In this document: positions 1 to 64,000 of the stretch, one piece after another | Numbering within the stretch: position 1 is the stretch's first letter | Layout: each line of letters starts with the position of its first letter | DNA from: Ginglymostoma cirratum | Lineage: Eukaryota | NCBI GenBank assembly: GCA_024137785.1 | Contig: JAHRHZ010000084.1 | Location: 7,031,573-7,095,572 of the forward strand | Reading direction: 5' to 3' | DNA length: 64,000 bases | Notes under the pieces: model-generated | The model's database searches: none | Seen by the model: only the letters and a program-made list of their open reading frames with translations | What the model was told of the DNA's origin: nothing | Translations under genes and position numbers: made by a program

Positions 1-16
1 AGGTTTCCATAAAAAC

Positions 17-668
17 TGAGAGCTTGGAAAATATCGGTGTTCAAGGGTACCTAGCTGTCCTTGTCAATAAATCACTGAACATTAACATGCAGCTACAATA
101 CGTTTGTAGGAAGGCAGAAAGAAAAATAAACATTAATGCAAGAGAATGTGCGCACAGTGGTAGTGAATCTTTGCTTAAATTATGAAAGAAATTAGTTCAA
201 CTTATGGGTGAGTGATAAATGCTGGCCCAGCCAGCGACACAGTCATCTCATGAATGAATGAAGGAAAGTAAACAACACATGGAGTACCACGTGCAGTTTT
301 GGTCTCATTCTGTCGGGAAGTTAATATTTCCATCATGGGAGAACAACAAAGAATCACCAGACTTGTTCCAGAATGGCTGGATTGTCTTATGAAAACAGAT
401 TGGACAAACTGGGCCCATATTCCTTAGTGTTTCATACAAGAAGAGGTGATCTCATTGAAAACGACAAAATACTTAAAGGGATGGACAGTTGAGATGCAGA
501 TGTTTCCCCTGACAGGGGAGTCTAGAATAAGGAGGCACAATTTAAAAACAAGAGGGATGCCACTTAGGTCTGAGATGAAGAGAAAACCACTTTTTTAAAC
601 AGCAGTTGATTATCCATGGAAATCACCAGAACAGAGGACTGTGGAAGCTCAGTTTTTGAGTACGTAGA
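17..668 (+). mobile_element. Degenerate CR1 LINE 3' ORF2 fragment with a nested LINE-tail insert
   Basis: CR1 C-terminal remnants (RGDLIE, MFPL.G.SR). Paralogous to 5677-6350. Confidence 0.75.
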
Positions 669-669
669 C

Positions 670-963
670 AGGGCGGCACGGTGTCTCAGTGGTTAGCACT
701 GCTGACTCACACCCTTGGGTGACTGTCTGTGTGGAGTTTGCAGATGATCCCGCGTCTGCGTGGGTTTCCTCCGGGTTCTCCAGTTTATCCCACAGTCCAG
801 ACATGTGCAGGTTCGGTGATTGGCCATATTAAATTGCCCATAGTGTTCAGGGATGTGTAGATTTGGTGGGTTTTCGGGGGATGGGTCTGGGTGGGATACT
901 CCGAGGGTCGGTGTGAACTTGTTGGGCTGAAGGGCTTGTTTCGACACTGTATGGATTCTATGG
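670..963 (+). mobile_element. HE1-like tRNA-derived V-SINE
   Basis: ggcacggtg..cagtggttagcactgctg head, gtgtggagtttgca..tgcgtgggtttcctccggg V-domain, CR1-like tail gattctatg. Confidence 0.8.
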
Positions 964-1174
964 TAATAAATTTCTTACTACATACAGAGTGGTGCGGGGA
1001 TGGGGTAGGGAGCTGATTTGGAAAGAAAATATGCATCTTGTTCTCTGGTTCAGGTTGGAACTAGGAACTTGTTGATCTTTCTGATATATTAGATTCTTTT
1101 TGAAAACAATTCCTACCAAATGCAGTAAACCCACAACATGCTCGATTTCACAACGAAATAAGTATTGTTCTTAC

Positions 1175-1471
1175 CTGGAATGAGAACAGTGTAATTTACC
1201 CAGGTTGGATCCGTGAGAGTAGAGTGTGATACCTCACAGACATAAACAGTTCCAGTATGAGCTGGCTCTTCATCTGTCAGAAAACTGGTAACTTCATATA
1301 GTCCTTCAGCATTCTTAGTTCTGAATGTTTCTACTCCAGTTCCAACATTTTGACCATCTTTTCGCCAAGCAATAGTATAATTATCAGGATAGAACGCGGA
1401 CGTTTTACATATACATGTTAGAGAGCCATTTGCAGAAAATTCCGAAATAATCTTCAGAGGATGTGGAGAAG
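1175..1471 (-). CDS. IgSF VJ-C1 gene, exon 3: C1-set domain. Gene continues beyond the left edge (no TM/tail exon in window)
   Basis: Acceptor ttttcaattttcatag|, 297 nt, phase 1-1, donor G|GTAAGA. C1 motifs CKTSAFYP, IAWRKDG, NAEGLYEVTSFL, YVCEVSHSTL. Confidence 0.9.
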
Positions 1472-1608
1472 CTATGAAAATTGAAAAAAAAAAGGTTTTG
1501 TAATTTCCAAGAGTGCATTTACAATACATATCTTTGGGCTTTATCAATCATCAGTGTAGTTGTTCTTTATCTATTAACTGGTTTGAAGAATTTTTTGATA
1601 GGGTTGTG

Positions 1609-1655
1609 AATTACTGTATTAATTCTAATTACTGTATTAATTACTGTATTAATTT
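1609..1655. repeat. Short tandem repeat (aattactgtatt) x3
   Basis: Directly visible. Confidence 0.6.
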
Positions 1656-1990
1656 TAGAGCATGGCTGCTGAGAAAAATCACACTAATATTAAATACAAA
1701 CTCGAGGTATTTGCAACACATTGTACTGTCAAAAGGCAGCATACAAAAATGTAGATTCTGCAACAACTTACTGAGTGAATACATTATTTATTGGTAAAGT
1801 CTCTGGTCTACATTGAATTAATTATTGCTGTTTTGAATGATTCTAATAGGCCCAACCTCAAGTCCTAATGGCTCCAGAGGTGTGTCAATAACATCCCCGA
1901 ACAGGTTGATTACAAATATCTCTGAGACTAAGTCGGGAAAGATAAATGAGCCATTCTTCAAATTGCTATCCAATGATGCCTTGGAAAATG

Positions 1991-2090
1991 AGATAACAAG
2001 GTGTAGAGCTGGATGAACACAGCAGGCCAAGCAGCATCAGAGGAGCAGGAAGGCTGACGTTTCGGGCCTAGGCCCTTCTTCTACTATCTC
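1991..2090. mobile_element. Minimal Penelope-like insertion (inverted pLTR plus 10 nt of tail)
   Basis: 15-bp TSD atgccttggaaaatg at 1976-1990 and 2091-2105. Confidence 0.8.
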
Positions 2091-2384
2091 ATGCCTTGGA
2101 AAATGTTCACTGAAAACATCCAATTGGAATATAATTGAATTTATTTGAAACGTTTGCTGAAATTCGTTGTTCACACTAACAGACGGGATAATTTAGCACT
2201 ATCACTGCTCAATAGAAAAAGGAGAATGATAATCACAATATCAGCTACTTGCTTGGAGTATATCATGTAACTTGTTTCGTAAAAACAAAAATATTGCAGG
2301 GTTGAAAGATGAGGATAGTGAGAGGTTCTACTGCAGAAAGCTAGCACTGACATAAAAGCAAAATGGCAAAGTATTATTCATTTT

Positions 2385-2722
2385 TTAATATAATCATTCA
2401 CAGTATGAGGGTGTCGCTGGCTAGGCACCCCTAATTACCCAGAGGGCAGTTAAGAATCAACCATATCATTGTAGGTCTGGAGTCACACAAAGGCCAGACG
2501 AGGTAGGGATGGCAGTTTCCTTCCCTAAAGGACATTAGTGAACCAGATGGGCTTTTACAACAATCGACAATGGATTCACGGTCATAATTAAATTCTTAAT
2601 GCCAGATATTTACAGTGCTCAAATTCAACCATTTGCTGTTTTGAGGATTCGAACTCAGAACCCCACAACATTACCTGGTGTGCTGGATTCACAGTCCAGC
2701 AATAATACCATGAGGCCATGAC
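2385..2722 (-). mobile_element. tRNA-derived SINE sharing a 3' tail with the LINE family at 62535-63470
   Basis: B-box-like ggattcgaactc near 2645, tail gtgtcgctggctagg near 2412. Confidence 0.6.
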
Positions 2723-2804
2723 TGAGATGATACCAGTCCTCTGTTCCTGAAAATTCACGTCATAAGGTTTGAAAAGAGGTAGCAGCAGAGGTTGTTGATG
2801 CATG

Positions 2805-2895
2805 ATAACAAGGTGTGGGGCTGGATGAACACAGCAGGCCAAGCAGCATCATAGGAGCAGGAAAGCTTGACGTTTCGGGCCTAGACCCTTTTTTC
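2805..2895 (-). mobile_element. Penelope-like pLTR fragment
   Basis: gataacaaggtgtgggg...gacgtttcgggcctagaccc, same family as 24560-25491. Confidence 0.75.
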
Positions 2896-3109
2896 TTCCT
2901 GAATACCTCATGATACATATAATTCACGATGACATAAACTCTATTACTTAAGAAACAAGCAATGGCTAAAACAGGAGACTGTGGGCCAAATAATTCAGTA
3001 TTCATAGGTAAAATGCTAGATGCTATTGGAGGCAGGGTAACAAAGCTCTAAGAATATCATGTGATAAAGCAGAGTTGACATGAAATGAAAGAAAACAGCT
3101 TCTGTTAGG

Positions 3110-3324
3110 AGATAACAAGGTGTAGATCTGGATGAACACAGCAAGCCAAGCAGCATCAGAGGAGCAGGAAATCTGATGTTTCGGGCCGAGACCCTTCTTC
3201 AGAAATCTAGCCCCGAAACGTCAGCTTTCCTGCTCCTCTGATGCTGCTTGGCCTGCTGTGTTCATTCAGCTCCACACCTTGTTATCTCAGATTCTCCAGC
3301 ATCTGCAGTTCCTACTATCTCTGA
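3110..3324. mobile_element. Palindromic mini Penelope-like element (inverted pLTR plus pLTR with tail)
   Basis: About 75-90 bp inverted arms, 15-bp TSD agcttctgttaggag at 3097-3111 and 3325-3339. Confidence 0.85.
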
Positions 3325-3339
3325 AGCTTCTGTTAGGAG

Positions 3340-4260
3340 CTTTTTTGGGGATGTAACTAGAAATATTCTTCCAACTTGTTTCTTTTTTGTTTTGAGATTT
3401 CCAAAATGTTTTCGATAAGTTGATACACAGGTTATTAAACAAAGTTAGTACTCATAAGCCTTAATGTCATATATTAGCATGGATTGAGAATTCAATCATG
3501 AAAAGTAAACAGATGAGGAAAACCTAGGTTTTTTTTTTAGTTTGGCAAGCTGTAGCTACAAGGGTTCCACAATGATCAAAACTTGAGTCTCAGCTAATTA
3601 GAATATGTACTAGTCATTTGTGTGAGAGGATTGAACCTGAAGGGTCCAGGCTTGCTGATGATGAAAGGTTTAGGTGAGAAATCTAGCAGGAATGTGAACA
3701 CAGGGAAACTGCAAATGAAAAGATGGACACTTTGGGTGAGTGAGTAACAACACAGCTGCTGTAAGACAATGTAAAAAGTGAAGATATTCCCTTGGTAGTT
3801 ATTCCCCCAGCCTACCGTGTGGTGTAGTTTTGGTCTTCTTACTTAAATAAGGGCACTAAAGTTCATAACAGAACAGGGAATTGTCCTTTGAAGATGTGCA
3901 ATAGGCTCATCCTTTACTGCCTAGAATTGGGAAGACTTGAGACTTGATCTAATTGAAACATGCGAAATATTTTTAAGAGAGTGGCCAGGGTAGAAAGTTC
4001 TCCTCCTGCCTGAGGGCTCTGAACAAAGGTCAGCCACTTTGGAATTCTAGGGGCAGCGAATGTCCGGTAATTGAATGTAGTCACGATTGAGATCAATAAT
4101 CTCGTGGTAGTAAGGGAATAAAATGGATATTGGGTCAAGGAATGAAAAGATAAGTGGATATTGTGTGAAGCTGACTTTGGTGTCGATCAGTTGGAGTATT
4201 GTTGAATACTAGAGTCGGCTTGAAGCGTCAATTGCTCTCCACCAGCTTCTATTTCATAGG
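3340..4260 (+). mobile_element. Highly degenerate CR1 LINE RT/3' region
   Basis: Remnants resembling DFQKAFDKV, GVPQGS, FADD motifs. Confidence 0.55.
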
Positions 4261-5154
4261 TCCTTATGTTTTACATTATCTAGGTTAGCCGAACGGCCCA
4301 TTTCCCCGTTCTATCTACGGAAAATCTGCGCTATAAACAATTCACTTTCAGCAATGTAAAACATTCTTCTGTTCCACCACAATTGGCATCCATGGACTAG
4401 AGACTAATAACTGGATGGAATACTGAGTCTGCCAATTCTCTACATTTTGAAACTGCCGACAAAACGCACGTACGTGAATGGATCAAATTCGTCACATCCC
4501 ATACTTATAATGAAGGCATAGATTTCGGGCCGGTTAGCTTCAAACTACTGACCTGACTGCATTCTAGGCAACAGCAACATCACAGTTTATAATGGAAGCG
4601 ATTTTATTAAAGCTGGTTGTTGGCTTAGATAATAAATTACAGGGAACAGAGTGGATCACAAATTAAATAGCCAGTCTCACCGCTGATTCCAGCGACGTTT
4701 AAAGCTACAAGGTCGCAAAATCAGACCTTGAGTTTTCTTACCAAATTATCATCTACTCGTTTAAACTGTTCCTCTGGAGTTGGGTCAATCTTTGAAACAC
4801 TAATGTAAAGCGAGTGGCTGGGGGTTGAACCTTCTGAATTGTTAACGATTTTGGGAGGAAGTTGCTCCTGACACGAAGCTGAATGGTTAGACGTTTTTAC
4901 CACTTAGATACCAAGTATTCAGTTTTGACAGCTATGCCCGGTGACCCTTCAGAACTGAAGCATTTGATACCATTTCTGGATGGGGCGACTCGCCCGCTCT
5001 TAAATATCACTCCCGAAATAACATCCACAGCTTCAGCACGGCTTCAAATAGTGGTTAGAACTACGTTTTGGGGAGGCAGTTCTCTTAGGTACAATCTTGA
5101 ACTTCAGTGTTTGGTAATGTGATTCTTTTAATTTAAGGGTGTGGGCAGTCAGAG

Positions 5155-5420
5155 AGTCATAAATATGCACAGCACGGAACAGACCCTTAGGTCAAACCTG
5201 TCCATACTAACCAGATATCCTCAATTAATCCAGTTTCATTCGCCATAATTTGGCTCCTCGAAAACTTTCCTATTCATATATCCGTCCAGATGCCTTTCAG
5301 CTCGTGTAAATTACCAGCCCTCCGACTTTCCCTGGCAGTTAATTCCATACACACACCACCCTCTGAGTGAAAACATTGTCACTTACGTCCTTGTTCAATT
5401 TTTCCCGTCTCACTTCAACC
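5155..5420 (-). mobile_element. CR1 LINE 3' end
   Basis: agagtcata...acagaccctt tail, same family as 60235-60955 and 40985-41350. Confidence 0.7.
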
Positions 5421-5676
5421 GAGAGTTGGAAGGTGGCACAGGATCCAACATGGTCCATTTTACAAACAGGATAATAATTCAGCTACTGTACATACAGCCA
5501 AAATGTAATAGCGATTCTCTGTGCGCATGTTGCATCTCCCCCAAGTTTTATTACCGTTGAGATTATCCGTTTAACACAACTGCACCAATACAGAATCTCT
5601 TCCAGCGGAAATTAACTGTTTCGTGAACTGTAGGAATTCGCAGAAAGAACAGGTGTGAAGAGTGTTTGTTAAATAG

Positions 5677-6350
5677 TGAGAGGTTGGAAAATGTCGGTGT
5701 TCAAGGGTGCCGAGGTGTCCTTGTCAATAAATCACTGAAGGCTAACATGCAGATAAAATAAGCTTGTGGGAAGGCAGAAAAAACTTTAGCCTTTATTGCA
5801 AGAGGCTGTGTGTACAGGGTTGGTGAATCTTTGATTTCATTATGAAAGAATTTAGTTTAGATTATGGATGAATAAGAAATACTGGCCCAGCCAGCGACAC
5901 ACTCATCCCATGAATGATTGAAGCAGTAAAACAAAACACCTGGAGTACCGTGTACAGTTTCTGTCTGCTTATCTCAGGAAAGATGATATCTCCACAGTGG
6001 GAGTACAACCAAGTGTCAACCAGACTTGTTCCCAGGATGGCTGGATTGTCTTCTGAAGAGAGATTGGGCAAACTGGACCCATATTCCATAGAGTTATACA
6101 CAAGGAGAGGTGATCGCATTGAAAACTGCAAAATACTTGAAGGGATGGACAGAATAGATGCAGATAAGATGTTTCCCCTGGCTGGAGTGTCTAGAATCAG
6201 GAAACAGAACTTAAAAATAAAGGGGATGCCACTTATGTCTGAGACGAAGTGAAACTCTTTTTTAACTCAGAGGTTGATTATCCATGGAATTCTCATGGAG
6301 GACTGTGGAAGCTCAGTCTTTAAGTACGCAGTCAGTGATAAATTTCCGAT
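5677..6350 (+). mobile_element. CR1 LINE ORF2 3' fragment
   Basis: ORF 5914-6252: RLVPRMAGLSSEERLGKL..RRGDRIENCKILEGMDRIDADKMFPL. Confidence 0.8.
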
Positions 6351-7574
6351 TACACAGAGTGGTATGGGTTATAATTATAATTCGCAATAGCAGTCCAGCG
6401 CCGCTGCAAGAGATTCTGAATTGCTGTTGTACTAAACAAGTAATCTCAACGATAATCCAACTTGTCAGAGATGCAAATTGCGTACACAGATTTGCTATCA
6501 TATTTTGGGAATAAAATCAAGACAGAGGTGCCGCAGATGCAGTCAATTTGGTCAGTGCCTGATGTTCAGCAGTGGAGCAATGCCTTAGGTCGGTGGAATG
6601 CCAAAATCTGGTTGCAATTAATTAATTCCAGACTATACGGACACTGAATTCGGGAAAATAATGTTGTTGACTAGCTGGAATTTTAAAAAAAAAACACGAT
6701 CAATCATTTCGCTCCAGACACCGTACCAGACAGAAAGGATAATTCCCAACTATTTCTATGGTCAGGATAAGGAAAACTCTTTACGGTAGTCTATAACGGT
6801 ATTTTTTTTCCACCTTCCCGCGCTCAAAGTATTCAGACCCTTTAAAAAATCTCGCTTAAATAATAGCTTCAGAATATCTCATTCAGTATGTCATTTTTTG
6901 CACCATTTCACGTTTCTCGAGTGCGAGATTCCTTCTATCCCTCCTGCAGAAGGTTTAGGATGCAGGACAGCGTAACTCAATACCAGCTGATTTATCCTCA
7001 TCGCCAATGCACAGAAAAGGTTGCAGCTTTTCTTGCAAAAATGATTGAACGTTGGAAGCTTTTTCAAAAAAACAAAATATCCGAACTGCAGTCATCGAGC
7101 TTTGCTGTTGGCAAATCCGCAATTTTCATTTTGGAAATTCCCCGATAAGTCGTCAGCAATGAAACGATTGAACAGTATTCGAAACTCGCAGATTTCATTA
7201 CTATGTAAAGGAGAGTCGAAAATAAGTTGGAGATTTCACTTGCTGGAAGGTGAGCGATCATGGGAAACTCAATTAACGACAGTGATGCGAAATGTGACAT
7301 CAGAGAAGACCGTGAAATGCCTTTTCTGAAAATGTATTTGACTTCCTGCATAAAAGTTTTCGAAATTCTAGCTAAAACAGAAGCGTGCTGTCGCGACTCT
7401 CCCCTGTTGAACCCCACTGACAATTGCTGAATATTCAGCTTTTCACTCCGAAGTTTCAGCAACAAGAGCGCATACTTCACGCGGTGAGTGAGTAATGTTG
7501 GTTAAAGCTGCACCCAAGTTGTTCCATTTTCCCGGATACAAAAGCACACTGGGTGTTCAGTCAAACATCTGTAA

Positions 7575-7742
7575 TGGATCGTAGAATCCCTACAGTATGG
7601 GTAAAATGCTTTTCAACCCATCGAGTCTGCACTCGACCCACTGACCCGCTGAAGAGCATCGCAACCAGACCCCGCCCCGACCCTATCCCTGTAAACCTGC
7701 ATTTGCCTTTGACAAACCACCCAACCTGCACATATTTGGATT
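7575..7742 (-). mobile_element. 3' portion of HE1-like SINE
   Basis: tagaatccctacagt...cacccaacctgcacat, reverse of the SINE tail seen at 30480-30620. Confidence 0.65.
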
Positions 7743-7868
7743 CTGAATCGACGATACAAGGGAGAAATTGCCCGTTATTTGCATGACCTTTCCCAGCCGT
7801 CCTCTCGTTTCAACTTTCCTGTCCCTCTAACTGCCGTGTATTCCACGTTGCTGAGAGTGATTACTCAC

Positions 7869-8171
7869 CGCTTACATTCAGCCGTTGGCCAGTTCCAATT
7901 CCAGTATATTCACCCTGCACACTGCAATAATAGACGCCAGAGTCTCCGAAACGCACATTGTGAATGCGCAGAATGGCGCTGGCTTTGCTGTCAATCAGGA
8001 ACTCTCTCCTCGAATCCTGTTTCGAGCTCAAGAATTCGCTGTCGCCCTCTTTCCACCAGTGCACCGTGATTTGTTTTGGATCTCGGGAGAGCGGGAACGA
8101 GCAGTAAAAAGTCACTGTCTGTCCTACGACCGGATCGGACGGTGTCAGAAATTGAGACACTTTAGCGGCCG
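7869..8171 (-). CDS. IgSF VJ-C1 gene, exon 2: V-set domain with germline-encoded J-like G strand
   Basis: Acceptor ttttcgcgacag|, 303 nt, phase 1-1, donor G|GTGAGT. Motifs GQTVTFYC, VHWWK, LRIHNVRFGDSGVYYC, GTGQRLNV. Confidence 0.92.
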
Positions 8172-8446
8172 CTGTCGCGAAAACAAACAAAAACACCAAA
8201 CGTTTATTTACAGGAGGGCGGCGGCGAGGGGAAAATTTGTAGCAGCAAATAAGGAAACAACTAGGGCTCAGCAGCGCGCTTATGAATACTTAGAAAATCC
8301 CTTTTTGCGAAGTGCTAGAAACTACATAAAAAACGTGACAATTTCAGCCATGAACAGTAATACAAGTCATGCCGATGCACAAATTATTTCGCGTGTACAA
8401 TTTACAACTTATTCTATGTAGCAATCGTTGAATCGAAGACACGTAC

Positions 8447-8501
8447 CTGTACAAGAAAGGATCAGGATGAGTATAGGGTGAAGTTGCGGTCCTCGGGACA
8501 T
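8447..8501 (-). CDS. IgSF VJ-C1 gene, exon 1 (signal peptide MSRGPQLHPILILILSCT)
   Basis: ATG at 8501, hydrophobic ILILILSC core, phase-1 donor G|GTACGT at 8447/8446 that joins in frame to the V exon. Confidence 0.8.
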
Positions 8502-8639
8502 AATAATGTTTGGAGCCCAGTCCCAGCTGAGTACCTGACCATCAATTGGTTTGAGAGGGACGGCAGGGCAAGAGTGGTCGCTTTGTTTTTTTCACTGTCT
8601 CAAGCTCAGTTGATGTGCAGCCGTTCGCTATCACGCTTG

Positions 8640-8760
8640 CAATCTTGCGGTTTCAATGCTCTGTCGGCAAGCAAGGTGTACAGACCACGGTGTGTATTGG
8701 AAGCAGAAATAACGGCGATTTCGTTTCGTACCAAGCGTTGAAAACTCTATTTTATACCTG
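8640..8760 (-). promoter_or_regulatory. Putative proximal promoter of the VJ-C1 gene (ISRE-like, RUNX and TATA-like motifs)
   Basis: TTTCGTTTC at 8719-8727 (GAAACGAAA on minus), TGCGGTT at 8646-8652, TATAAAA on minus at 8750-8756, CpG-rich context 150-250 bp upstream of the ATG. Confidence 0.4.
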
Positions 8761-11319
8761 AAGCATAAATCAAAAGGTCATGTCCATAGGTGTCTGTGGG
8801 TTGTTCTGTGAAAGTTGCGGGAGCGAACTGCGTTGTCCAGCCAACTTGCTCCGGACTGTGCTGCCTCCAAACAGCAGACGTTCACAGTCAATGCTTCACA
8901 AAAGTCGCACGTACGAGAATACCCCCCACCCCCACCCAACTTGGCGCTTCCCCAAATACCTACTAACTTTACCAACAAACACCACGTCACCGTCTGCCAA
9001 TTGGCCTCCAGCGATCTCAGGGTGGAGGGTTTAAATGTAGACCTCGCAAAACATCCAAGCAACCCCTTCATCAAACGCGTACACTCATCCGTTTCCCTCT
9101 CTCACCAACGCACTGTATGCCCAAAGGAGAATTGGTTTGATTTGCCGATTGAAAGGGAAGTAATTCCCACAATGACGGTAGTTCCGGGACTTAGTGGTTA
9201 CTCAGACTTACTACTTTCACATTCACTGTTTTAATGCCTTGTGCAATGTACAGCGCCAGAAGCATGGTCATTCGGGCAAACCAACCCACGTATTTATGCT
9301 CCATCCAAACTTTCCAAACCTATTGAAATAAAATGCTCTTACATTTGCCTCCGTCCACTTAAATAGGTTTTCCTCTAAAATGTATCAGTTCCATTCGCCT
9401 CAATTACTCCACTGTCTAGATCAAGAGCTTTCTCCTGAGTGACCTGTCAAATTTAGCATTCAGGATCTCATACTTACGCCTTCTGGACCAGCTCGCCCCA
9501 CAAGTGTAAATGTATTCTGAAGTAATCTTAAACTTATTGATTTTAATCGTTAATTATGTCACGCCTCAGCCTTCACAAAAGTCGTTGATGCAAGATCACG
9601 ACTTCCTTGAAATATAAAGCGCGTCCGGCAATGAGAAGCGTTAGGAAAATGTCACTGAAACGTAACCGGAAGAAAAATCTCTCAAAGACGAATCAAATGA
9701 ATCAGTGTTAACAATTACAGAATTTCCAACGATGAAACGTCTGCAAACAATTTTCAACTAATCTCAGTAAAACCAAGCGGTGAAATAGGAAGGCAAACAT
9801 CAAACTGATCTTTTCTTTCCAGATCCTCACTGACGTCTCCGGTACCCCCTGCAATTTCCACTCATTTCCAATATCCAGCAATTGCATTTCTCATTTCAAT
9901 TTTTGCACTAATTCGAGTGCGATATTGAGCTTGTCAGAGTCTGCTGAGTGTATGTTAGGACAGAATGTTGGAATCCCAATCCAATGTCCCTCTATTTTTT
10001 AGCCTTCCAATATCAAAGTATTTCTTAAACAAAGCAGTCCACAGTAATTCTCTGTAACAGAAGCGAAATGGGAATACCTGAGAGTTCTCAACTCTCCCAT
10101 ATTGCTCTGAAGTTTTGCAACTATTGAAGGATCACTTCCTGGATACTGCCAAAAGTGATGGCTGAGGGGACAAAGACGTTTCTTTCCCAAGTTTCCTCAT
10201 TATATTGTATATTCGTTAAAGAAATATTGCAAAAGTGGAAAATAGGCTTTTTTAATGGGGTGTACGAAGATTGCATGATGAAGCCTACTGGAATAGATCT
10301 AACCAAAGTTGGCAACTCTTACAACTTGAACCTATTTAAATAAATAGTTTCACGTTAGATACATTAAGTATGAGGGAGAAGGAAATAGAAGGATCTGGTG
10401 ATAGTGAGATGAATTAATGGGGGGAGATACCTGTGGAGCATTGATCTGTGGACAAAATGACATGTTCCAGGTCCAGAAATTGCGTTTAACACCAAGATAT
10501 CCAAAGAATTCTGATGGGCTATTAGACATTGCTCAGTCAGCACAGTTGCTTTCAATAGTCAATTGTAGCAGGCAGCACTGTCTTCAGCATGGAGACAAGT
10601 GTTCAGCAATAGGGTCTATCACAGTCAGCAACACGGATAATTAAACATCACTATGTTCAAATCTTCCTCTGCCAACAAAAAAAAACAAATGGAGGAAGCA
10701 AATCCAAAGAAAGATTTGGACAATATAATAGGAACAAAAAGAACATGGTCTGACCAACAGCCGGACATAACCAAAACATAGGTCCTGGAAACAACACTGA
10801 AAATGAAACAAATTGCCCAACATGTCTCTTACATCACAGTGTCTCAGCACAGTCTGAAGTTAAAGCCATGATCGGGGAGGTTTGGTTTCCATCAAAATTA
10901 CATAGAAAGAAACAACTTTGGTGTGAAGTAGGTTCAAGAATGTAACCTTTAAGTATTTTCTTCAAATTCCATAAGTTGATGGGGTAAACATTGTATTATG
11001 TCATTAACTATAAGAATCATTTATGAAATTAAATTGTGCAATCATAATTTAACTCCTAGTTCAAAGCACAAACCAAAGTTTGTCACGTGTGGTACTGTTG
11101 ATCACACTAACAAATGGTTGATGCATTACAGTGTAAAATGGTATTCTAAGCATAAGGCATGCTGTTCATAAGGTCAATACAAATAAAAGTAATTAGTCCA
11201 TCTTAGCCTGTAGACATCCAGAGAGGCATAACGATCCTCCAATCAAGCTAACCAATTGAGTTCTAAATTAAATGGGTTTCAGCATACTGTCCATAGAATA
11301 TTATACAAAAACACCAAAA

Positions 11320-11570
11320 AGTGTGCAATGTTTAGCATCCTGAAGACATTGCAAAGCACCTCAAGAGCAATTATATTTTGAAATATATTTCAATCATGGA
11401 AATAAACAACACATTGATTTGGTTTTAGAGGTGTTGGATGGCTGAGGGTTAAATTTTGACCAAGATGTGGGGAAAACTCCCTTACTTTAAATATTTGAAC
11501 ATGGTGCCAGGATCCCCAAAATGCAGATGGAGCTCTGGTTTAATATTTCATTCAAAAGAAAATGGCCACA
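11320..11570 (-). mobile_element. Old SacSINE1/Deu-type SINE fragment
   Basis: gagggttaaattttgaccaagat..aaaactccc..ggtgccaggatc resembles the reverse Deu domain. Confidence 0.5.
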
Positions 11571-12049
11571 AAATTCAGTTATGATTCATTTTTTTTTCCA
11601 ATGCCATGTGTGCCCTTTGGTGGCACATGTGCTCTTCCAATGCAGCCCATGCCAAACAATATTTTGGTGATGCTATTAGCAATGGCTTTCACAGATAGAT
11701 AGATCATGGCATCAATCAGCATCAAGTATCAGTTTTGACCTCAAGGCTTCAATACAATGCCCATTCTTAACCTCACACAGTTGAACATGTGTTCAGGAAT
11801 AGAAAGGATCCTCAACAGCAGTATTCAAAGCAATCAGCTATTTTTAGCTATTTTTACATTAATTGCTGACTGAATCTTCTATTTGTTGCTGACTTACTAG
11901 AAGTGGTTCATGGTTTACACAGTTACATAAAGTTGGTGAGTCCACTGAGATGGATAGGGCACATGGTGAAGGCCTTTGTTCTCCCTTCAAGAATTTTATT
12001 CAGGCGATATGCTCCTGACATGACAGGAGAATCAGCAGAAATGGAACAG

Positions 12050-12310
12050 GGGAAGACTAGCTGAAGAGTCAGATGAAGGAGGAGAGGGAGAAGTCCACCT
12101 CATCTTCAGGGAACACTATTCTTAACAAAATGTCACTGAGGAGGAGTGTGGACAATACCTTCATTTTTTTCAAGAAAGTGCTCACAGCAGTCAGGTGTCT
12201 CCTGTAAGCAGACCAGAAACTTCAGAGCAGGCATGAAAGGCATTGTCAGTGGCCATGGCCATGAATGTCACACAGCAGGATCCTTCAGAATAAAGCAGAC
12301 AAAAGCTTTA
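12050..12310 (+). mobile_element. Degenerate Harbinger/PIF (HARBI1-like) transposase relic
   Basis: Frameshifted remnants resembling FREHYS, EEEC..LHF, VAMNV..AGSF. Confidence 0.35.
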
Positions 12311-12749
12311 CCATCTCCTCATTTGTCTTCAATTGCTGTGCAAGAGTGGTGATTGATACCCATAATGCCAGGTGAAGGTGATAAATAACATTCTTTCGTA
12401 CCAGATCAGAGCAGGTTCAGCATTTAAGCCAGCAGACCAAACCAAAGGATCACTCCTGGCAAAAGAGAAAAATCTACTGATGACCTGTCTCTTGGTTCTG
12501 GAATGCAATGCAACCAAGTGTTAACGGTATTGAACAATACTTTTAGAAGAAAGATGGCTGAGTAAACCATGAGATGCCTCAAGCAATACATTACTGTACC
12601 AACACTACTTTGTAGGAGCCCTGCAGTACTCACCTAAACACATCATGATTGGCCCACTCACATCCGTGACTCCTCTGAAACTTTACATCAATTTCAGAAT
12701 TATCAATTTGTGGGCTTCAACTGCCTTCTTTTTACCATGGACCTGCAAT

Positions 12750-14250
12750 TCCTTTACACATCCATCCCCCACCAGGATGGTTTCAGGGTTCTCCACGTAT
12801 TCCTGGAATAAAGGCCTGAACCATTCCTATCCACCACCAGTCTCCTCTACCCAGCCAAGCTCGTCCTCACCCTGAACAGTTTCTTTTAACTCCACTCACT
12901 TTCTTCAGGTCAGAGAGTTGGCCATGGGTACCTGCATAGCCCAGTTATGCCTGTCTTTTTGTGGGATACGTGGAACATTCCTTGTTCCAGTCCTATTCCA
13001 CACCCACCCACAACTTTTTTTTTCCCCAGTGTATCAATGATATCATTGGTGCTGCTTCCCTCTCTCATCCAAAACTGGAAAACTTTTATCAATTTTGCCT
13101 TCAATTTTCACCCCACACCCCTTCATCTGGTCCATCTCTGACTGCTCCATTCCCTTTCTTGACTCAGTTGAGGATTCCCCAGCACCGTTGTTGACAGGGC
13201 CCTCAGTCGGGTCCAACACATCTCCCACACTTTGGCCCTAAACCCCTCTCTTCCCTCCCGCAACAGCGAGAGAGACCCCCTTGCCCTCACCTACCATCCC
13301 ACTAGCATCCACATCCAGAGGATCATTAGTTGCTATTTTCACCACTGCCAGTAAGATGCAACCACCAGACACATACTCCCTTCCCCTCCATTATCACCTT
13401 CTGCAGAATTGTACCCCCCAGGACACCCTGGTCCACTCTTCCATCACACTCCCACAGCCTCATGGCACCTTCCCCTGTAATTGCAGAAGGTGTAACACTT
13501 GTCTGTTCATTTCTTCCCACCTCAATATCTAAGGACCCAAACATACTTCACAGTTGACGCAACACTTCACTTGCACTCCACACAACCTAGTTTACTGCAT
13601 TCACTGCTCACAATGTGGTCTCTTCTATGTTGGGGAAACGAAGCGTAGACTTTGTAACCGCTTTGCAGAACCAATGTTCTACCCACAAAATAGAACCTGA
13701 GCTTCCAGTTGCCTGGCATTTCAACACGCCACGCCATGCCCCAGACAACATCTCTGTCTCAAGCTTGCTGCAGTGCTTCACCAAAGCTCAGCACGAGCTG
13801 GAAGAACGGCACCTCATTTTTTTTGCTCGGGGAGCCTGTAGCCTTCTGGGTTCAATATAGAGTTCAATAACTTTATGGCTTGAGCTGTCCCTTGTCCTTA
13901 CCCCAACCCCAACTCCAACTCACTAGGCCTTCTTACCACATCATCTGCTATTACACACAATCCATTGTTAGCCACTAATAGTCACCATTAATAGCTATTC
14001 ACACTCCTACCCAGGTTGCTGTCAATTCTTTGTCTGTCCAACTGTTCTTTTCTCTCCTGGGGCTCTATCCCTACCTATTCTTTACTCCGTACACCCTCCC
14101 TACATCCTATTTTCTGCATAAAAACTGACAGTTTCCTAGCTACCAGCAGTTCTGAAGAAGGATCAATCGACCCGAAATGTCAACTCTCATTTCTTTCCAC
14201 AGATGCTGCTAGACCTGCTGAGCTTTTCCAGCAACTTTTGTGTTTGGTTA
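12750..14250 (+). mobile_element. Degenerate Penelope-like retroelement (RT plus GIY-YIG plus pLTR)
   Basis: AMGT and (I)NDIIG RT remnants, CNCRRCNTC knuckle, NLVYCIHCSQCGLFYVGETKR GIY-YIG-like segment, terminal ctgaagaagg..cccgaaatgtc. Confidence 0.8.
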
Positions 14251-15409
14251 TGTTTTGCAGTGGTCTGTGGTATCCCACCTAAGCTCTCACCATGGTAAGA
14301 GATGGTATAACACTCTTCTGGAGCTGGTAGTGAACTTGTGTCTCCTGGTTCAGAGATCCGAATACTACAATTATGCCACAAGATTCCCAGAAGGAAACAA
14401 TATATCTCCCTTCTGTCCAGGCTGTGAATCATTGTCTCATCAGACTGCAGCTCCAATGAACACAGCCTAAATTTAACATTCAACAAAATTGCCATAGCTG
14501 GCTTTTCTTTTCCATCATTGATCCATTACAACATCTTCCTAGCCATAATGGTAAAATAGAAGCTATAACAAAGCAATGATTCCAAGCCATTTTTATCCAA
14601 TTATCCATCCAACATTTCATTTAAAAAATTGCCTTGTGTATTACTACTCAAAAATGGTTTCACTAACTTGGACTTGGGTCTGTAATTTTAGGAATTTCCA
14701 GACTTGAAAAAAAAAATCCTGTTGAATCTCTCACTTTTTTCCTTGGTTAAATAAATTAGCCCTTTTTTGCTGATTCATTGACGAGATGACTGAGAGAATC
14801 TAAGGCAATAATGGACCATTTATCTTTCCTCAGATACTCCCATATACAAATCCCAGTGTTCATCCAGCTTTGCCTTCCATCCAGCATTGGCAATCAGTCA
14901 AAAAATCATCTGACTGTCCTCATCTTACAACTATTAAAGAAGGTGACATGCCTCATGGCAAAAAAAAAAGAGCCAAAGCTGTCAGTAAAACTACTTGTTG
15001 AGCAAGGATCTCTCAACGTGTACAATAATTAGAAGAGTAGATTATGCAGCTCCTTGACTGTGACAGTCTTGTCAGTTACAGCCTTAAGACAATGACTCTT
15101 AGATGCCCATTCAGAAAGATCACGGCTGAGCTTTCACACAAAATCCACATTCCCATTCTATTCCCAGAGCAACTGATTTCCTTAGTACTCAAACATTTTT
15201 TTATTTTCAGTCTTGAATGTATTCAACAATTGAATATCCAGAGGCCTCTAATAATGATGCAAAGCTTACTAAGGGTTTCAGATGCTACAGCAAATATGTA
15301 AATACCCTTCAAAATAACCTAACAAAATTAAGGAGAAAGAAAGTAATTTCATTGTGGCAGTCAACTGCCAAGAGAAAAACATTTCTCATTTCAATTCTCA
15401 TTGGCTGAC

Positions 15410-15745
15410 CTCTTCTTCTCTGACTATGAGTTTAGAAGAGTAAGAGGCAACTTGATTAAATCACACAAGATCCTGGCAGGCTTGATCAGGTGCATGTGAA
15501 AAGAACGTTGCCTTTCTGGAAGTAGTGGTCACTTTCAAAATAAGGGCACATCCCCATTTAAAACATAGATAAGGAGAATGTTTTCTCAGAGTCGTGAGTC
15601 TTCAGAATTCTTTTCCTCAAAACGCAAGTGGAGCAGAGTTGAGGAAAGTGAAGATAGGCAAGAATTTAGAGTAATCAGATCAATCATGATTTTATTCAAT
15701 GGCAGAGCAGGCTAGACAGGTCAATTGCCTTACCCCTGTTCTTAA
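15410..15745 (+). mobile_element. Degenerate CR1 3' fragment
   Basis: gagtttagaagagtaagaggcaacttgatt (EFRR.RG.LI) and tail. Confidence 0.6.
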
Positions 15746-16681
15746 TTTATGTTGACATAACCAAGAATTTCAAAAGTTTCAATGAAAACACCCGCAATTT
15801 TTAAACTTGAGAATATAGGACAAGTTTAAACATCTTGGCTCATGGAATTAACTCTCATCTCAGGAATCAATCCAGTGAATCTTTAAGACAAATATTTCCT
15901 TCATTGGGTCACCAAATACTTCAGGTGTGATCACACCAATGCCCTGTAAGACTGCAACAAATGTCTTTACTCTTGCAATATTATAATCCCTCTTGAAATG
16001 CTTATTCTGTCTCTTGTTGTGTAGATGCTTCCATTCCTTCAAGAATCATAATTATTTGGTTAAAGTGATTTTTCTTTAACTAAAGTTGACCACCACAGCA
16101 AAATTACTTTCTTCCTCTTTAATAGGTGATTTTGTTCGGTTATTTTGAAGGGTATTTATTTATTTACTGTCACATCTCAAACCATCAGTAAGCTTTGCAT
16201 CATAATTGAATAAATCCTATTTAATAAAGAACAAATAAATAAAAGAAAGCTAGGTCATTGATCTGTTTTCTAAAACAAATAGATTAATATGTACCACTGG
16301 CTTTATCAAAAATTGGGCAAAATGTTTCCTCACATATGTTGTGATCAACTGAGTAGTGGGACTAATGAGAAACAGTGCAGTCCTCCCAGCTCAGCTGTAA
16401 CACTGTAGTATGTCTTGTGGTCACTCTCGGTCTGTAACAATCTCTACTCAGAAAACTACTCTCTCAATCATGAGCTACGTATCAACCTGGTTTTCAGTGT
16501 GTGTCGATAGTTAATTTGATAATTCATTTTTGCAAAGGACGAAAGCGAGAAAGGAGTAGCAGCAACATCAAGACTCCTTGAACAGGCAATTATCTTTTTT
16601 TCTACAGCCTAGTTAGATGCAAAGAAATTATTTGAATTCCCAACCTCAGAATTGTCAATCATCTTACACATTGGTGAGATT

Positions 16682-16687
16682 TTTATT
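16682..16687 (-). terminator. Candidate OGFOD1 polyadenylation signal (AATAAA); a more proximal ATTAAA lies at 17455-17460
   Basis: First canonical hexamer I found downstream of the stop on the minus strand. No transcript evidence. Confidence 0.3.
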
Positions 16688-16789
16688 ACACAGTCCAATT
16701 ATTTTTTCTGCTCCCCGAATGAGGCCATCAACTTATATTTAATGAATACCTAATATTTGATGTGGAGAAAGTAAAGCTGTCATAGTCCC

Positions 16790-16990
16790 AGAATACCACA
16801 GGTCTGCTCTTTCATTTAAGAGATGACAGATGGTGGATTTAACCTGAAGATCACCATATCTCAAGTGAGGGAGAGGTTGAGAAGTCAAGATCCTCAAGGC
16901 AAACTCAGCCAGTATGAGAATTGAACCTGCAATGTTGCTGTCACTCATCATCACAAACCAGCCATCCAACCAACTGAGCTAACCAACCTG
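16790..16990 (-). mobile_element. tRNA-derived SINE downstream of the OGFOD1 stop (related copies about 28775-28960 + and 38150-38320 +)
   Basis: Minus strand reads ggttagctcagttggttggatggctggt...ggttcaattc (A/B boxes). Confidence 0.6.
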
Positions 16991-17727
16991 CATAATAGAA
17001 TGCCGAATAAAACAAAGATGCACTATTGCCTTCCTACTCACATGCCTTCCAGCAACCTGCTTCCAAGCAAAAGTGGCTGAGGAATAGTAATAAATGACCT
17101 ATCCTCTGTCTCAGCTAAGGGGCATGGAAGAAATTCAGAAAAAATAAATATTAACTGAAGGAAACACCAGACAATGTACCAGAATAACTCTCAGGATTAT
17201 TCCATAATTACATATGCAAGCACACACTAAAATCTACACCTGTCAGACCAAGGAATTACTCTACTGCCACATTCAGTCGACAAAGTGTTTGAAATTTAGA
17301 GAACACCACCACAAGAAGCTTCCAGCTGGCAAAATGAAGATGGATGATCATGAACAGTAGCTATTAGCAGAAAGATAAGGGAAATTTAAGGCTTAAGTCA
17401 TGATTACTACAGAAATGTTTTTAAGTTAGCAAATTACAACTAGTCCAAGAACATTTTAATTACTGTTACGGCAGATTGATAAGGCAACTGAGACTCAAAA
17501 AATTTCTGCCAAGCCAAGTAAGTCTTTTAACGAATGAACAAACAAAGCCACTGTCAGCCAATGAGAACTGCAGTAGTGATCTTACTGCCACCATCACATA
17601 TCTGATCTTAGCAGGTACTGGTGCGCATCCCAGAAAAGACTCGAACAGTACGGGTATATCATTTATCATTTTGATGCTTCATTTCATATTAGATTCAAAG
17701 GATTGGGTAGAAAATGCAGATGTGTCA

Positions 17728-17889
17728 TCATTCATAATACACAAAGGAAAAGTCCCAGAATCCCTTTGTCTCATGTGTCTTCTTGCACTGACTGATGCTT
17801 CGCTGGTTAATGTGTTTCACAAACTTTAGTGTTTCTTTATCTCGGTAGATCAAGGCCAACGAGTTGTCTTCTGGGCAAAGGGTAAGTAA
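17728..17889 (-). CDS. OGFOD1: OGFOD1 exon 13 (terminal coding exon)
   Basis: [30 protein letters not shown]...[11 protein letters not shown] followed by TGA TGA, matching the OGFOD1 C-terminus. Confidence 0.96.
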
Positions 17890-18504
17890 CTGAAATGCAA
17901 CAGAAACCGTTAACAAGGCTTTTAATTGAGTTGCCACTTAATTTCTTCTTTTCCTCTTCAATTCACTACCTTTTCATACTTCATCTCCGGTCAATATGAG
18001 AGGCATATGACAACTCAGAGCCTTTGATATTTTGCTAACAGTTAGTATCTTGCTGGCATGGGCACTGAGACCGTCCTGGATGTCCCACATTTTGCATCTT
18101 CACCTTACTGGAGTACTAATCCTTCATTTTCTATATGTCGGTGGCATGGTTCCACTCTCCGCCATTTAGCTAAAACTAGAAATCTAATGTACCGATAATA
18201 AGATTTAGAATCTTGCAGCACAGCGCAGGGATGAGTTTGGTGTACTTCAGGGCACCCACTCCTCCAACCCAAACGTACCACTGATGTTGTAAGGTCCTTC
18301 GTGCAAGTCCACGTTCTCCACTTGAGGGGACAGGTATATCACCACCAATTGTTTGTGTTATGCATTCGTTAGCTGCATTGCAGTTCCCATCGCAAATGGA
18401 AAAATGCAGAATAACTTTACTCACAGAGGTCTGTCTTTAGCTAATACTGGGTGTTACTTGGGCAACCAGTCTATTTAGGCTTATTAAAATTTTGTGTCAA
18501 ATAC

Positions 18505-19800
18505 AATCTATTATTTGTGATAGAGAGCATGGTTTTATGTCAGGGAGGTCATGCCTCAATAACTTGATTGAGATTTTGAGGAGGTGATGAAGATGAATGA
18601 TGAGGGGAAAGCTGTTGTATTGCCTACATGGACTTCAGTGAATCTTTGACAAGGTCCCATGGCAGACTGGTACAAAAGGTGAAGTCGCATGGTATCGGGG
18701 TGAACTGGCAAGGTGGATACAGAACTGGCTTAGTCAAAGGACACAGAGGGTAGCGGGTAAGGATGTTTTTCAGAATGGAGGGTTGTGACAAGTGGTGTTG
18801 CACAGGGAACACAGCTGGGGGTGGGGCCTCTGCTGTTCGTGGTCTACATAAATGATTTGGAGGAAAATGTGGCTGATCTAATTAGTAAGTCTGCGGATGA
18901 TACAAAGATTGGCGGAGTTGTGGACAGTGAGGAGAACTGTCAGAGGATACAGCAGGATACAGATCAATTGGAGGCATGGGCAGAAAAATGGCAGATGGAA
19001 TTTAATCCGGACAAATGCGAGGTGATCCATTTTGGAAGGTCAAGTACAGGTGGGAATTATACAGTGAATGGTAGAACCCTTAGGAGTATTGATATGCAGA
19101 GTATTGTGTGCAGGTCCACAGATGGTGGCAGCGCAGGTAGATGTGGTAGAAAAAAATGTCTATGGCATGCTTGCCTTCAATGGAAAGGGCATTGAGTATA
19201 AGGATAGACAAATTATGCTGCAGCTTTATAGAACTTTAGTTGGGCCACACTTAGAATATTGCAGACAGTTCTGGTTACCGTACCATCAGAAGGATGTGGA
19301 TGCTTTGGAGAGGGTACAGAAAAGCTTTACCTGGACGTTGCCCAATATGGGAGATTTTAGCTCTGAACAAAGGTTGGCTAGACGAGGTTTGTTTTCACTG
19401 GAATGCAGGAGGTTGAGGGACGACCTAAGAGAATTTTATAAGATTATTAAAGGCATGGATAGAGTGGAAAGTGTGAGGCTTTTTCCTAGGATGGAGGGGT
19501 CAATTACTGGGGGACACAGGTTCAAGGTGCGAGGAGGGGGTGAGTTTAAAAGAGATGTGCAAGGCCAGTTTTTTACACAAAGGGTGCTGAGTGCCTGGAA
19601 CACGCCGCCAGAGGTGGTGGTCGAAGCAGACACAATAGCAGCATTCAAGAATCACCTGGTCGAATATATGAATAGGAAGGGAATAGAGGGATACAGATCC
19701 TCTGAGTGAAGACAGTTTTAATATAGAAGGGCAAAATACGTCGGCGCAGGCTTGGACAGCTGATGGGCCTGTTTCTGTGCTGTACTGTTCTTTGTTCTCA
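18505..19800 (+). mobile_element. CR1 LINE, RT and C-terminal ORF2 with 3' UTR, frameshifted
   Basis: ORFs 18785-19195 (GVAQGT..GPLLFVVYINDL..SADDTK..WQMEFNPDKC) and 19068-19709. Confidence 0.92.
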
Positions 19801-20024
19801 TACAAGTACACAGAGAAAGGTAACGAAATAATCTATTTTGGACGTCCAATCACCTAGGTTAGCATTTCCCTTGGATTACTATTGGATTATTTTATAACTT
19901 CATCAATCTCACCATTTCACCATCATCTCCCACATGAGATGTAGGGTACTCCAGGCAAGTATCCATGCAATACTAAAGGTCTACTGCTCATGACAGGAGC
20001 TGTTTTCTGACTATCTTCCCAGGT

Positions 20025-20275
20025 ACATATAAAAGACCTCATTGTAATATTTTGAAAAACAGCAGGAGAGTTCTCCACAGAGTTCTGGCAAATATTTACC
20101 CCTCAATGAAAATTGCTACATCTGGCTGTAGTCACTGCCATTTTTAGAAACTGCTGTACACAAATAGGTTGCTAAGTTTTCCTGCATTATAATAGTCAAT
20201 TCCACTAAAAATCACTTCATTGATTGTAAAGGGCTACAGGGCATCCAGAGATCATAAACTTAGTTAATTATAAGT
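20025..20275 (+). mobile_element. SacSINE1/Deu-type SINE fragment
   Basis: agcaggagagttctcc..ctggcaaatatttaccc..gctgtacacaaataggttgct..cttcattgattgtaaag. A related 3' part is at about 43040-43160. Confidence 0.6.
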
Positions 20276-20323
20276 TATTACTTTTTCTTAGCTGATTTGA
20301 AATTCAATAAACATACAGCATAC

Positions 20324-20382
20324 CTCCTCATCTTCTTCCTTAGCGACGTATGAAGTAACACCACCAAATTCCTCATTCCAGC
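20324..20382 (-). CDS. OGFOD1: OGFOD1 exon 12
   Basis: GWNEEFGGVTSYVAKEEDEE, 59 nt. Confidence 0.94.
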
Positions 20383-20439
20383 CTGAAACAAAGAAAAAGA
20401 TGCATGGTGACCTTCCGAATCAGCTTCCTTTTTGATGCC

Positions 20440-21590
20440 TTGTTTTCCTCCAAGGACATAGGAAGAAGCATAGAACCCACTGAGCTTGCTACACCATTCA
20501 ATACAATGACAGCGAATCAAATATTTCAGTACCTCTTACCATTCCATCCCTATGTGTAATCAGAAATTGAAGGAACCCTATGTTAAACATACTCAAACAC
20601 TGAGCTTCCACAGTGATCTGTGGTAAAGAATTCCAAAGATTCACCATTCTCTGGGTCCACATCCTGGACCCAAGCAGCATTCCTCTTTTTTTTTTAAATT
20701 GTGCTTACTGGTTCTGAACTCCCCAGCCAAATGAAACATCTTACCTGCATCTACCTTGTCCATTCGTTTAAGTATTTTGTCGGCTTCAATGAGATCACCG
20801 CTTGTTCTGCAAAACCCTCAAGAATATAGACCCATCTTGCCCAATCTTTCTTCACAGGACAGTCCTTTACTGTGAACAACTGACCTTTTGTTGCATTCCC
20901 TCTGTGGCAATGATACATCCCCTGGCATGTGGAGACGAAAACAGCACACAATACTCTAAGTGGAGTCTCACCAACCTCCTCCAGAATTGAAGCAAGACTT
21001 CATTACTCCCATATACAAACCGTCTTTGCAAGCTTGGTTAACATTCTATTAGCCTTCCTAACAGATTGCTGCAGCTCCAAGTTAGCCTTCAGTAATTTGT
21101 GGACAGGATACCTAGATCCCATTGTATGTCTACACCTTCCAACCTTTTACCATTTAAATGACACTCTCTGTCTCTCCAAACAAAGTGGATAACCTCACAT
21201 TTTTCCACATTATATTCCACCTGCCATGGGTCTTGCCCATTCACTAAACCTATCCAAGTCCTCCTGAAGCTGATTTGCATCTTCTTCCCAACACACATTC
21301 TCTCTTAGTTTTGTATCCGCTCCAAATTAGGAAATATTACATTTGGTCCTAATCTCCAAATCATTAATACATATTGAGAACAGCTGATTCGAATCCTGAA
21401 CCTTGCTGTACTTACAAGTCACAGCATGCCATTGCAAGAATGATTCATTAATTCCGATTCTGTTTCTGCCTGTTAGTCAGTCTCTAATCCAGGCGAGTCC
21501 ATTACCTCCAAAGTCATTCTGAAAATCTATGTATACTATGTCCACCAACTCTCCTTTATCCATTTTGTTAGTAACATCTTCAAAAACAAA
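20440..21590 (-). mobile_element. Degenerate CR1 LINE
   Basis: WQVEYNVEKCEVIHF, TQRMVNLWNSLP remnants. Confidence 0.8.
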
Positions 21591-21744
21591 ACGACAACAT
21601 TGAACCAATCCTAAGTAAGAAATAATTTTATGTCATTGAGAGAGAGAGAGAAATTGGCTCTTTCAGTCATCTATGTATTACAGTGAGCACCATCTATCCT
21701 AAAAAGGTACCACAGCATTTCTAGCTAAGAGACCTCTCAGAAGT

Positions 21745-22250
21745 AGAACAGAACATAGAACAGTACAGCACAGCACAGGCACTTTGGCCCACCACGTTGT
21801 GCCGACCTATTATCTACTCTAAGATCAAACTAACCTGCTTACCCTTCATTTTACTATCATCCATATGCCTATCCAAGAGTCGCTTAAATGTCCTTAATGT
21901 ATCTGACTTTACTACCACAGCTGACAGTGCATTTCTTGCACCCACCACTCTCTGTGTAAAGAACCTACCTCTTTAAACTCCCCATACCTTCCTCCAATCA
22001 CGTTAAAATTATGCCCACTCGTGATAGTCATTTCTGCCATGGGAAAAAGTCTCTGGCTATCCACTCTATCCATGCCCCTCTTCATCTTGTACACCTCTAT
22101 CAAGTTGCCTCATCCTTCTTCGCTCCAATGAGAAAAGCCCTAGCTCCCTCACCTTTCCTAATACCACCTGCCCGCCATTCCAGGCAGCATCCTGGTAAAT
22201 CTCCTGTGCACTCTCTCTAAAGCTTCCACATCCTTCCTATAATCAGGCGA
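21745..22250 (-). mobile_element. CR1 LINE 3' end
   Basis: IEVYKMKRGMDRVDSQRLFPM, tail agaacatagaacagtacagcacag. Confidence 0.85.
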
Positions 22251-22256
22251 TGAAAT

Positions 22257-22764
22257 TGTGAAGTAATCACAGAGAAAATCATATCTGACAGCAGAATCAG
22301 CAGAAGAAAGGTGTTTGTGGCATAACCAAGAAGGCGGAGCATTCCAGAAGAGACAATATGTGTGAATTTAGAGAAATTAAGTTTTAATTTATTGTTGTCT
22401 TATTAATTGGGTTTATATCAGTGGGACTTGTGTTTGTTTGAACAGCATACCTTTAGGATTGTGTTTGATTCGGGATTAGTTCAGTTAAAGAACAATTAGC
22501 ATTTCAGGAAGAATTGTTCGGTTTGATAGTAATTCTAGTTTTTCACTGTTAGAGTTAGATGAAATAAATTGTTAATTTTACTCAAAGTAGAGATCAGGGA
22601 TTTTCTTTCTTTAACCAGTCATTAGCAGATTACGAGGGGAAAGGCTTCACTCCAAGTTTGGGGGTAATTTTTCAAAGGGAACCTCCGCTCCCATCATAAA
22701 ACACATTAGGACTTGTGTTTTGGTTTAATTATCAGAGCGGCTCAGCTATTCCTCCTCCGTAACA
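22257..22764 (+). mobile_element. Possible solo-LTR-like repeat
   Basis: Begins TGTG, internal AATAAA, ends CGTAACA. No TSD found. Confidence 0.3.
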
Positions 22765-24344
22765 CTATTCTTGGGTATTAGCCTTTAAATTCTTTGACTA
22801 TGCAGGGAACGTAAGCGAAACCCAGTGGATGTAGGCAAGAATTTCAGTCTTGTATGAATTGCATGCCTGCTGTTAACCTTAACAAAACAGTGTGAATTGT
22901 AGTCTGCTTTAAAGTTAGTGGTAGTTGATGCAGATTTGACTCTTTTCCTTTTTGCGCACAGCCAATAACTATCGCCAAGGGAGGTAACCAGCCAAAAATA
23001 ACTGGCAGTCTTATTCCGCAAGGACAAATGATTGCCTTGTAGAAAGTTGTGTTTTCAAACACAGACAATATCAGATGTGACAAGGAACAGGGAAGCTACT
23101 CCTGATAAGAAGGCAAGCTGCATACTTGGTGGCTCCAGAGTAGTAGTCAATATTGAGGATGAAAGATTCTGAAGGATTATTGATATGTCACACCATAAAC
23201 TTGAAGAACAGAAAACACTACAAGAATACAACTCCAGGATTCTTCAGCAGCAAAACTCCAGGGAACACCACCACATACGACTGAACCCTGCATATATCCA
23301 GTGATAAATGGGGTTGGTTGGAATTTTAGCTAAGTTCCACCATTATTTGGGTATTAGCCAATTGGGTTGTAAAGCTGAATCTGCTAACTTGAGGGATCTT
23401 ATTTTGGTTGCGACATGCAATAAAATTGAATAAGTGTTTCAATATTAGATTGTCTGTAAAATTTCTTAACAAATAGCCAAATTAATTAGTTTGTGGTAAT
23501 TTACCCACAACATCATCAACCTGTTAAAAGTCTTTCACTCCACAGATCAAACTGACTTTTTTTTTGCTTTTTGTTTCAGATTTTCAGTGTGGTTTTTTTA
23601 ATGCAATATTACAATCAGTTGTCCTTCCATCAATTCTTTAGTGATGAAGGCCATTTCACCCATTTTCATTCAACTTTACAGAGATGCTAAATTACCCCTG
23701 ATTCAGCATTCAATTCTTTCATAAATGATTCTAAAGTTTCCATCTCCAATTCTCCATGACATATATTGTTTACTCTGCATAAAGGAAGTTTTCCTGACAT
23801 CAGTCCTAAATTTATGTTATATCTATTTTCTCTGCAATGTTTGGTGTTTTGATCGTGAAACAGTAAGAATGATAATTACATAGAATATACTGCTAGAAAG
23901 AATGGCCAACAGTCTGCTATACTCTCCCTTCCATCAAGTCATGAGTATTATTCAGCACATATTCAGTATGGAGCACGTTGATGAGGGCTTCTGATTCAAC
24001 ACAGGTTCACTATGTTAACTAAGAAATGGAATGTATACAAATGCATCTCACAAAAGTTTTCACACAGTAACAATTAATCAGTTGCACGCAATCCAAGATA
24101 AATATGCAGTTTAGAGCAAAAGAAAATGCAACCCATCAGAATGGGTCCACTGAAACATTAAATCGACATGGATCAGCAAAACCTCAACAAAAGTGGAATA
24201 AATTATTGTTTATTTTTTATCCTGGATTTCGATTTATCTTTTTTGCCAATTTAGTTTTGCCTCTCACATTGACAAGATGTTTCCTCACAACTCAACAAGA
24301 GGGTTAGTAATGGATTTTGGGAGAATGAAACCATCAGTTCCTAC

Positions 24345-24473
24345 CATCACATCCACAGTATAACAGTAAGTCAAGAGCAAACTCTGAATTTTCCACATTG
24401 GTATCATGGATGAGTGTGTAGTATCCATTTCTCCAATATCGTAATTCCCCTCGGCAAACAGGAACATTACGGT
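24345..24473 (-). CDS. OGFOD1: OGFOD1 exon 11
   Basis: [42 protein letters not shown], 129 nt. Confidence 0.95.
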
Positions 24474-24621
24474 CTGAAAAGGGCAAACACATCAAGTTCC
24501 TTCACAAGTTTCAATTCTTTGTTTTTAAGATAGTGAAAAACCATACAATAATTTGACTTAACAAGGTGTGGGGCTGGACGAACACAGCAGGCCAAGCAGC
24601 ATCATAGGAGCAAGAAAGCTT

Positions 24622-24649
24622 GACGTTTCGGGCCTAGACCCTTCATCAG
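24622..24649 (-). ncRNA. Minimal hammerhead ribozyme core in PLE pLTR
   Basis: Minus strand CTGATGA-A-GGG-TCTAGG-CCC-GAAAC-GTC. Confidence 0.55.
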
Positions 24650-25361
24650 AAATGGGGGAGGGGAAGAGGGTTCTGAAATAAATAAGGAGAAAGGGGGAGG
24701 CGGATAGAAGATGGATAGAGGAGAGGACAGGTGGAGAGGAGGCAGACAAGTCGAAGAGGTGGGGATGGAGCCAGTAAAGGTGAGTGTAGGTGGGGGGGTA
24801 GGGAAGAGATTAGGCGACACATCCGCCATCTGACCCCACCACCAAAGACATTTCTCCCTCCCCACCTTTATCTGCTTTCCGGAGGGACCACTCCCTCCGC
24901 GACTCCCTTGTCCGCTCCACACTCCCCTCCAGCCCCACCACACCTGGCACTTTTCCCTGCAACCGCAGGAAGTGCTACACCTGCCCCCACACCTCCTCCC
25001 TCACCCCAATCCCAGGCCCCAAGAAGACTTTCCACATCAGGCAGATGTTCACCTGCACATCTGCCAATGTGGTATACTGCATCTGCTGTTCCCGTTGTGA
25101 CCTCCTCTACATCGGGGAAACCAAGCGGAGGCTTGGGGACCGCTTTGCAGAACACCTGCGCTCAGTTCGCAACAAACAATTGTCCTCCCTGGACTGACCT
25201 ATCTCCTCCCTACCCCCCCACCTACACTCACCTTAACTGGCTCCATCCCCACCTCTTCGACTTGTCTGCCTCCTCTCCACCTATCCTCTCCTCTATCCAT
25301 CTTCTATCCGCCTCCCCCTTTCTCCCTATTTATTTCAGAACCCTCTTCCCCTCCCCCATTT

Positions 25362-25389
25362 CTGATGAAGGGTCTAGGCCCGAAACGTC
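25362..25389 (+). ncRNA. Minimal hammerhead ribozyme core in PLE pLTR
   Basis: CTGATGAAGGGTCTAGGCCCGAAACGTC. Confidence 0.55.
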
Positions 25390-26587
25390 AAGCTTTCCTG
25401 CTCCTATGATGCTGCTTGGCCTGCTGTGTTCATCCAGCCCCACATCTTGTTATCTCGGATTCTCCAGCATCTGCAGTACCTTTTATCTCTGATACAATAA
25501 TTTGACTTGTAACTTTTACTTATAATAAATTCCCATGTTTTGTTTCCCTATGCACCCCAACTCCTCCTTCCCCTGCCTGCCCTAAACACGATACCTAAAC
25601 TTGGCCAAAGAGCATGACTTTCTCACAGAAACAGACTCCTGAGATGTTGCTAGGCTATTAAAACTATGAGATATTCCCAGCTGCTCAACATCATGATTGA
25701 TTTCACCTTGGTAGGCTCTCACCAGCATCTGCATACCTCTGACACTAATATCTTTCCTAATCACCTCCCTTTTTGATGCCTTCTGTTTTCCTCCTCGGAA
25801 CATAGGAAGAGGAGCAGGCCATTCAGGCCACTGAGCCAGCCATTCACACTGTCTGCAAATTGAGATCAAACCAAGTGTATGTAATCTCAAAGTTTCACTA
25901 ATTCTTACTTCAATCAGAGACCAGCACCAAAGAAGTACCTGAATGTACCACGACCTCACCTAATCATAGATTGATATCTGAAACATTAGCATCAATATTA
26001 AACTTGCCCATGCAAAGGCTGTTTAAAAATTATTTCATAGTCTGCAAGCAACAGTGGCAAGGCCAATATTTCCTGTTCGTCTGTAATTACCTTTGAGAAT
26101 CAGGAGGTGAGCCACCCCTCCTGAACTGGTGCAATCCATCCAGTGTGACTACACCCACAATGCTATTAGAAAGAGTTCCAGGACAGGTGTCGGATACATA
26201 ACAGTCAGTGGTGAGTAACACAGGACACGAATGGAAAATTACTGTTGTGCCCAACTTTGTCTGCTTCCTGAAAGGCAGGTCTGCTTAATATTTTCCTCAA
26301 ATGTCCAGAATAGCCTCACCAGCTTTATAAACACCTGCATACAGGTCTAAGGACTGAACTTTACCATTCACTGTTACACCAGGACATGGCATTTAGGTCA
26401 CCGGAACACCTTATCAAATGTATATTAAACCATCCAGTGTCACATTCAGACTTCTACTTGTGCAAGCAGAAATTTAATACGATGATTTTATTGATCTCAT
26501 TTACAAATGGCTTCATATTTTAACTTTGATTCTCGAATATCAATCATTCACCCAGTAGACTTTAGAATGTTTTTCAGTGAAGCTTAC

Positions 26588-26895
26588 TTTTGGAACTCTC
26601 CCCCAGAACATCCATTTCCTTCGGCTTAGCCTTTTCTCCTTCTTTTTTCCCATCTTTATGTTCTGTTGAATCACATTTGTATCTTTTCTCAGTGCTGGAA
26701 CATGTGTGCTCATGGCTGTCATGCTCCTCCACATCACCCTCCTGCTCATCTGCATCATTATCGGAAGCTGCGAGGAAATGCAGTTTTAAGCCAGTAAAAT
26801 TGGACAGAAGCAGGAACATGGCCTCAGAACGAAACAGCTCCATACACTTGGCCAGAATGTCAGGGAGGTCATCTTCCTCTGCTTGATCATAGCAT
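26588..26895 (-). CDS. OGFOD1: OGFOD1 exon 10 (includes acidic disordered insert)
   Basis: [44 protein letters not shown]..., 308 nt, donor A|GTAAGC. Confidence 0.93.
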
Positions 26896-27249
26896 CTGCA
26901 AAACAAAGAGGTAATACCACAATACATGTCATGTACAGAACCAGATAGCAGTATTTCAATACGAAGTTCGTCATTTATTTTAGTAGTACAGTGGTATCTG
27001 TCATTATTCTGAGATCAGTAATATACCTCAATATTATTCAGGCTTCTCATAATATCTATGTATAAAAAGATCCGGTCACATAATTCAACATTAGAAGGAC
27101 ATGTCATGTACATCAGGGAAGAGATGCAAGCTGAGACTAAGCTTTCAGTTGAAATTCAATGAAAATGGCCATAAATTACTAGTCAGACCATGCGCATGTC
27201 AGACAATGGCAAACAAAGAGGCAGAATCAGGAGAGAGAGAGAGAGAGAA

Positions 27250-27555
27250 AGGGGAAGACTTTCTCCAGAGCCAAGTTCAAGATGATGGGCCACAGGTTTA
27301 GAGGGGGGATGTGAGGAAAAACATTTTTAACCAGAGGTTGATGATGATCGGGAACAGGCTGCCTGGGAAGAGTGCAGAGGCAAACTGGCTCACATCCTTT
27401 ACAATGCACCTGGATGAGCACTTGGCACTTCATAACATGCAAGGATATGGGCCAAGTGCTGGTAAATGGAATTAAGTTGAAGGTCAGGTGTTTCTCACTT
27501 GTCAATGCTGACTCAATAGCCAAAAGGCCTCTCCTGCAGTATGTGATTCCATGAG
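27250..27555 (+). mobile_element. CR1 3' end preceded by a (GA)n microsatellite (about 27230-27249)
   Basis: ccagagggttg..aaggatatgggccaagtgctgg tail. Confidence 0.65.
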
Positions 27556-28278
27556 CCCAAAGGGAGCCAGCCTAAGGCCAAAACTGGAAGCTTAATTTTC
27601 ACAGAGATCAATGTGATTCATCTCTGTTTATCAAATAAGCCAGAATACCACATTATCATAACAGACAAAATGGAGAGATAAAAGGTCTCTCAATCATGAT
27701 ATGAACCATGCAGTAACAGGACTTTTCTTTTAAAAGATACATGGAGAGATATATCTAATTTCCCTAGTACAACCGAGCTGTGTAAGCAAACGCTTGAGCC
27801 TTCTTCCCAGCAGATCTGTTAAAGATACAAAATAATTCAGAGCAAGGTAGTGCGTAACAATGACAACATCATAAAAATAGTGCTCAATTGTACATCTATA
27901 TAGAACTCCTCACTCATACTGTGGCGAGGAATAAAAGGATCAAAACCAAGCCCATCATACAATATCACAAACCTGCCAGCAAGGCCTGTGAATCCCATCT
28001 ACTTTACATGTATAAAAAAAGGTTTGATATTGAAATTACATAAACGTTTAATGCTTTAGTACTTACATAGTCATGCAAACAATAATGTTTTTTTCTCTCC
28101 TGTTACAGGTTTGGTTCTCCAGGATTTGTTTGTAAAGTGAAAGGTTGCAAAAATTTACTGTTGCATCTGCTCCACTGATGCTTTTCCTTGACATGAACTG
28201 CTGGTTAAGTGGGCCTTCAATCACTTTACAGCTCCAAGTTTATTAGTGCTAACGCTCTCAGACTTTTGATTCACTCAC

Positions 28279-28358
28279 CTCTTGTTGGCAGGTCCTCTTC
28301 TCTTCCACTTAATCTCTGAGCTTTGCAAAGCCTCACAAACCATCTGAAACTTTTCTTT
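28279..28358 (-). CDS. OGFOD1: OGFOD1 exon 9
   Basis: KEKFQMVCEALQSSEIKWKRRGPANKR, 80 nt. Confidence 0.94.
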
Positions 28359-29930
28359 CTGCATAAGCGGAGGAAAATGCAGCTGTTACAGGGTGCCAAC
28401 ATGGTCATGGCAGTCCAAATGTATGGTGCATTACTGTAGAAAATAAACCATTTACTCCAACGAATAGCACAGCAAGGAGGTCATGTGGTACTATGTTTAG
28501 AGTCACTGCCTCTAAGACAGAAGTTCCAGGTTCAAGATTCACTCTAGGACTCGATGGCCGCTGAAGCTAAGTTCATAATGGAGACAACAAGTTGAACATC
28601 AGCTTGTTAATTCTTGTAATACACACTAATTGCAAGCAGTAGAACAATAATGACATTTCTGGTCAGGCATGTGATACAAAGAAATTTGAACCTCGACAAC
28701 CATTATCCATTGGTCCTGGATTCAATATGCATGTAAAGATATATTTTGTCACAGCAACTCACACTCTTTGAGGGCCAGGTGGGTCAGGTGGCTAGCCACT
28801 CAGTGTGGATTCCACTGGTGCCAATAGCGTGGGGTTCCATCCCTACTCCAGCTAAAATGGATTCGGAAACTGCCTCCTTACCCTCCCATAATGGAGGCTG
28901 TGGCACCACCGGGATAGGGCCAGCTTTTCGACACAAAGCTGAAACAATAACAGTGCGTGGTTCATAACTATGGTATCAACTGAATATAGCTCATCAGCAG
29001 GAGATATTTTGGGTCATTCTGTGATCATGAGAGGTTCTGTGTAAATGTAAATTTTTCTAAATAAACTGATATACAGAAGCAGAAAGACAGGCAAGATCAC
29101 AGCCAGCACATTTAATAATTTGCAACTCTGACTCTATGATGGCAATTTAAAGAATGACAACTGTTTGTTAAGCTTCTTATCAAATTGACACTGCAACAGT
29201 CCCTTTGTCAGGTCTTATTCCTACAACTGATCTGAACACATTACTTTTCACATTTTTCATACTATTAAATAATCAGTTCTATGGTGCAAGAACAAGTATT
29301 GCAACAATAGAATACATTTCACATGTGCGTTTCTTCAATTTCTCTGAAGATGTACCAAATTAATCTGGCTGAGGCAAAAATTGCTTTAAATACCTTAGCT
29401 ACGCTGTGCAATTCAGTAAAGTTGAAAAAAGTTTGCTTATTCTGAAATCATACCATGCAGCTTCAAATCATAAAACCAATAAACCCAATAGTACTTCAGT
29501 GGGTGTCCATGCTTGACTTGAACAAAAGAATCCTGCTGCATTCAGTTCAACAACCCTGGGATAAGACTCTTCTCCCTTCAGTATTATGTTGACTAGAACC
29601 TACTTGACGGGACAGTTAGTTTTCAAATGCCAGACGAGTCTTCAGTATCTTAACTCTTCTCCAATTTCAGGGCCAATGTTTGATCAAAAACAGCCTCACC
29701 TTCCTCACTGGAGTTGATTCTTTTAAATTAATCTATGACATCTATACATGACAAATATTATTAAAAAAATGAAAACAACTGGACACCTCTCACCAACGCC
29801 TGAACAAAGAAATGAATTCACCTCAATGCAAACATCGCTAAAACATGCCCATTTTCCTATCCAGGCTGCAAGAATATTTTTTAAAGAGTTCTTGCTTTAC
29901 AAAAAAATCAATCCTGGACTGAATTTTCAC

Positions 29931-30044
29931 CTTGAAAAAATTCTTTAGAAGTATCTCTGATTCTTCCTCAAACTCCTCCTGGATATGGGCTTGAGTTGAA
30001 ACATTGAGGTAAATTGGATTGATCCAGTCATAAAGACTTTTTTC
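29931..30044 (-). CDS. OGFOD1: OGFOD1 exon 8
   Basis: [38 protein letters not shown], 114 nt. Confidence 0.95.
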
Positions 30045-30328
30045 CTGAAAAATAATACAAGGAAGCAAACACATTTATCTTATTGGTGTCAGTGCAATAA
30101 TGAGATCAGCCCCATGCGTCAGCTTCCCACACGGTTCCATGATGGCATCAGTTCTGTGATAATGGTAAGTATTTACCCCAAGCACTGGAAATCTTCACCT
30201 TTTTATCAGGTGCTCTGGATTTAAGACATTTCTTAAAAACTAATACTTTGACTATTAGTTATGTGTCATAACACTGTATTGTAGTGCTCCTGAGAAGCAT
30301 TTTGGCCTTTTTATAATGTTAAACATAG

Positions 30329-30620
30329 GGAACAGCACAGTGGCTCAGCAGTTAGCACTGCTGCCTCACAGTGCAAGAGACCTGGGTTCGATTCCACCCT
30401 TGGGCGACTGTGTTCTATGTCTGCTTGGAGTTTTCTCATTCTCCCCATATCTGCATGGGTTTCCTCCAGGTGTTCCAGAGATGTGCAGGTTAGGTGGATT
30501 GCCCATGGGAAATGCAGGGTTTGAGAGAGGCGGGCCTGGTTAGGATGCTCTTCAGAGGGGTCAGTGTGGACTCAATGGGCTGAATAGCCTACTTGCACTT
30601 GCACACTGTAGGGATTCTAT
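30329..30620 (+). mobile_element. HE1-like V-SINE
   Basis: gtggctcagcagttagcactgctgcctcacag, ggttcgattcc B box, tail gtagggattctat. Confidence 0.85.
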
Positions 30621-31528
30621 CATTTTAACATGCTATACCAGTATAAAATGTTGCTGTTGGTGTTCTATCTGCAACATAACTCAGCCTACTTGTGAGATGT
30701 TCCAGAGCTTTTCACAAATTAATAAGACACTCATATGAGACCACAGTGGAAGTTTTTAATTAATGAATAATTAGATCATTTCTTGTTGTTAATAAAATGT
30801 TTCGAAGGTTTCTTGTAATTGAAGTCAGGCATTGCACTAGGTTGTAACCAGTTGCTGGTTCCAACTCATGATGGCTGAGGCCCAAGTGAGATAATGTTGA
30901 GAATGCAGCAATTATGAGGACTCAAATAAGCAATGATCGCTAGCATACAGATCCCACATTGTTGGTTAGCAAAGAGGGCTAAAATAAATTACTAAAGTAC
31001 AGTATTTGCTGGAAAATGATTGTAACACCTCAGTGGAAACTGTGAGAATGTTATATTGTTGGGCGGGCAAGATCTGTTGGAATGGTAGTGGCAGACGTAC
31101 AAGAGCAGTTGGGGAGAACACCTGTAAGAGGTAAGGAGTTATGAGGTATCTGTAAGAGCGAGGGTGCGGACAGTAGGAGCAGCAAGCATGGATTTGAGGG
31201 GGTTACAAAGAGAATTTCCACCATTAAAAGGTAAAAAGGTATACCTCCCATTTTTACTACTGCAGGAGCCAGGCTTAAGCTTGAGTAATTGAGAACATGA
31301 AAACAGTTTGATAAAATGCATGGATTTGCAGTTTCCTCACAGCTATTCACTACATCAGACCATTATGGGGTCACAGGTCGCTCTTTGGAAAGCACTGAGG
31401 TGGAGGTTCCTCAAAGAATCTTCAAATTCTAAATTAAAATGCAAGATCCAACAAGCTGAGCTGAGGCAATTCTGGGCATTCCTACTGGCTCAGGATTAGA
31501 TTGCTTCTCAAGCTCAAAAATTGGAATA

Positions 31529-31747
31529 CAGTCGGTTCTGATATAACGCGATAGTTCCATTCTTGTGCGACCTCGTGGGATAAGAAAATCATGCAACAGC
31601 CATGCCGTTTAAAATAATGGGGCCGCAATCACGTTATAGCCAATACAGGTAAGGAAAGTTCGCATTCTACAAATAGAGGTTTAAATTCTTCAATCGCATT
31701 AAAGCTAATTCATGTTGAGGAAACACACATTATATCGGAACCAACCG
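31529..31747. mobile_element. pogo/Tigger-type (Tc1/mariner) MITE
   Basis: TIRs cagtcggttctgatataacgcg and cacattatatcggaaccaaccg, flanked by TA at 31527-28 and 31748-49. Confidence 0.8.
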
Positions 31748-31819
31748 TATGCATTATAATTTACCAGGAGATCACTGGGTTTATTGGATTACATTTTGAG
31801 GACAGTTGCATAAAGATGA

Positions 31820-32735
31820 GATAACAAGGTGTGTCCCTTGTCCGCTCCACATTCCCCTCCAGCCCTACCACACCCGGCACTTTTCCCTGCAACCACAGGA
31901 AGTGCTACACCTGCCCCCACACCTCCTCCCTCACCCCAATCCCAGGCCCCAAGAAGACTTTCCACATCAGGCAGATGTTCATCTGCACATCTGCCAATGT
32001 GGTATACTGCATCCACTGTACCCGTTGTGGCCTCCTCTACATCGGGGAAACCAAGCGGAGGCTTGGGAACTGCTTTGCAGAACACCTGCGCTCAGTTCGC
32101 AACAAACAACTGCACCTCCCAGTCGTGAACCATTTCAACTCCCCCTCCCATTCCTCAGACGACATGTCCATCCTGGGCCTCCTGCAATGCCACAATGATG
32201 CCATCTGAAGGCTGCAGGAACAGCAAATCATATTCAGCCTGGGAACCCTGCAGCCTAATGGTATCAATGTGGATTTCACAAGCTTCAAAATCTCCCCTCC
32301 CTCAACCGCATCCCAAAACCAGCCCAGCTCGTCCCCGCCTCCCTAACCTGTTCTACCTCTCACCTATCCCCTCCTCCCACCTCAAGCCGCACCCCCATCT
32401 CCTATCTACTGACCTCATCCTGCCCCCTTGACCTGTCCGTCCTCCCTGGACTGACCTATCTCCTCCCTACCTCCCCACCTACACTCACCTTTACTGGCTC
32501 CATCCCCGCCTCTTTGACTTGTCTGCCTCCTCTCCACTACCCATCTTCTATCCGCCTCCCCCTCTCTCCCTATTTATTTCAGAATCTTCTTCCCTTCCCC
32601 CATTTCTGATGAAGGGTCCACGCCCGAAACGTCAAGCTTTCCTGCTCCTATGATGCTGCTTGGCCTGCTGTGTTCATCCAGCTCCACACCTTGTTATCTT
32701 GGATTCTCCAGCGTCTGCAGTACCTATTATCTCTG
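31820..32735 (+). mobile_element. 5'-truncated Penelope-like element (GIY-YIG plus pLTR) with short inverted 5' piece
   Basis: ORF 31831-32208 CNHRKCYTC..NVVYCIHCTRCGLLYIGETKRRL..FAEH, TSD tgcataaagatga at 31807-31819 and 32734-32746. Confidence 0.9.
32606..32633 (+). ncRNA. Minimal hammerhead ribozyme core in PLE pLTR
   Basis: CTGATGAAGGGTCCACGCCCGAAACGTC. Confidence 0.55.
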
Positions 32736-33184
32736 CATAAAGATGACTTGGATTCCCTGGAGCAAAGAAGACTGTAGGGTGATCTGATTGAGATGCTTGA
32801 AAAGGTGAAATGGATTTGTAAAAAAAACTATTTCCTCTTGTGAAGGAAATCAAGAATAGAGTCATAATCTTAAAAATAAAGCCAGTCTGTTTAGGAGGAA
32901 GATCAGGAAACAGTTTTTCATACAAAGGATAGCAGAATTATGCAAGTGTCTCCAGCAAAGGATGTGGATGATGGCGAAATGGGAATTTTAGACACAATGA
33001 TACATGGATTTTGCATCTCATCTCATCTGCCTTATATGGAATTGAAACCCCCCTCATCTTGGATTTGAAATAATAATATATTTCACAGCAGCATTCAGCT
33101 CCCATTCCCCAAAAGCAAGTTATTTTAATCAGACCGAAATTTAAGTATGCTGGTTGTGACCAGGATAGTCAAATCTGCACTTAC

Positions 33185-33313
33185 ATCACTTGCAACATGT
33201 GGATATCGATTAGAAAGAGGTTCGATGTAACGAGCTGGCCTCTCCAATGATGGCCCATGGAACCAGCCACTAACAGAGAGGCGACACTTCTGCTCCGACA
33301 GAACTTCAGACAC
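33185..33313 (-). CDS. OGFOD1: OGFOD1 exon 7 (2-oxoglutarate-binding RxS)
   Basis: VSEVLSEQKCRLSVSGWFHGPSLERPARYIEPLSNRYPHVASD, 129 nt. Confidence 0.95.
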
Positions 33314-33599
33314 CTGATTAGGTAATATTTGTTGCACAGCATCAAATTGTAAAACTTGGCCAAATATTCTAAGCACTGCACTAAGAAAACAATGTTTGCT
33401 GCCTAATTAATTCTCATGACAACAATAAATGTTTTTGCAAATCGCAAACCCTCCCACATAAGAAATAAAACAGTGGCAATATCTAAAATACCTTGCTATT
33501 AGACACAGTAACCAAACCAGTGCAAAAGCTACAAATCACACTTATAGTGTCAAGTGGCAGTATATATTGCTATTCAAACCCAACAAGGTCATAGTCACA

Positions 33600-35270
33600 G
33601 AAAATCTAAAGATGCTTTATTGGCACATTTAGAGAAGAGGATGGCAAAGGAAAGAGTTGGGCTCATCAGAAATGCATACTTTTGTATGGATGCAGAAGAT
33701 GCGGGCATCATTCTTCGTGAGTATTTTGTCCCTGTCTTCATAAAGGAGAGGAAGGATGCAGAAATTCCAGCTAAGTAGACAAATTACCAGGATTAAAAGG
33801 AACTTAGGCTGTTAAAGGAAACAGGAAGGAAGTACCAGATGCTTGGAAGATCATTTACTAAACTTCACTAGGTACAGCTAAGATATCAGAGGATTGGAGG
33901 TCTGTGAACATTGCTCTATTATTATTCAGTGAGAACAAATAATTATTGATCAGGTAATCTGACTTTAGGGACAGGCAAATTACTACAATGCACACTGTGA
34001 GATAGCACTAGCTGTTACTTGGAAAGGCACATATTAATCAGTAATAGTCAACATGACTTTGTTAAGAGAAAATTGCTTCTTACTAATTTAATTGAATTTT
34101 TTGAAGACATAACAAGGAGGTTGGATGAGGATAGTGCAGCGAGTGATTGTGAGCATGGTATTTGACAGTCCTAAATAGCACACAGGTCAGGAAAATTCAA
34201 TTCCATCAGAAACAGAGGAATGTGGTGAATTGGATCCAAAATTAACTCAGTGGTAGAAAACAATGATTAACAGACGCATTGGGAATGTAAAACAATTTCC
34301 AGTTGTGTTCCATAGGGTTCAGTGTCGCTGTTTGTGACATATGTTAATGACAGATTCAAAGAAGGGAGACATGATGGGAAAATGCAGACAACATAATAGT
34401 TGCCAGGTAGTGAAGAAGATGATTGTCAACTAAACAGTGGTATCAACAGTCTGGTCAAGTGGCGGGAAATGTGGCAAACAGAATTCAATTCACAGGACTA
34501 TGACTGCATGCATTTGGTGAAGGCAAACATAGCAAGTAAATGAATGGGAAGGTGTTGAGAGGGGAAAAGGAAGTGTAAGATCTTGGAATGCATGTCAACC
34601 GAGCCCCAAAAGTGGCAGGGCAGGTAGATAAAGTGGTAAAGAAAGCATAAGGAAGGCTTTCCTTTATTGCACAAGGTACTGAATACAAAAGCAGGGATGC
34701 AATGCTGGAACTATTTAAGATGCTGGTCAGGCCACATCTGGAGATTTGTGGACAGCTCTTACAGGAATAACATAATTGCTCTGTTGAGAGCACAGAGGAA
34801 ATTTACAAAAATGCTGTCAGGGTTTGCATTTACGAGAAAAGTTTGGATTGGCAAGCACTATTTCCTTTAAAACAGAGAAAGCTGAAGGCTGACTTAAATG
34901 GGGTGTGTAAAATATTGAGGGGTTTTGTTAACATGGACAAGAAAGGCCCGACTCCCTGAGCAGAGAGGGAAATTACCAGCTAACACAGACCTAAAGTGAT
35001 TGTTAGAAGGATGAAAGTGCGCATTAGGAAATAAGTGATAACTTGATTATAAGTGTCTGGAATTTGCTGCCCAGTTCCAGTAGCTGAAGGGGAAAACCTC
35101 AGATCATTTACAAGGAACTTCAATCTGCACAAGAAGCACTGTAACCTGCAAGACTATGGACCATGTGCTGGAAAGAGGGATTAGATTGGATGACCAGTTT
35201 ATTTTGCTGATATGTAAACTATGGGCTGAATAGATCTTTTGGTGCTGCAATGTTTATCTAGTTCTATCCG
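33600..35270 (+). mobile_element. Degenerate CR1 LINE ORF2
   Basis: EDWRS.N, QHDFVK..CLTNLIEFFE, KVVKKA remnants and tail. Confidence 0.8.
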
Positions 35271-35417
35271 TAAGGGCATAGATCCAACAAAATTTTAAAC
35301 CTCCATTTACAGAGTGAAAGAGTTCCACTGAGCTGGATTCTGGATATCCAGCCCTGATTACAAAATGGTGGTCAAGTAGAAGTGGGACAAAAAGGAGCCA
35401 ACAGTGAGAAGGGAAAA

Positions 35418-35501
35418 GATCAGAAGTCACACAACACCAGGTTATAGTCCAACAGGTTTATTTGAAATCACAAGCTTTTGAAGTGCTCCTTCATCAGGTG
35501 A
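35418..35501 (-). mobile_element. Short Penelope-derived element of a second family
   Basis: Minus strand CTGATGAAGGAGCACTTCAAAAGCT core, 14-bp direct repeat agtgagaagggaaa at 35403-35416 and 35502-35515. Confidence 0.65.
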
Positions 35502-35970
35502 AGTGAGAAGGGAAAGAATGCTTTCTACTCCAGGGCATGTATCCCCAGATGAGAACTGCAACATGTCTGAATGAGTAAAAACATCCAAGAGGACAATTAA
35601 TCACTGACACACTTAACTAGTGCAACATCTGGTATAACTTTATTCTGGCTGTCTGTGGACCCAGAATGTATGTAGTCAGTCCTACACAATTACTGCATGC
35701 AAACAATGTGCTTCTGCCTATGAACCAACTGCCTCATTAACTCTCTGGCATTCCTTTATCCCCATTCTTCTCACATAAAGGGATTCAGATTGGGAAACCC
35801 ACTTTCATAACATTATTGGCACTCAAGAAGTATTCCAAAACGATAACAACTTGCAGAAACATCCTTCAATGTAACTGTAAACAAGAAATGAATAGTCTCC
35901 ATATTATGACGCACAATATGACCACAAATTGTCATCACGCAGATTATCATAAATATTGTTAGATCCATAC

Positions 35971-36062
35971 CTGATGGTGAGACATAGGGGAAACTTCAAA
36001 GAAAACTAATGTGTTCCATGAAGGAGTTAGAGATTTGACAATCTGCTGAGGCTGATAATGAT
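35971..36062 (-). CDS. OGFOD1: OGFOD1 exon 6 (distal His of the facial triad)
   Basis: [30 protein letters not shown], 92 nt. Confidence 0.95.
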
Positions 36063-37981
36063 CTGTAAAAGACAATTAATTCAGTTGCATGATCATAAAG
36101 CTAAAACTCAGACTCATAAACATAGGGTAAATTTATTTAATTGCTATTTATAAACTGTAATGCAATCTTATGTCCATCTCACAACAGAGTCATAAGACAA
36201 AAACTTCTGCCCTCCACCACCTCCAATTCTGCACTAACCTTGAATTTGAGACTGCAAGAGAAATAAAGACAAATCAATCTATGCATCATCTATATCTGCA
36301 TCAGGTGCTGGAAATTTTCAACCATAATACAGAATTGATATTTAAGTTGGATTTCAGGCAATTTGATAGAATTCCATTCTAGTTTTTCAATCATAAATCT
36401 CCCCTCAGTTCGTGGCAGAAGGCCAGAACTACATACAAAAAAAAAAAGAGGTTTCTGACAGAATCTCTCGTGCACATACAGTGGCATTCTGGACACGTTG
36501 CATGTGATTCCCCTGTTTACGTAATGCAAACATTTTGCATTGTCTCGATTTAATTCTTTCTGTCACAATAATCATATTGGCCCAGATATTCTCCACGTGG
36601 TCAGAAAATTTATTTCCACTCCTGGTTGGATGTGACTGCATTAAGATATGTTTAGATGGTTTCCAAGCCGGAAATTCCTGGACGGGACCTCCAGTCTGAC
36701 CAGAAATCCATGAACCGATGAGCAAAGTAAACCTTCATAAAAGCCATGTCCCACTTGCAACAATTAGTGCATAGTATTCTGTCCAGCCACTGAGACAACT
36801 GCTGTTAAACAGAGAGAATATAAAGCAAGCGTGGAGTTAAGGGGGCAGTCGGTTAATAGTGGGGTACCATGCAGGCAATGGAATGCTTAGGTTAGGTTGG
36901 TGTTAGTGGTTGTGATGGCAGAAACAAGGGGCGGGGGGGGAGAAAAGAGGACAGTGAGGTCCAGTGGCAGGAGGATGGGTCAGACCGGAGGGTGAGCAGT
37001 AGCAGGGGAGCACAGGGTGACATCTGAAGAGGGGGAAGGAGGGTCAGATCCTAGCAGTCATCAGAGGCAGATGCTGGGCGTCAAGTCCTGATGGGTTCTG
37101 ACCACCATGGGGAAGGGCTATTGGGTCTGGGGGTATCAGTCCAACAATCAGGAGTGGGTGTCGGGTCCAAGAGCTTCAGATCAGGTCCTAGAGGTGCAAC
37201 CCAGCCAGGAGGTTGTGGGAGAGTCAGGCTGGTAGCACAGTATGTCAGGTCTGGGGCTTCAAGCCAATTGAGGGTGAGATTTTGGGCTTTCAGGCCAGAG
37301 GTGCTTGCCAGGATGGTGTAAGGAAGTGATGTTAACAGGGATTGGGGTGGTGGAGGGGAGGTGGTTGAGACAGGGAATCAATTTAATACTTACTCAGGAG
37401 TTAGAGTAGGTCTTTCATCCTCTAAATTTCATAGGTAATTATTATAACTAATTTTGAATCTCCTAAACTCTCTGATGTTAATACTCTTTCAGGGATTTCC
37501 AGATGTAGGGGAATCGCCAATCAGAATCTTCAGTCTGCTAGATAATTCTCATGGATTCTGCTGCGTCTGGAATTCTGCAAGGTCCTAATGCACATCTCAA
37601 TCCACTCTGCTTCCAGCAACACTCTGGTCATGAGGATATCTGAGCCTCCAATTCTGAATTCCATTAGAAGCTTACCCAAGACCCATAAGATCTATTTATC
37701 CTGACGTAACCTCACTGTTCATAAAGACCCCAAATACTACCAAAAGTATCAATTCATATTCCTTGCATTTGCACGGGTGCATTGTGGTAACACAATGGTT
37801 ACGCCAAGCATTCAATCCCAGGATATCCACAAACTTACAAATCTCAACAACTGCCTTTAAGTCGAACAAAAAACTGAAACCCAGAGTTCCGATGGCAGTC
37901 AGATAAACATTTCTGGGATACAGGCATTGATGGGTCAGTTAAAGTTGGAACATGCAGTTATATTCAGTTAATCCTACTCAC

Positions 37982-38098
37982 CGTCTGCACCATAGAGGTC
38001 CAAGTTTCCACCGTCCCTTGTTCCCCATTCAGGAACAAGATATAGGATGAATGCTATCCTCCGCCCTTCTAATTCATCATCGTGACAGAGCAACACAT
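37982..38098 (-). CDS. OGFOD1: OGFOD1 exon 5 (HxD iron-binding motif)
   Basis: [39 protein letters not shown], 117 nt. Confidence 0.96.
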
Positions 38099-38699
38099 CT
38101 GTAACAGCATCGGTTTAAATTTCAGCACAGCTTAAGCATTTCCTTTTCAGTTGAGTGACAATCAGTGTGGGTTCAAATTTCCACACCAATTAAGGTTACC
38201 ACAAAGAACCCTCCTTCTCAACTTTCCTGTCACCTGAAGCACGACAACCCTCAGGTTAAATCACCACGAGTCATCTCCCTTTGAGAGGGCAGTCTATGAT
38301 CAGAGGGCTATGGTGACTTAACCTTCATCTTGCGAGATGAAGGTTATGATGTTAAGATGTTTCATGCGAGAAAGAACATTTTGTGGAAAACATGGATCAG
38401 CATCCAAAGCTGGCGGAAACATATGCTTCCACATCAGCCTTAACAGGAAATCTGAGCATTCCTGTGGAAATTTCAACAAAAAAAATCCGTTCAGCCTACT
38501 TGGCAATAATCATATCTTTTGATTTAAGATATAAGACCAGGTCTCACTCCAGTATATTCCATGTCAACATTCCAGTGTATAGTCGAGTTGTGTTGTATTA
38601 CTAAATAAAGTACATAGAGTCATACAGCATGGAAACAGGCCTTCAGCCCAAACGGGTCCATGCTGACCATCCTTTGACATAACATCAAATGCAGCCTTT

Positions 38700-39920
38700 T
38701 TCTGGGTTTAGTGGACAACAAAACAGAGAAAGCTCAGACTGTCCTGATCAGCTATACTCATTCAAGCAATAACAAAAGGCTGTAATGTATCCAACAGAAA
38801 ATGAGGCGCTGTCCTTCCAACTCAAATAGGGTGACACTCGAGCATTGCAGCAAGCCTATGTCAGAAATGTTAGCCTGCTAGCAAGTTGGTGCATTGAAAT
38901 GGCAAGGAGCTGGAATGTTTCTGTCATTGTTAAAGAAAGAGCGAAGGTGTTCCACAAAGTGGACATGCAATCTATATATAGTATTGCCAATTTAGGGAAG
39001 GCCACATTGTGAGCAGTGAATCGAGTAGATAAATTAAAAGAATGACAAGTCTTTATGCTGCTTCACCTCATTGAAGTGTTTGGGAACCTTGGACAATATG
39101 ACGGTAAAGGTCACGTTACACCTTCTGCAAATGCATCGGGGTGGTGCAAGGGAGTGTTAGGCCAGATGTCATGGAGGTTGTGGCCCCTGTAGAATCTTGA
39201 CAAGGAAGGAGAGGGCAAGATGTGTTTTCTGGAGAAGAATGATCATTTGAATGTAAAAGCTAGCAGGGTGGAAAGTGAGAACAAAGGGAATTGTTATCAT
39301 TGTTCGAGGAGGGAGTGCAAGGGATGAGGGAAAAATTGTAGGAAATGGGTTAGGTGTGGCTGAAGACCCCCAATAACCAAACTGAGGAAATCCTCAGTTG
39401 AAGAAAAAGGAGGATACGTCAGACATATCCCTGTAGAATGTGGTATCAGCAGTATACCAACCAACAGAGATGGAGAAACTGAGAGAATGGAATGTGGTCC
39501 TTAGAGGAAGCAATGTGAAAGGGAAATGTAGTCAAGTTAACTGTCTGAATCAGTAGGTTCATGCTGAACATTGGTGACCAGCCTATCCTGAGAAACGGAA
39601 TTAGAGAAATCAAGGATGGGAGGGAAAGAGTCACAAAGGACAGAAAAGGATGGAAATTGTAAGCAAATTTGATTAAATTTTCCAATTCCAGATGACAGAA
39701 GGAAGCAGCACTGACTTGTGCGAGGGGACTGGAGCAAAGAATGTTCCGCATATGCCAAGGGGATAGGCATAACTGTGACCATGCAGGTACCAACAGCCAC
39801 ACCTTTGACTTGGAGAAGTGAGACAAGTTAAAGGAGAAATTGTTCAAAGTGAGAACGACTTCAGCCAGGTGAAGGATGTTGGTAGTTGTTGTAGGGTGGT
39901 AACAGTTGAGGCCTCCTTTG
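38700..39920 (-). mobile_element. Degenerate Penelope-like retroelement
   Basis: LAEVVLTLNNFSFN, MAVGT, DHIPFSQFLHL RT remnants, same family as 12750-14250. Confidence 0.75.
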
Positions 39921-40984
39921 AAGGAAGAAGAGCCTTCCAAAAATTCTAATGTGGAGTGGACACACTGAGAAATTGCACATATCTCCAACCTCATACCATT
40001 TATGTAATATTCCCTGTTCCTACTACAGTATAATTGAAATGTCACATCTGCAATAGCACAGTGCAGTAAAACAATGCCTTTGTGACATCGCACGCACAAT
40101 AATGCAAGCATACACACTGTTAGAACTCTCACCGAGTTTTCGTTACCTTATTTTTATTCTTTTACAAGTTTTGGTTTGGAGCTGGAAACTATGAGATGAC
40201 TTTTGACTGTGGGATCACAGCTTGCGTTAAAAGGACAACAGACCAAACAAGATTTTGTTTATTCATGAAGCCATGCCTGGAAGTTAACTGCAATTGTGTT
40301 CCTGAGGAAAAGGTTCTGCAGATACATTGTCACTGGGGACGAGCATTATGTTTAAAGAGGGAACAGAAGTTGGCTATTAACAAGGTCACTTCCTGGCAAT
40401 TAGTTCCAGCAATCTGGAAAAGACATTATCTTCAAGCAGATGGCAGATATGGTATCTGGGACCAGATGGAAAAGTCAGTCAGGCAGGGAGCGATCAGACT
40501 TTGAATTGCATTCTGGGTTTTTGGTTTTTCCATGAAAAAGAATCTGGCTGTTGATAATACAGCACAAGGATGTAAAAGCTCACTGCCTAATCTCCCATGG
40601 ACAGTTCATGGAAGCTCAGAAGACAGAAAACTAAGTTTAAAGTATTACCGATGTTATCTGAGTGAACTGAAAAACTGAACCTGATCGGCATTTTCAGAAA
40701 ATCAACCAAGAAAATATCATGTATGCTTGTGGAACCATTATCGAAACCATTTATGTAATCTGGCCAGTTTTCTGATTTGGTTTTATTTGTCCCATAACTG
40801 TGTTTGCCCTTTGTGTGAATGGGGCTGAAAACAAAGGATCATTGGCTCATAGGATAGACAAATTAGATTACTCTATTGTTTAATTTTGCTCGACTAAAGT
40901 TACTATGTTGTTAATAAATTGTGAAGCCTTTTGTTGAAGGTACACCTGGTGTCTGAAATTGATCATTTGCTAACATGGGATTGG

Positions 40985-41352
40985 TTCTTCGAAAATTATA
41001 AAATCATGATGAGCATTGATCAGATGAATGACCATTGTCTCTTTCCCAGGGTAGGGGAGTCCAAAACGAGAGTGCATAGGTTTAAGCTGAGAGGGGAAAG
41101 GTTTAAAAGGGACCTCTAGGAACTCTTTCAAGCAGAGGGTGGTGCACGTTTAGAATGAGGTGTCAGAGGAAGTGGTGGAGACTGGTACAATAACAACATT
41201 TAAAAGGCATCTGGATGGATACATGAAAAAAAGGTGGTGGCTAGAGGGATATGGGCCAAATTCTGATAAATGGAGCAATTTAGGATATCTGGTCAGCATG
41301 GACGAGTTGGTCGAAGAGCCGATTTCTGCGCTGTACAACTGTGTGACTCTAA
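40985..41352 (+). mobile_element. CR1 3' end
   Basis: YKIM..LFPRVGESKTRVHRFKLRGERFKRDL, tail ctgtgtgactcta. Confidence 0.85.
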
Positions 41353-41540
41353 AACTCTTGGAACTACTGGGCTCAATTTTGAGGATCTTTGAAGGTTTCA
41401 ATTTGACACTGCTGTAAATGGAGAGGTGGAAAGGCAGATTTGATTTGGCTGTCTCCATGTTGTAAAAATGAAAACACCCAGTAAAATAATATATATCAAA
41501 TACATTCAGTGTAAAACACTATTTACTGAATTTTGTATAC

Positions 41541-41641
41541 CTGTGTATTCATATTTAGCACAGGATAAATCGACTGTGCTTTCTAGTTTTAGACCAATAA
41601 CATCTGATAACCACGTACGAAAATCTTCAAACAGAACCTTC
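41541..41641 (-). CDS. OGFOD1: OGFOD1 exon 4
   Basis: [33 protein letters not shown], 101 nt. Confidence 0.95.
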
Positions 41642-42471
41642 CTACAAAGAGAAAAACAGATACATTTTGAAGTTATTGTATTGCGTAAAGCAATGGCAAT
41701 GAGATACAAACTCTATAGGCATTCAAAATATTTCTGGAGTAAGTCCAAAGGAATTTCTCTTCTATCATTACACATTATGGACAGTTTTCTCACTAGCATT
41801 GTTGGAGGAAACATAATGTAATCAGGCATTGAAGGGACCAGTGAATATCTCAAAAAGCAAAGTTAATTGAGAGTCTGAGAGAAAACACTTTGTGGAGATC
41901 AAAGTAGTGTATGGGGCTGGAACGGTTACTAACAGCATGGAGTGTAAGGTTAATATAAATAAATATGAAAATTAAGGATTATATTATTCAATCTGAGCCA
42001 GAGTAAGTGCCTGGTGCATAAGGCTAAAGGAGAAAACATTTTTGGAAAAAGGCAGAAAATATATTTGGAAGTGATTCAAAGAGTTTGCACTGAAGAAACG
42101 GCTGCTTGCAAAAATCAAAACCAAATAAAAGCAACAATAACTAGGTTTCTGTCCATTAACATGGCTGAAATCAATTTGCTTCTTAAAGTTTTTATCAAAA
42201 ATAGTTTACTTTCTGCCATTAACTCTTCCAACTAGGTTATTTCTTATGACATTTCACCCAATTGTGCAGCAGCAGCCCACTCTCAGTGGCGTCAACTTCA
42301 CCTCCACACTAGCTCCCACAACATGTATAAAGCATACCTATGACCATTCAACTTAAAATCTGTGCTGCAACAAGGAAAACTTGTTTGAAAACACACTGCA
42401 TTTCAGTCCAATAACCTGGTTCAAACTGTGCCCTGAGCAAGCTTGGAAAAGATGTGTTCCCAGTGACTCAC

Positions 42472-42518
42472 CTTAATGCTGAGATGTGATATTCTTTCTT
42501 CTGCCGAAGGTCATCAGA
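42472..42518 (-). CDS. OGFOD1: OGFOD1 exon 3
   Basis: SDDLRQKKEYHISALR, 47 nt, ccgacag| and |gtgagt. Confidence 0.93.
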
Positions 42519-43446
42519 CTGTCGGAGGAATGGAACATATTATTTATGTCTAAAACCTCAACATATTCTTTCTGCCTGAAAATTTATATCTTGTACCTCT
42601 CATTATTACCTATATCTGGAACTCAATTAGTTATGAATGTTCACATGTACAATCTCACTCTGTCAACACTGAATGAAAATTTATGCTCAGAATCACATCT
42701 CACCAATGTTTACAGACAGCCATTTCAGACACCATGATTTGGAGATTCATTGTGGATTTTCTGCCCAGTTTCTGCAAAATATACTGATGCATATGCAAAT
42801 ATTAAAAAATCCCACAATCTACGATCTGCCCTGGGAGATTATGTATGACAACTGCAGCTGTAGATGGATAGATTGAACAGGTAATTTGTTTGTTGTACAT
42901 CATTATGGAAAGGCTGTTTTAACATCCATTCACCTCATTCTATGTTACTCCCACACGTCTACAGAATAAAGATCACCATACCTAATGCTACTCCAGGGTT
43001 TGCACTCTACTGTGGTAACCTCATCTACATCATTGCAAGAATATTGTGCACAAAGACCTCCCAATATTACAACAGTGACTGCGCTTCAAAAGTTTTACTG
43101 GCTATAAAAGGCTTCAAGATCTTCGGAGATTGTGAAAAGGCATTACATAAATGCAAGTTAATCAATTCTCTCCTTCATCTCACTTTATTACTTCAATGTG
43201 CCCACTCCACTCAAGTCCTTCATTATACCACGGTATCTGATCCTTCTGCCATACAGAAAATCTCTGAGCTTTCATTACTTCTAAATAGTCATAGAATCAT
43301 GCGGTCCTTTCACTCAATACAGTCAGCAAATAATGGAACCATTAACTCCATGGCCCAGTCTGATTGTTGTGCAAATTATCAAAATTTCCTGCCCATTTGC
43401 TACCTCTCTCCTCCCAAACATTTGTTTTGCACAATCTCCTTCCTAC

Positions 43447-43595
43447 CTGCTTGAATTTATAGAGATCGTTTGATTTTTCATAGAAGTTCAGCTGTAGAAG
43501 CTCATTCTGAAGATCCTCCAGGAATCTTTGACTCTGGATAAAATTTGATATCACACAATGTGCAAATGGCTGTGTGCCCACAACAAGACCCTTCT
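43447..43595 (-). CDS. OGFOD1: OGFOD1 exon 2
   Basis: [45 protein letters not shown] boundaries, 149 nt. Confidence 0.95.
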
Positions 43596-45832
43596 CTGTC
43601 AAGAGAGGAACAAAGATTCCAGTTACCTTGGCAAGGAGCAGTTTTGCTACAATAAATTATAGAAACGTAGTATTTTGTTAGCATTAGGCATCCGCAAAAA
43701 TAAAATATAAATTAAATTGCCAGACTCTTAAAGACTTTGAAGAAGAAATATTTGTACATCATTACAGTGGTATTCTCTCATTTATACTGCCTGGTTTGAT
43801 GGGAATTTTCCGGGCTAGATATGCTGAGCTGTCTTTCTGACCATTAGTGTTTGAATGCACAAGTTGTGGCAGTTAGTTCATTTACACTCCCTTTGCCTTT
43901 AAATCAAGTATACCCAAATTTAAAATATGTTCAATAAGTCCAATAGGCTCCTTGTGCACTTTATGACATAGGTTTGACAGAAGGGTTGCACCCAATTATT
44001 TAACCCAACTCTGATGACGCTGCAACCTCTGGAAAACTTCATACCACTTCTCTCCAAAGGCAATTGAAAACCAGATGCCAGATCCATACTGTAAGCTTTG
44101 TGACAAGATTATAGCAGAGCTTGCTTCTCAGCAATTCTACTATCAATACAGAAATCAACCATAAATGAACATAAATCCATCCCTGAATTGTATGCCTTAA
44201 ACTTTGTTTCCTTGAGGTGTGAAGAAACCACTAACCTGCCAAAGTACATATTGATAGGTAACATCCATTTTCTCTAACTTCTGTCTTCCTGTCTACCCAC
44301 TAAACTTTTTGTCCATGTTGCTAGATTTTGAAGCTCAATTACGTTTCCTCATGAAATACTTGATGTTTTCTGGCAAGCCATTTTGTAAGACAACTTATCA
44401 AATTCCTTTTGAAAAATCCAGACATGGATCTTAACGTATTCCTTTCTCCATCCAGCTATCTCTGCAAATTAAAATCCTTTTAAATTTGCAAAATATGACA
44501 TTCTTTTGACCACTCCATCCTGATTGCCCTTCATTAACCCACACATTTGAGTGTTCACCAATTGTATCTTGAATTGTTCCCATTCAAAACTTTGTTTCTT
44601 TTTTATTCAATAAACTTTCACAGTATTGTCATTATTGTTATACAGTCACAGACAGCATTTCCTACAACAAGCTCCCAAACATACTGCAGACACAAATGGC
44701 CAGTGTATTCATTTTCAGTGGTTACGGGATAAATGTTGTATGGAACAGTAGTAGACCTCCCTGCTCTACCACAACCGATGCAGTCAGCTCTAACTTTCAC
44801 TGAACACAAGCTGTGGATCTCATGGTTATCAGTGAAACAATAACACTCACTACTGACCTTATAGGAAGCTGCCCACAAAGACATAGTAATTTATGTGGCA
44901 TGGCTTTCCACCTTCTCAACATTACTCTGAATCTGGTGCCAAATCCAAATCCAGCAGTGATATCATTGAGAATGGTTATCAGACAGTAGTATTCTCATCC
45001 ACAGCAAAGTAGCATGCAAAATGCAAATCAAATTTTCACTTTTGATCAAAACTTTGCCGAGAACAAAATAAATTACTGGGAAACATAGATGGGATGTAAC
45101 TGTAAACTGCAAAGTTTTTAAACTTTTTTAAGCATAAAATGTTTTAAACGTAAAGAAATTTGGCAATCTACAATGTAAAATTAATTTTCCACTGACACTG
45201 AAGCTGCTCAGTAATTTGAGTGTGGGAGATCAGATTAAGCCCAGTTACATCTGAATCAACAACGTGTAATCTTGTCAAAAGTTTTTACAGCGACATTCAG
45301 TAAAAAATTGTCAGTTCAGTAACTCATTGATTTCAAACCAGGGAACTTCAACAGCATAACCTGCAGGGGAATGAAATCACGAACAGAAACTTGTGCATTT
45401 CATCATTTAACTGCACACATGCGAACTTCAGATATTCCTGTTAAAATCAGAAGCACAACGATGGCTAAACTGTCGCAATTTACGATCACAAAAAACACGG
45501 CTAATGTGCCATCTAAAGCGAGCAAACCGCCAATAAACCACTCTATCAATACTGCATCATATACATTTAACACGAAAACAAAAACAGTCACTTGACTCGA
45601 ACTGTTAATTCTATTTTCTCTGCACAGACGCTGCCAGGCCTGCTCAGTTTTTGCAGCGATTTCTGTGTTTGTTTCTGTATTGTGCTTCATCGTCTTCTTT
45701 CCAACACAGGAGACTATCCACTGAACTAAGACAGCATCTGAATTGTTTCGCCTGCCTTAGTTACTCTGAGCTCCCTTTTTCCAGCCTACTGCCCGCCCTT
45801 GACTGTTATGCAAACCCCTCGCTTCCTCTCAC

Positions 45833-45986
45833 CATGTGAGTACTCAAGTCCCCGGCTCCAGGCCTCGCTCACACGCTCCTTCGTTTCCAACAGCAGTGGG
45901 TTCAGCTCGGCAAGCTCCCTCTCCTTCAGCTGTCTCTTCCCTCCGACCCCACTTCCCAGGTCACTCCGTGCCCTCTTGGAGCTCAT
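45833..45986 (-). CDS. OGFOD1: OGFOD1 coding exon 1
   Basis: MSSKRARSD...VSEAWSRGLEYSH resembles the OGFOD1 N-terminus (VAEAWSR). 154 nt, donor G|GTGAGA. Confidence 0.9.
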
Positions 45987-46047
45987 TCCAAGCCCGGACC
46001 AGACGTTCCAAACTCAGGGTATCACCTCCACTCGCTGCCTCGCCTCG

Positions 46048-46068
46048 GACTACATTTCCCGGCAACAC
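46048..46068. promoter_or_regulatory. ZNF143/Staf-type motif in the OGFOD1 CpG-rich promoter
   Basis: GACTACATTTCCCGGCAACAC matches the ACTACAnnTCCC(A/G)G motif. About 60 bp upstream of the ATG, with a second GACTACA at about 46117. Confidence 0.7.
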
Positions 46069-46321
46069 TCGGCTTGCCAATTGAAACGGTTCTTTCCTGG
46101 AACAGCGTCGCCTACAGACTACAGCGGTGTTGTATTCTACCGAGAGCGGCACCCTTTCAGTCAGACAGTCGAGTGGTGAGACAGTGCATTCCCAGTGGAA
46201 GCAGACGGGACTGCAGTCACTTTGATTTTCGTTCGTCTTTTGCTACCGATATTTTTAGTCAACCTGTTCATTATTACACGCCTCCGGAGCAGGTGAGATT
46301 TGAAGCCAGACCTCCAATGTC

Positions 46322-46425
46322 AAGGCAAAAACAGAAGTTGCTGGAAGCTCGGCAGGTCTGGCAGCATCTGTTAAGAAAAAAAATCAGAGTTAACGTTTTG
46401 GAGCTGGTGACCCTTCCTCAGAACA
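46322..46425 (-). mobile_element. Penelope-like pLTR fragment (related copies about 47235-47370 and 58965-59045)
   Basis: caaaaacagaagttgctgg..ggcagcatctg..gacccttcctcag, reverse of the end of 12750-14250. Confidence 0.7.
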
Positions 46426-46464
46426 GGGAGGGAGATATCAGAGGGAGGGACATTCCACTTCACC

Positions 46465-46820
46465 AATTGCTATTGAAGATGCTGCTGAGGGAGCTTTGGT
46501 GAGGTGCTACACAGCATCTTAGATGATACACCACACAGGCACTGTGCATGGTTGTAGAGGGACGGAATGTTGAAAGTGGAAGTTGGGGTGCCAATCAAGC
46601 ACGTTAGTATTTCCCAGATGTTTTCAAACTTCTTGAGTGACTTTGGAGCTGCATTCATCCAGGCAGGTGAAGAGTAGTCCATCACACATCTGATTTGTGC
46701 CTTGTAGACGGTGGGCAGTCTTTGGGGAGACAAGAGATGAGTAAATTGGCACAGAATTCCAAGCCTCTGACTCTATCTTTGCAGCATTTATATCGCTAGT
46801 CCAATTCAGTTGCTGGTTAA
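46465..46820 (-). mobile_element. LINE fragment (CR1/L2 clade), same family as 62535-63470; more at about 48110-48720
   Basis: LPTVYKAQIRCVMDYSSPAWMNAAP. Confidence 0.75.
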
Positions 46821-47440
46821 TTAGTGTACATTGGAAATTTCAGGTTACAAATTTGACTCAAATTCATGTATATATACTCAAATACTTCCAAATAAATGAG
46901 TGGGCAAAGAGTATAAGAAATGGAATATCTGCTCTCAGTCCAACATCTTTGCTGTCTTATTTTCTGATGGAATAGCAGGATCTACTAACCTCAGTTTCAA
47001 ATTTGCTGTGCACTTTAGTCATCCCTGAGTACTCCTGTTTATTAACAATTTCAAAACCATAACCCATTGCATTATCAGTGTTGTAATGAGGGAAGACTCA
47101 ATATTAATTTTCTCAAGAAGTGTAGGATCAATCTGTGATTAACCCTTGAAGGGAATGGGTATTGACGGCTGTCATCTTCCCTTATCTTTTAACTGTTTCA
47201 CTTACTGAAATGTCAATCCTGTTAATTCTGGACAAAAACCAAAAGAAATGTGGATGTGGTAAATGAGAAGCAAAAACAGAAATTGATGGAAATGCTCAGC
47301 GGGTCTGGCATCATATGTAGAGAGAAATCAGAGCTAACGCTTTTGGTTGAGTGACCCTTGCTTAGACCCTCACTGTCAATTCTGATCAGTTTTTGTATTG
47401 ATGTGACTCCTTCCTAAGATAATGTGATATTTTATGACGA

Positions 47441-47672
47441 GATAGTAAGAATTGCCAATGTGGAGTCAGCGATAACACAGTGCAGAGCTGGAGGAACACA
47501 GCAGGCCAGCAGCATCAGTGGAGCAGGCAAGTTGATGTTTTGGGTCAGGACCCTCCTTCAGAAGAAGGGTCTGAAGGTCTGAAGAAGAGTTCCGACTGGA
47601 AACATCAACTTGACTGCTCCCTCGATGCTGCCTATCCTGCTGTTCTCCTCCAGCTCCAAACTGTGTTATCTC
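47441..47672. mobile_element. Older palindromic mini Penelope-like element
   Basis: Inverted arms gataacacag.. and ..ctgtgttatc, near-perfect TSD tgatattttatg(a/c)cga at 47425-47440 and 47673-47688. Confidence 0.75.
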
Positions 47673-48779
47673 TGATATTTTATGCCGATTTGCTCTGGAA
47701 AGTGGATTGTGTGCTGCCATGCCCTCATGTTTAAAACTCTGAGCTCATTTTCACAGTTTTTGCTTAATTGGTAAGAGTCCCTCAATAAATCAAACACCTA
47801 ATATTGACTATATGTGTACTGAGGCCATTTGTCAGGGTTTTTTTTTGTCTATATGGTTGTGGTGCCTGGAATGGGTCTCCTAACTTTCACAGCAGAAGAT
47901 ACAGTGTGAATGTAAAATAGTATTACTTTAATACAGAAGATCACAGGATACCGCCACAAATTACAAAGTAGCTGGTAAGAATCATGCAGAGTGTGTTTAA
48001 GTCTAAGTTTAGAATAAAGAGTGTATAAAAGGTGAGATTGTGAGATATCCTTAAATTCAGTCAATACATGGTCTTGACTAAACTAAACTAATCAAGAAAG
48101 AAAAATTTCCCTACTGGTCCTACGATAATGCAGGATTTCAGTGATGAAAAGGCTTTTGATTACCAATGGGAGATGGTTAGATTCTCTCTTGTTAGAGATA
48201 ATCACTTTCTGACACTTGTACGGCATGAATATTACTTTCCTCACCCCTGCCTAAACCTTTCATGTTACAAAAATCATCTGCAAGTAGACATGGAATACTT
48301 CACTGTCTGAAGAGTCGTGAATGGGTGGCATGGTGGCTTGTTCGTCTAGGGTGGCATGGTAGTTCAGGGAGTAGCACTGCTGCCTCACAGTGCCAGGAAT
48401 CCAGGTTCCAGATAAGGTAGGAGGATGCTGTTTGGAGGGTTGGTGTGGACTTGTTGGGCCGAATGGCCTGTCTCCACACTGTGGGGATTCTATATGATTC
48501 CTTGAATGATGTTGAACATTATGCAAATATCTCTATTTCTAATCTAATGAAGGAGGGAAGGTCATTGACAAAGCAGTTGAAGTTGGTTGGCCCTAGGGCA
48601 ATATCCCGAAGACCTCCTGCAGACATGTCCTCGAATTATTGCCAAGAAAAAAATCCAAAACCATCCTCTTTTTTGCTGGGTATGAATCCAGCCAGTGGAG
48701 TGTTAGGGTCCAGGGTTTCCTTAAGGTTGTTCATCTATAAATAACATATTCTGTGGTGCAAACTGACATAAAAGAACAA

Positions 48780-50040
48780 GCAAATCAATAAGAAACTGTT
48801 TTAATTTTGTAGTCTAATTGGATATGATTCATTTTTAAACTTGAGACAAACGGATCAAAGTCAAAAGCATGGAGTTAAATCTAAACAAGGGCAATTACAG
48901 AGTATAGGTTGCCTAAAGTAGATTAAGACATAAGATTAAAAGGTATGAATCTTGATGAGCAATGATAAATATTTATTGTGATTCATTATTTTCAACAAAC
49001 ATAAATGCACTTGAAAAATAAAGTTTCCACGGGAGAAGTGAACAAATTATGGATAAATCAAAAAGGATATTTGTAGCATTTGATGAAGTCACACTCTTAC
49101 GATGTTACTAACAAGGTCATTGAGATGCACAACTGGCAAGATGACAAGCGATTCATGAAGATGGAGAAGTGTAGATATGAGAGTAAGCTAGTTCTGAATG
49201 TAATATAAGTTAAAAGAAACAAAGAGTCTGAAGAAGTAAATATCGTTCAATTTGCAACAGTAATATGAGATATTAAAATAAAGAAACTGTGGAGGGATTA
49301 AACAAATGTTTTGCATCTGTCTTCGTCGCAGAAAACATAAATAACATACCAGAAATAACAGGGAAATTGGTGCTTATGAGTGAGGAAATACAGATTAATT
49401 ATTATTAGTAAAGAGAAAGCACTGGAGAACTTAACAAGAAAAAAGGCTAAGCGATTGAGCTTATAGTGTTAGCCATAGATTTTTAATAGAGTTGGCTGCA
49501 GACATAGTGGACATATTGGATTTAATCTTGGAGAATTCCCTACAGCTGTGAATTAGATAATACGATATATAATTTTACTGTTGCAAAAATGACAAAGTAA
49601 GAATATATGGAATTGAAGGTAAGTTAGCCTAGCTTTCAATCTGTTATAAGGCACATAGTAACCGGATGCTTAAAATCAGAGGTAAACTTATTAAAACTTA
49701 TTTGTTTTCTCCAGTTTGATGCCGAGTGCATTTTTGGTTGCATAAGAACTAGAAATTGGAACATTATCTCAGTATAAAGGGACACGAATATAGACTGAGA
49801 AGAGGAATAATTTATATGCTCACAGTGTTAGGAATCTCTAGGATTCTCAATCCCAGAGGGATATGGATGTCACTCATTGAGTATATTTAAGACTAAGGTC
49901 GATAGATTTGTGAGTCCTGCGGAATCAAAAAATAATGGTGATCAGGAAAGAAACTAGTACTAAGGTTACAGGTCAGCCATCACATAATTGAATAGAACAG
50001 CAGATTTGAGTAGTCTCTAAAGCCTCCTAATATTCTGATA
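48780..50040 (+). mobile_element. Highly degenerate CR1 LINE
   Basis: LN..KGNY, LNKCFASVF remnants and CR1-like 3' region. Confidence 0.55.
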
Positions 50041-50134
50041 GCTAGTGATGTTATATTGACCAAGAGTACAATATAAAAATATGTATTATTCATTGTGCAC
50101 CACAACTACACCCATATTTCTGGTAAATATTTCT

Positions 50135-51470
50135 GGTAAGTATTCACCAGTGAGAAGGATCTTGACGTTTGTGAGGACAGTGTGAAACAGGCTGATATGC
50201 TCAAACAGGTTGATGTTAAGAAGGACAATATGCTAGAAATTTTGAAAAAACATGTGGATAGATAAGTCCCTTGGGCCAGATGGGATATACCCAAGGTTTT
50301 TACAGGAAGCAAAGGAAGAGATTGCCACGCCTTTGGCAATGATCTTTGCATCCTCACTATCCACTGAAGAAGTACTAGATGATTGGAGGATGGAGGAAAT
50401 AGGGATAATACTGGGAATTACAGACCAGTCAGTGTTACTTCTGTGGTGGGCAAATTATTGGAGAGGATTCTGAGAAATAGTATTTATGATTATTTGGAAA
50501 AGCATAGTTTGATTATAAATAATCAACATGGCTTTGTGAGGGGCAGGTTAGCCTCACAAGTCTTATTGAATTCTTTGAGGATGTGACAAAACACATTGAA
50601 GAAGGTCGAGCAGTGGATGTGGCATATATGGATTTTAGCAAGGCATTTGATAAGGTTCCCCCTGGTAGGCTAATTCAGAAAGTTAGGAGGCATGGGATTC
50701 AGGGAAATTTAGCTGTCTGGATACAGAATAGGCTGTCCATTAGAAAATAGAGGGCAGTAGTAGATGGAAAGTATTCAGCCTGGAGCTCGGTGACCAGTGG
50801 TGTTCTGCAGGGATCTGTTCTGGGACCTCTGCTCTTTGTGATATTTATAAATGACTAGAATGAGTAAGTGGAAGGGAGGGTTAGTAAATTTGCTGATGGC
50901 ACGAAGGTTGCTGGAGTTGTTGTTACTGTGGATAGCTATTGTAGATTGCGACAAAACATTGACAGGAGGCAGAGCTGGGCAAAGAAGTGGCAGATGGAAT
51001 TCAACCCAGAAAAATGTGAAGTGATTAATTTTGGAAGGTTGAATTTGAATGCAGAATACAGGGTTAATGGCAGAATTCTTGGCAGTGTGGAGGAACAGAG
51101 GGATCTTGGGGTCGACGTCCATAGATCCCTCAAAGTTGTTACCCAAGTTGATAGGGTTGTTAAGAAGGTGTATGGTGTTTTGGCTTTCATTGGCAGAGGA
51201 ATTGAGTTTAAGAGCTGCAAGGTTATGTTGCAGCTCTGTAAAACACGAGTCAGACCACACTTGGAATACGCTGTTCAGTTTGGTCACCTCATTAGAGGAA
51301 GGATGTGGAAGCTTTAGAGAGGTTGCAGAGGGGATTTATGAGGAAGCTGCATGGACTGGAGGGCAGGTCTTGTGAGGAAACGTTGAGGGAGCTGGAGATT
51401 TTCTCACTGGAGCGAAGAAGGATGTTCATTTGACTTCCTAAGGGTCTATTTCTATGCTGTATAACTCTAT
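50135..51470 (+). mobile_element. CR1 LINE RT domain, frameshifted
   Basis: DKSLGPDGIYPRFL, GNYRPVSVTSVVGKLLE, YMDFSKAFDKV, SKFADGTK, RPHLEYAVQF. Confidence 0.92.
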
Positions 51471-52119
51471 TCAGAATATTGATTGTGCACCAAACAAAAA
51501 TGTTAAAGTGATATCAGTTAATGAATGACATGGAAAAGCGTTGAAAGTCAACTTGAAATCAAACACTGGGGTTGAGTGTGTGCATTTGTTGGGTGAGAAC
51601 GTTGAAATCTTTCAGTTGTCAAACCTAATTTAGCCTTTTCAATTTTAGTTTGTACTTTGCATTAATATGAAATCTGCAGTTTAAATTCTCCAATTACTTA
51701 CCTTAAACCCCTTAAACCATTTTTTTCCCACAAGGATTGAAGTGAAAATGCAGTTTAATTAAGAAACAGCTGAAACTGGATCCTTATTACATGCCATTTG
51801 TGTTGGGAACATGTATAAGTAGACACCTTAGTGCAAGTTAGTTGAGAGTTTCAGAGTTAGGTGTCTCAATGAGTTTAGTGGAAGAAGGAGAGAGATACAC
51901 AGTGTCTTATTTGCCAAAAAAAAGCAGCCAAGCAGTGAGTAGAATTCATCAGAATTTAAGTGAAATACTTAGTTCAATTTAGTTTGTATTTGGGACTCCA
52001 GACAATTTTCTCTTTTTTTAAAATCTATTCAAGTAGAAGATTGATAATGGTATTGATACACTTACAGTAATGTTTGACAAGCACAATTACTTAATAAACT
52101 AAATTAAACTATATATGAC

Positions 52120-52940
52120 AGATGTGACAGGTCAGGTTACTGCTGCAGGATGTGGGAGCTGATGAACACCAATGTGATCCACAGTGAACTCATTTGTAGC
52201 AAATGTTTGCAGCTCAAATTTGGATGAGTGGATAAGCTGGAGTCCGAGCTGCAGGCAATGATTCATGTCAGGGAGGATGAGAGTTACTTGGACAGAATGC
52301 CACATCCCTCGGATTAGGCCATTCAACTTCAGCCTATGATCAGTTACAAAAATGCGCAACAACAGATCTGGAAACCTAAGGGATAGCTTTTAAGGAGGCT
52401 CAGTCCCTGAAAATACTCCAACAATTACAAGGGTCTTTCAAGCTATGTGAATAAGAATGGGGTGTGCTGGGAGTATGATCAAGCTCACCATGTTACAAAT
52501 AAATTCTCAAAAAGTAAGAACATAGTACTGGTAGGGAGCAATATTATTAGAGGGCATGAGCCCAAAGGCTGTATTGCCTGTCTAATGCAAGGGTTAAGGA
52601 TTGGAGAGGAACTCGGAGGGATGGAGAGAGAGCCAGTTGTCATTGTCTATATTGGTATCAATGACATTGTGAGATCTAAGAAGGGTTTTTTTTTTAGAAA
52701 GAACTTGAATAGTTAGGAGCTAAATTGAAAATCAGAACTTTCAGGTAATAATAATCAGAGTTATTCCTCAAGCCACAATCAGATAGGCCAAATTAAGTAA
52801 AGTCATGGAGTTAAATGCACATCTGAAAGTTTAGTGTGGGATGAATAGGTTTCAGGTGATGGGGCATTGGCACAAGTACTGGCGTAGAAAGATGCTGTTC
52901 CAGTGGTACCTGTTTCACTTCAACCGCGCTGGGAGTAATT
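52120..52940 (+). mobile_element. CR1 ORF1 remnant (zinc finger plus SGNH esterase)
   Basis: CCRMWELMNTNVIHSELICSKCLQL, IVLVGSNIIRG, PVVIVYIGINDI. Confidence 0.7.
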
Positions 52941-53869
52941 GAAAACTCTGGAGAGGAGATTTGTATTTTTCCAAATCAAAAGGGTATGCCCCGAAGGGTC
53001 TTCGACTCTCGAGGAGAAGCACGTTAATTTCAAGCTCCCCCAATCTACTGCTGGTCTTTTCTACCCAAAGCCGACAGCATGATCAAATTCACCATTATGT
53101 TCTAAATGGCCTAAGCTAAGCGATGTATCGCTAATCAGTTGAAGGGGCTTATGACCATTCTCTAAAGTGTTTTTAAGGGTGTTGGGCATAGACTGATGCC
53201 CACCCACCCCCCACCCCATTATCTCATAATTCGTTCTTTAAGTTGTCAATTACCCATGGGTCCATCTTCTTCATTAAGTTTTGTTGCTGTGTGGCGTGTT
53301 GACCATGCGCAGCATGGGGTTAACACGTTGATTCAGGATTAAGACAGTCGCTTGCACTCAATGTTGGTGGTTGGAGAACGAGGAACCGCGGGATAGAAAC
53401 CATGATTGATAAGACTGTGGTCGACAGAAGGATCTGAATTAATGTGATTGAAAGAAATGCGCCGGTTTCTTCAAACTACAGCCCCACACGTGAAGTCACT
53501 AATCTCTGATACATTTCATCATCTCGTGTTTTGTAAAGCCATTCAATCGGAATTGTTGCATGTCCTTTGCTTAACAGCGTCCATTTGATTTCCATTGTCC
53601 GCAACTGTTCCGTCTTGCAGCTAGCCCACTCGGGCCTTAGTGTTTAAAATATTATTAATCCTGCACTTCATTTGTAATTTTAGTTTCATTTTTGAGATGC
53701 TTATTCGCATTTTACATTAGTTTTCAGGCAGTTTTTGCAGTCCAATCCCTCCCTTCAAAGCAGCGATTAAAGGAACAAATCATGCTGTGTTGCACATTCC
53801 CATTATTTCTAGAGGACTCAAAGGTAATGTTTCAGTGATGGTGTCATGGTGAAGACAAGTTCCTGGACC

Positions 53870-54175
53870 ACGGAGAAGTGAACAACGAAGTTAGCGCACT
53901 GCCTGACAGCACCAAGGGCACGGGTTCGATTCCAAACTCGGGCGACTGCCTGTGTGAAGTTTGCACATTGTCAGAGTGCCTGCGTGGGTTTCCTTCGGGT
54001 GCTCTGGCTTCCTCCCACAGTCCACAGAAGTGCAGGTTAGGTGGATTGGCTATGTCAAAGTGCCCATAGTGTCTAGGGTGATAAATGTAGGGATAGGGTA
54101 GATCAGGGTGGGATGCTCTGCGTTGGGGCAGTGTGGATTCGATGGGTCAAATGGCCTGCTTCTACGATTCTAGGA
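53870..54175 (+). mobile_element. HE1-like V-SINE
   Basis: gggttcgattcca B box, tgcgtgggtttccttcgggtgctc V-domain. Confidence 0.8.
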
Positions 54176-55034
54176 ATCATGGAGGGAATGTATGAGATTT
54201 TCAGCATATCTCAAGAACCAGCGCCATTCTCCGATGAAGCTACATTCAGCCGCTAAATGTTTCACATTTCTTTTCAGACTCCTGCCGGAGTCAGTTACAA
54301 CTTTGACGGTATCATTCTTTAGAATCTTCCCCTCATTTATAACTTCACTGAAGACATCGGCACCTCATAGCACAAATTGACCCATTTGTTGATATTTTGT
54401 TTTGACATTTTAAAACCAAATTATATGTGCTCTGTCGATTACACCATCTCATATATCTTTCGGTGTTCTTGCTGATTGAATTAACACTAACACCTGGAGG
54501 TCTTATATTTCCATTACTCCTTTGCAGATGCTGCTAACCCCAACTATCGTTTTACAGCATCACGACATTTATTGGGAATACCAAAAATAATGGTGTTAAT
54601 GATCATTGTCGGGAATTAATTGAAGCTGAGGTACTGTCAAAGGCAAGCCACACATTTATGACAACACCGAAATTGAAATTCAATAAATAACTCTATGCTA
54701 ACTGATAAGATAGGGAAATGAATGTTCCTTGAAGGTTGACATTTAGAACATAATTTTCACATTGGAAGTGAAAAACAAATCAACCCAGAGCAATAGCTTC
54801 TACAGCATTGTTTCCATTACACCTTCACAACAAATGTACCTCACAAAGGATAACAATCTCGTCTGGTCATTTGGAGTTAACAGTTGTGATACCGATGAAA
54901 GACTTTTTATTCAAAAGGGAACGTGGGGACTAAATATGGGATTTTAATGCTCATATAATATTTTAATATTTAAGAAGGAGATGAACAAATATTTTTTCTC
55001 AGAAAGCGATACTATTTGGACTTTTCCAAAGGTA

Positions 55035-57600
55035 ACCTTCTTCGCTAATAATCCACACCTCCAATTTTGTTGTCATCTGCAAACTTACTAACCATACCTC
55101 CTGTGTTGACAACTAAATCATTTGCATATTTGATGAAAAGCAGGGGACCCAGCACTGATCCTTGTTGCACACTGCTGGTCACAGGCCGTCAGCCTGATAA
55201 CAACATTCCAGCAGCACGCTCTGTCTTTTACCTTTGAGCCAGTTCTGTATCCAAATAGCTAGTTCTTCATCTATTTCATGTGATCTAGTCTTGCTAACCA
55301 GTCTATCATGAGGAACCTTGTTGAACACCTTACTGAAGTCTATATAGACGATGTCCGCTGTTATTTCCCTCATCATCCTCTTCATAACTTTTCTTCAAAA
55401 AATTCAATCAAGGTAGTGAGACATGACTTCCCAAGAAAAAAAACCACATTGACTATACCTAAGCAGTCCTTGCCTTTACAAATACATGTAAATCCTGTCC
55501 GTCAGGATTCCCTCCAACAATTTGCCCACCACCAATTTCAGGTTCACCAGTCTGTAAATTCCTGGCTTTTCCTCACAACTTACGTTAAATAGTGGCACCA
55601 CATTAGCCAACCTCCAGTCTTCCGGCACCTCACCTGTGGCTATCAATGATAAAAATATCTCAGCAAGGGAAGCAGCAATCACTTGCATAGTTTCCAACAA
55701 AGTTCAAGGGTTCATCTGATCAGGTCCCGGCGATTTATCCAACTTTAGGCTTTTTATGATGTTCAGCACCTCCTCCTCTGTAATATGGACATTTATCAAG
55801 ACGTCACTATTTATTTCCCCACCTTCTCTATCTTCTATATCCTTCTCCCCAGTAAACACTGACGCAAAATATTCATTTAGATCACCCCCATCTCCTACAG
55901 TTCCGCACATAGGTGGCCTTGCTGATCTTTAAAGGGCCCTAGTTACCCTTTATCCTTAATATATTTGTAGAATCCATCTGGATGCTCCTTAACCCTATTT
56001 ACCAAAGCTATCTCATGTCTCATTTTTGCCTTCCTGATTTCCCTCTTAAGTATGCTACTACTGACGTTATACTCTTCTAGGGATTCAGACGATCTTGCTG
56101 TCTGTACCTGACATATGCTTCCTTTTTATTCTTTACCTAAACATCCAATTGTCTAGTCATCCAGTATTACTACACACACCAGACTTGACCTTCACCCTAA
56201 CAGAAAGAAACCGTCTCTGGAATCTCGTTGTCACATTTTTGAAGGCTTCCCATTTTCCAGCTGTCTATTGACCTGCAAACATCCACCCCCAATCAACTTC
56301 TGAAAGTTCTTGCCGAAACCCATCACAATTGGCCTTCCTCCAACTTAGAAATTCAACTTTTAGATCCAGTCTATCCTTTTCCATCATTATTTTAAACCTA
56401 ATTGAATTATGGTCACTGGCCCCTAAGTGATCCCAACATTAACACCTCAGTCACCTGCCCTGCCTGATTTCCCAAGAGTAGGTCAAGTTTTGCACCTTCT
56501 CTGGCAGGCACATACACTTACTACCTAAGAAAATGTTTGTGTACGCACTTAACAAATTCCTCTCCATCTTAGACTTCAACATCGTAGCAATCCCAGTCTA
56601 TGTTTGGAAAATTAAGATCGCCTATTGTTACCACCCTATTGATTTACAAATAATTAAGATCTCCTTAAGAATTTGTTCCTCAATTTCCCGCTGCCTGTTG
56701 AGGGGTAGGAGGGTGGTTTCTATAGAGCAATCCCAATAATGTGCTCGTCATTTTCTTATTTCTCAGTTCCACCCAAGTAACTTCCCTAGACACATTCCCA
56801 GGAATATCCTCCCAAAGTGTAGCCACAATTTTGAAATAAATGCACTTTAATTGATCAGTTCTACCTCGTTCTCTGCTTTGTTCCTGCCTGCCATGACTAT
56901 TTGACTTAATCCTTTTCTGAACTGTACCAGTCTCAGACTGATCTCTTTCCTCATTATCTCTCAGGGTCCCCTCCCCCAACAATACCACTATTAATTTTAA
57001 ATCCTCCTGAGCAGGTCTAGCAAATCTCCCCTCCAATATATTAGTCCCCTTCCAATTCAGGTACAACCCGTCCTTCTTCTACCAGAGGAGTTTCAAATGT
57101 TCCAAAAATGTGAATCGTTCTCCACTGCACCAGTTCCTCAGCCACACATTCATCTGCTCTATCCTCCTTTTTCTACACTTCGTTTTATTCAAGTAGTTCT
57201 CCAACCACAGATGTTAAACGCATCGGCTTGTAGTTTTTATGTTTATCTCGAACACTGTTCTTTATAAATGGTACCACATTAGCTATCCTCCAATCTTCTG
57301 GCATCCCCGTTGTGGCTGGAGAGAACTTAGGCATGGATATCAGAGACCCTGCAATCTCCTCCCTTGCATCCCACAAATGCCTTGGACACTTCTCACATGG
57401 ACCTGAGCGTTTGTGTACTTCCAAATATGTTAAAACTGTTAATCCTTCTTCCCTCTCAATGATAACTTGTTGAAGTATATTACAGTATGCCTCCCTGATC
57501 TACATTGTCCTTCTCTTTTGTGAATACAGATGCAAAGTACTCATTTAAAAACTCAGCTGTGTCCTCAGGTTTCACACACAGATTGCCACTTTTATCGTTA
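55035..57600 (-). mobile_element. CR1 LINE fragments (ORF1 end, endonuclease, RT); at least two pieces
   Basis: HLNWKGTNIL, WVELRNKK, LNEYFASVFT, DKSPGPD, PEDWRLANVVPLF, YIDFSKVFNKVPH. Confidence 0.88.
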
Positions 57601-59189
57601 CTTTTTCCTTTACTTGTTCTACATTTCTTGTTGAAAATTAATAAATTGGTCTGGGGTGTGGGTGTTTAATTTGTTTAACCTGGTCATTGGTTCTCATCTA
57701 AAGTCAAAATCAATGAGCAATGAACTTACTGCTGGTCTTCCTCAATTTAACAGCTTTACGAGTTTTCAAAGATATTTTCCCAAAGTTAACTGTTTGGATT
57801 TAGGACAGTAAATCCGCCTCATTGTGTGTACACAACATCCCATTCCAGATTGGAACCTTCACACCGAGGACATCAGCAGAATAGCTTTGGAACAGGGCCC
57901 TGCCCAATACAGCACTCCTATCAAAACAAACGTACCAGGTTCCACCAACTATCTGACAAAGTTGTCCAAAGCCATTCGCACTTCAATTAATCAAAGCTAT
58001 TTGACATTAGTGATACACTGAATCAACTGGACATCAAGTCTGAAATGTTGTAGAAAATATACTTGTTCACAAGCTTGCTGACTAAGAGTGCTGCCGGAGT
58101 TTACATTGTAGTTTATATAATATGATCAATGGCCCCATTGAGTATTGATCAAGTTAAATTGACTGTACAGTATTTCACTGTAGCATTCATCCAAATTTCT
58201 GTAATTACTGTGACAAATAGTTGTTGAATATACTGGAGAATCAGGATGATTGGCTACTAATGGCATTTCTCCATGGATTCACAGATTTACCACGTGATTT
58301 TACTTTTTTTTTACCTTTGTAATGTTAACGCTTATAGGGTAGTACGTATCTACAATTGTTTCTTCAGCTGAGCTATACAATCATTAATACAGTACAGCAT
58401 TCAGCCGATGTATTCTGAATCTGGGCACCATTCAGCTGCATGGTTCCCGATACCTGAATACTATTAATGACCACGAACCTACTTTCACAATCTTAAATGT
58501 TCACATCTTCAGCCTTTTGGACAGCAAGTTCCAGATTCCTCTGAATCGTTGTGTGAAAAAGAGATGTTTCCTCTTTTCATTCATGAATGTTTGGAGTAAA
58601 TTTTAAAGATATTCTCCTGTTTTGAATTTTAACTAATGTCAGTTCAGCAATGGAGATCTGGTCCAATAAGGAGAATTTATGTTTGAAAAGTGAATTAGGT
58701 AGACCTGAAACGGGATCTAGGTTACAGGCATTATTGCAAGCTAAGTCGTGCACGAGCATTAACATTTCAAGGAATAACATTCATAAGGAAAAAAGTAATG
58801 TTAAAGTGGTATCAGACTTGGCTAGATCACACTTGGATTTTTTTTGCACAAAATCCGCTCGAGGACTGCACATCAGAACAACTTATCAGAACATGCCGGG
58901 AAAATGCTCTCCAGAAAATTGAGGGCTGAGGCTGACCTGATCAACACTTGTCAAATCATGAAAGAAACTCAGCACGTCTGGCAGCATGTGTGTAGAGAGA
59001 TACAATGTTAATGTTATGAGTCCACTAGGACTCTTCTTCAGAATTGAAGGGGGTTGCAAAGTTGTTTTTATGCTGATGACCTAGGGTTATGTTTCGGGGT
59101 GGGGGTGAGATGGGTGGGGTTCCTGGGGATTGGGGGCAATTAGAAAGCAAAATGTACGCATTGTGAGGGTGCCCAGAGTAAAAGATACA

Positions 59190-60220
59190 AACCATAAGAC
59201 TATAACACATTGGAGCAGAAGAGGACATTCAGTTCAACAAGTCAGCTCCACCTACATTGAGGTAATGGCTGATCTAATAATCTCATTTTCTGCCTTTTCA
59301 CTATAACCCTTGATTCCATTACCTGTTTAAAAACCTATCTATCTCAGATTTGAATATCATTAAAGACACAGTTTTTACAGCTCTCCGTGGGAAGGAATTC
59401 CTCAGATTCACTACTGTCTGAGAGAAGAAATTCCTTTGCATCTTTATCTTAAATGTGCAAAACCTGATTCTGAGATTATGTCCTCTAAACTAAGCTTTCC
59501 CACGAGGTGATACAACCTTTCAGCATCTAACCTGTCAGGTCCCATAAGAATCGCCTATCTTTTAATAAAATTGCTTCTCACTCTAAATTCCATTGATTAA
59601 CCTATTCAGCCTGTCTTCATGAGTCGCTCCCTCTGTACCTGGTATCAGCTTAGTGAAATTTTCCTGGTCGGCCTCCAATGCCAGTATGTCTTTCATTAGA
59701 TAACGGTAATAAAGCTGTTCATAGTTTAAAAACTACTGTCTGATTTGTGCCTTGCATACTTTTAACAAGTTCTCCCTACTGTGTACTCCATTCGCTTTGA
59801 CATAAAGGGCAATATTCTATTTGCCTTCTCTATTAACTTTTAAGCTTGGATTCTAGCATTTTTGTGATTCGTGGACAAGGACTCAAAAATCTTTCTTTTC
59901 CATAGCTTCCTTCAGGTCCTTTATTCTTCCTGGCAAAGTGTGCTCCCTCACATTTTTCAAATTATTGCCCACTCATGTAAAATGTTTATATTCCTCTGCA
60001 AAACCTGGTCATCCTCACCAATTGACTTCCCAACTGCTTTTGTGCCATCTGCAATGCTGGCCACAATGCTGTACTTCAATAAGTATACTTATTCCTCAGA
60101 TTCAATATACTTCAATAAGTATACTTCAATAAGAACAATAAGTGTACTTCAATAAGAATACTTCCTCATTCAAGTAATTATTAAATATTGCGAACAGTTG
60201 TGTCCACAACACTGAAACTC
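59190..60220 (-). mobile_element. Degenerate CR1 LINE
   Basis: Tail accataagactataac..ggagcagaa and reverse ORF2 C-terminal remnants. Confidence 0.7.
60071..60162. repeat. Degenerate tandem repeat of TACTTCAATAAG
   Basis: Four full copies plus partial copies visible. Confidence 0.7.
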
Positions 60221-60234
60221 ATCAAGCTCCATTA

Positions 60235-60955
60235 GAGTCATAGAGATGTAGGGCATGGAAACAGACCCTTTGGTCCAACTCGTCCATGCCGACCAGATGT
60301 CCCAAATTAATCTAGTCCCATTTGCCAGCATTTGTCCCATATGCCACTAAACAAATTATTTTCACGTACTCATCCAGATGCCTTTTAAATGTTGTAATCG
60401 TACCAGTCTCCACCACTGCTTCTGTCACCACCCTCTGCGTGAAAAGGTTACCCTTTAGGCCCCTTTTAAATCATTCCCCTGTCATCTGAAACCTATGCCC
60501 TCTAGTTTTAGACTCTCATGCCCTGGGGAAATGAACTCGGCTGTACCCTCTATCCATGCCCCTCATGATTTTATAAACCTCTATAAGGTTACCTCTCAGC
60601 CTCCAATGCTCCAGAGAAAGTAACCCCAGTCTTTTAAGCCATTCCCTATGGCTCAAACACTCCAACCCTGGCAACATCCTTGTAAATCTTTTCTGAATCC
60701 TTTCAAGTTTCACAACATCTTTCCTATAGCTGGGAGACCAGAATTGAATGCAGCATTCCAGAAGTGCCCTAACTAATGTCCTGCAACATGACCTCTCAAA
60801 TCCAATGTTCAATGCAATGACCAAGAAAGGCAAGTGTACCAAACACCTTCTTCACTAAACTGTCAACCTGCCATTCTACTTTCAAGGAACTATGAACCTG
60901 CACTCCAAGGTCTCTTAGTTCAGCAACACTGTCCAGGACATTGCCATTAAATGTA
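60235..60955 (-). mobile_element. CR1 LINE 3' portion
   Basis: ORF 60516-60842 LECCIQFWSPSYRKDVVKLERIQKRFTRMLPGL..RLRGNLIEVYKIMRG. Confidence 0.9.
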
Positions 60956-62534
60956 TTTGCAGGTTTCCATCCTGAACTGTGGAGGGAAGACCTCTATAAA
61001 AGATGAATTTAGAAACCATCCAAAAAAAAAAGCTTGATGTACTGTGGGGCCATGATTGGTTAACCTATAACAAGTAGAAGACAACAGCACCATCCTGACC
61101 AGCAAATCTTTTAATAAATTCAAAGTTAAAACTACGAGAATGGAGTGCAGCAAATTCAGATGGACACAGGTTACAGTACGTAAAGGGAGCATTGCAAATA
61201 AGGCAGTTAATGTCAAATTGACAAGTCGCAAGCTAAAAGACTGAGGGAGGGTTCCAGTGGAGGGGTTGCTTGGGAGTGGATGAAAAAGTCCATTAAGCAG
61301 CATGGGGACTTCTGCCCCAGAGTTCAACATCATCTTCTGTCTGAAATTCATTGAGGTGGGGGCATAATGGGAGAAATTAAATTATTTGCTGAGTATTGAT
61401 TGCCAGCATCTGAACATAAAACGAAAGTTCACCATAGTCTGACCACACTAGAGTGCTGCTCTCTAAATTAGATGGAAAATGAGACGGAAAATATTTTATG
61501 TTGATATCAGCCAGGGCAAGAATTAAGCTCACATATTTGGTGTCGCTCTGCATTACAAAACAGACATTCAAATTAACTAATCCTCATTGGAATAGTGAAT
61601 ACCTCGAGGCTATCGTGAATCAAGAGCAAGTTGTGGGATTAGAAGAAAGGATGAAGTCAGAGTGAAGGAGAGGCAGGGAAGAATCCAGAAGGGCAGCATT
61701 ATTTGTGAATGTTTGGAGCTTGTGTTCCTTAACAACTAAAAGGAAGAAAGTGATTCTTGTTACAGTTGTGCATGAAACAAAGTATAAAATTAACTGGCAA
61801 CTGGGACAGTCTGAGGTAGTACTGATGGAGAGAGTGGTTTAAGAGTGTGTATGTGATTGCACGTGGCACTGGTTATGGATGTGGGATGAGGTGGGATCAG
61901 TTGAGTATTATTGCTGACCAATTCTCCAGCACTTCCGCTGCATCTAGGGAGGATTAAATGATTATGGTAATAGCCCATCATGTCCACCCTCACTCGCATT
62001 TACAGTCCAGGAAGCAAACCATCTAAACCAAACGCCCAACCACTCTTCAGACAAAAGGCATTTCCAGTGTGCCCTGGCCAGACTCTTAATGCAATTTATT
62101 CATTCTACTCTCTCTACTTCTACATATTGTTAGTTTGCATCATCTGCTTCGGTCAACATCAGTCAAAATATTCATTAAATTCTCTAATTTTGCATATGGC
62201 CTCTCAGTATAATTCACTGTTTTGTACCAATAGCTACCACAAAACGTTTTGCCACCTGTTTACTAACTAAAGGTTGTAGAAGACATTTCAGCTCCATTTT
62301 ATTACAGCAGCCATTTGATTCTTAGGCTCTCTTTGCCAAATTATTTTCACCTTGAATTCCACTATCAATTTACTGTATTTGATCTGCTTGCACATGCGGA
62401 TATTTCTGACAGGGTATTTGAAAATGTGTACTAGTGCCCATACATGAATGTGTGTTAGACTGCCTAACTGCTTATGTACACTTATATCTTTTTTTTGTAA
62501 GTCTGTGTACATGTGCCAGAAAATCCTGTAAAGT

Positions 62535-63472
62535 CCTATTCAGGCATCATCTTCAGATGCTTCACCAATGACATTCCCTCCATCATAAGGTCAGAATGGG
62601 GGTGTTCACTGACGATTGCATTATGTTCAGCACCATTCGTGACTCCTCAGATACTAAAGCAGTCTGTGTTCAAATGCAACAAGATCTGGATAATATTCTG
62701 GCTTGGGCTGACAAGTGGCAAGTGACATTCACACCACGCAAATGCCAGGTTATGACCAGCACCAATAGAAGTCATTCTAACCACCACCCCTTGACATTTA
62801 GTGGTGTCACCATCGCTGAATTCCCCATTAGCAACATCCTGGGGGTTAATATCGACCACATAAACACAGTGGCTACAACAGCAGGCAAGAAGCTAGGAAT
62901 ACTGTGGCCAGTAACTCACCTCCTGATCCCTCAAAGCCTGTCCACCATCGACAAGGCACAAATCAGGAATGTGATGGAGTACTCCCCACTTGGCTGGATG
63001 AGTGTAGCCCCAACAATACTCAAGAAGCTTGACACCATCCAGGACAAAGCAGCCCGCTTGATTGGCATTACATCCACAAGCATCCATTCCATCCATCACC
63101 AATGCTCAGTAGCAGAATTGTGTACTATCTACAAGAGTCGCTGCAGAAATTCACCAAAGATCTTCATACAGCACCGTCCAAACCCATCACCACTTCTATC
63201 TAGAAGGACAAGGGCAGCAGATATATGGGAAGATCACCACCTCCAAGCTCCCCTCCAAGCCACTCACCATCACGACTGAAAATATATCACCGTTCCTTCA
63301 CTGTCGCTGAGCCAAAATCCTGGAATTACATCCTTAATGGCATTGTGTGTCAACCTACATTAGGTGAACTGCAGCAATTCAAGAAGGCGGCTCACCACCA
63401 CCTTCTCAAGGGCAACTAGGGCTGGGCAAGAAATGCTGGTCAGCCAGCGATGCCTACATCCCACAAATGAAC
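62535..63472 (+). mobile_element. LINE (CR1/L2 clade) RT C-terminus and 3' tail
   Basis: ORF 62596-63279 FTDDC..QQDLDNILAWADKWQVTF..KAQIRNVMEYSP, tail aaatgctggtcagccagcgatgcctacatcccacaaatgaa. Confidence 0.88.
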
Positions 63473-63937
63473 AGAAAAACATATTTTTTCTTGTTGGTTT
63501 ATCTACATTGGCTGCTGATCTAGCGAAGACTTCATTTTAAAAGTCTCGTCTCTGGTTTCACATCGCTTTAACAACTTGTTCTTGATGTAATTCTGATCTC
63601 TTCTTCATCTTTAATTTTCATTATTTGTGGATATGTCCTGGGGTTCAAAATTCCAAAGCTCTCTAATTCAATTCACAGACAAACCGCTGTCTACCTCCCT
63701 TTTAAAGCCTGCTGTTTGATCAAGCACCAGTACCTGATGTTACTCAGTCAAAGACAAAATTTGATAACGCTCCCTGTGAAGCGTCTGATGAACTTTATAC
63801 ATACGCTATACAATCGTCTTACTGTCACATGCTTTTCTGGCACGTGTACAAAGACATACAGAAATATATATAAGCTATATATAGCTATTGGTACTAAACA
63901 GTGAATTATACATGCTTGAGTGTGCGACTGTATAGCT

Positions 63938-64000
63938 GAGATAATAGGTACTGCAGATGTTGGAGAATCCGAGATAACAAGGTGTGGAGCTGGATGAACA
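63938..64000 (-). mobile_element. 3' end (tail plus pLTR) of a Penelope-like element running off the window
   Basis: gagataataggtactgcagatgttggagaatccgagataacaagg, reverse of 32675-32735. Confidence 0.8.

What the first reader, a model, noticed from the sequence alone, without database searches (positions are those of the whole stretch)
1175..8501. Non-rearranging antigen-receptor-like gene: leader, germline-joined VJ and C1 domains
Seen: one exon encodes a full V domain including YYC-SVQGEYTGI-GTGQRLNV, a J-like GxG..L.V strand already joined to V. I found no RSS or separate J segments in the 6.4-kb intron. A phase-1 splice then leads to a C1-set domain (FYP, WxKDG, YxCxVxH). Known: C1 domains are largely confined to Ig, TCR, MHC, tapasin, SIRP and B7-type proteins, and germline VJ-C1 genes (PRARP/VJC1 type) are proposed relatives of the pre-RAG antigen-receptor ancestor. 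Inference: this may be an uncharacterised cartilaginous-fish member of that class. A divergent SIRP-like or B7-H6-like gene is the alternative.
Basis: partly seen in the sequence, partly recalled or inferred. Interest (0 to 1): 0.8.

Follow-up and report, generated by a model that had tools for sequence, protein, structure and literature searches.

The report
Shark non-rearranging V-C1 receptor gene
This is a real, transcribed nurse-shark gene for a receptor built like one pre-joined antibody light chain. It is the conserved, tyrosine-free-tailed member of a large SIRP-like receptor family of sharks, rays and chimaeras that annotation pipelines already predict, so it is useful but not an orphan.

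Summary
On the minus strand lie a leader exon (8501-8447), a V exon with a built-in J-like strand (8171-7869) and a C1-set exon (1471-1175). All are phase 1 with GT-AG borders. No recombination signal lies in 1100-8600.

RNA contigs of one run stop exactly at both borders of the C1 exon, and the intron beside it has no depth.

Each exon, searched separately, is 79% identical to one 323-residue zebra-shark protein in which V is followed directly by C1. Separate V and C1 trees both place the window beside that protein. They sit inside an orthologue group that spans sharks and rays in both trees and includes the chimaera in the V tree.

In the orthologues the gene continues with an uncharged membrane segment. 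A roughly 65-residue basic tail follows, with no tyrosine in 12 of 13 species and an invariant CxRC motif. Five species have an isoform that skips the membrane exon in frame. Those exons lie outside this window.

The wider family has ITIM-rich paralogues and was found only in cartilaginous fish. Pipelines name it inconsistently, and I found no paper on it.

This scan has already reported the same family several times on other DNA of this genome as "SIRP-like V-C1 receptors". Some of those reports are on the same piece.

Deep kinship is unresolved: SIRP, light chain and UrIg2 score about the same.

The parts
8447..8501 (-). Leader exon: ATG plus 18 codons plus 1 base (MSRGPQLHPILILILSCT), a split signal peptide, phase-1 donor GTACGT
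   Evidence: tblastn of orthologues P0161, P0004 and P0162 aligns their residues 1-18/20 here at 67-70% identity.
8172..8446 (-). Leader intron (275 bp)
   Evidence: GT...AG borders with a polypyrimidine tract.
7869..8171 (-). V exon with in-frame J-like G strand (…DSGVYYCSVQGEYTGIGTGQRLNVS), phase 1 in and out
   Evidence: Pfam V-set 2.4e-9 and Ig_3 1e-11. 79% identity to P0161 residues 20-119. Model pLDDT 93.8. V tree places it beside Stegostoma.
1472..7868 (-). V-C1 intron (6.4 kb), filled with high-copy repeats; no RSS, no J or extra Ig exon
   Evidence: RSS scan found nothing. Family profile scans found nothing. Very high repeat depth at 1801-3400 and zero depth at 3401-5200 in RNA runs.
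1175..1471 (-). C1-set exon (…SAFYPDNYTIAWRKDGQ…YVCEVSHSTL…), phase 1 in and out
   Evidence: Pfam C1-set 9e-11. 79% identity to P0161 residues 121-218. RNA contigs of run X1 end exactly at 1175 and 1472 (table 8, records 3 and 4). C1 tree places it beside Stegostoma.
1..1174 (-). Start of the next intron; the connecting-peptide/TM exon and tail exons lie beyond the window's start
   Evidence: tblastn of orthologue residues 219-323 finds no exon here. Contig record 3 of X1 carries 114 further letters that do not lie on 1-6000.

Best explanation
The finding is the 5' three-quarters of the nurse-shark orthologue of a conserved, single-lineage chondrichthyan gene. That gene encodes a type I membrane protein with this layout: split leader, one compact V domain with a germline J-like G strand, one C1-set domain, a short stalk, an uncharged transmembrane helix, and a basic cytoplasmic tail of about 65 residues.

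It never rearranges, because V and J are one exon and there is no RSS.

It is one branch of a large V-C1 receptor family found only in cartilaginous fish. Most other members carry several ITIM-like tyrosine motifs. In overall design (inhibitory members, tail-variant members, V plus C1 ectodomain) that family works like the SIRP paired receptors.

Inferred mechanism:
- The V domain binds a conserved, probably host, ligand.
- This branch has neither ITIM/ITAM tyrosines nor a charged transmembrane residue. It therefore cannot signal through SHP phosphatases or DAP12-type adaptors.
- It acts instead through its conserved CxRC and polybasic tail, or as a non-signalling binder or decoy.
- Skipping the 38-codon membrane exon in frame gives a secreted form.

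Shown: the exon structure, the orthology, transcription with exact C1 exon borders, and the features of the orthologues. Inferred: the nurse-shark transmembrane segment and tail, ligand binding, and the mode of signalling.
For: **Exons, phases, splice sites and domains:**

**Orthology.**
- The V exon and the C1 exon are each 79% identical to adjacent parts (residues 20-119 and 121-218) of Stegostoma P0161. They are 73% and 71% identical to Hemiscyllium P0004.
- In separate V and C1 trees the window is sister to Stegostoma (SH-aLRT 86 and 87), inside the carpet-shark group (98* and 90).
- In the V tree the orthologue group has 16 rows, including rays and Callorhinchus (94). In the C1 tree the sharks group at 99* and sharks plus rays at 87.

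**Family.**
- 28 aligned members share F-x-C-x-F-P…WWK-x-G…YYC…GNGTG-x-x-L-x-V, then a C1 domain.
- There is a clear score gap. Members score at least 80 bits per domain against family profiles. The best outsider scores 49 bits on V and has no C1 hit.
- Every member whose source I looked up is chondrichthyan.

**Tail.** The tail has no tyrosine in 12 of 13 orthologues. CxRC and K-K-H-R-K-K-like motifs are conserved, and the transmembrane segment is uncharged. In 5 species an isoform X2 lacks exactly the 38-residue stalk-plus-membrane segment and stays in frame.

**Transcription.** X1 contigs end at 1175 and 1472, each carrying further unmatched sequence. Intron depth beside the exon is 0.

**Linkage.** Orthologue and paralogues lie on a contig of the same length in at least 8 species.
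Against: - The nurse-shark transmembrane and tail exons are outside the window, so intactness of the whole gene is not shown.
- The V-to-C1 junction itself was not read. Only 6 kb could be laid and the loose-end letters at 1175 and 1472 were not printed. It rests on the exact exon borders plus the orthologues.
- Nurse shark differs at two positions that are invariant in the other 14 orthologues covering them: Arg to Ser after the second V cysteine, and Asn to Ile, which removes the NGT sequon in the J-like motif.
- Expression is low. Two of the three contig runs had no depth on the exon, and the poly-A run had about one read pair.
- No ligand, partner or function has been tested.
Confidence: 0.8

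Rival explanations
1. It is a true member of the SIRP family proper. The shark family and tetrapod SIRP-alpha/beta/gamma would share an ancestor to the exclusion of Ig/TCR, UrIg and PRARP, and this gene would be its SIRP-gamma-like non-signalling member.
For: - Pipelines most often name family members 'tyrosine-protein phosphatase non-receptor type substrate 1-like'.
- A ray paralogue (P0043) has the V-C1-C1 layout and aligns to human SIRP-alpha over all three domains (57.2 bits).
- The family profile scores 114 bits on SIRP-alpha 2wng_A.
- Paralogue tails carry repeated xTYAxLxL and xEYAxxQ-like motifs. From my own memory these resemble the SIRP-alpha tail; this was not tested.
- Earlier notes of this scan reached the same label.
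Against: - Per domain, Ig light chains score as well or better. Kappa scores 54 bits over two domains against SIRP-alpha's 57 bits over three. Lambda V-C scores 73 bits against the family profile.
- With the V-only profile, SIRP-alpha is not among the best 60, so it scores under 46.2 bits. Lambda V scores 55, CD79b 48 and VNAR 47.
- This gene and its orthologues have one C1 domain, not two, and a long tail unlike any SIRP tail.
- No bony-vertebrate member was recovered.
Confidence: 0.3
2. [quoted passage not shown]
For: - It has the VJ-C1-TM architecture with a split leader, as described for such genes (PMC10751288; PMC12227049).
- Foldseek's 50 best matches to the orthologue model are all antibody light chains (E about 1e-15).
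- The C1 exon's best single-domain matches are Ig lambda C (35 bits) and UrIg2 C domains (27-29 bits).
Against: - I held no PRARP sequence, so nothing was compared with PRARP.
- As I recall it, PRARP is reported from bony fish to birds with an ITIM. This family gave no bony-vertebrate hit, and this branch has no ITIM.
- UrIg2 V did not appear among the V matches.
- The light-chain excess in Foldseek partly reflects how many light chains are in the PDB.
Confidence: 0.1
3. The nurse-shark copy is decaying or truncated: a transcribed pseudogene that has lost its membrane or tail part.
For: - There are two substitutions at positions that are otherwise invariant in the orthologue group.
- Depth in RNA runs is low and patchy.
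- The 3' exons were not seen.
- A decayed paralogue relic lies in the same window.
Against: - All three visible exons are open, with good splice sites.
- Identity to Stegostoma is the same in V and C1 (79% each), and branch lengths are ordinary (0.15).
- Transcripts are spliced at both C1 borders and continue into further sequence.
Confidence: 0.1
4. It is a germline-joined immunoglobulin light-chain or TCR-type gene, that is, a real antigen-receptor locus.
For: One pipeline name is 'immunoglobulin lambda-1 light chain-like'. Light chains are the best Foldseek matches.
Against: - Identity to light chains is only 22-25%.
- Orthologues have a membrane anchor and a 65-residue tail.
- The gene is conserved 1:1 from sharks and rays to chimaera (V tree and shared tail).
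- There is no RSS and no cluster of V, J or C segments in 64 kb.
Confidence: 0.02

Closest known systems
Predicted orthologues in other cartilaginous fish. Examples: Stegostoma tigrinum 'NCR3LG1-like isoform X2' (P0161); Hemiscyllium ocellatum XP_060694223 'immunoglobulin lambda-1 light chain-like' (P0004); Callorhinchus milii LOC103185897 (P0028, P0172, P0173)
   Same: Same leader, V(J) and C1 at 71-79% identity in carpet sharks. Same exon order. Both domain trees agree.
   Different: Nurse shark has Ser for Arg after the second V cysteine and has lost the NGT sequon of the J-like motif. Its transmembrane and tail exons are not in the window.
SIRP-alpha/beta/gamma (V plus two C1-set domains; ITIM tail, DAP12-binding TM, or very short tail; PMC12975943)
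   Same: - N-terminal V domain with a J-like strand, followed by a C1-set domain.
- A family with inhibitory-tailed members and members with variant tails.
- Pipelines use this name.
- A ray paralogue has the V-C1-C1 layout.
   Different: - This branch has one C1 domain.
- Its tail is long, conserved and tyrosine-free, with CxRC.
- Its transmembrane segment is uncharged.
- Sequence similarity to SIRP is no higher than to Ig light chains.
- CD47 binding is unknown.
UrIg / UrIg2, the non-rearranging shark VJ-C genes (PMC12227049)
   Same: Single-exon VJ, split leader, C1-type constant domain, non-rearranging, and found in elasmobranchs. UrIg2 C domains are among the best matches to the C1 exon (27-29 bits).
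   Different: The paper gives nurse-shark UrIg2 nine C domains (with its first three paired with UrIg's N-terminal three) and says UrIg has no transmembrane region. Here there is one C domain. UrIg2 V is not among the V matches. This gene sits in a multigene family.
NKp30 (NCR3)
   Same: A non-rearranging VJ-type V domain. NKp30 is among the tied best structural matches to the nurse-shark V model and shares the highest identity of the 50 listed (Z 12.7, rmsd 2.4, 99 residues aligned, 27% identity). A V-only isoform in a sawfish is auto-named NCR3-like.
   Different: From my knowledge, NKp30 has no C1 domain and has a charged transmembrane segment. The Z values of antibody V, I-set and VNAR domains are tied with it. 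It is not in the top 60 by sequence profile.
[quoted passage not shown]
   Same: VJ plus C1 plus TM, non-rearranging.
   Different: Not compared, because I held no sequence. As I recall, PRARP is reported with an ITIM and in bony vertebrates. This branch has neither feature.

Membership tests
Chondrichthyan V-C1 receptor family (unnamed; 'SIRP-like' in pipelines and in this scan's notes) | V domain with the family signature and a germline J-like strand | tested here: met
   The window's V piece scores 127 bits against the family V profile. The next-best piece in the window scores 9 bits. See also the alignment.
Chondrichthyan V-C1 receptor family (unnamed; 'SIRP-like' in pipelines and in this scan's notes) | C1-set domain directly after V | tested here: met
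   The C1 piece scores 131 bits against the family C1 profile. Pfam C1-set 9e-11. The exon phases fit, and orthologues have V119 followed by C1 at 121.
Conserved tyrosine-free-tail orthologue group within that family | Both domains group with the same orthologues | tested here: met
   V tree and C1 tree: sister to Stegostoma, inside the carpet-shark clade.
Conserved tyrosine-free-tail orthologue group within that family | Uncharged TM plus a roughly 65-residue basic tail with CxRC and no tyrosine | not testable with these tools
   Seen in 13 orthologues.
SIRP family | One V-set plus two C1-set domains (PMC12975943) | tested here: not met
   There is one C1 exon here and one C1 domain in every orthologue. 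Some paralogues have two (P0043).
SIRP family | ITIM tail, a basic TM residue, or a very short tail | tested here: not met
   Orthologue tails are about 65 residues long and have no tyrosine in 12 of 13. The transmembrane segment is uncharged. This was judged on orthologues only.
SIRP family | Groups with SIRP to the exclusion of other V-C1 proteins | tested here: inconclusive
   Scores for SIRP-alpha, kappa/lambda light chains and UrIg2 are comparable. I could fetch no reference sequences for a tree.
SIRP family | Binds CD47 | not testable with these tools
   This needs a binding assay.
Rearranging Ig/TCR or germline-joined IgL | RSS-flanked segments, or a light-chain-type V-J-C cluster encoding a secreted chain | tested here: not met
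   No RSS in 1100-8600. No other V, J or C segment in the window. Orthologues are membrane proteins.
UrIg / UrIg2 | VJ followed by three or more C domains; V and C domains grouping with UrIg | tested here: not met
   There is one C1 domain. The UrIg2 chain is absent from the V-domain matches. C-domain similarity is only 27-29 bits.
PRARP | Sequence orthology to chicken, reptile or fish PRARP; ITIM in the tail | not tested
The orthologue tails lack tyrosine.
NKp30 (NCR3) | A single VJ domain, with no C domain | tested here: not met
   A C1 exon is present and transcribed. The V fold similarity is tied with many others.

The most novel reading that the evidence does not exclude
The tyrosine-free branch is not a silent SIRP-gamma-like binder. 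It would instead be an old, slowly evolving receptor with its own signalling mode. Its invariant cytoplasmic CxRC motif beside a palmitoylatable CC-x-CC cluster would recruit a kinase or adaptor through a shared zinc site, as CD4 and CD8-alpha recruit Lck. Its membrane-exon-skipped form would be a secreted regulator.

Because it has stayed 1:1 since before chimaeras and sharks split, it could be the founding member from which the fast-evolving ITIM paralogues arose. It could also be one of the nearest non-rearranging relatives of light-chain-type V-C genes.
Probability: 0.1. Interest if true: 0.7.

Novelty: new member of a known kind. Interest (0 to 1): 0.4.

Why it matters
Non-rearranging VJ-C1 genes of cartilaginous fish are the material from which the origin of antibodies and T-cell receptors is being reconstructed (UrIg, UrIg2, NKp30, PRARP).

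This gene adds a well-defined case. It is a branch of the shark V-C1 family conserved 1:1 across sharks and rays, with a chimaera counterpart by V domain and tail. It has a distinctive tyrosine-free tail and a conserved soluble splice form. It sits among fast-evolving inhibitory paralogues.

It gives a stable anchor for rooting that family, for testing whether the family is truly SIRP, and for looking for a conserved ligand. By itself it does not change the picture of antigen-receptor origins.

Tried and rejected
1. **Germline-joined IgL or a rearranging locus.** Rejected: no RSS, a membrane tail in orthologues, and 1:1 conservation.
2. **UrIg/UrIg2 membership.** Rejected on domain number and lack of a V match.
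3. **B7-H6, B7-H3 or tapasin orthology**, as some pipeline names suggest. The names are mutually inconsistent for one orthologue group. The two-domain structural matches to the B7 family (Z 15-16) are tied with Neph, PD-L, butyrophilin, SIRP-gamma and UrIg2, so they say nothing specific.
4. **Search for bony-vertebrate relatives.**
   - The full HMMER scan with the V exon gave only chondrichthyan family members among those I looked up. The best outsiders were a turtle multi-V protein and a fugu TCR-alpha V at no more than 49 bits.
   - The family-profile word search gave only chondrichthyans plus one coelacanth MHC-I.
   - The tail-only search found only two carpet-shark orthologues.
   - These searches have limits (word index, best 150 shown), so absence is not proven.
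5. **ESM Atlas.** It gave only generic V-C IgSF clusters.
6. **Laying reads.** The junction letters at 1175 and 1472 were not among the loose ends printed. X3 and X4 held only repeats.
7. **The look-up of encoding contigs was closed.** I therefore obtained no synteny and no exon structure of the orthologues.
8. **Joined protein.** The spliced model was searched exon by exon.
9. **Domain trees with named reference families** (SIRP, PRARP, NKp30, IgL, TCR, tapasin). Not possible, because no tool gave me those sequences as stored proteins.

Full report
**What is in the sequence**

- Leader exon, 8501-8447: ATG, 18 codons (MSRGPQLHPILILILSCT) and one extra base, with donor CAG|GTACGT.
- V exon, 8171-7869: it follows a 275-bp intron and a pyrimidine-rich acceptor.
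- C1 exon, 1471-1175: it follows a 6.4-kb intron and has the acceptor TTTTCATAG|.

All borders are phase 1, the usual rule for immunoglobulin-superfamily domain exons.

Pfam scores are above the curated cut-offs. The V exon scores V-set 37.8 bits and Ig_3 45.6 bits. The C1 exon scores C1-set 42.4 bits.

The V exon ends with …DSGVYYCSVQGEYTGIGTGQRLNVS. The J-like GxGxxLxV strand is therefore part of the same exon.

An RSS scan (heptamer, 12 or 23 spacer ±1, nonamer, at most 3 mismatches) found nothing between 1100 and 8600. Scans with the exons and with family profiles found no further V, J or C exon in the intron.

The V domain is compact: 59 residues separate the two cysteines. The AlphaFold model of the nurse-shark exon (pLDDT 93.8) shows no regular C'/C'' strands. 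It therefore sits between V-set and I-set. This explains why I-set proteins, shark IgNAR V (VNAR) domains and CD79b appear beside antibody V domains in the searches.

**Transcription**

I could lay reads once, and on at most 6 kb. I chose 1-6000, which holds the C1 exon and what follows.

- In run X1, two contigs cover the exon. One ends exactly at 1175 and carries 114 further letters that do not lie on the stretch.
- The other ends at 1472 and carries 71 further letters.
- X1 depth is 21.9 in the 1201-1400 bin and 4.8 in 1401-1600. It is 0 in the 1601-1800 intron bin.

The exon is therefore transcribed and spliced at both predicted borders.

Several limits apply.

The V-to-C1 joint is inferred from these borders plus the orthologues.
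- Runs X3 and X4 held only the intron's repeats.
- The poly-A run X6 had about one read pair on the exon, so expression there is low.
- The tissue of X1 is not known to me.

**What it is**

The exons were searched separately.

A full HMMER scan with the V exon found many proteins of 220-420 residues with this V at the N-terminus.

- The closest is zebra-shark P0161 (323 aa). The V exon is 79% identical to its residues 20-119, and the C1 exon is 79% identical to its residues 121-218.
- Epaulette-shark P0004 gives 73% and 71%.

Orthologues were found in these genera:

- Sharks: Chiloscyllium, Heterodontus, Carcharodon, Mustelus, Scyliorhinus, Heptranchias, Pristiophorus.
- Rays: Narcine, Hemitrygon, Hypanus, Pristis.
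- Chimaera: Callorhinchus.

Their automatic names contradict one another. They include 'immunoglobulin lambda-1 light chain-like', 'tapasin-related protein-like', 'NCR3LG1-like', 'CD276 homolog', 'tapasin-like' and 'tyrosine-protein phosphatase non-receptor type substrate 1-like' (SIRP-alpha-like). The group has no settled identity.

Separate maximum-likelihood trees were built for the two domains.

- V tree (70 rows): the window is sister to Stegostoma (SH-aLRT 86), inside the carpet-shark clade (98*). The orthologue group of 16 rows has support 94 and includes rays and Callorhinchus.
- C1 tree (60 rows): the window is again sister to Stegostoma (87), inside the carpet-shark clade (90). Sharks group at 99* and sharks plus rays at 87.
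- The chimaera C1 domain is a long branch that the quick tree did not place with the group. Its V domain and tail do match.

**The parts that the window lacks**

In the orthologues the C1 domain is followed by four parts.

- A short stalk without cysteine.
- An uncharged membrane helix (…PWWIY-x-C…).
- A juxtamembrane cysteine cluster (CCKxCK).
- A net-basic tail of about 65 residues.

The tail has no tyrosine in 12 of 13 species. It has an invariant C-x-R-C motif and a K-K-H-R-K-K-like motif near the end.

Five species have a predicted isoform X2 that lacks exactly the 38-residue stalk-plus-membrane segment and stays in frame. That would be a secreted form.

tblastn finds none of these parts in window 1-1174.

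**The wider family**

The alignment of 28 members shows a shared V(J)-C1-TM plan. Outside this orthologue group the tails are different. They carry several tyrosine motifs of ITIM type, such as …TYAALDL… and …TVYAQTK…. One skate member (P0043) has two C1 domains.

Family profiles separate members from everything else. Members score at least 80 bits per domain. The next-best protein scores 49 bits on V and has no C1 hit.

All members whose source I looked up are cartilaginous fish. The best outsiders were a turtle multi-V protein and a fugu TCR-alpha V.

Orthologue and paralogues lie on a contig of the same length in at least eight species. The two chimaera genes have consecutive LOC numbers. 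The cluster is therefore old.

Earlier notes of this scan report the same family repeatedly in this genome as 'shark SIRP-like V-C1 receptors'. Some lie on the same piece: 158 kb before this window, and 102, 253 and 347 kb beyond it. I did not check those notes. They agree with what I see, and they mean this family has been found before by the scan. This window also holds a decayed relic of a paralogue (see the items noticed in passing).

**Deep relationships**

These stay open.

- The family V-C1 profile scores 73 bits on a lambda V-C chain in one stretch and 64 bits on UrIg2. It scores 114 bits in total on three-domain SIRP-alpha.
- The V-only profile scores 55 bits on lambda V, 48 on CD79b and 47 on VNAR. 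SIRP-alpha is not among the best 60, so it scores under 46.2 bits.
- The two-C1 paralogue scores 58 bits on UrIg2, 57 on SIRP-alpha over three domains, and 54 on kappa chains over two domains.
- Foldseek's 50 best matches to the orthologue model are all antibody light chains (E about 1e-15, 22-25% identity). The PDB is crowded with light chains, which inflates this.
- The representative-based structural search ties B7-H6, Neph, PD-L, butyrophilin, SIRP-gamma and UrIg2 at Z 14-16. It confirms a C1-type constant domain (rmsd 1.2-2.0 Å to MHC class II, IgG and IgNAR C domains).
- For the nurse-shark V model, antibody V domains, NKp30 (27% identity over 99 aligned residues), I-set domains, VNAR and CD79b are tied at Z 12-13.

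I could not obtain named reference sequences as stored proteins, so no outgroup tree was made. I also held no PRARP sequence.

In papers, non-rearranging VJ-C1 genes of sharks are represented by UrIg and UrIg2 (PMC12227049). NKp30 and PRARP are cited as other such genes (PMC10751288). I found no paper on this family.

**How it most likely works**

Shown:

- It is a non-rearranging gene.
- It is spliced and transcribed.
- It is conserved 1:1 across sharks and rays, with a chimaera counterpart by V domain and tail.

Inferred:

- It encodes a type I surface protein whose V domain binds a ligand. The ligand is probably a conserved host molecule, because this branch evolves slowly and stays single-copy while its ITIM-tailed neighbours multiply.
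- Orthologues lack tyrosine motifs and a charged membrane residue. The protein therefore cannot use the SHP-phosphatase or DAP12 routes that define SIRP-alpha and SIRP-beta (PMC12975943).
- It may signal through its conserved CxRC and polybasic tail, or act as a non-signalling binder. The membrane-exon-skipped isoform would give a soluble version.

In design the family works like the SIRP paired receptors. Membership in the SIRP family proper is not established, and two defining features are not met by this branch.

**Verdict**

The claim needs trimming in three ways.

- The gene is not an orphan.
- Pipelines already predict it in many species, and this scan has already met its family several times.
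- No special closeness to the antigen-receptor ancestor is shown.

Its own point of interest is the conserved tyrosine-free tail and the soluble splice form.

Noticed in passing
window 53671-54331 (+): A decayed relic of a paralogue of the same family. It has a leader-like stretch and the first half of a V domain (…CCTFPLFLEDSKVMFQ*W…GEDKFLD) with a stop. A SINE-like insert follows, then the last part of a C1 domain (EGMYEIFS…FSR*MFHISFQTPAGVSYNFD) with a stop. No leader intron or V-C1 intron is visible, so it may be a processed copy.
   Followed up: partly
window 1801-3400 and 601-1000: Very high-copy repeats lie inside and just after the V-C1 intron. RNA-contig depth reaches the hundred-thousands. 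Many reads join 2816 to 3278 on opposite strands.
   Followed up: partly
window 7869-8171 (-), codons for …YYC-S-V… and …TG-I-GTG…: Nurse shark differs at two positions that are identical in all other orthologues covering them. Arg becomes Ser after the second V cysteine. Asn becomes Ile, which removes the N-glycosylation sequon (NGT) inside the J-like motif.
   Followed up: partly
window 1113-1175 (-): Reading through the C1 donor gives 20 more codons and a stop (GKNNTYFVVKSSMLWVYCIW*). tblastn extends the orthologue alignment into this stretch, pairing it weakly with …SFPWWIYICI… of the orthologue's membrane exon. This is probably chance. It could also give a short unspliced secreted form.
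   Followed up: no
window 1175-1248 (run X1, contig record 3): The contig that ends at the C1 donor carries exactly 114 further letters. That equals the length (38 codons) of the membrane exon that orthologue isoforms skip. It is suggestive only, because the letters were not shown.
   Followed up: no
window 18761-19706 (+), 50868-51314 (+), 60519-60851 (-), 62572-63276 (+): These open pieces look like reverse-transcriptase fragments of LINE-type elements. One (18878-19111) also matches the spurious N-terminal extension of a predicted family protein (P0058). Apart from the finding and the relic, I saw no other gene in 8.6-64 kb. That region was only scanned with family proteins and profiles and by eye over open frames; no Pfam scan was run on it.
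   Followed up: no
window 51898 (+): An RSS-like match: perfect heptamer CACAGTG, 12-base spacer, then nonamer AAAAAAAGC. It is one of 4 such matches in the window against 1.4 expected from shuffles. No V-like frame lies beside it by the family profile scan, so it is probably chance.
   Followed up: partly

What the first reader, a model, noticed from the sequence alone, without database searches (positions are those of the whole stretch)
1991..64000. Hammerhead-ribozyme cores dispersed by several Penelope-like families
Seen: the pattern CTGA(T/A/G)GA-stem-GAAAC-NTH recurs at 3175-3202(-), 14152-14181(+), 24622-24649(-), 25362-25389(+), 32606-32633(+). Decayed versions are at 35473-35497(-), 46392-46421(-), 47534-47561(-), 47579-47606(+) and about 59010-59041(-). 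The stem-II loop varies (TCTAGG, TCCACG, TCTCGG) while GGG/CCC and the core stay fixed. Known: Penelope-like elements carry minimal hammerheads in their pLTRs, often active as dimers. Inference: about ten ribozyme-like motifs in 64 kb implies a very high genome-wide number in this species. Caveats: there is an extra A after CUGANGA and stem I looks weak.
Basis: partly seen in the sequence, partly recalled or inferred. Interest (0 to 1): 0.7.

Follow-up and report, generated by a model that had tools for sequence, protein, structure and literature searches.

The report
Penelope retrotransposon ends carrying minimal hammerheads
These repeats are leftover ends of a known kind of jumping gene that carries a tiny self-cutting RNA motif; most copies are decaying, but so many begin just in front of the motif, and almost none at its cut site, that they likely mark where the element's RNA starts and show it was copied uncut.

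Summary
All ten motifs are at the stated coordinates; three are intact (shuffles 0.1). They are minimal type I hammerheads (min-HHR) in the pLTRs of Penelope-like elements: family A is Neptune-type by motifs, and at least three families occur in the window. One exact pattern has 82,468 genome hits (control 0), about nine times the highest count in Cervera 2014. The 'extra A' and short stem I are published min-HHR features. Across five families the core is fixed while stems I, II and the palindromic helix III covary, so source elements were selected for the RNA fold; individual copies decay neutrally. In an unbiased sample, 34 of 92 (A) and 29 of 66 (B) copies start 1-7 nt before the core, but only 1 and 3 near the cut site. 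A TATA-like box lies about 30 nt upstream, and 6 of 12 copies carrying the ORF start share this edge. Likely the hammerhead opens the mRNA and is copied uncut. Cleavage is untested; RNA reads were uninformative. This scan noted the fixed start before in other windows of this genome. Known kind, modest interest.

The parts
24559..25492 (.). Two-armed family A insertion: inverted arm 24559-24810 (ends 63 nt past the cut site) plus direct arm 24811-25492 with a GIY-YIG fragment, 3' UTR, hammerhead and tail; 17-bp target-site duplication; in an OGFOD1 intron
   Evidence: (TSD score 17, null maximum 10 of 200)
25362..25389 (+). Intact min-HHR: CUGAUGA, bulged A, stem II GGGU/GCCC, GAAA, palindromic ACGU, cut site predicted after 25389; stem I 3 bp
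25327..25333 (+). TATA-like TATTTAT, 31 nt upstream of A25358
   Evidence: sequence; same position in 95 of 103 long family A copies; promoter function inferred
25356..25362 (+). Initiator-like CCATTTC; A25358 is the inferred transcription start and first base of the 5' strand of stem I; 5' ends of short copies pile up here
   Evidence: Inr consensus recalled
25390..25492 (+). Leader downstream of the hammerhead with two preferred copy ends (+63 to +67 and +100 to +103); the 35 nt between them is the PLE 'tail'; in 5'-complete copies the ORF ATG follows at +140
   Evidence: PMC11167929
24622..24649 (-). Intact min-HHR in the inverted arm; sense to OGFOD1, but paired to a 97%-identical opposite arm
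31825..32735 (+). 5'-truncated family A copy (GIY-YIG region 31834-32322, 3' UTR, intact min-HHR 32606-32633, tail); no TSD above chance found
12644..14260 (+). Old family B element: RT/EN remnants (34-56% aa identity to the family A ORF), TATA-like box near 14117, decayed min-HHR 14152-14181, leader
3109..3324 (.). Miniature head-to-head insertion (arms end at +67 and +103), decayed min-HHR 3175-3202(-), left arm starts 4 nt before the core; about 15-bp TSD
1990..2090 (-). Family A arm starting inside the core plus 9 nt of tail as second arm; about 15-bp TSD
2804..2893 (-). Family A arm starting at stem II; no TSD above chance
35412..35505 (-). Family E short insertion (GAAAGCU type, palindrome AGCU), core decayed; 14-bp TSD
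45587..45677 (+). Family B arm truncated within stem II
46326..46424 (-). Family B short copy starting 3 nt before the core; G12 lost
47234..47366 (-). Decayed family B short copy, possible 12-bp TSD (score 10, at the null maximum)
47439..47676 (.). Old family A head-to-head insertion, both hammerheads decayed (47534-47561-, 47579-47606+); about 16-bp TSD
58965..59068 (-). Old B-related (GAGTC/GACTC stem II) pLTR with upstream A-rich box; core decayed
63938..64000 (-). Tail of a short family A insertion whose mutated hammerhead lies just beyond the window; 13-bp TSD

Best explanation
The motifs are minimal type I hammerheads in the pLTRs of Penelope-like retrotransposons, spread as short, often two-armed insertions that are now decaying, and each likely formed the first 30-odd bases of the element's mRNA and was likely copied uncut. 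Shown: motif, host ORF (RT + GIY-YIG) for families A and B, TSDs, two preferred 3' ends, a 5' pile-up 1-7 nt before the core, cross-family covariation, neutral decay of copies. Inferred: a TATA/initiator promoter starts the RNA about 4 nt before the core, which limits stem I to about 4 bp. The protein nicks DNA and primes reverse transcription internally at +67 or +102 (as shown in vitro for the anole element). Priming at the 5' copy of these sites gives cDNA that runs off the RNA's 5' end after 95-135 nt; priming at the 3' pLTR gives the longer ORF-bearing copies. Priming from both strands of a staggered cut gives head-to-head arms, one with and one without the tail. The hammerhead would cut only as a dimer or with the element's protein, removing the 32-nt capped leader; such cut RNA is rarely the template.
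For: Intact motifs over shuffles. 82,468 exact family A hits, control 0. RT and GIY-YIG in a 647-aa frame with DKG, YIDD and CX4CxxC motifs. Covariation in stems I, II and III across five families, with stem I outside every search pattern. Non-CpG core 605/620 vs downstream 3045/3348 in A, 369/390 vs 1813/2106 in B, while CpG G12 decays like other CpGs, 49/62 and 27/39. 5' ends at -7..-1: 34 of 92 (A) and 29 of 66 (B), against 1 and 3 within 3 nt of the cut site, in copies found by downstream sequence only. 6 of 12 loci picked on the ORF start alone begin at -7..-2 and none at the cut; 10 of the 12 stop within about 130 nt of the ORF start. TATA-like box 28-32 nt upstream in A (95 of 103), B (11 of 22), three G copies and E (2 of 6). 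55 of 69 head-to-head pairs combine one long and one short 3' end. The four commonest A subtypes each occur as long and short copies. PMC11167929: both strands extended, two internal RT starts, uncut RNA is the template, cleavage needs protein.
Against: No direct evidence of a start site or of cleavage: an unstranded poly(A) run showed no place where many molecules begin or end. The cap-copy signature is inconclusive. The mode of 5' ends is -3, not -4, and 21 of 92 (A) and 16 of 66 (B) start inside the hammerhead. Long copies of one family are not independent, so the promoter argument rests on four families; TATA and Inr consensus are recalled. Nearest-neighbour folding puts family A's active dimer far above its best fold (-3.5 vs -33.8 kcal/mol). 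A third of sampled bases read N (332,201 of 993,428). Clade was assigned by motifs, without a tree.
Confidence: 0.72

Rival explanations
1. Same elements, but the fixed 5' edge is not a transcription start: it is a stop or template-switch point set by RNA structure or protein binding at the front of the hammerhead.
For: Junctions often show microhomology, short re-copied pieces and longer T runs. RNA reads show no start site. Many copies also end inside the hammerhead.
Against: Reverse transcriptase meets the 3' side of the fold first, yet ends peak on the far side. 0 of 92 A copies start between -40 and -8, though 28 run far upstream. The TATA-like spacing recurs in four families with unrelated intervening sequence.
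Confidence: 0.15
2. The short units are an independent non-autonomous element (SINE-like or monomeric retrozyme) that multiplies from its own short transcripts, cut and perhaps circularised by the hammerhead.
For: Short copies are as common as long ones and have their own TSDs. Retrozymes derived from pLTRs are reported (bioRxiv 10.64898/2026.07.22.740005). Subtype ratios of short to long differ. An earlier scan note suggests re-mobilised hairpins.
Against: No tandem arrays of the unit in the window. Copies do not start at the cut site. Short and long copies share the same subtype letters. Copies that include the ORF start have the same 5' edge. Junctions are mostly different from copy to copy.
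Confidence: 0.08
3. The dispersed copies are working ribozymes that cut host pre-mRNAs and are kept for it.
For: Very many keep an intact core (39 of 62 A, 17 of 39 B). One intact copy lies sense in an OGFOD1 intron. Copies are present in poly(A) RNA.
Against: The catalytic G12 decays at the CpG rate. Helix III needs a partner. Family A folds into non-active shapes. Two-armed copies would pair with their own opposite arm. Published: no monomer activity for a min-HHR, no cleavage without protein, 8 of 9 frog dimers inactive.
Confidence: 0.04
4. Chance resemblance to a hammerhead inside an ordinary repeat.
For: Rfam has no hammerhead hit; stem I of family A is 2-4 bp.
Against: Compensatory changes in three helices across five families around a fixed core; position in the pLTR as published.
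Confidence: 0.01

Closest known systems
Minimal hammerheads (min-HHR) of metazoan PLE pLTRs, Cervera & De la Pena 2014 (PMC4209133; text parts 1-2 of 4 read, supplements not seen)
   Same: Type I topology, no real helix III, palindromic 15.2-16.2, unpaired base between 9 and 10.1, G10.1-C11.1, short helix I, mostly single dispersed copies, some close opposite-strand pairs.
   Different: Stem II is 4-6 bp here (7-8 in Schistosoma). Count is far higher: 82,468 for one exact pattern and about 240,000 extrapolated, against about 4,000 (coelacanth) and 9,000 (Xenopus) with a different descriptor. Sharks are not named in the text read.
Poseidon element of Anolis (PAc), Frangieh et al. 2024 (PMC11167929; parts 1-2 of 4 read)
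   Same: Two copy ends about 35 nt apart downstream of the hammerhead; two-armed products fit extension of both strands; hammerhead retained in copies.
   Different: Family A has the CX4CxxC linker (Neptune type) and its ORF starts 140 nt after the cut site, not at stem II. The paper does not discuss a 5' pile-up at the hammerhead's edge in the parts read.
EN+ PLE insertions with inverted pLTR, tail and TSD (Arkhipova 2013 PMC3846280; Craig 2021 PMC8557442; passages read)
   Same: Inverted 5' arm, one-sided 30-40 bp tail, TSD, TATA plus Inr-like motifs in the pLTR, palindromes at the inverted junction.
   Different: TSDs here are 13-17 bp (8-10 in the rotifer); many inserts are only 95-250 bp.
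Non-LTR retrozymes (bioRxiv 10.64898/2026.07.22.740005; parts 1-3 of 5 read)
   Same: Type I hammerhead, pLTR-related, non-coding.
   Different: Retrozymes are head-to-tail tandem arrays; these are dispersed, single or head-to-head, and start before the core rather than at the cut.

Membership tests
PLE min-HHR | Core CUGANGA ... GAAA ... UH | tested here: met
   3 of 10 window sites fully intact; 39 of 62 A and 17 of 39 B copies keep the 11-nt core plus H17
PLE min-HHR | Unpaired base between 9 and 10.1; G10.1-C11.1 | tested here: met
   218 of 221 descriptor hits fit a 1-nt bulge (tried first by the script), A 212, T 6; G-C commonest first pair in all five families
PLE min-HHR | Palindromic helix III strand for dimer formation | tested here: met
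   ACGU in A, B, F, G; AGCU in E
PLE min-HHR | Helix I of about 4 bp with covariation | tested here: met
   Pairs 1-4 differ between families and stay paired; family A weakest (2-4 bp)
PLE min-HHR | Self-cleavage as dimer or with protein | not testable with these tools
   No assay; RNA reads uninformative
Canonical type I hammerhead (Rfam models) | Match to an Rfam hammerhead model; helix III and loop-loop contacts | tested here: not met
   No hammerhead family at E up to 10
EN+ Penelope-like element | Single ORF with RT and C-terminal GIY-YIG | tested here: met
   L091 647 aa: RVT_1 E 5e-6 (below cut-off), GIY-YIG E 4e-5 (above cut-off); DKG and YIDD motifs; window fragments for A and B. Not shown for family E.
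EN+ Penelope-like element | pLTR from partial tandem, inverted 5' arm, 30-40 bp tail, TSD | tested here: met
   L110 partial tandem; 24559-25492; tail +67 to +102
Neptune clade | CX2-5CxxC linker upstream of GIY-YIG | tested here: met
   C-x4-C-x2-C in family A; criterion from PMC8557442, shared with Nematis
Neptune clade | RT groups with Neptune in a tree | not tested
   No reference sequences at hand
Non-LTR retrozyme | Head-to-tail tandem units each with a hammerhead | tested here: not met
   No such array in the window; not surveyed genome-wide

The most novel reading that the evidence does not exclude
The minimal hammerhead at the capped front of the mRNA works mainly as a dimerisation signal: its palindromic helix III (and, in family A, the near-palindromic stem II) ties two template RNAs together on the protein dimer, so that both strands of the cut target are primed, one at each internal start, and the two cDNAs meet head to head exactly at the hammerhead's edge; cleavage is a late or regulatory side reaction. 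The million or so fossil arms in this genome would then be a base-resolution record of that step.
Probability: 0.15. Interest if true: 0.7.

Novelty: new member of a known kind. Interest (0 to 1): 0.3.

Why it matters
What PLE hammerheads do is an open question (PMC8557442 calls it unclear; PMC11167929 found cleavage unnecessary in vitro). This genome holds on the order of 10^5 intact-core copies, and their ends argue against the textbook idea that the hammerhead trims the template: cut-site starts are rare, starts just before the core are the commonest class. If that edge is the transcription start, it explains the short stem I of min-HHRs and gives a precise test. The motif and its host are already described, and the copies look inert.

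Tried and rejected
Rfam scan: no hammerhead model fits. Cap-copy G at 5' junctions: among the first 100 of 3,954 matches the base before the start A was C 60, G 22, A 15, T 3 (counted by hand), but many G and A cases are explained by microhomology with the inverted arm, so inconclusive. RNA: no RNA holder listed; of two raw-read runs from the same species label, one laid 47 reads and one 35,800 unstranded reads with no start or end peak. Depth over the ORF start was about 3-5% of that over the leader, close to the ratio of exact genomic counts, 1,940 to 82,468, so no sign of element-specific transcription. Expression and splicing of the host locus were not examined. Very long 'open frames' were runs of N. 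A splice acceptor as the 5' edge: no AG there. The downstream leader folds no better than shuffles in A, E and F (z -1.2 to +1.1), only in B (z -2.5). No TSD above chance for 5 of 13 window units, one at the null maximum. Lunse et al. (dimer cleavage) is not held; seen only as a title in a reference list. Searches for a paper on shark PLE hammerheads or on a start site at the hammerhead edge found none; the library lacks most subscription journals and Repbase, and supplements of PMC4209133 and PMC11167929 were not read and may list such cases.
Full report
1. Observation. All ten sites are present as written. Three are fully intact (24622-, 25362+, 32606+); 3175 has lost the helix III palindrome, 14152 has a broken stem II, and the other five lack core bases or stem II. 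A min-HHR descriptor finds 4 hits in the window against 0.1 in shuffles. Rfam reports no hammerhead, as expected for forms without helix III. The genome is 4.36 Gb; 'shark' is my inference from genome size and repeats and the label used in earlier scan notes, not a tested result.

2. Host elements. Self-comparison and TSD search resolve the window into 13 units. Family A copies at 25362 and 32606 follow GIY-YIG fragments. Longer copies give a 647-aa frame with RT and GIY-YIG matches, DKG, YIDD and a C-x4-C-x2-C linker, which marks Neptune or Nematis rather than Poseidon (PMC8557442 passages). L110 is a partial tandem: 3' UTR, hammerhead, tail, then an ATG 140 nt after the cut site opening a 300-aa frame with the element's N-terminus. 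The 14152 site ends a second, older PLE (family B; 34-56% aa identity). The 35473 site belongs to a third family (E) with AGCU in helix III; its ORF link was not shown. Seven of 13 units have 13-17 bp TSDs above a null maximum of 10.

3. Numbers. Exact patterns: A 82,468, B 6,889, E 543 (controls 0); a pattern for other stem II types 7,101 (control 42; it includes mutated A and B copies). In 661,227 non-N bases picked without regard to the motif, 36 intact descriptor hits give 54 per Mb, about 240,000 if extrapolated, and 98 A plus 66 B arms of any state give about 250 per Mb. A third of the sampled bases read N, so extrapolations are rough. Cervera 2014 gave about 4,000 for coelacanth and 9,000 for Xenopus.

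4. Is it a hammerhead? Among 225 distinct intact copies (A 139, B 35, E 28, F 13, G 3, 7 unassigned) the helices covary between families. Stem I pair 1: U-A, U-A, C-G, A-U, U-A; pair 2: U-A, U-A, A-U, C-G, C-G; pair 3: U-G, G-C, C-G, G-C, G-C. Stem II pair 1 is G-C throughout and pairs 2-4 change type. Helix III is ACGU or AGCU. Stem II and helix III were partly fixed by the search patterns; stem I was not. In copies found by downstream sequence only, non-CpG core positions match the majority base in 605 of 620 (A) and 369 of 390 (B) cells against 3045 of 3348 and 1813 of 2106 downstream; this pools subtypes, needs alignment through the motif and is not corrected for base composition. G12, in a CpG, is kept in only 49 of 62 and 27 of 39, like the neighbouring CpG. 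So source lineages kept the fold and inserted copies decay. The bulged base and short helix I are listed features of min-HHRs.

5. Where copies begin and end. 3' ends cluster at +63 to +67 and +100 to +105 in A, and at +65 to +69, +94 and +103 in B (105 is the limit of the A reference), matching the two internal RT starts and the tail of PMC11167929. 5' ends in the unbiased set: A, 92 usable of 98: 28 long, 34 at -7..-1, 21 inside the motif, 1 within 2 nt of the cut, 8 further down. B, 66: 11 long, 3 at -11..-8, 29 at -7..-1, 16 inside, 2 at the cut, 5 further down. Equal 7-nt windows give 34 vs 1 and 29 vs 3. Twelve loci picked only on the ORF start: 6 begin at -7..-2, 1 at -77, 5 between +53 and +154 from the core, none at the cut; 10 of them stop within about 130 nt of the ORF start, so they were copied from the front of an ORF-bearing RNA. 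Upstream, an A/T-rich TATA-like island in pyrimidine-rich sequence lies 28-32 nt before that edge in A (95 of 103), B (11 of 22), G (3 copies) and E (2 of 6, edge taken 8 nt before the core), and the edge sits in CCATTTC or TCAGTTC, which fit the initiator consensus (recalled). TATA and Inr-like motifs in a pLTR were noted in rotifer elements and an internal promoter in Drosophila Penelope. Of 69 head-to-head A pairs within 1.5 kb in all fetched loci (a set partly chosen on the motif), 55 join one long and one short 3' end.

6. Mechanism. Most likely the pLTR promoter starts the mRNA about 4 nt before the core; the protein primes reverse transcription internally; priming near the 5' end yields 95-135 nt run-off copies and priming in the 3' pLTR yields longer ones; both target strands are often primed, giving head-to-head arms. 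The hammerhead was intact in the templates. Cleavage would need a dimer or the protein, and would remove the capped leader. Folding predicts stem II stable in B, E, F and one A copy, stem I only in E and F, and family A far from the active dimer (nearest-neighbour energies ignore the tertiary core). The start site, the cap and any cleavage are inferred. RNA reads did not decide it and the cap-G test was confounded.

7. Host context. Minus-strand OGFOD1 exons lie near 17.8, 26.8, 30.0 and 33.3 kb, so the 24.6-25.5 and 31.8-32.7 kb insertions are intronic; the intact 24622 motif is sense to the gene but faces its own inverted partner.

8. Novelty. Motif, host, inverted arms and tail are published. 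The fixed 5' edge I noted, and then found reported in earlier notes of this scan on other windows of the genome; a word search for the TATA/initiator reading returned nothing. Added here: the count against the cut site, the ORF-start control, the promoter spacing in four families and stem I covariation. Paper searches found no account of these for sharks, within the library's limits. Papers seen: PMC4209133 and PMC11167929 parts 1-2 of 4; the 2026 preprint parts 1-3 of 5; passages of PMC6765202, PMC8557442, PMC2377424, PMC3846280, PMC6155905; no supplements. Verdict: new member of a known kind, interest 0.3.

Noticed in passing
window 17731-33406 (-): OGFOD1 exons (PDB 4NHX match E 4.5e-18; Pfam Ofd1_CTDD and 2OG-FeII_Oxy_4).
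   Followed up: partly
window 7861-8289 (-) and 1113-1547 (-): An Ig V-set exon and an Ig C1-set exon on the same strand, probably one B7- or tapasin-like immune gene (family label is a guess).
   Followed up: no
window 38797-39889 (-): Old PLE RT remnant, 30-34% identical to the family A ORF, with no hammerhead linked to it.
   Followed up: no
L089, L240, L248, L254, L263, L267 (family F, not in the window): A hammerhead family with a 6-bp stem II, bulged U and an ATG at the start of stem II as described for the anole Poseidon element; about 10-18 nt upstream it carries a stretch complementary to its own CUGANGA core, a possible built-in off switch.
   Followed up: partly
short family A copies, all loci: The T run before the core is often four or more bases in short copies (ATTTT 11, TTTTT 6) but three in nearly all long copies; possible slippage at the RNA's 5' end.
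   Followed up: no
window 25370-25381: Family A stem II plus loop is nearly palindromic, so two RNAs are predicted to form a 12-bp intermolecular duplex there.
   Followed up: partly
L269-L280: Ten of 12 copies carrying the ORF start end 50-130 nt into the ORF, suggesting further internal priming sites beyond the tail.
   Followed up: partly
window 18761-19709, 50868-51317, 62572-63279: LINE-type RT fragments unrelated to the finding (CR1 label recalled).
   Followed up: no
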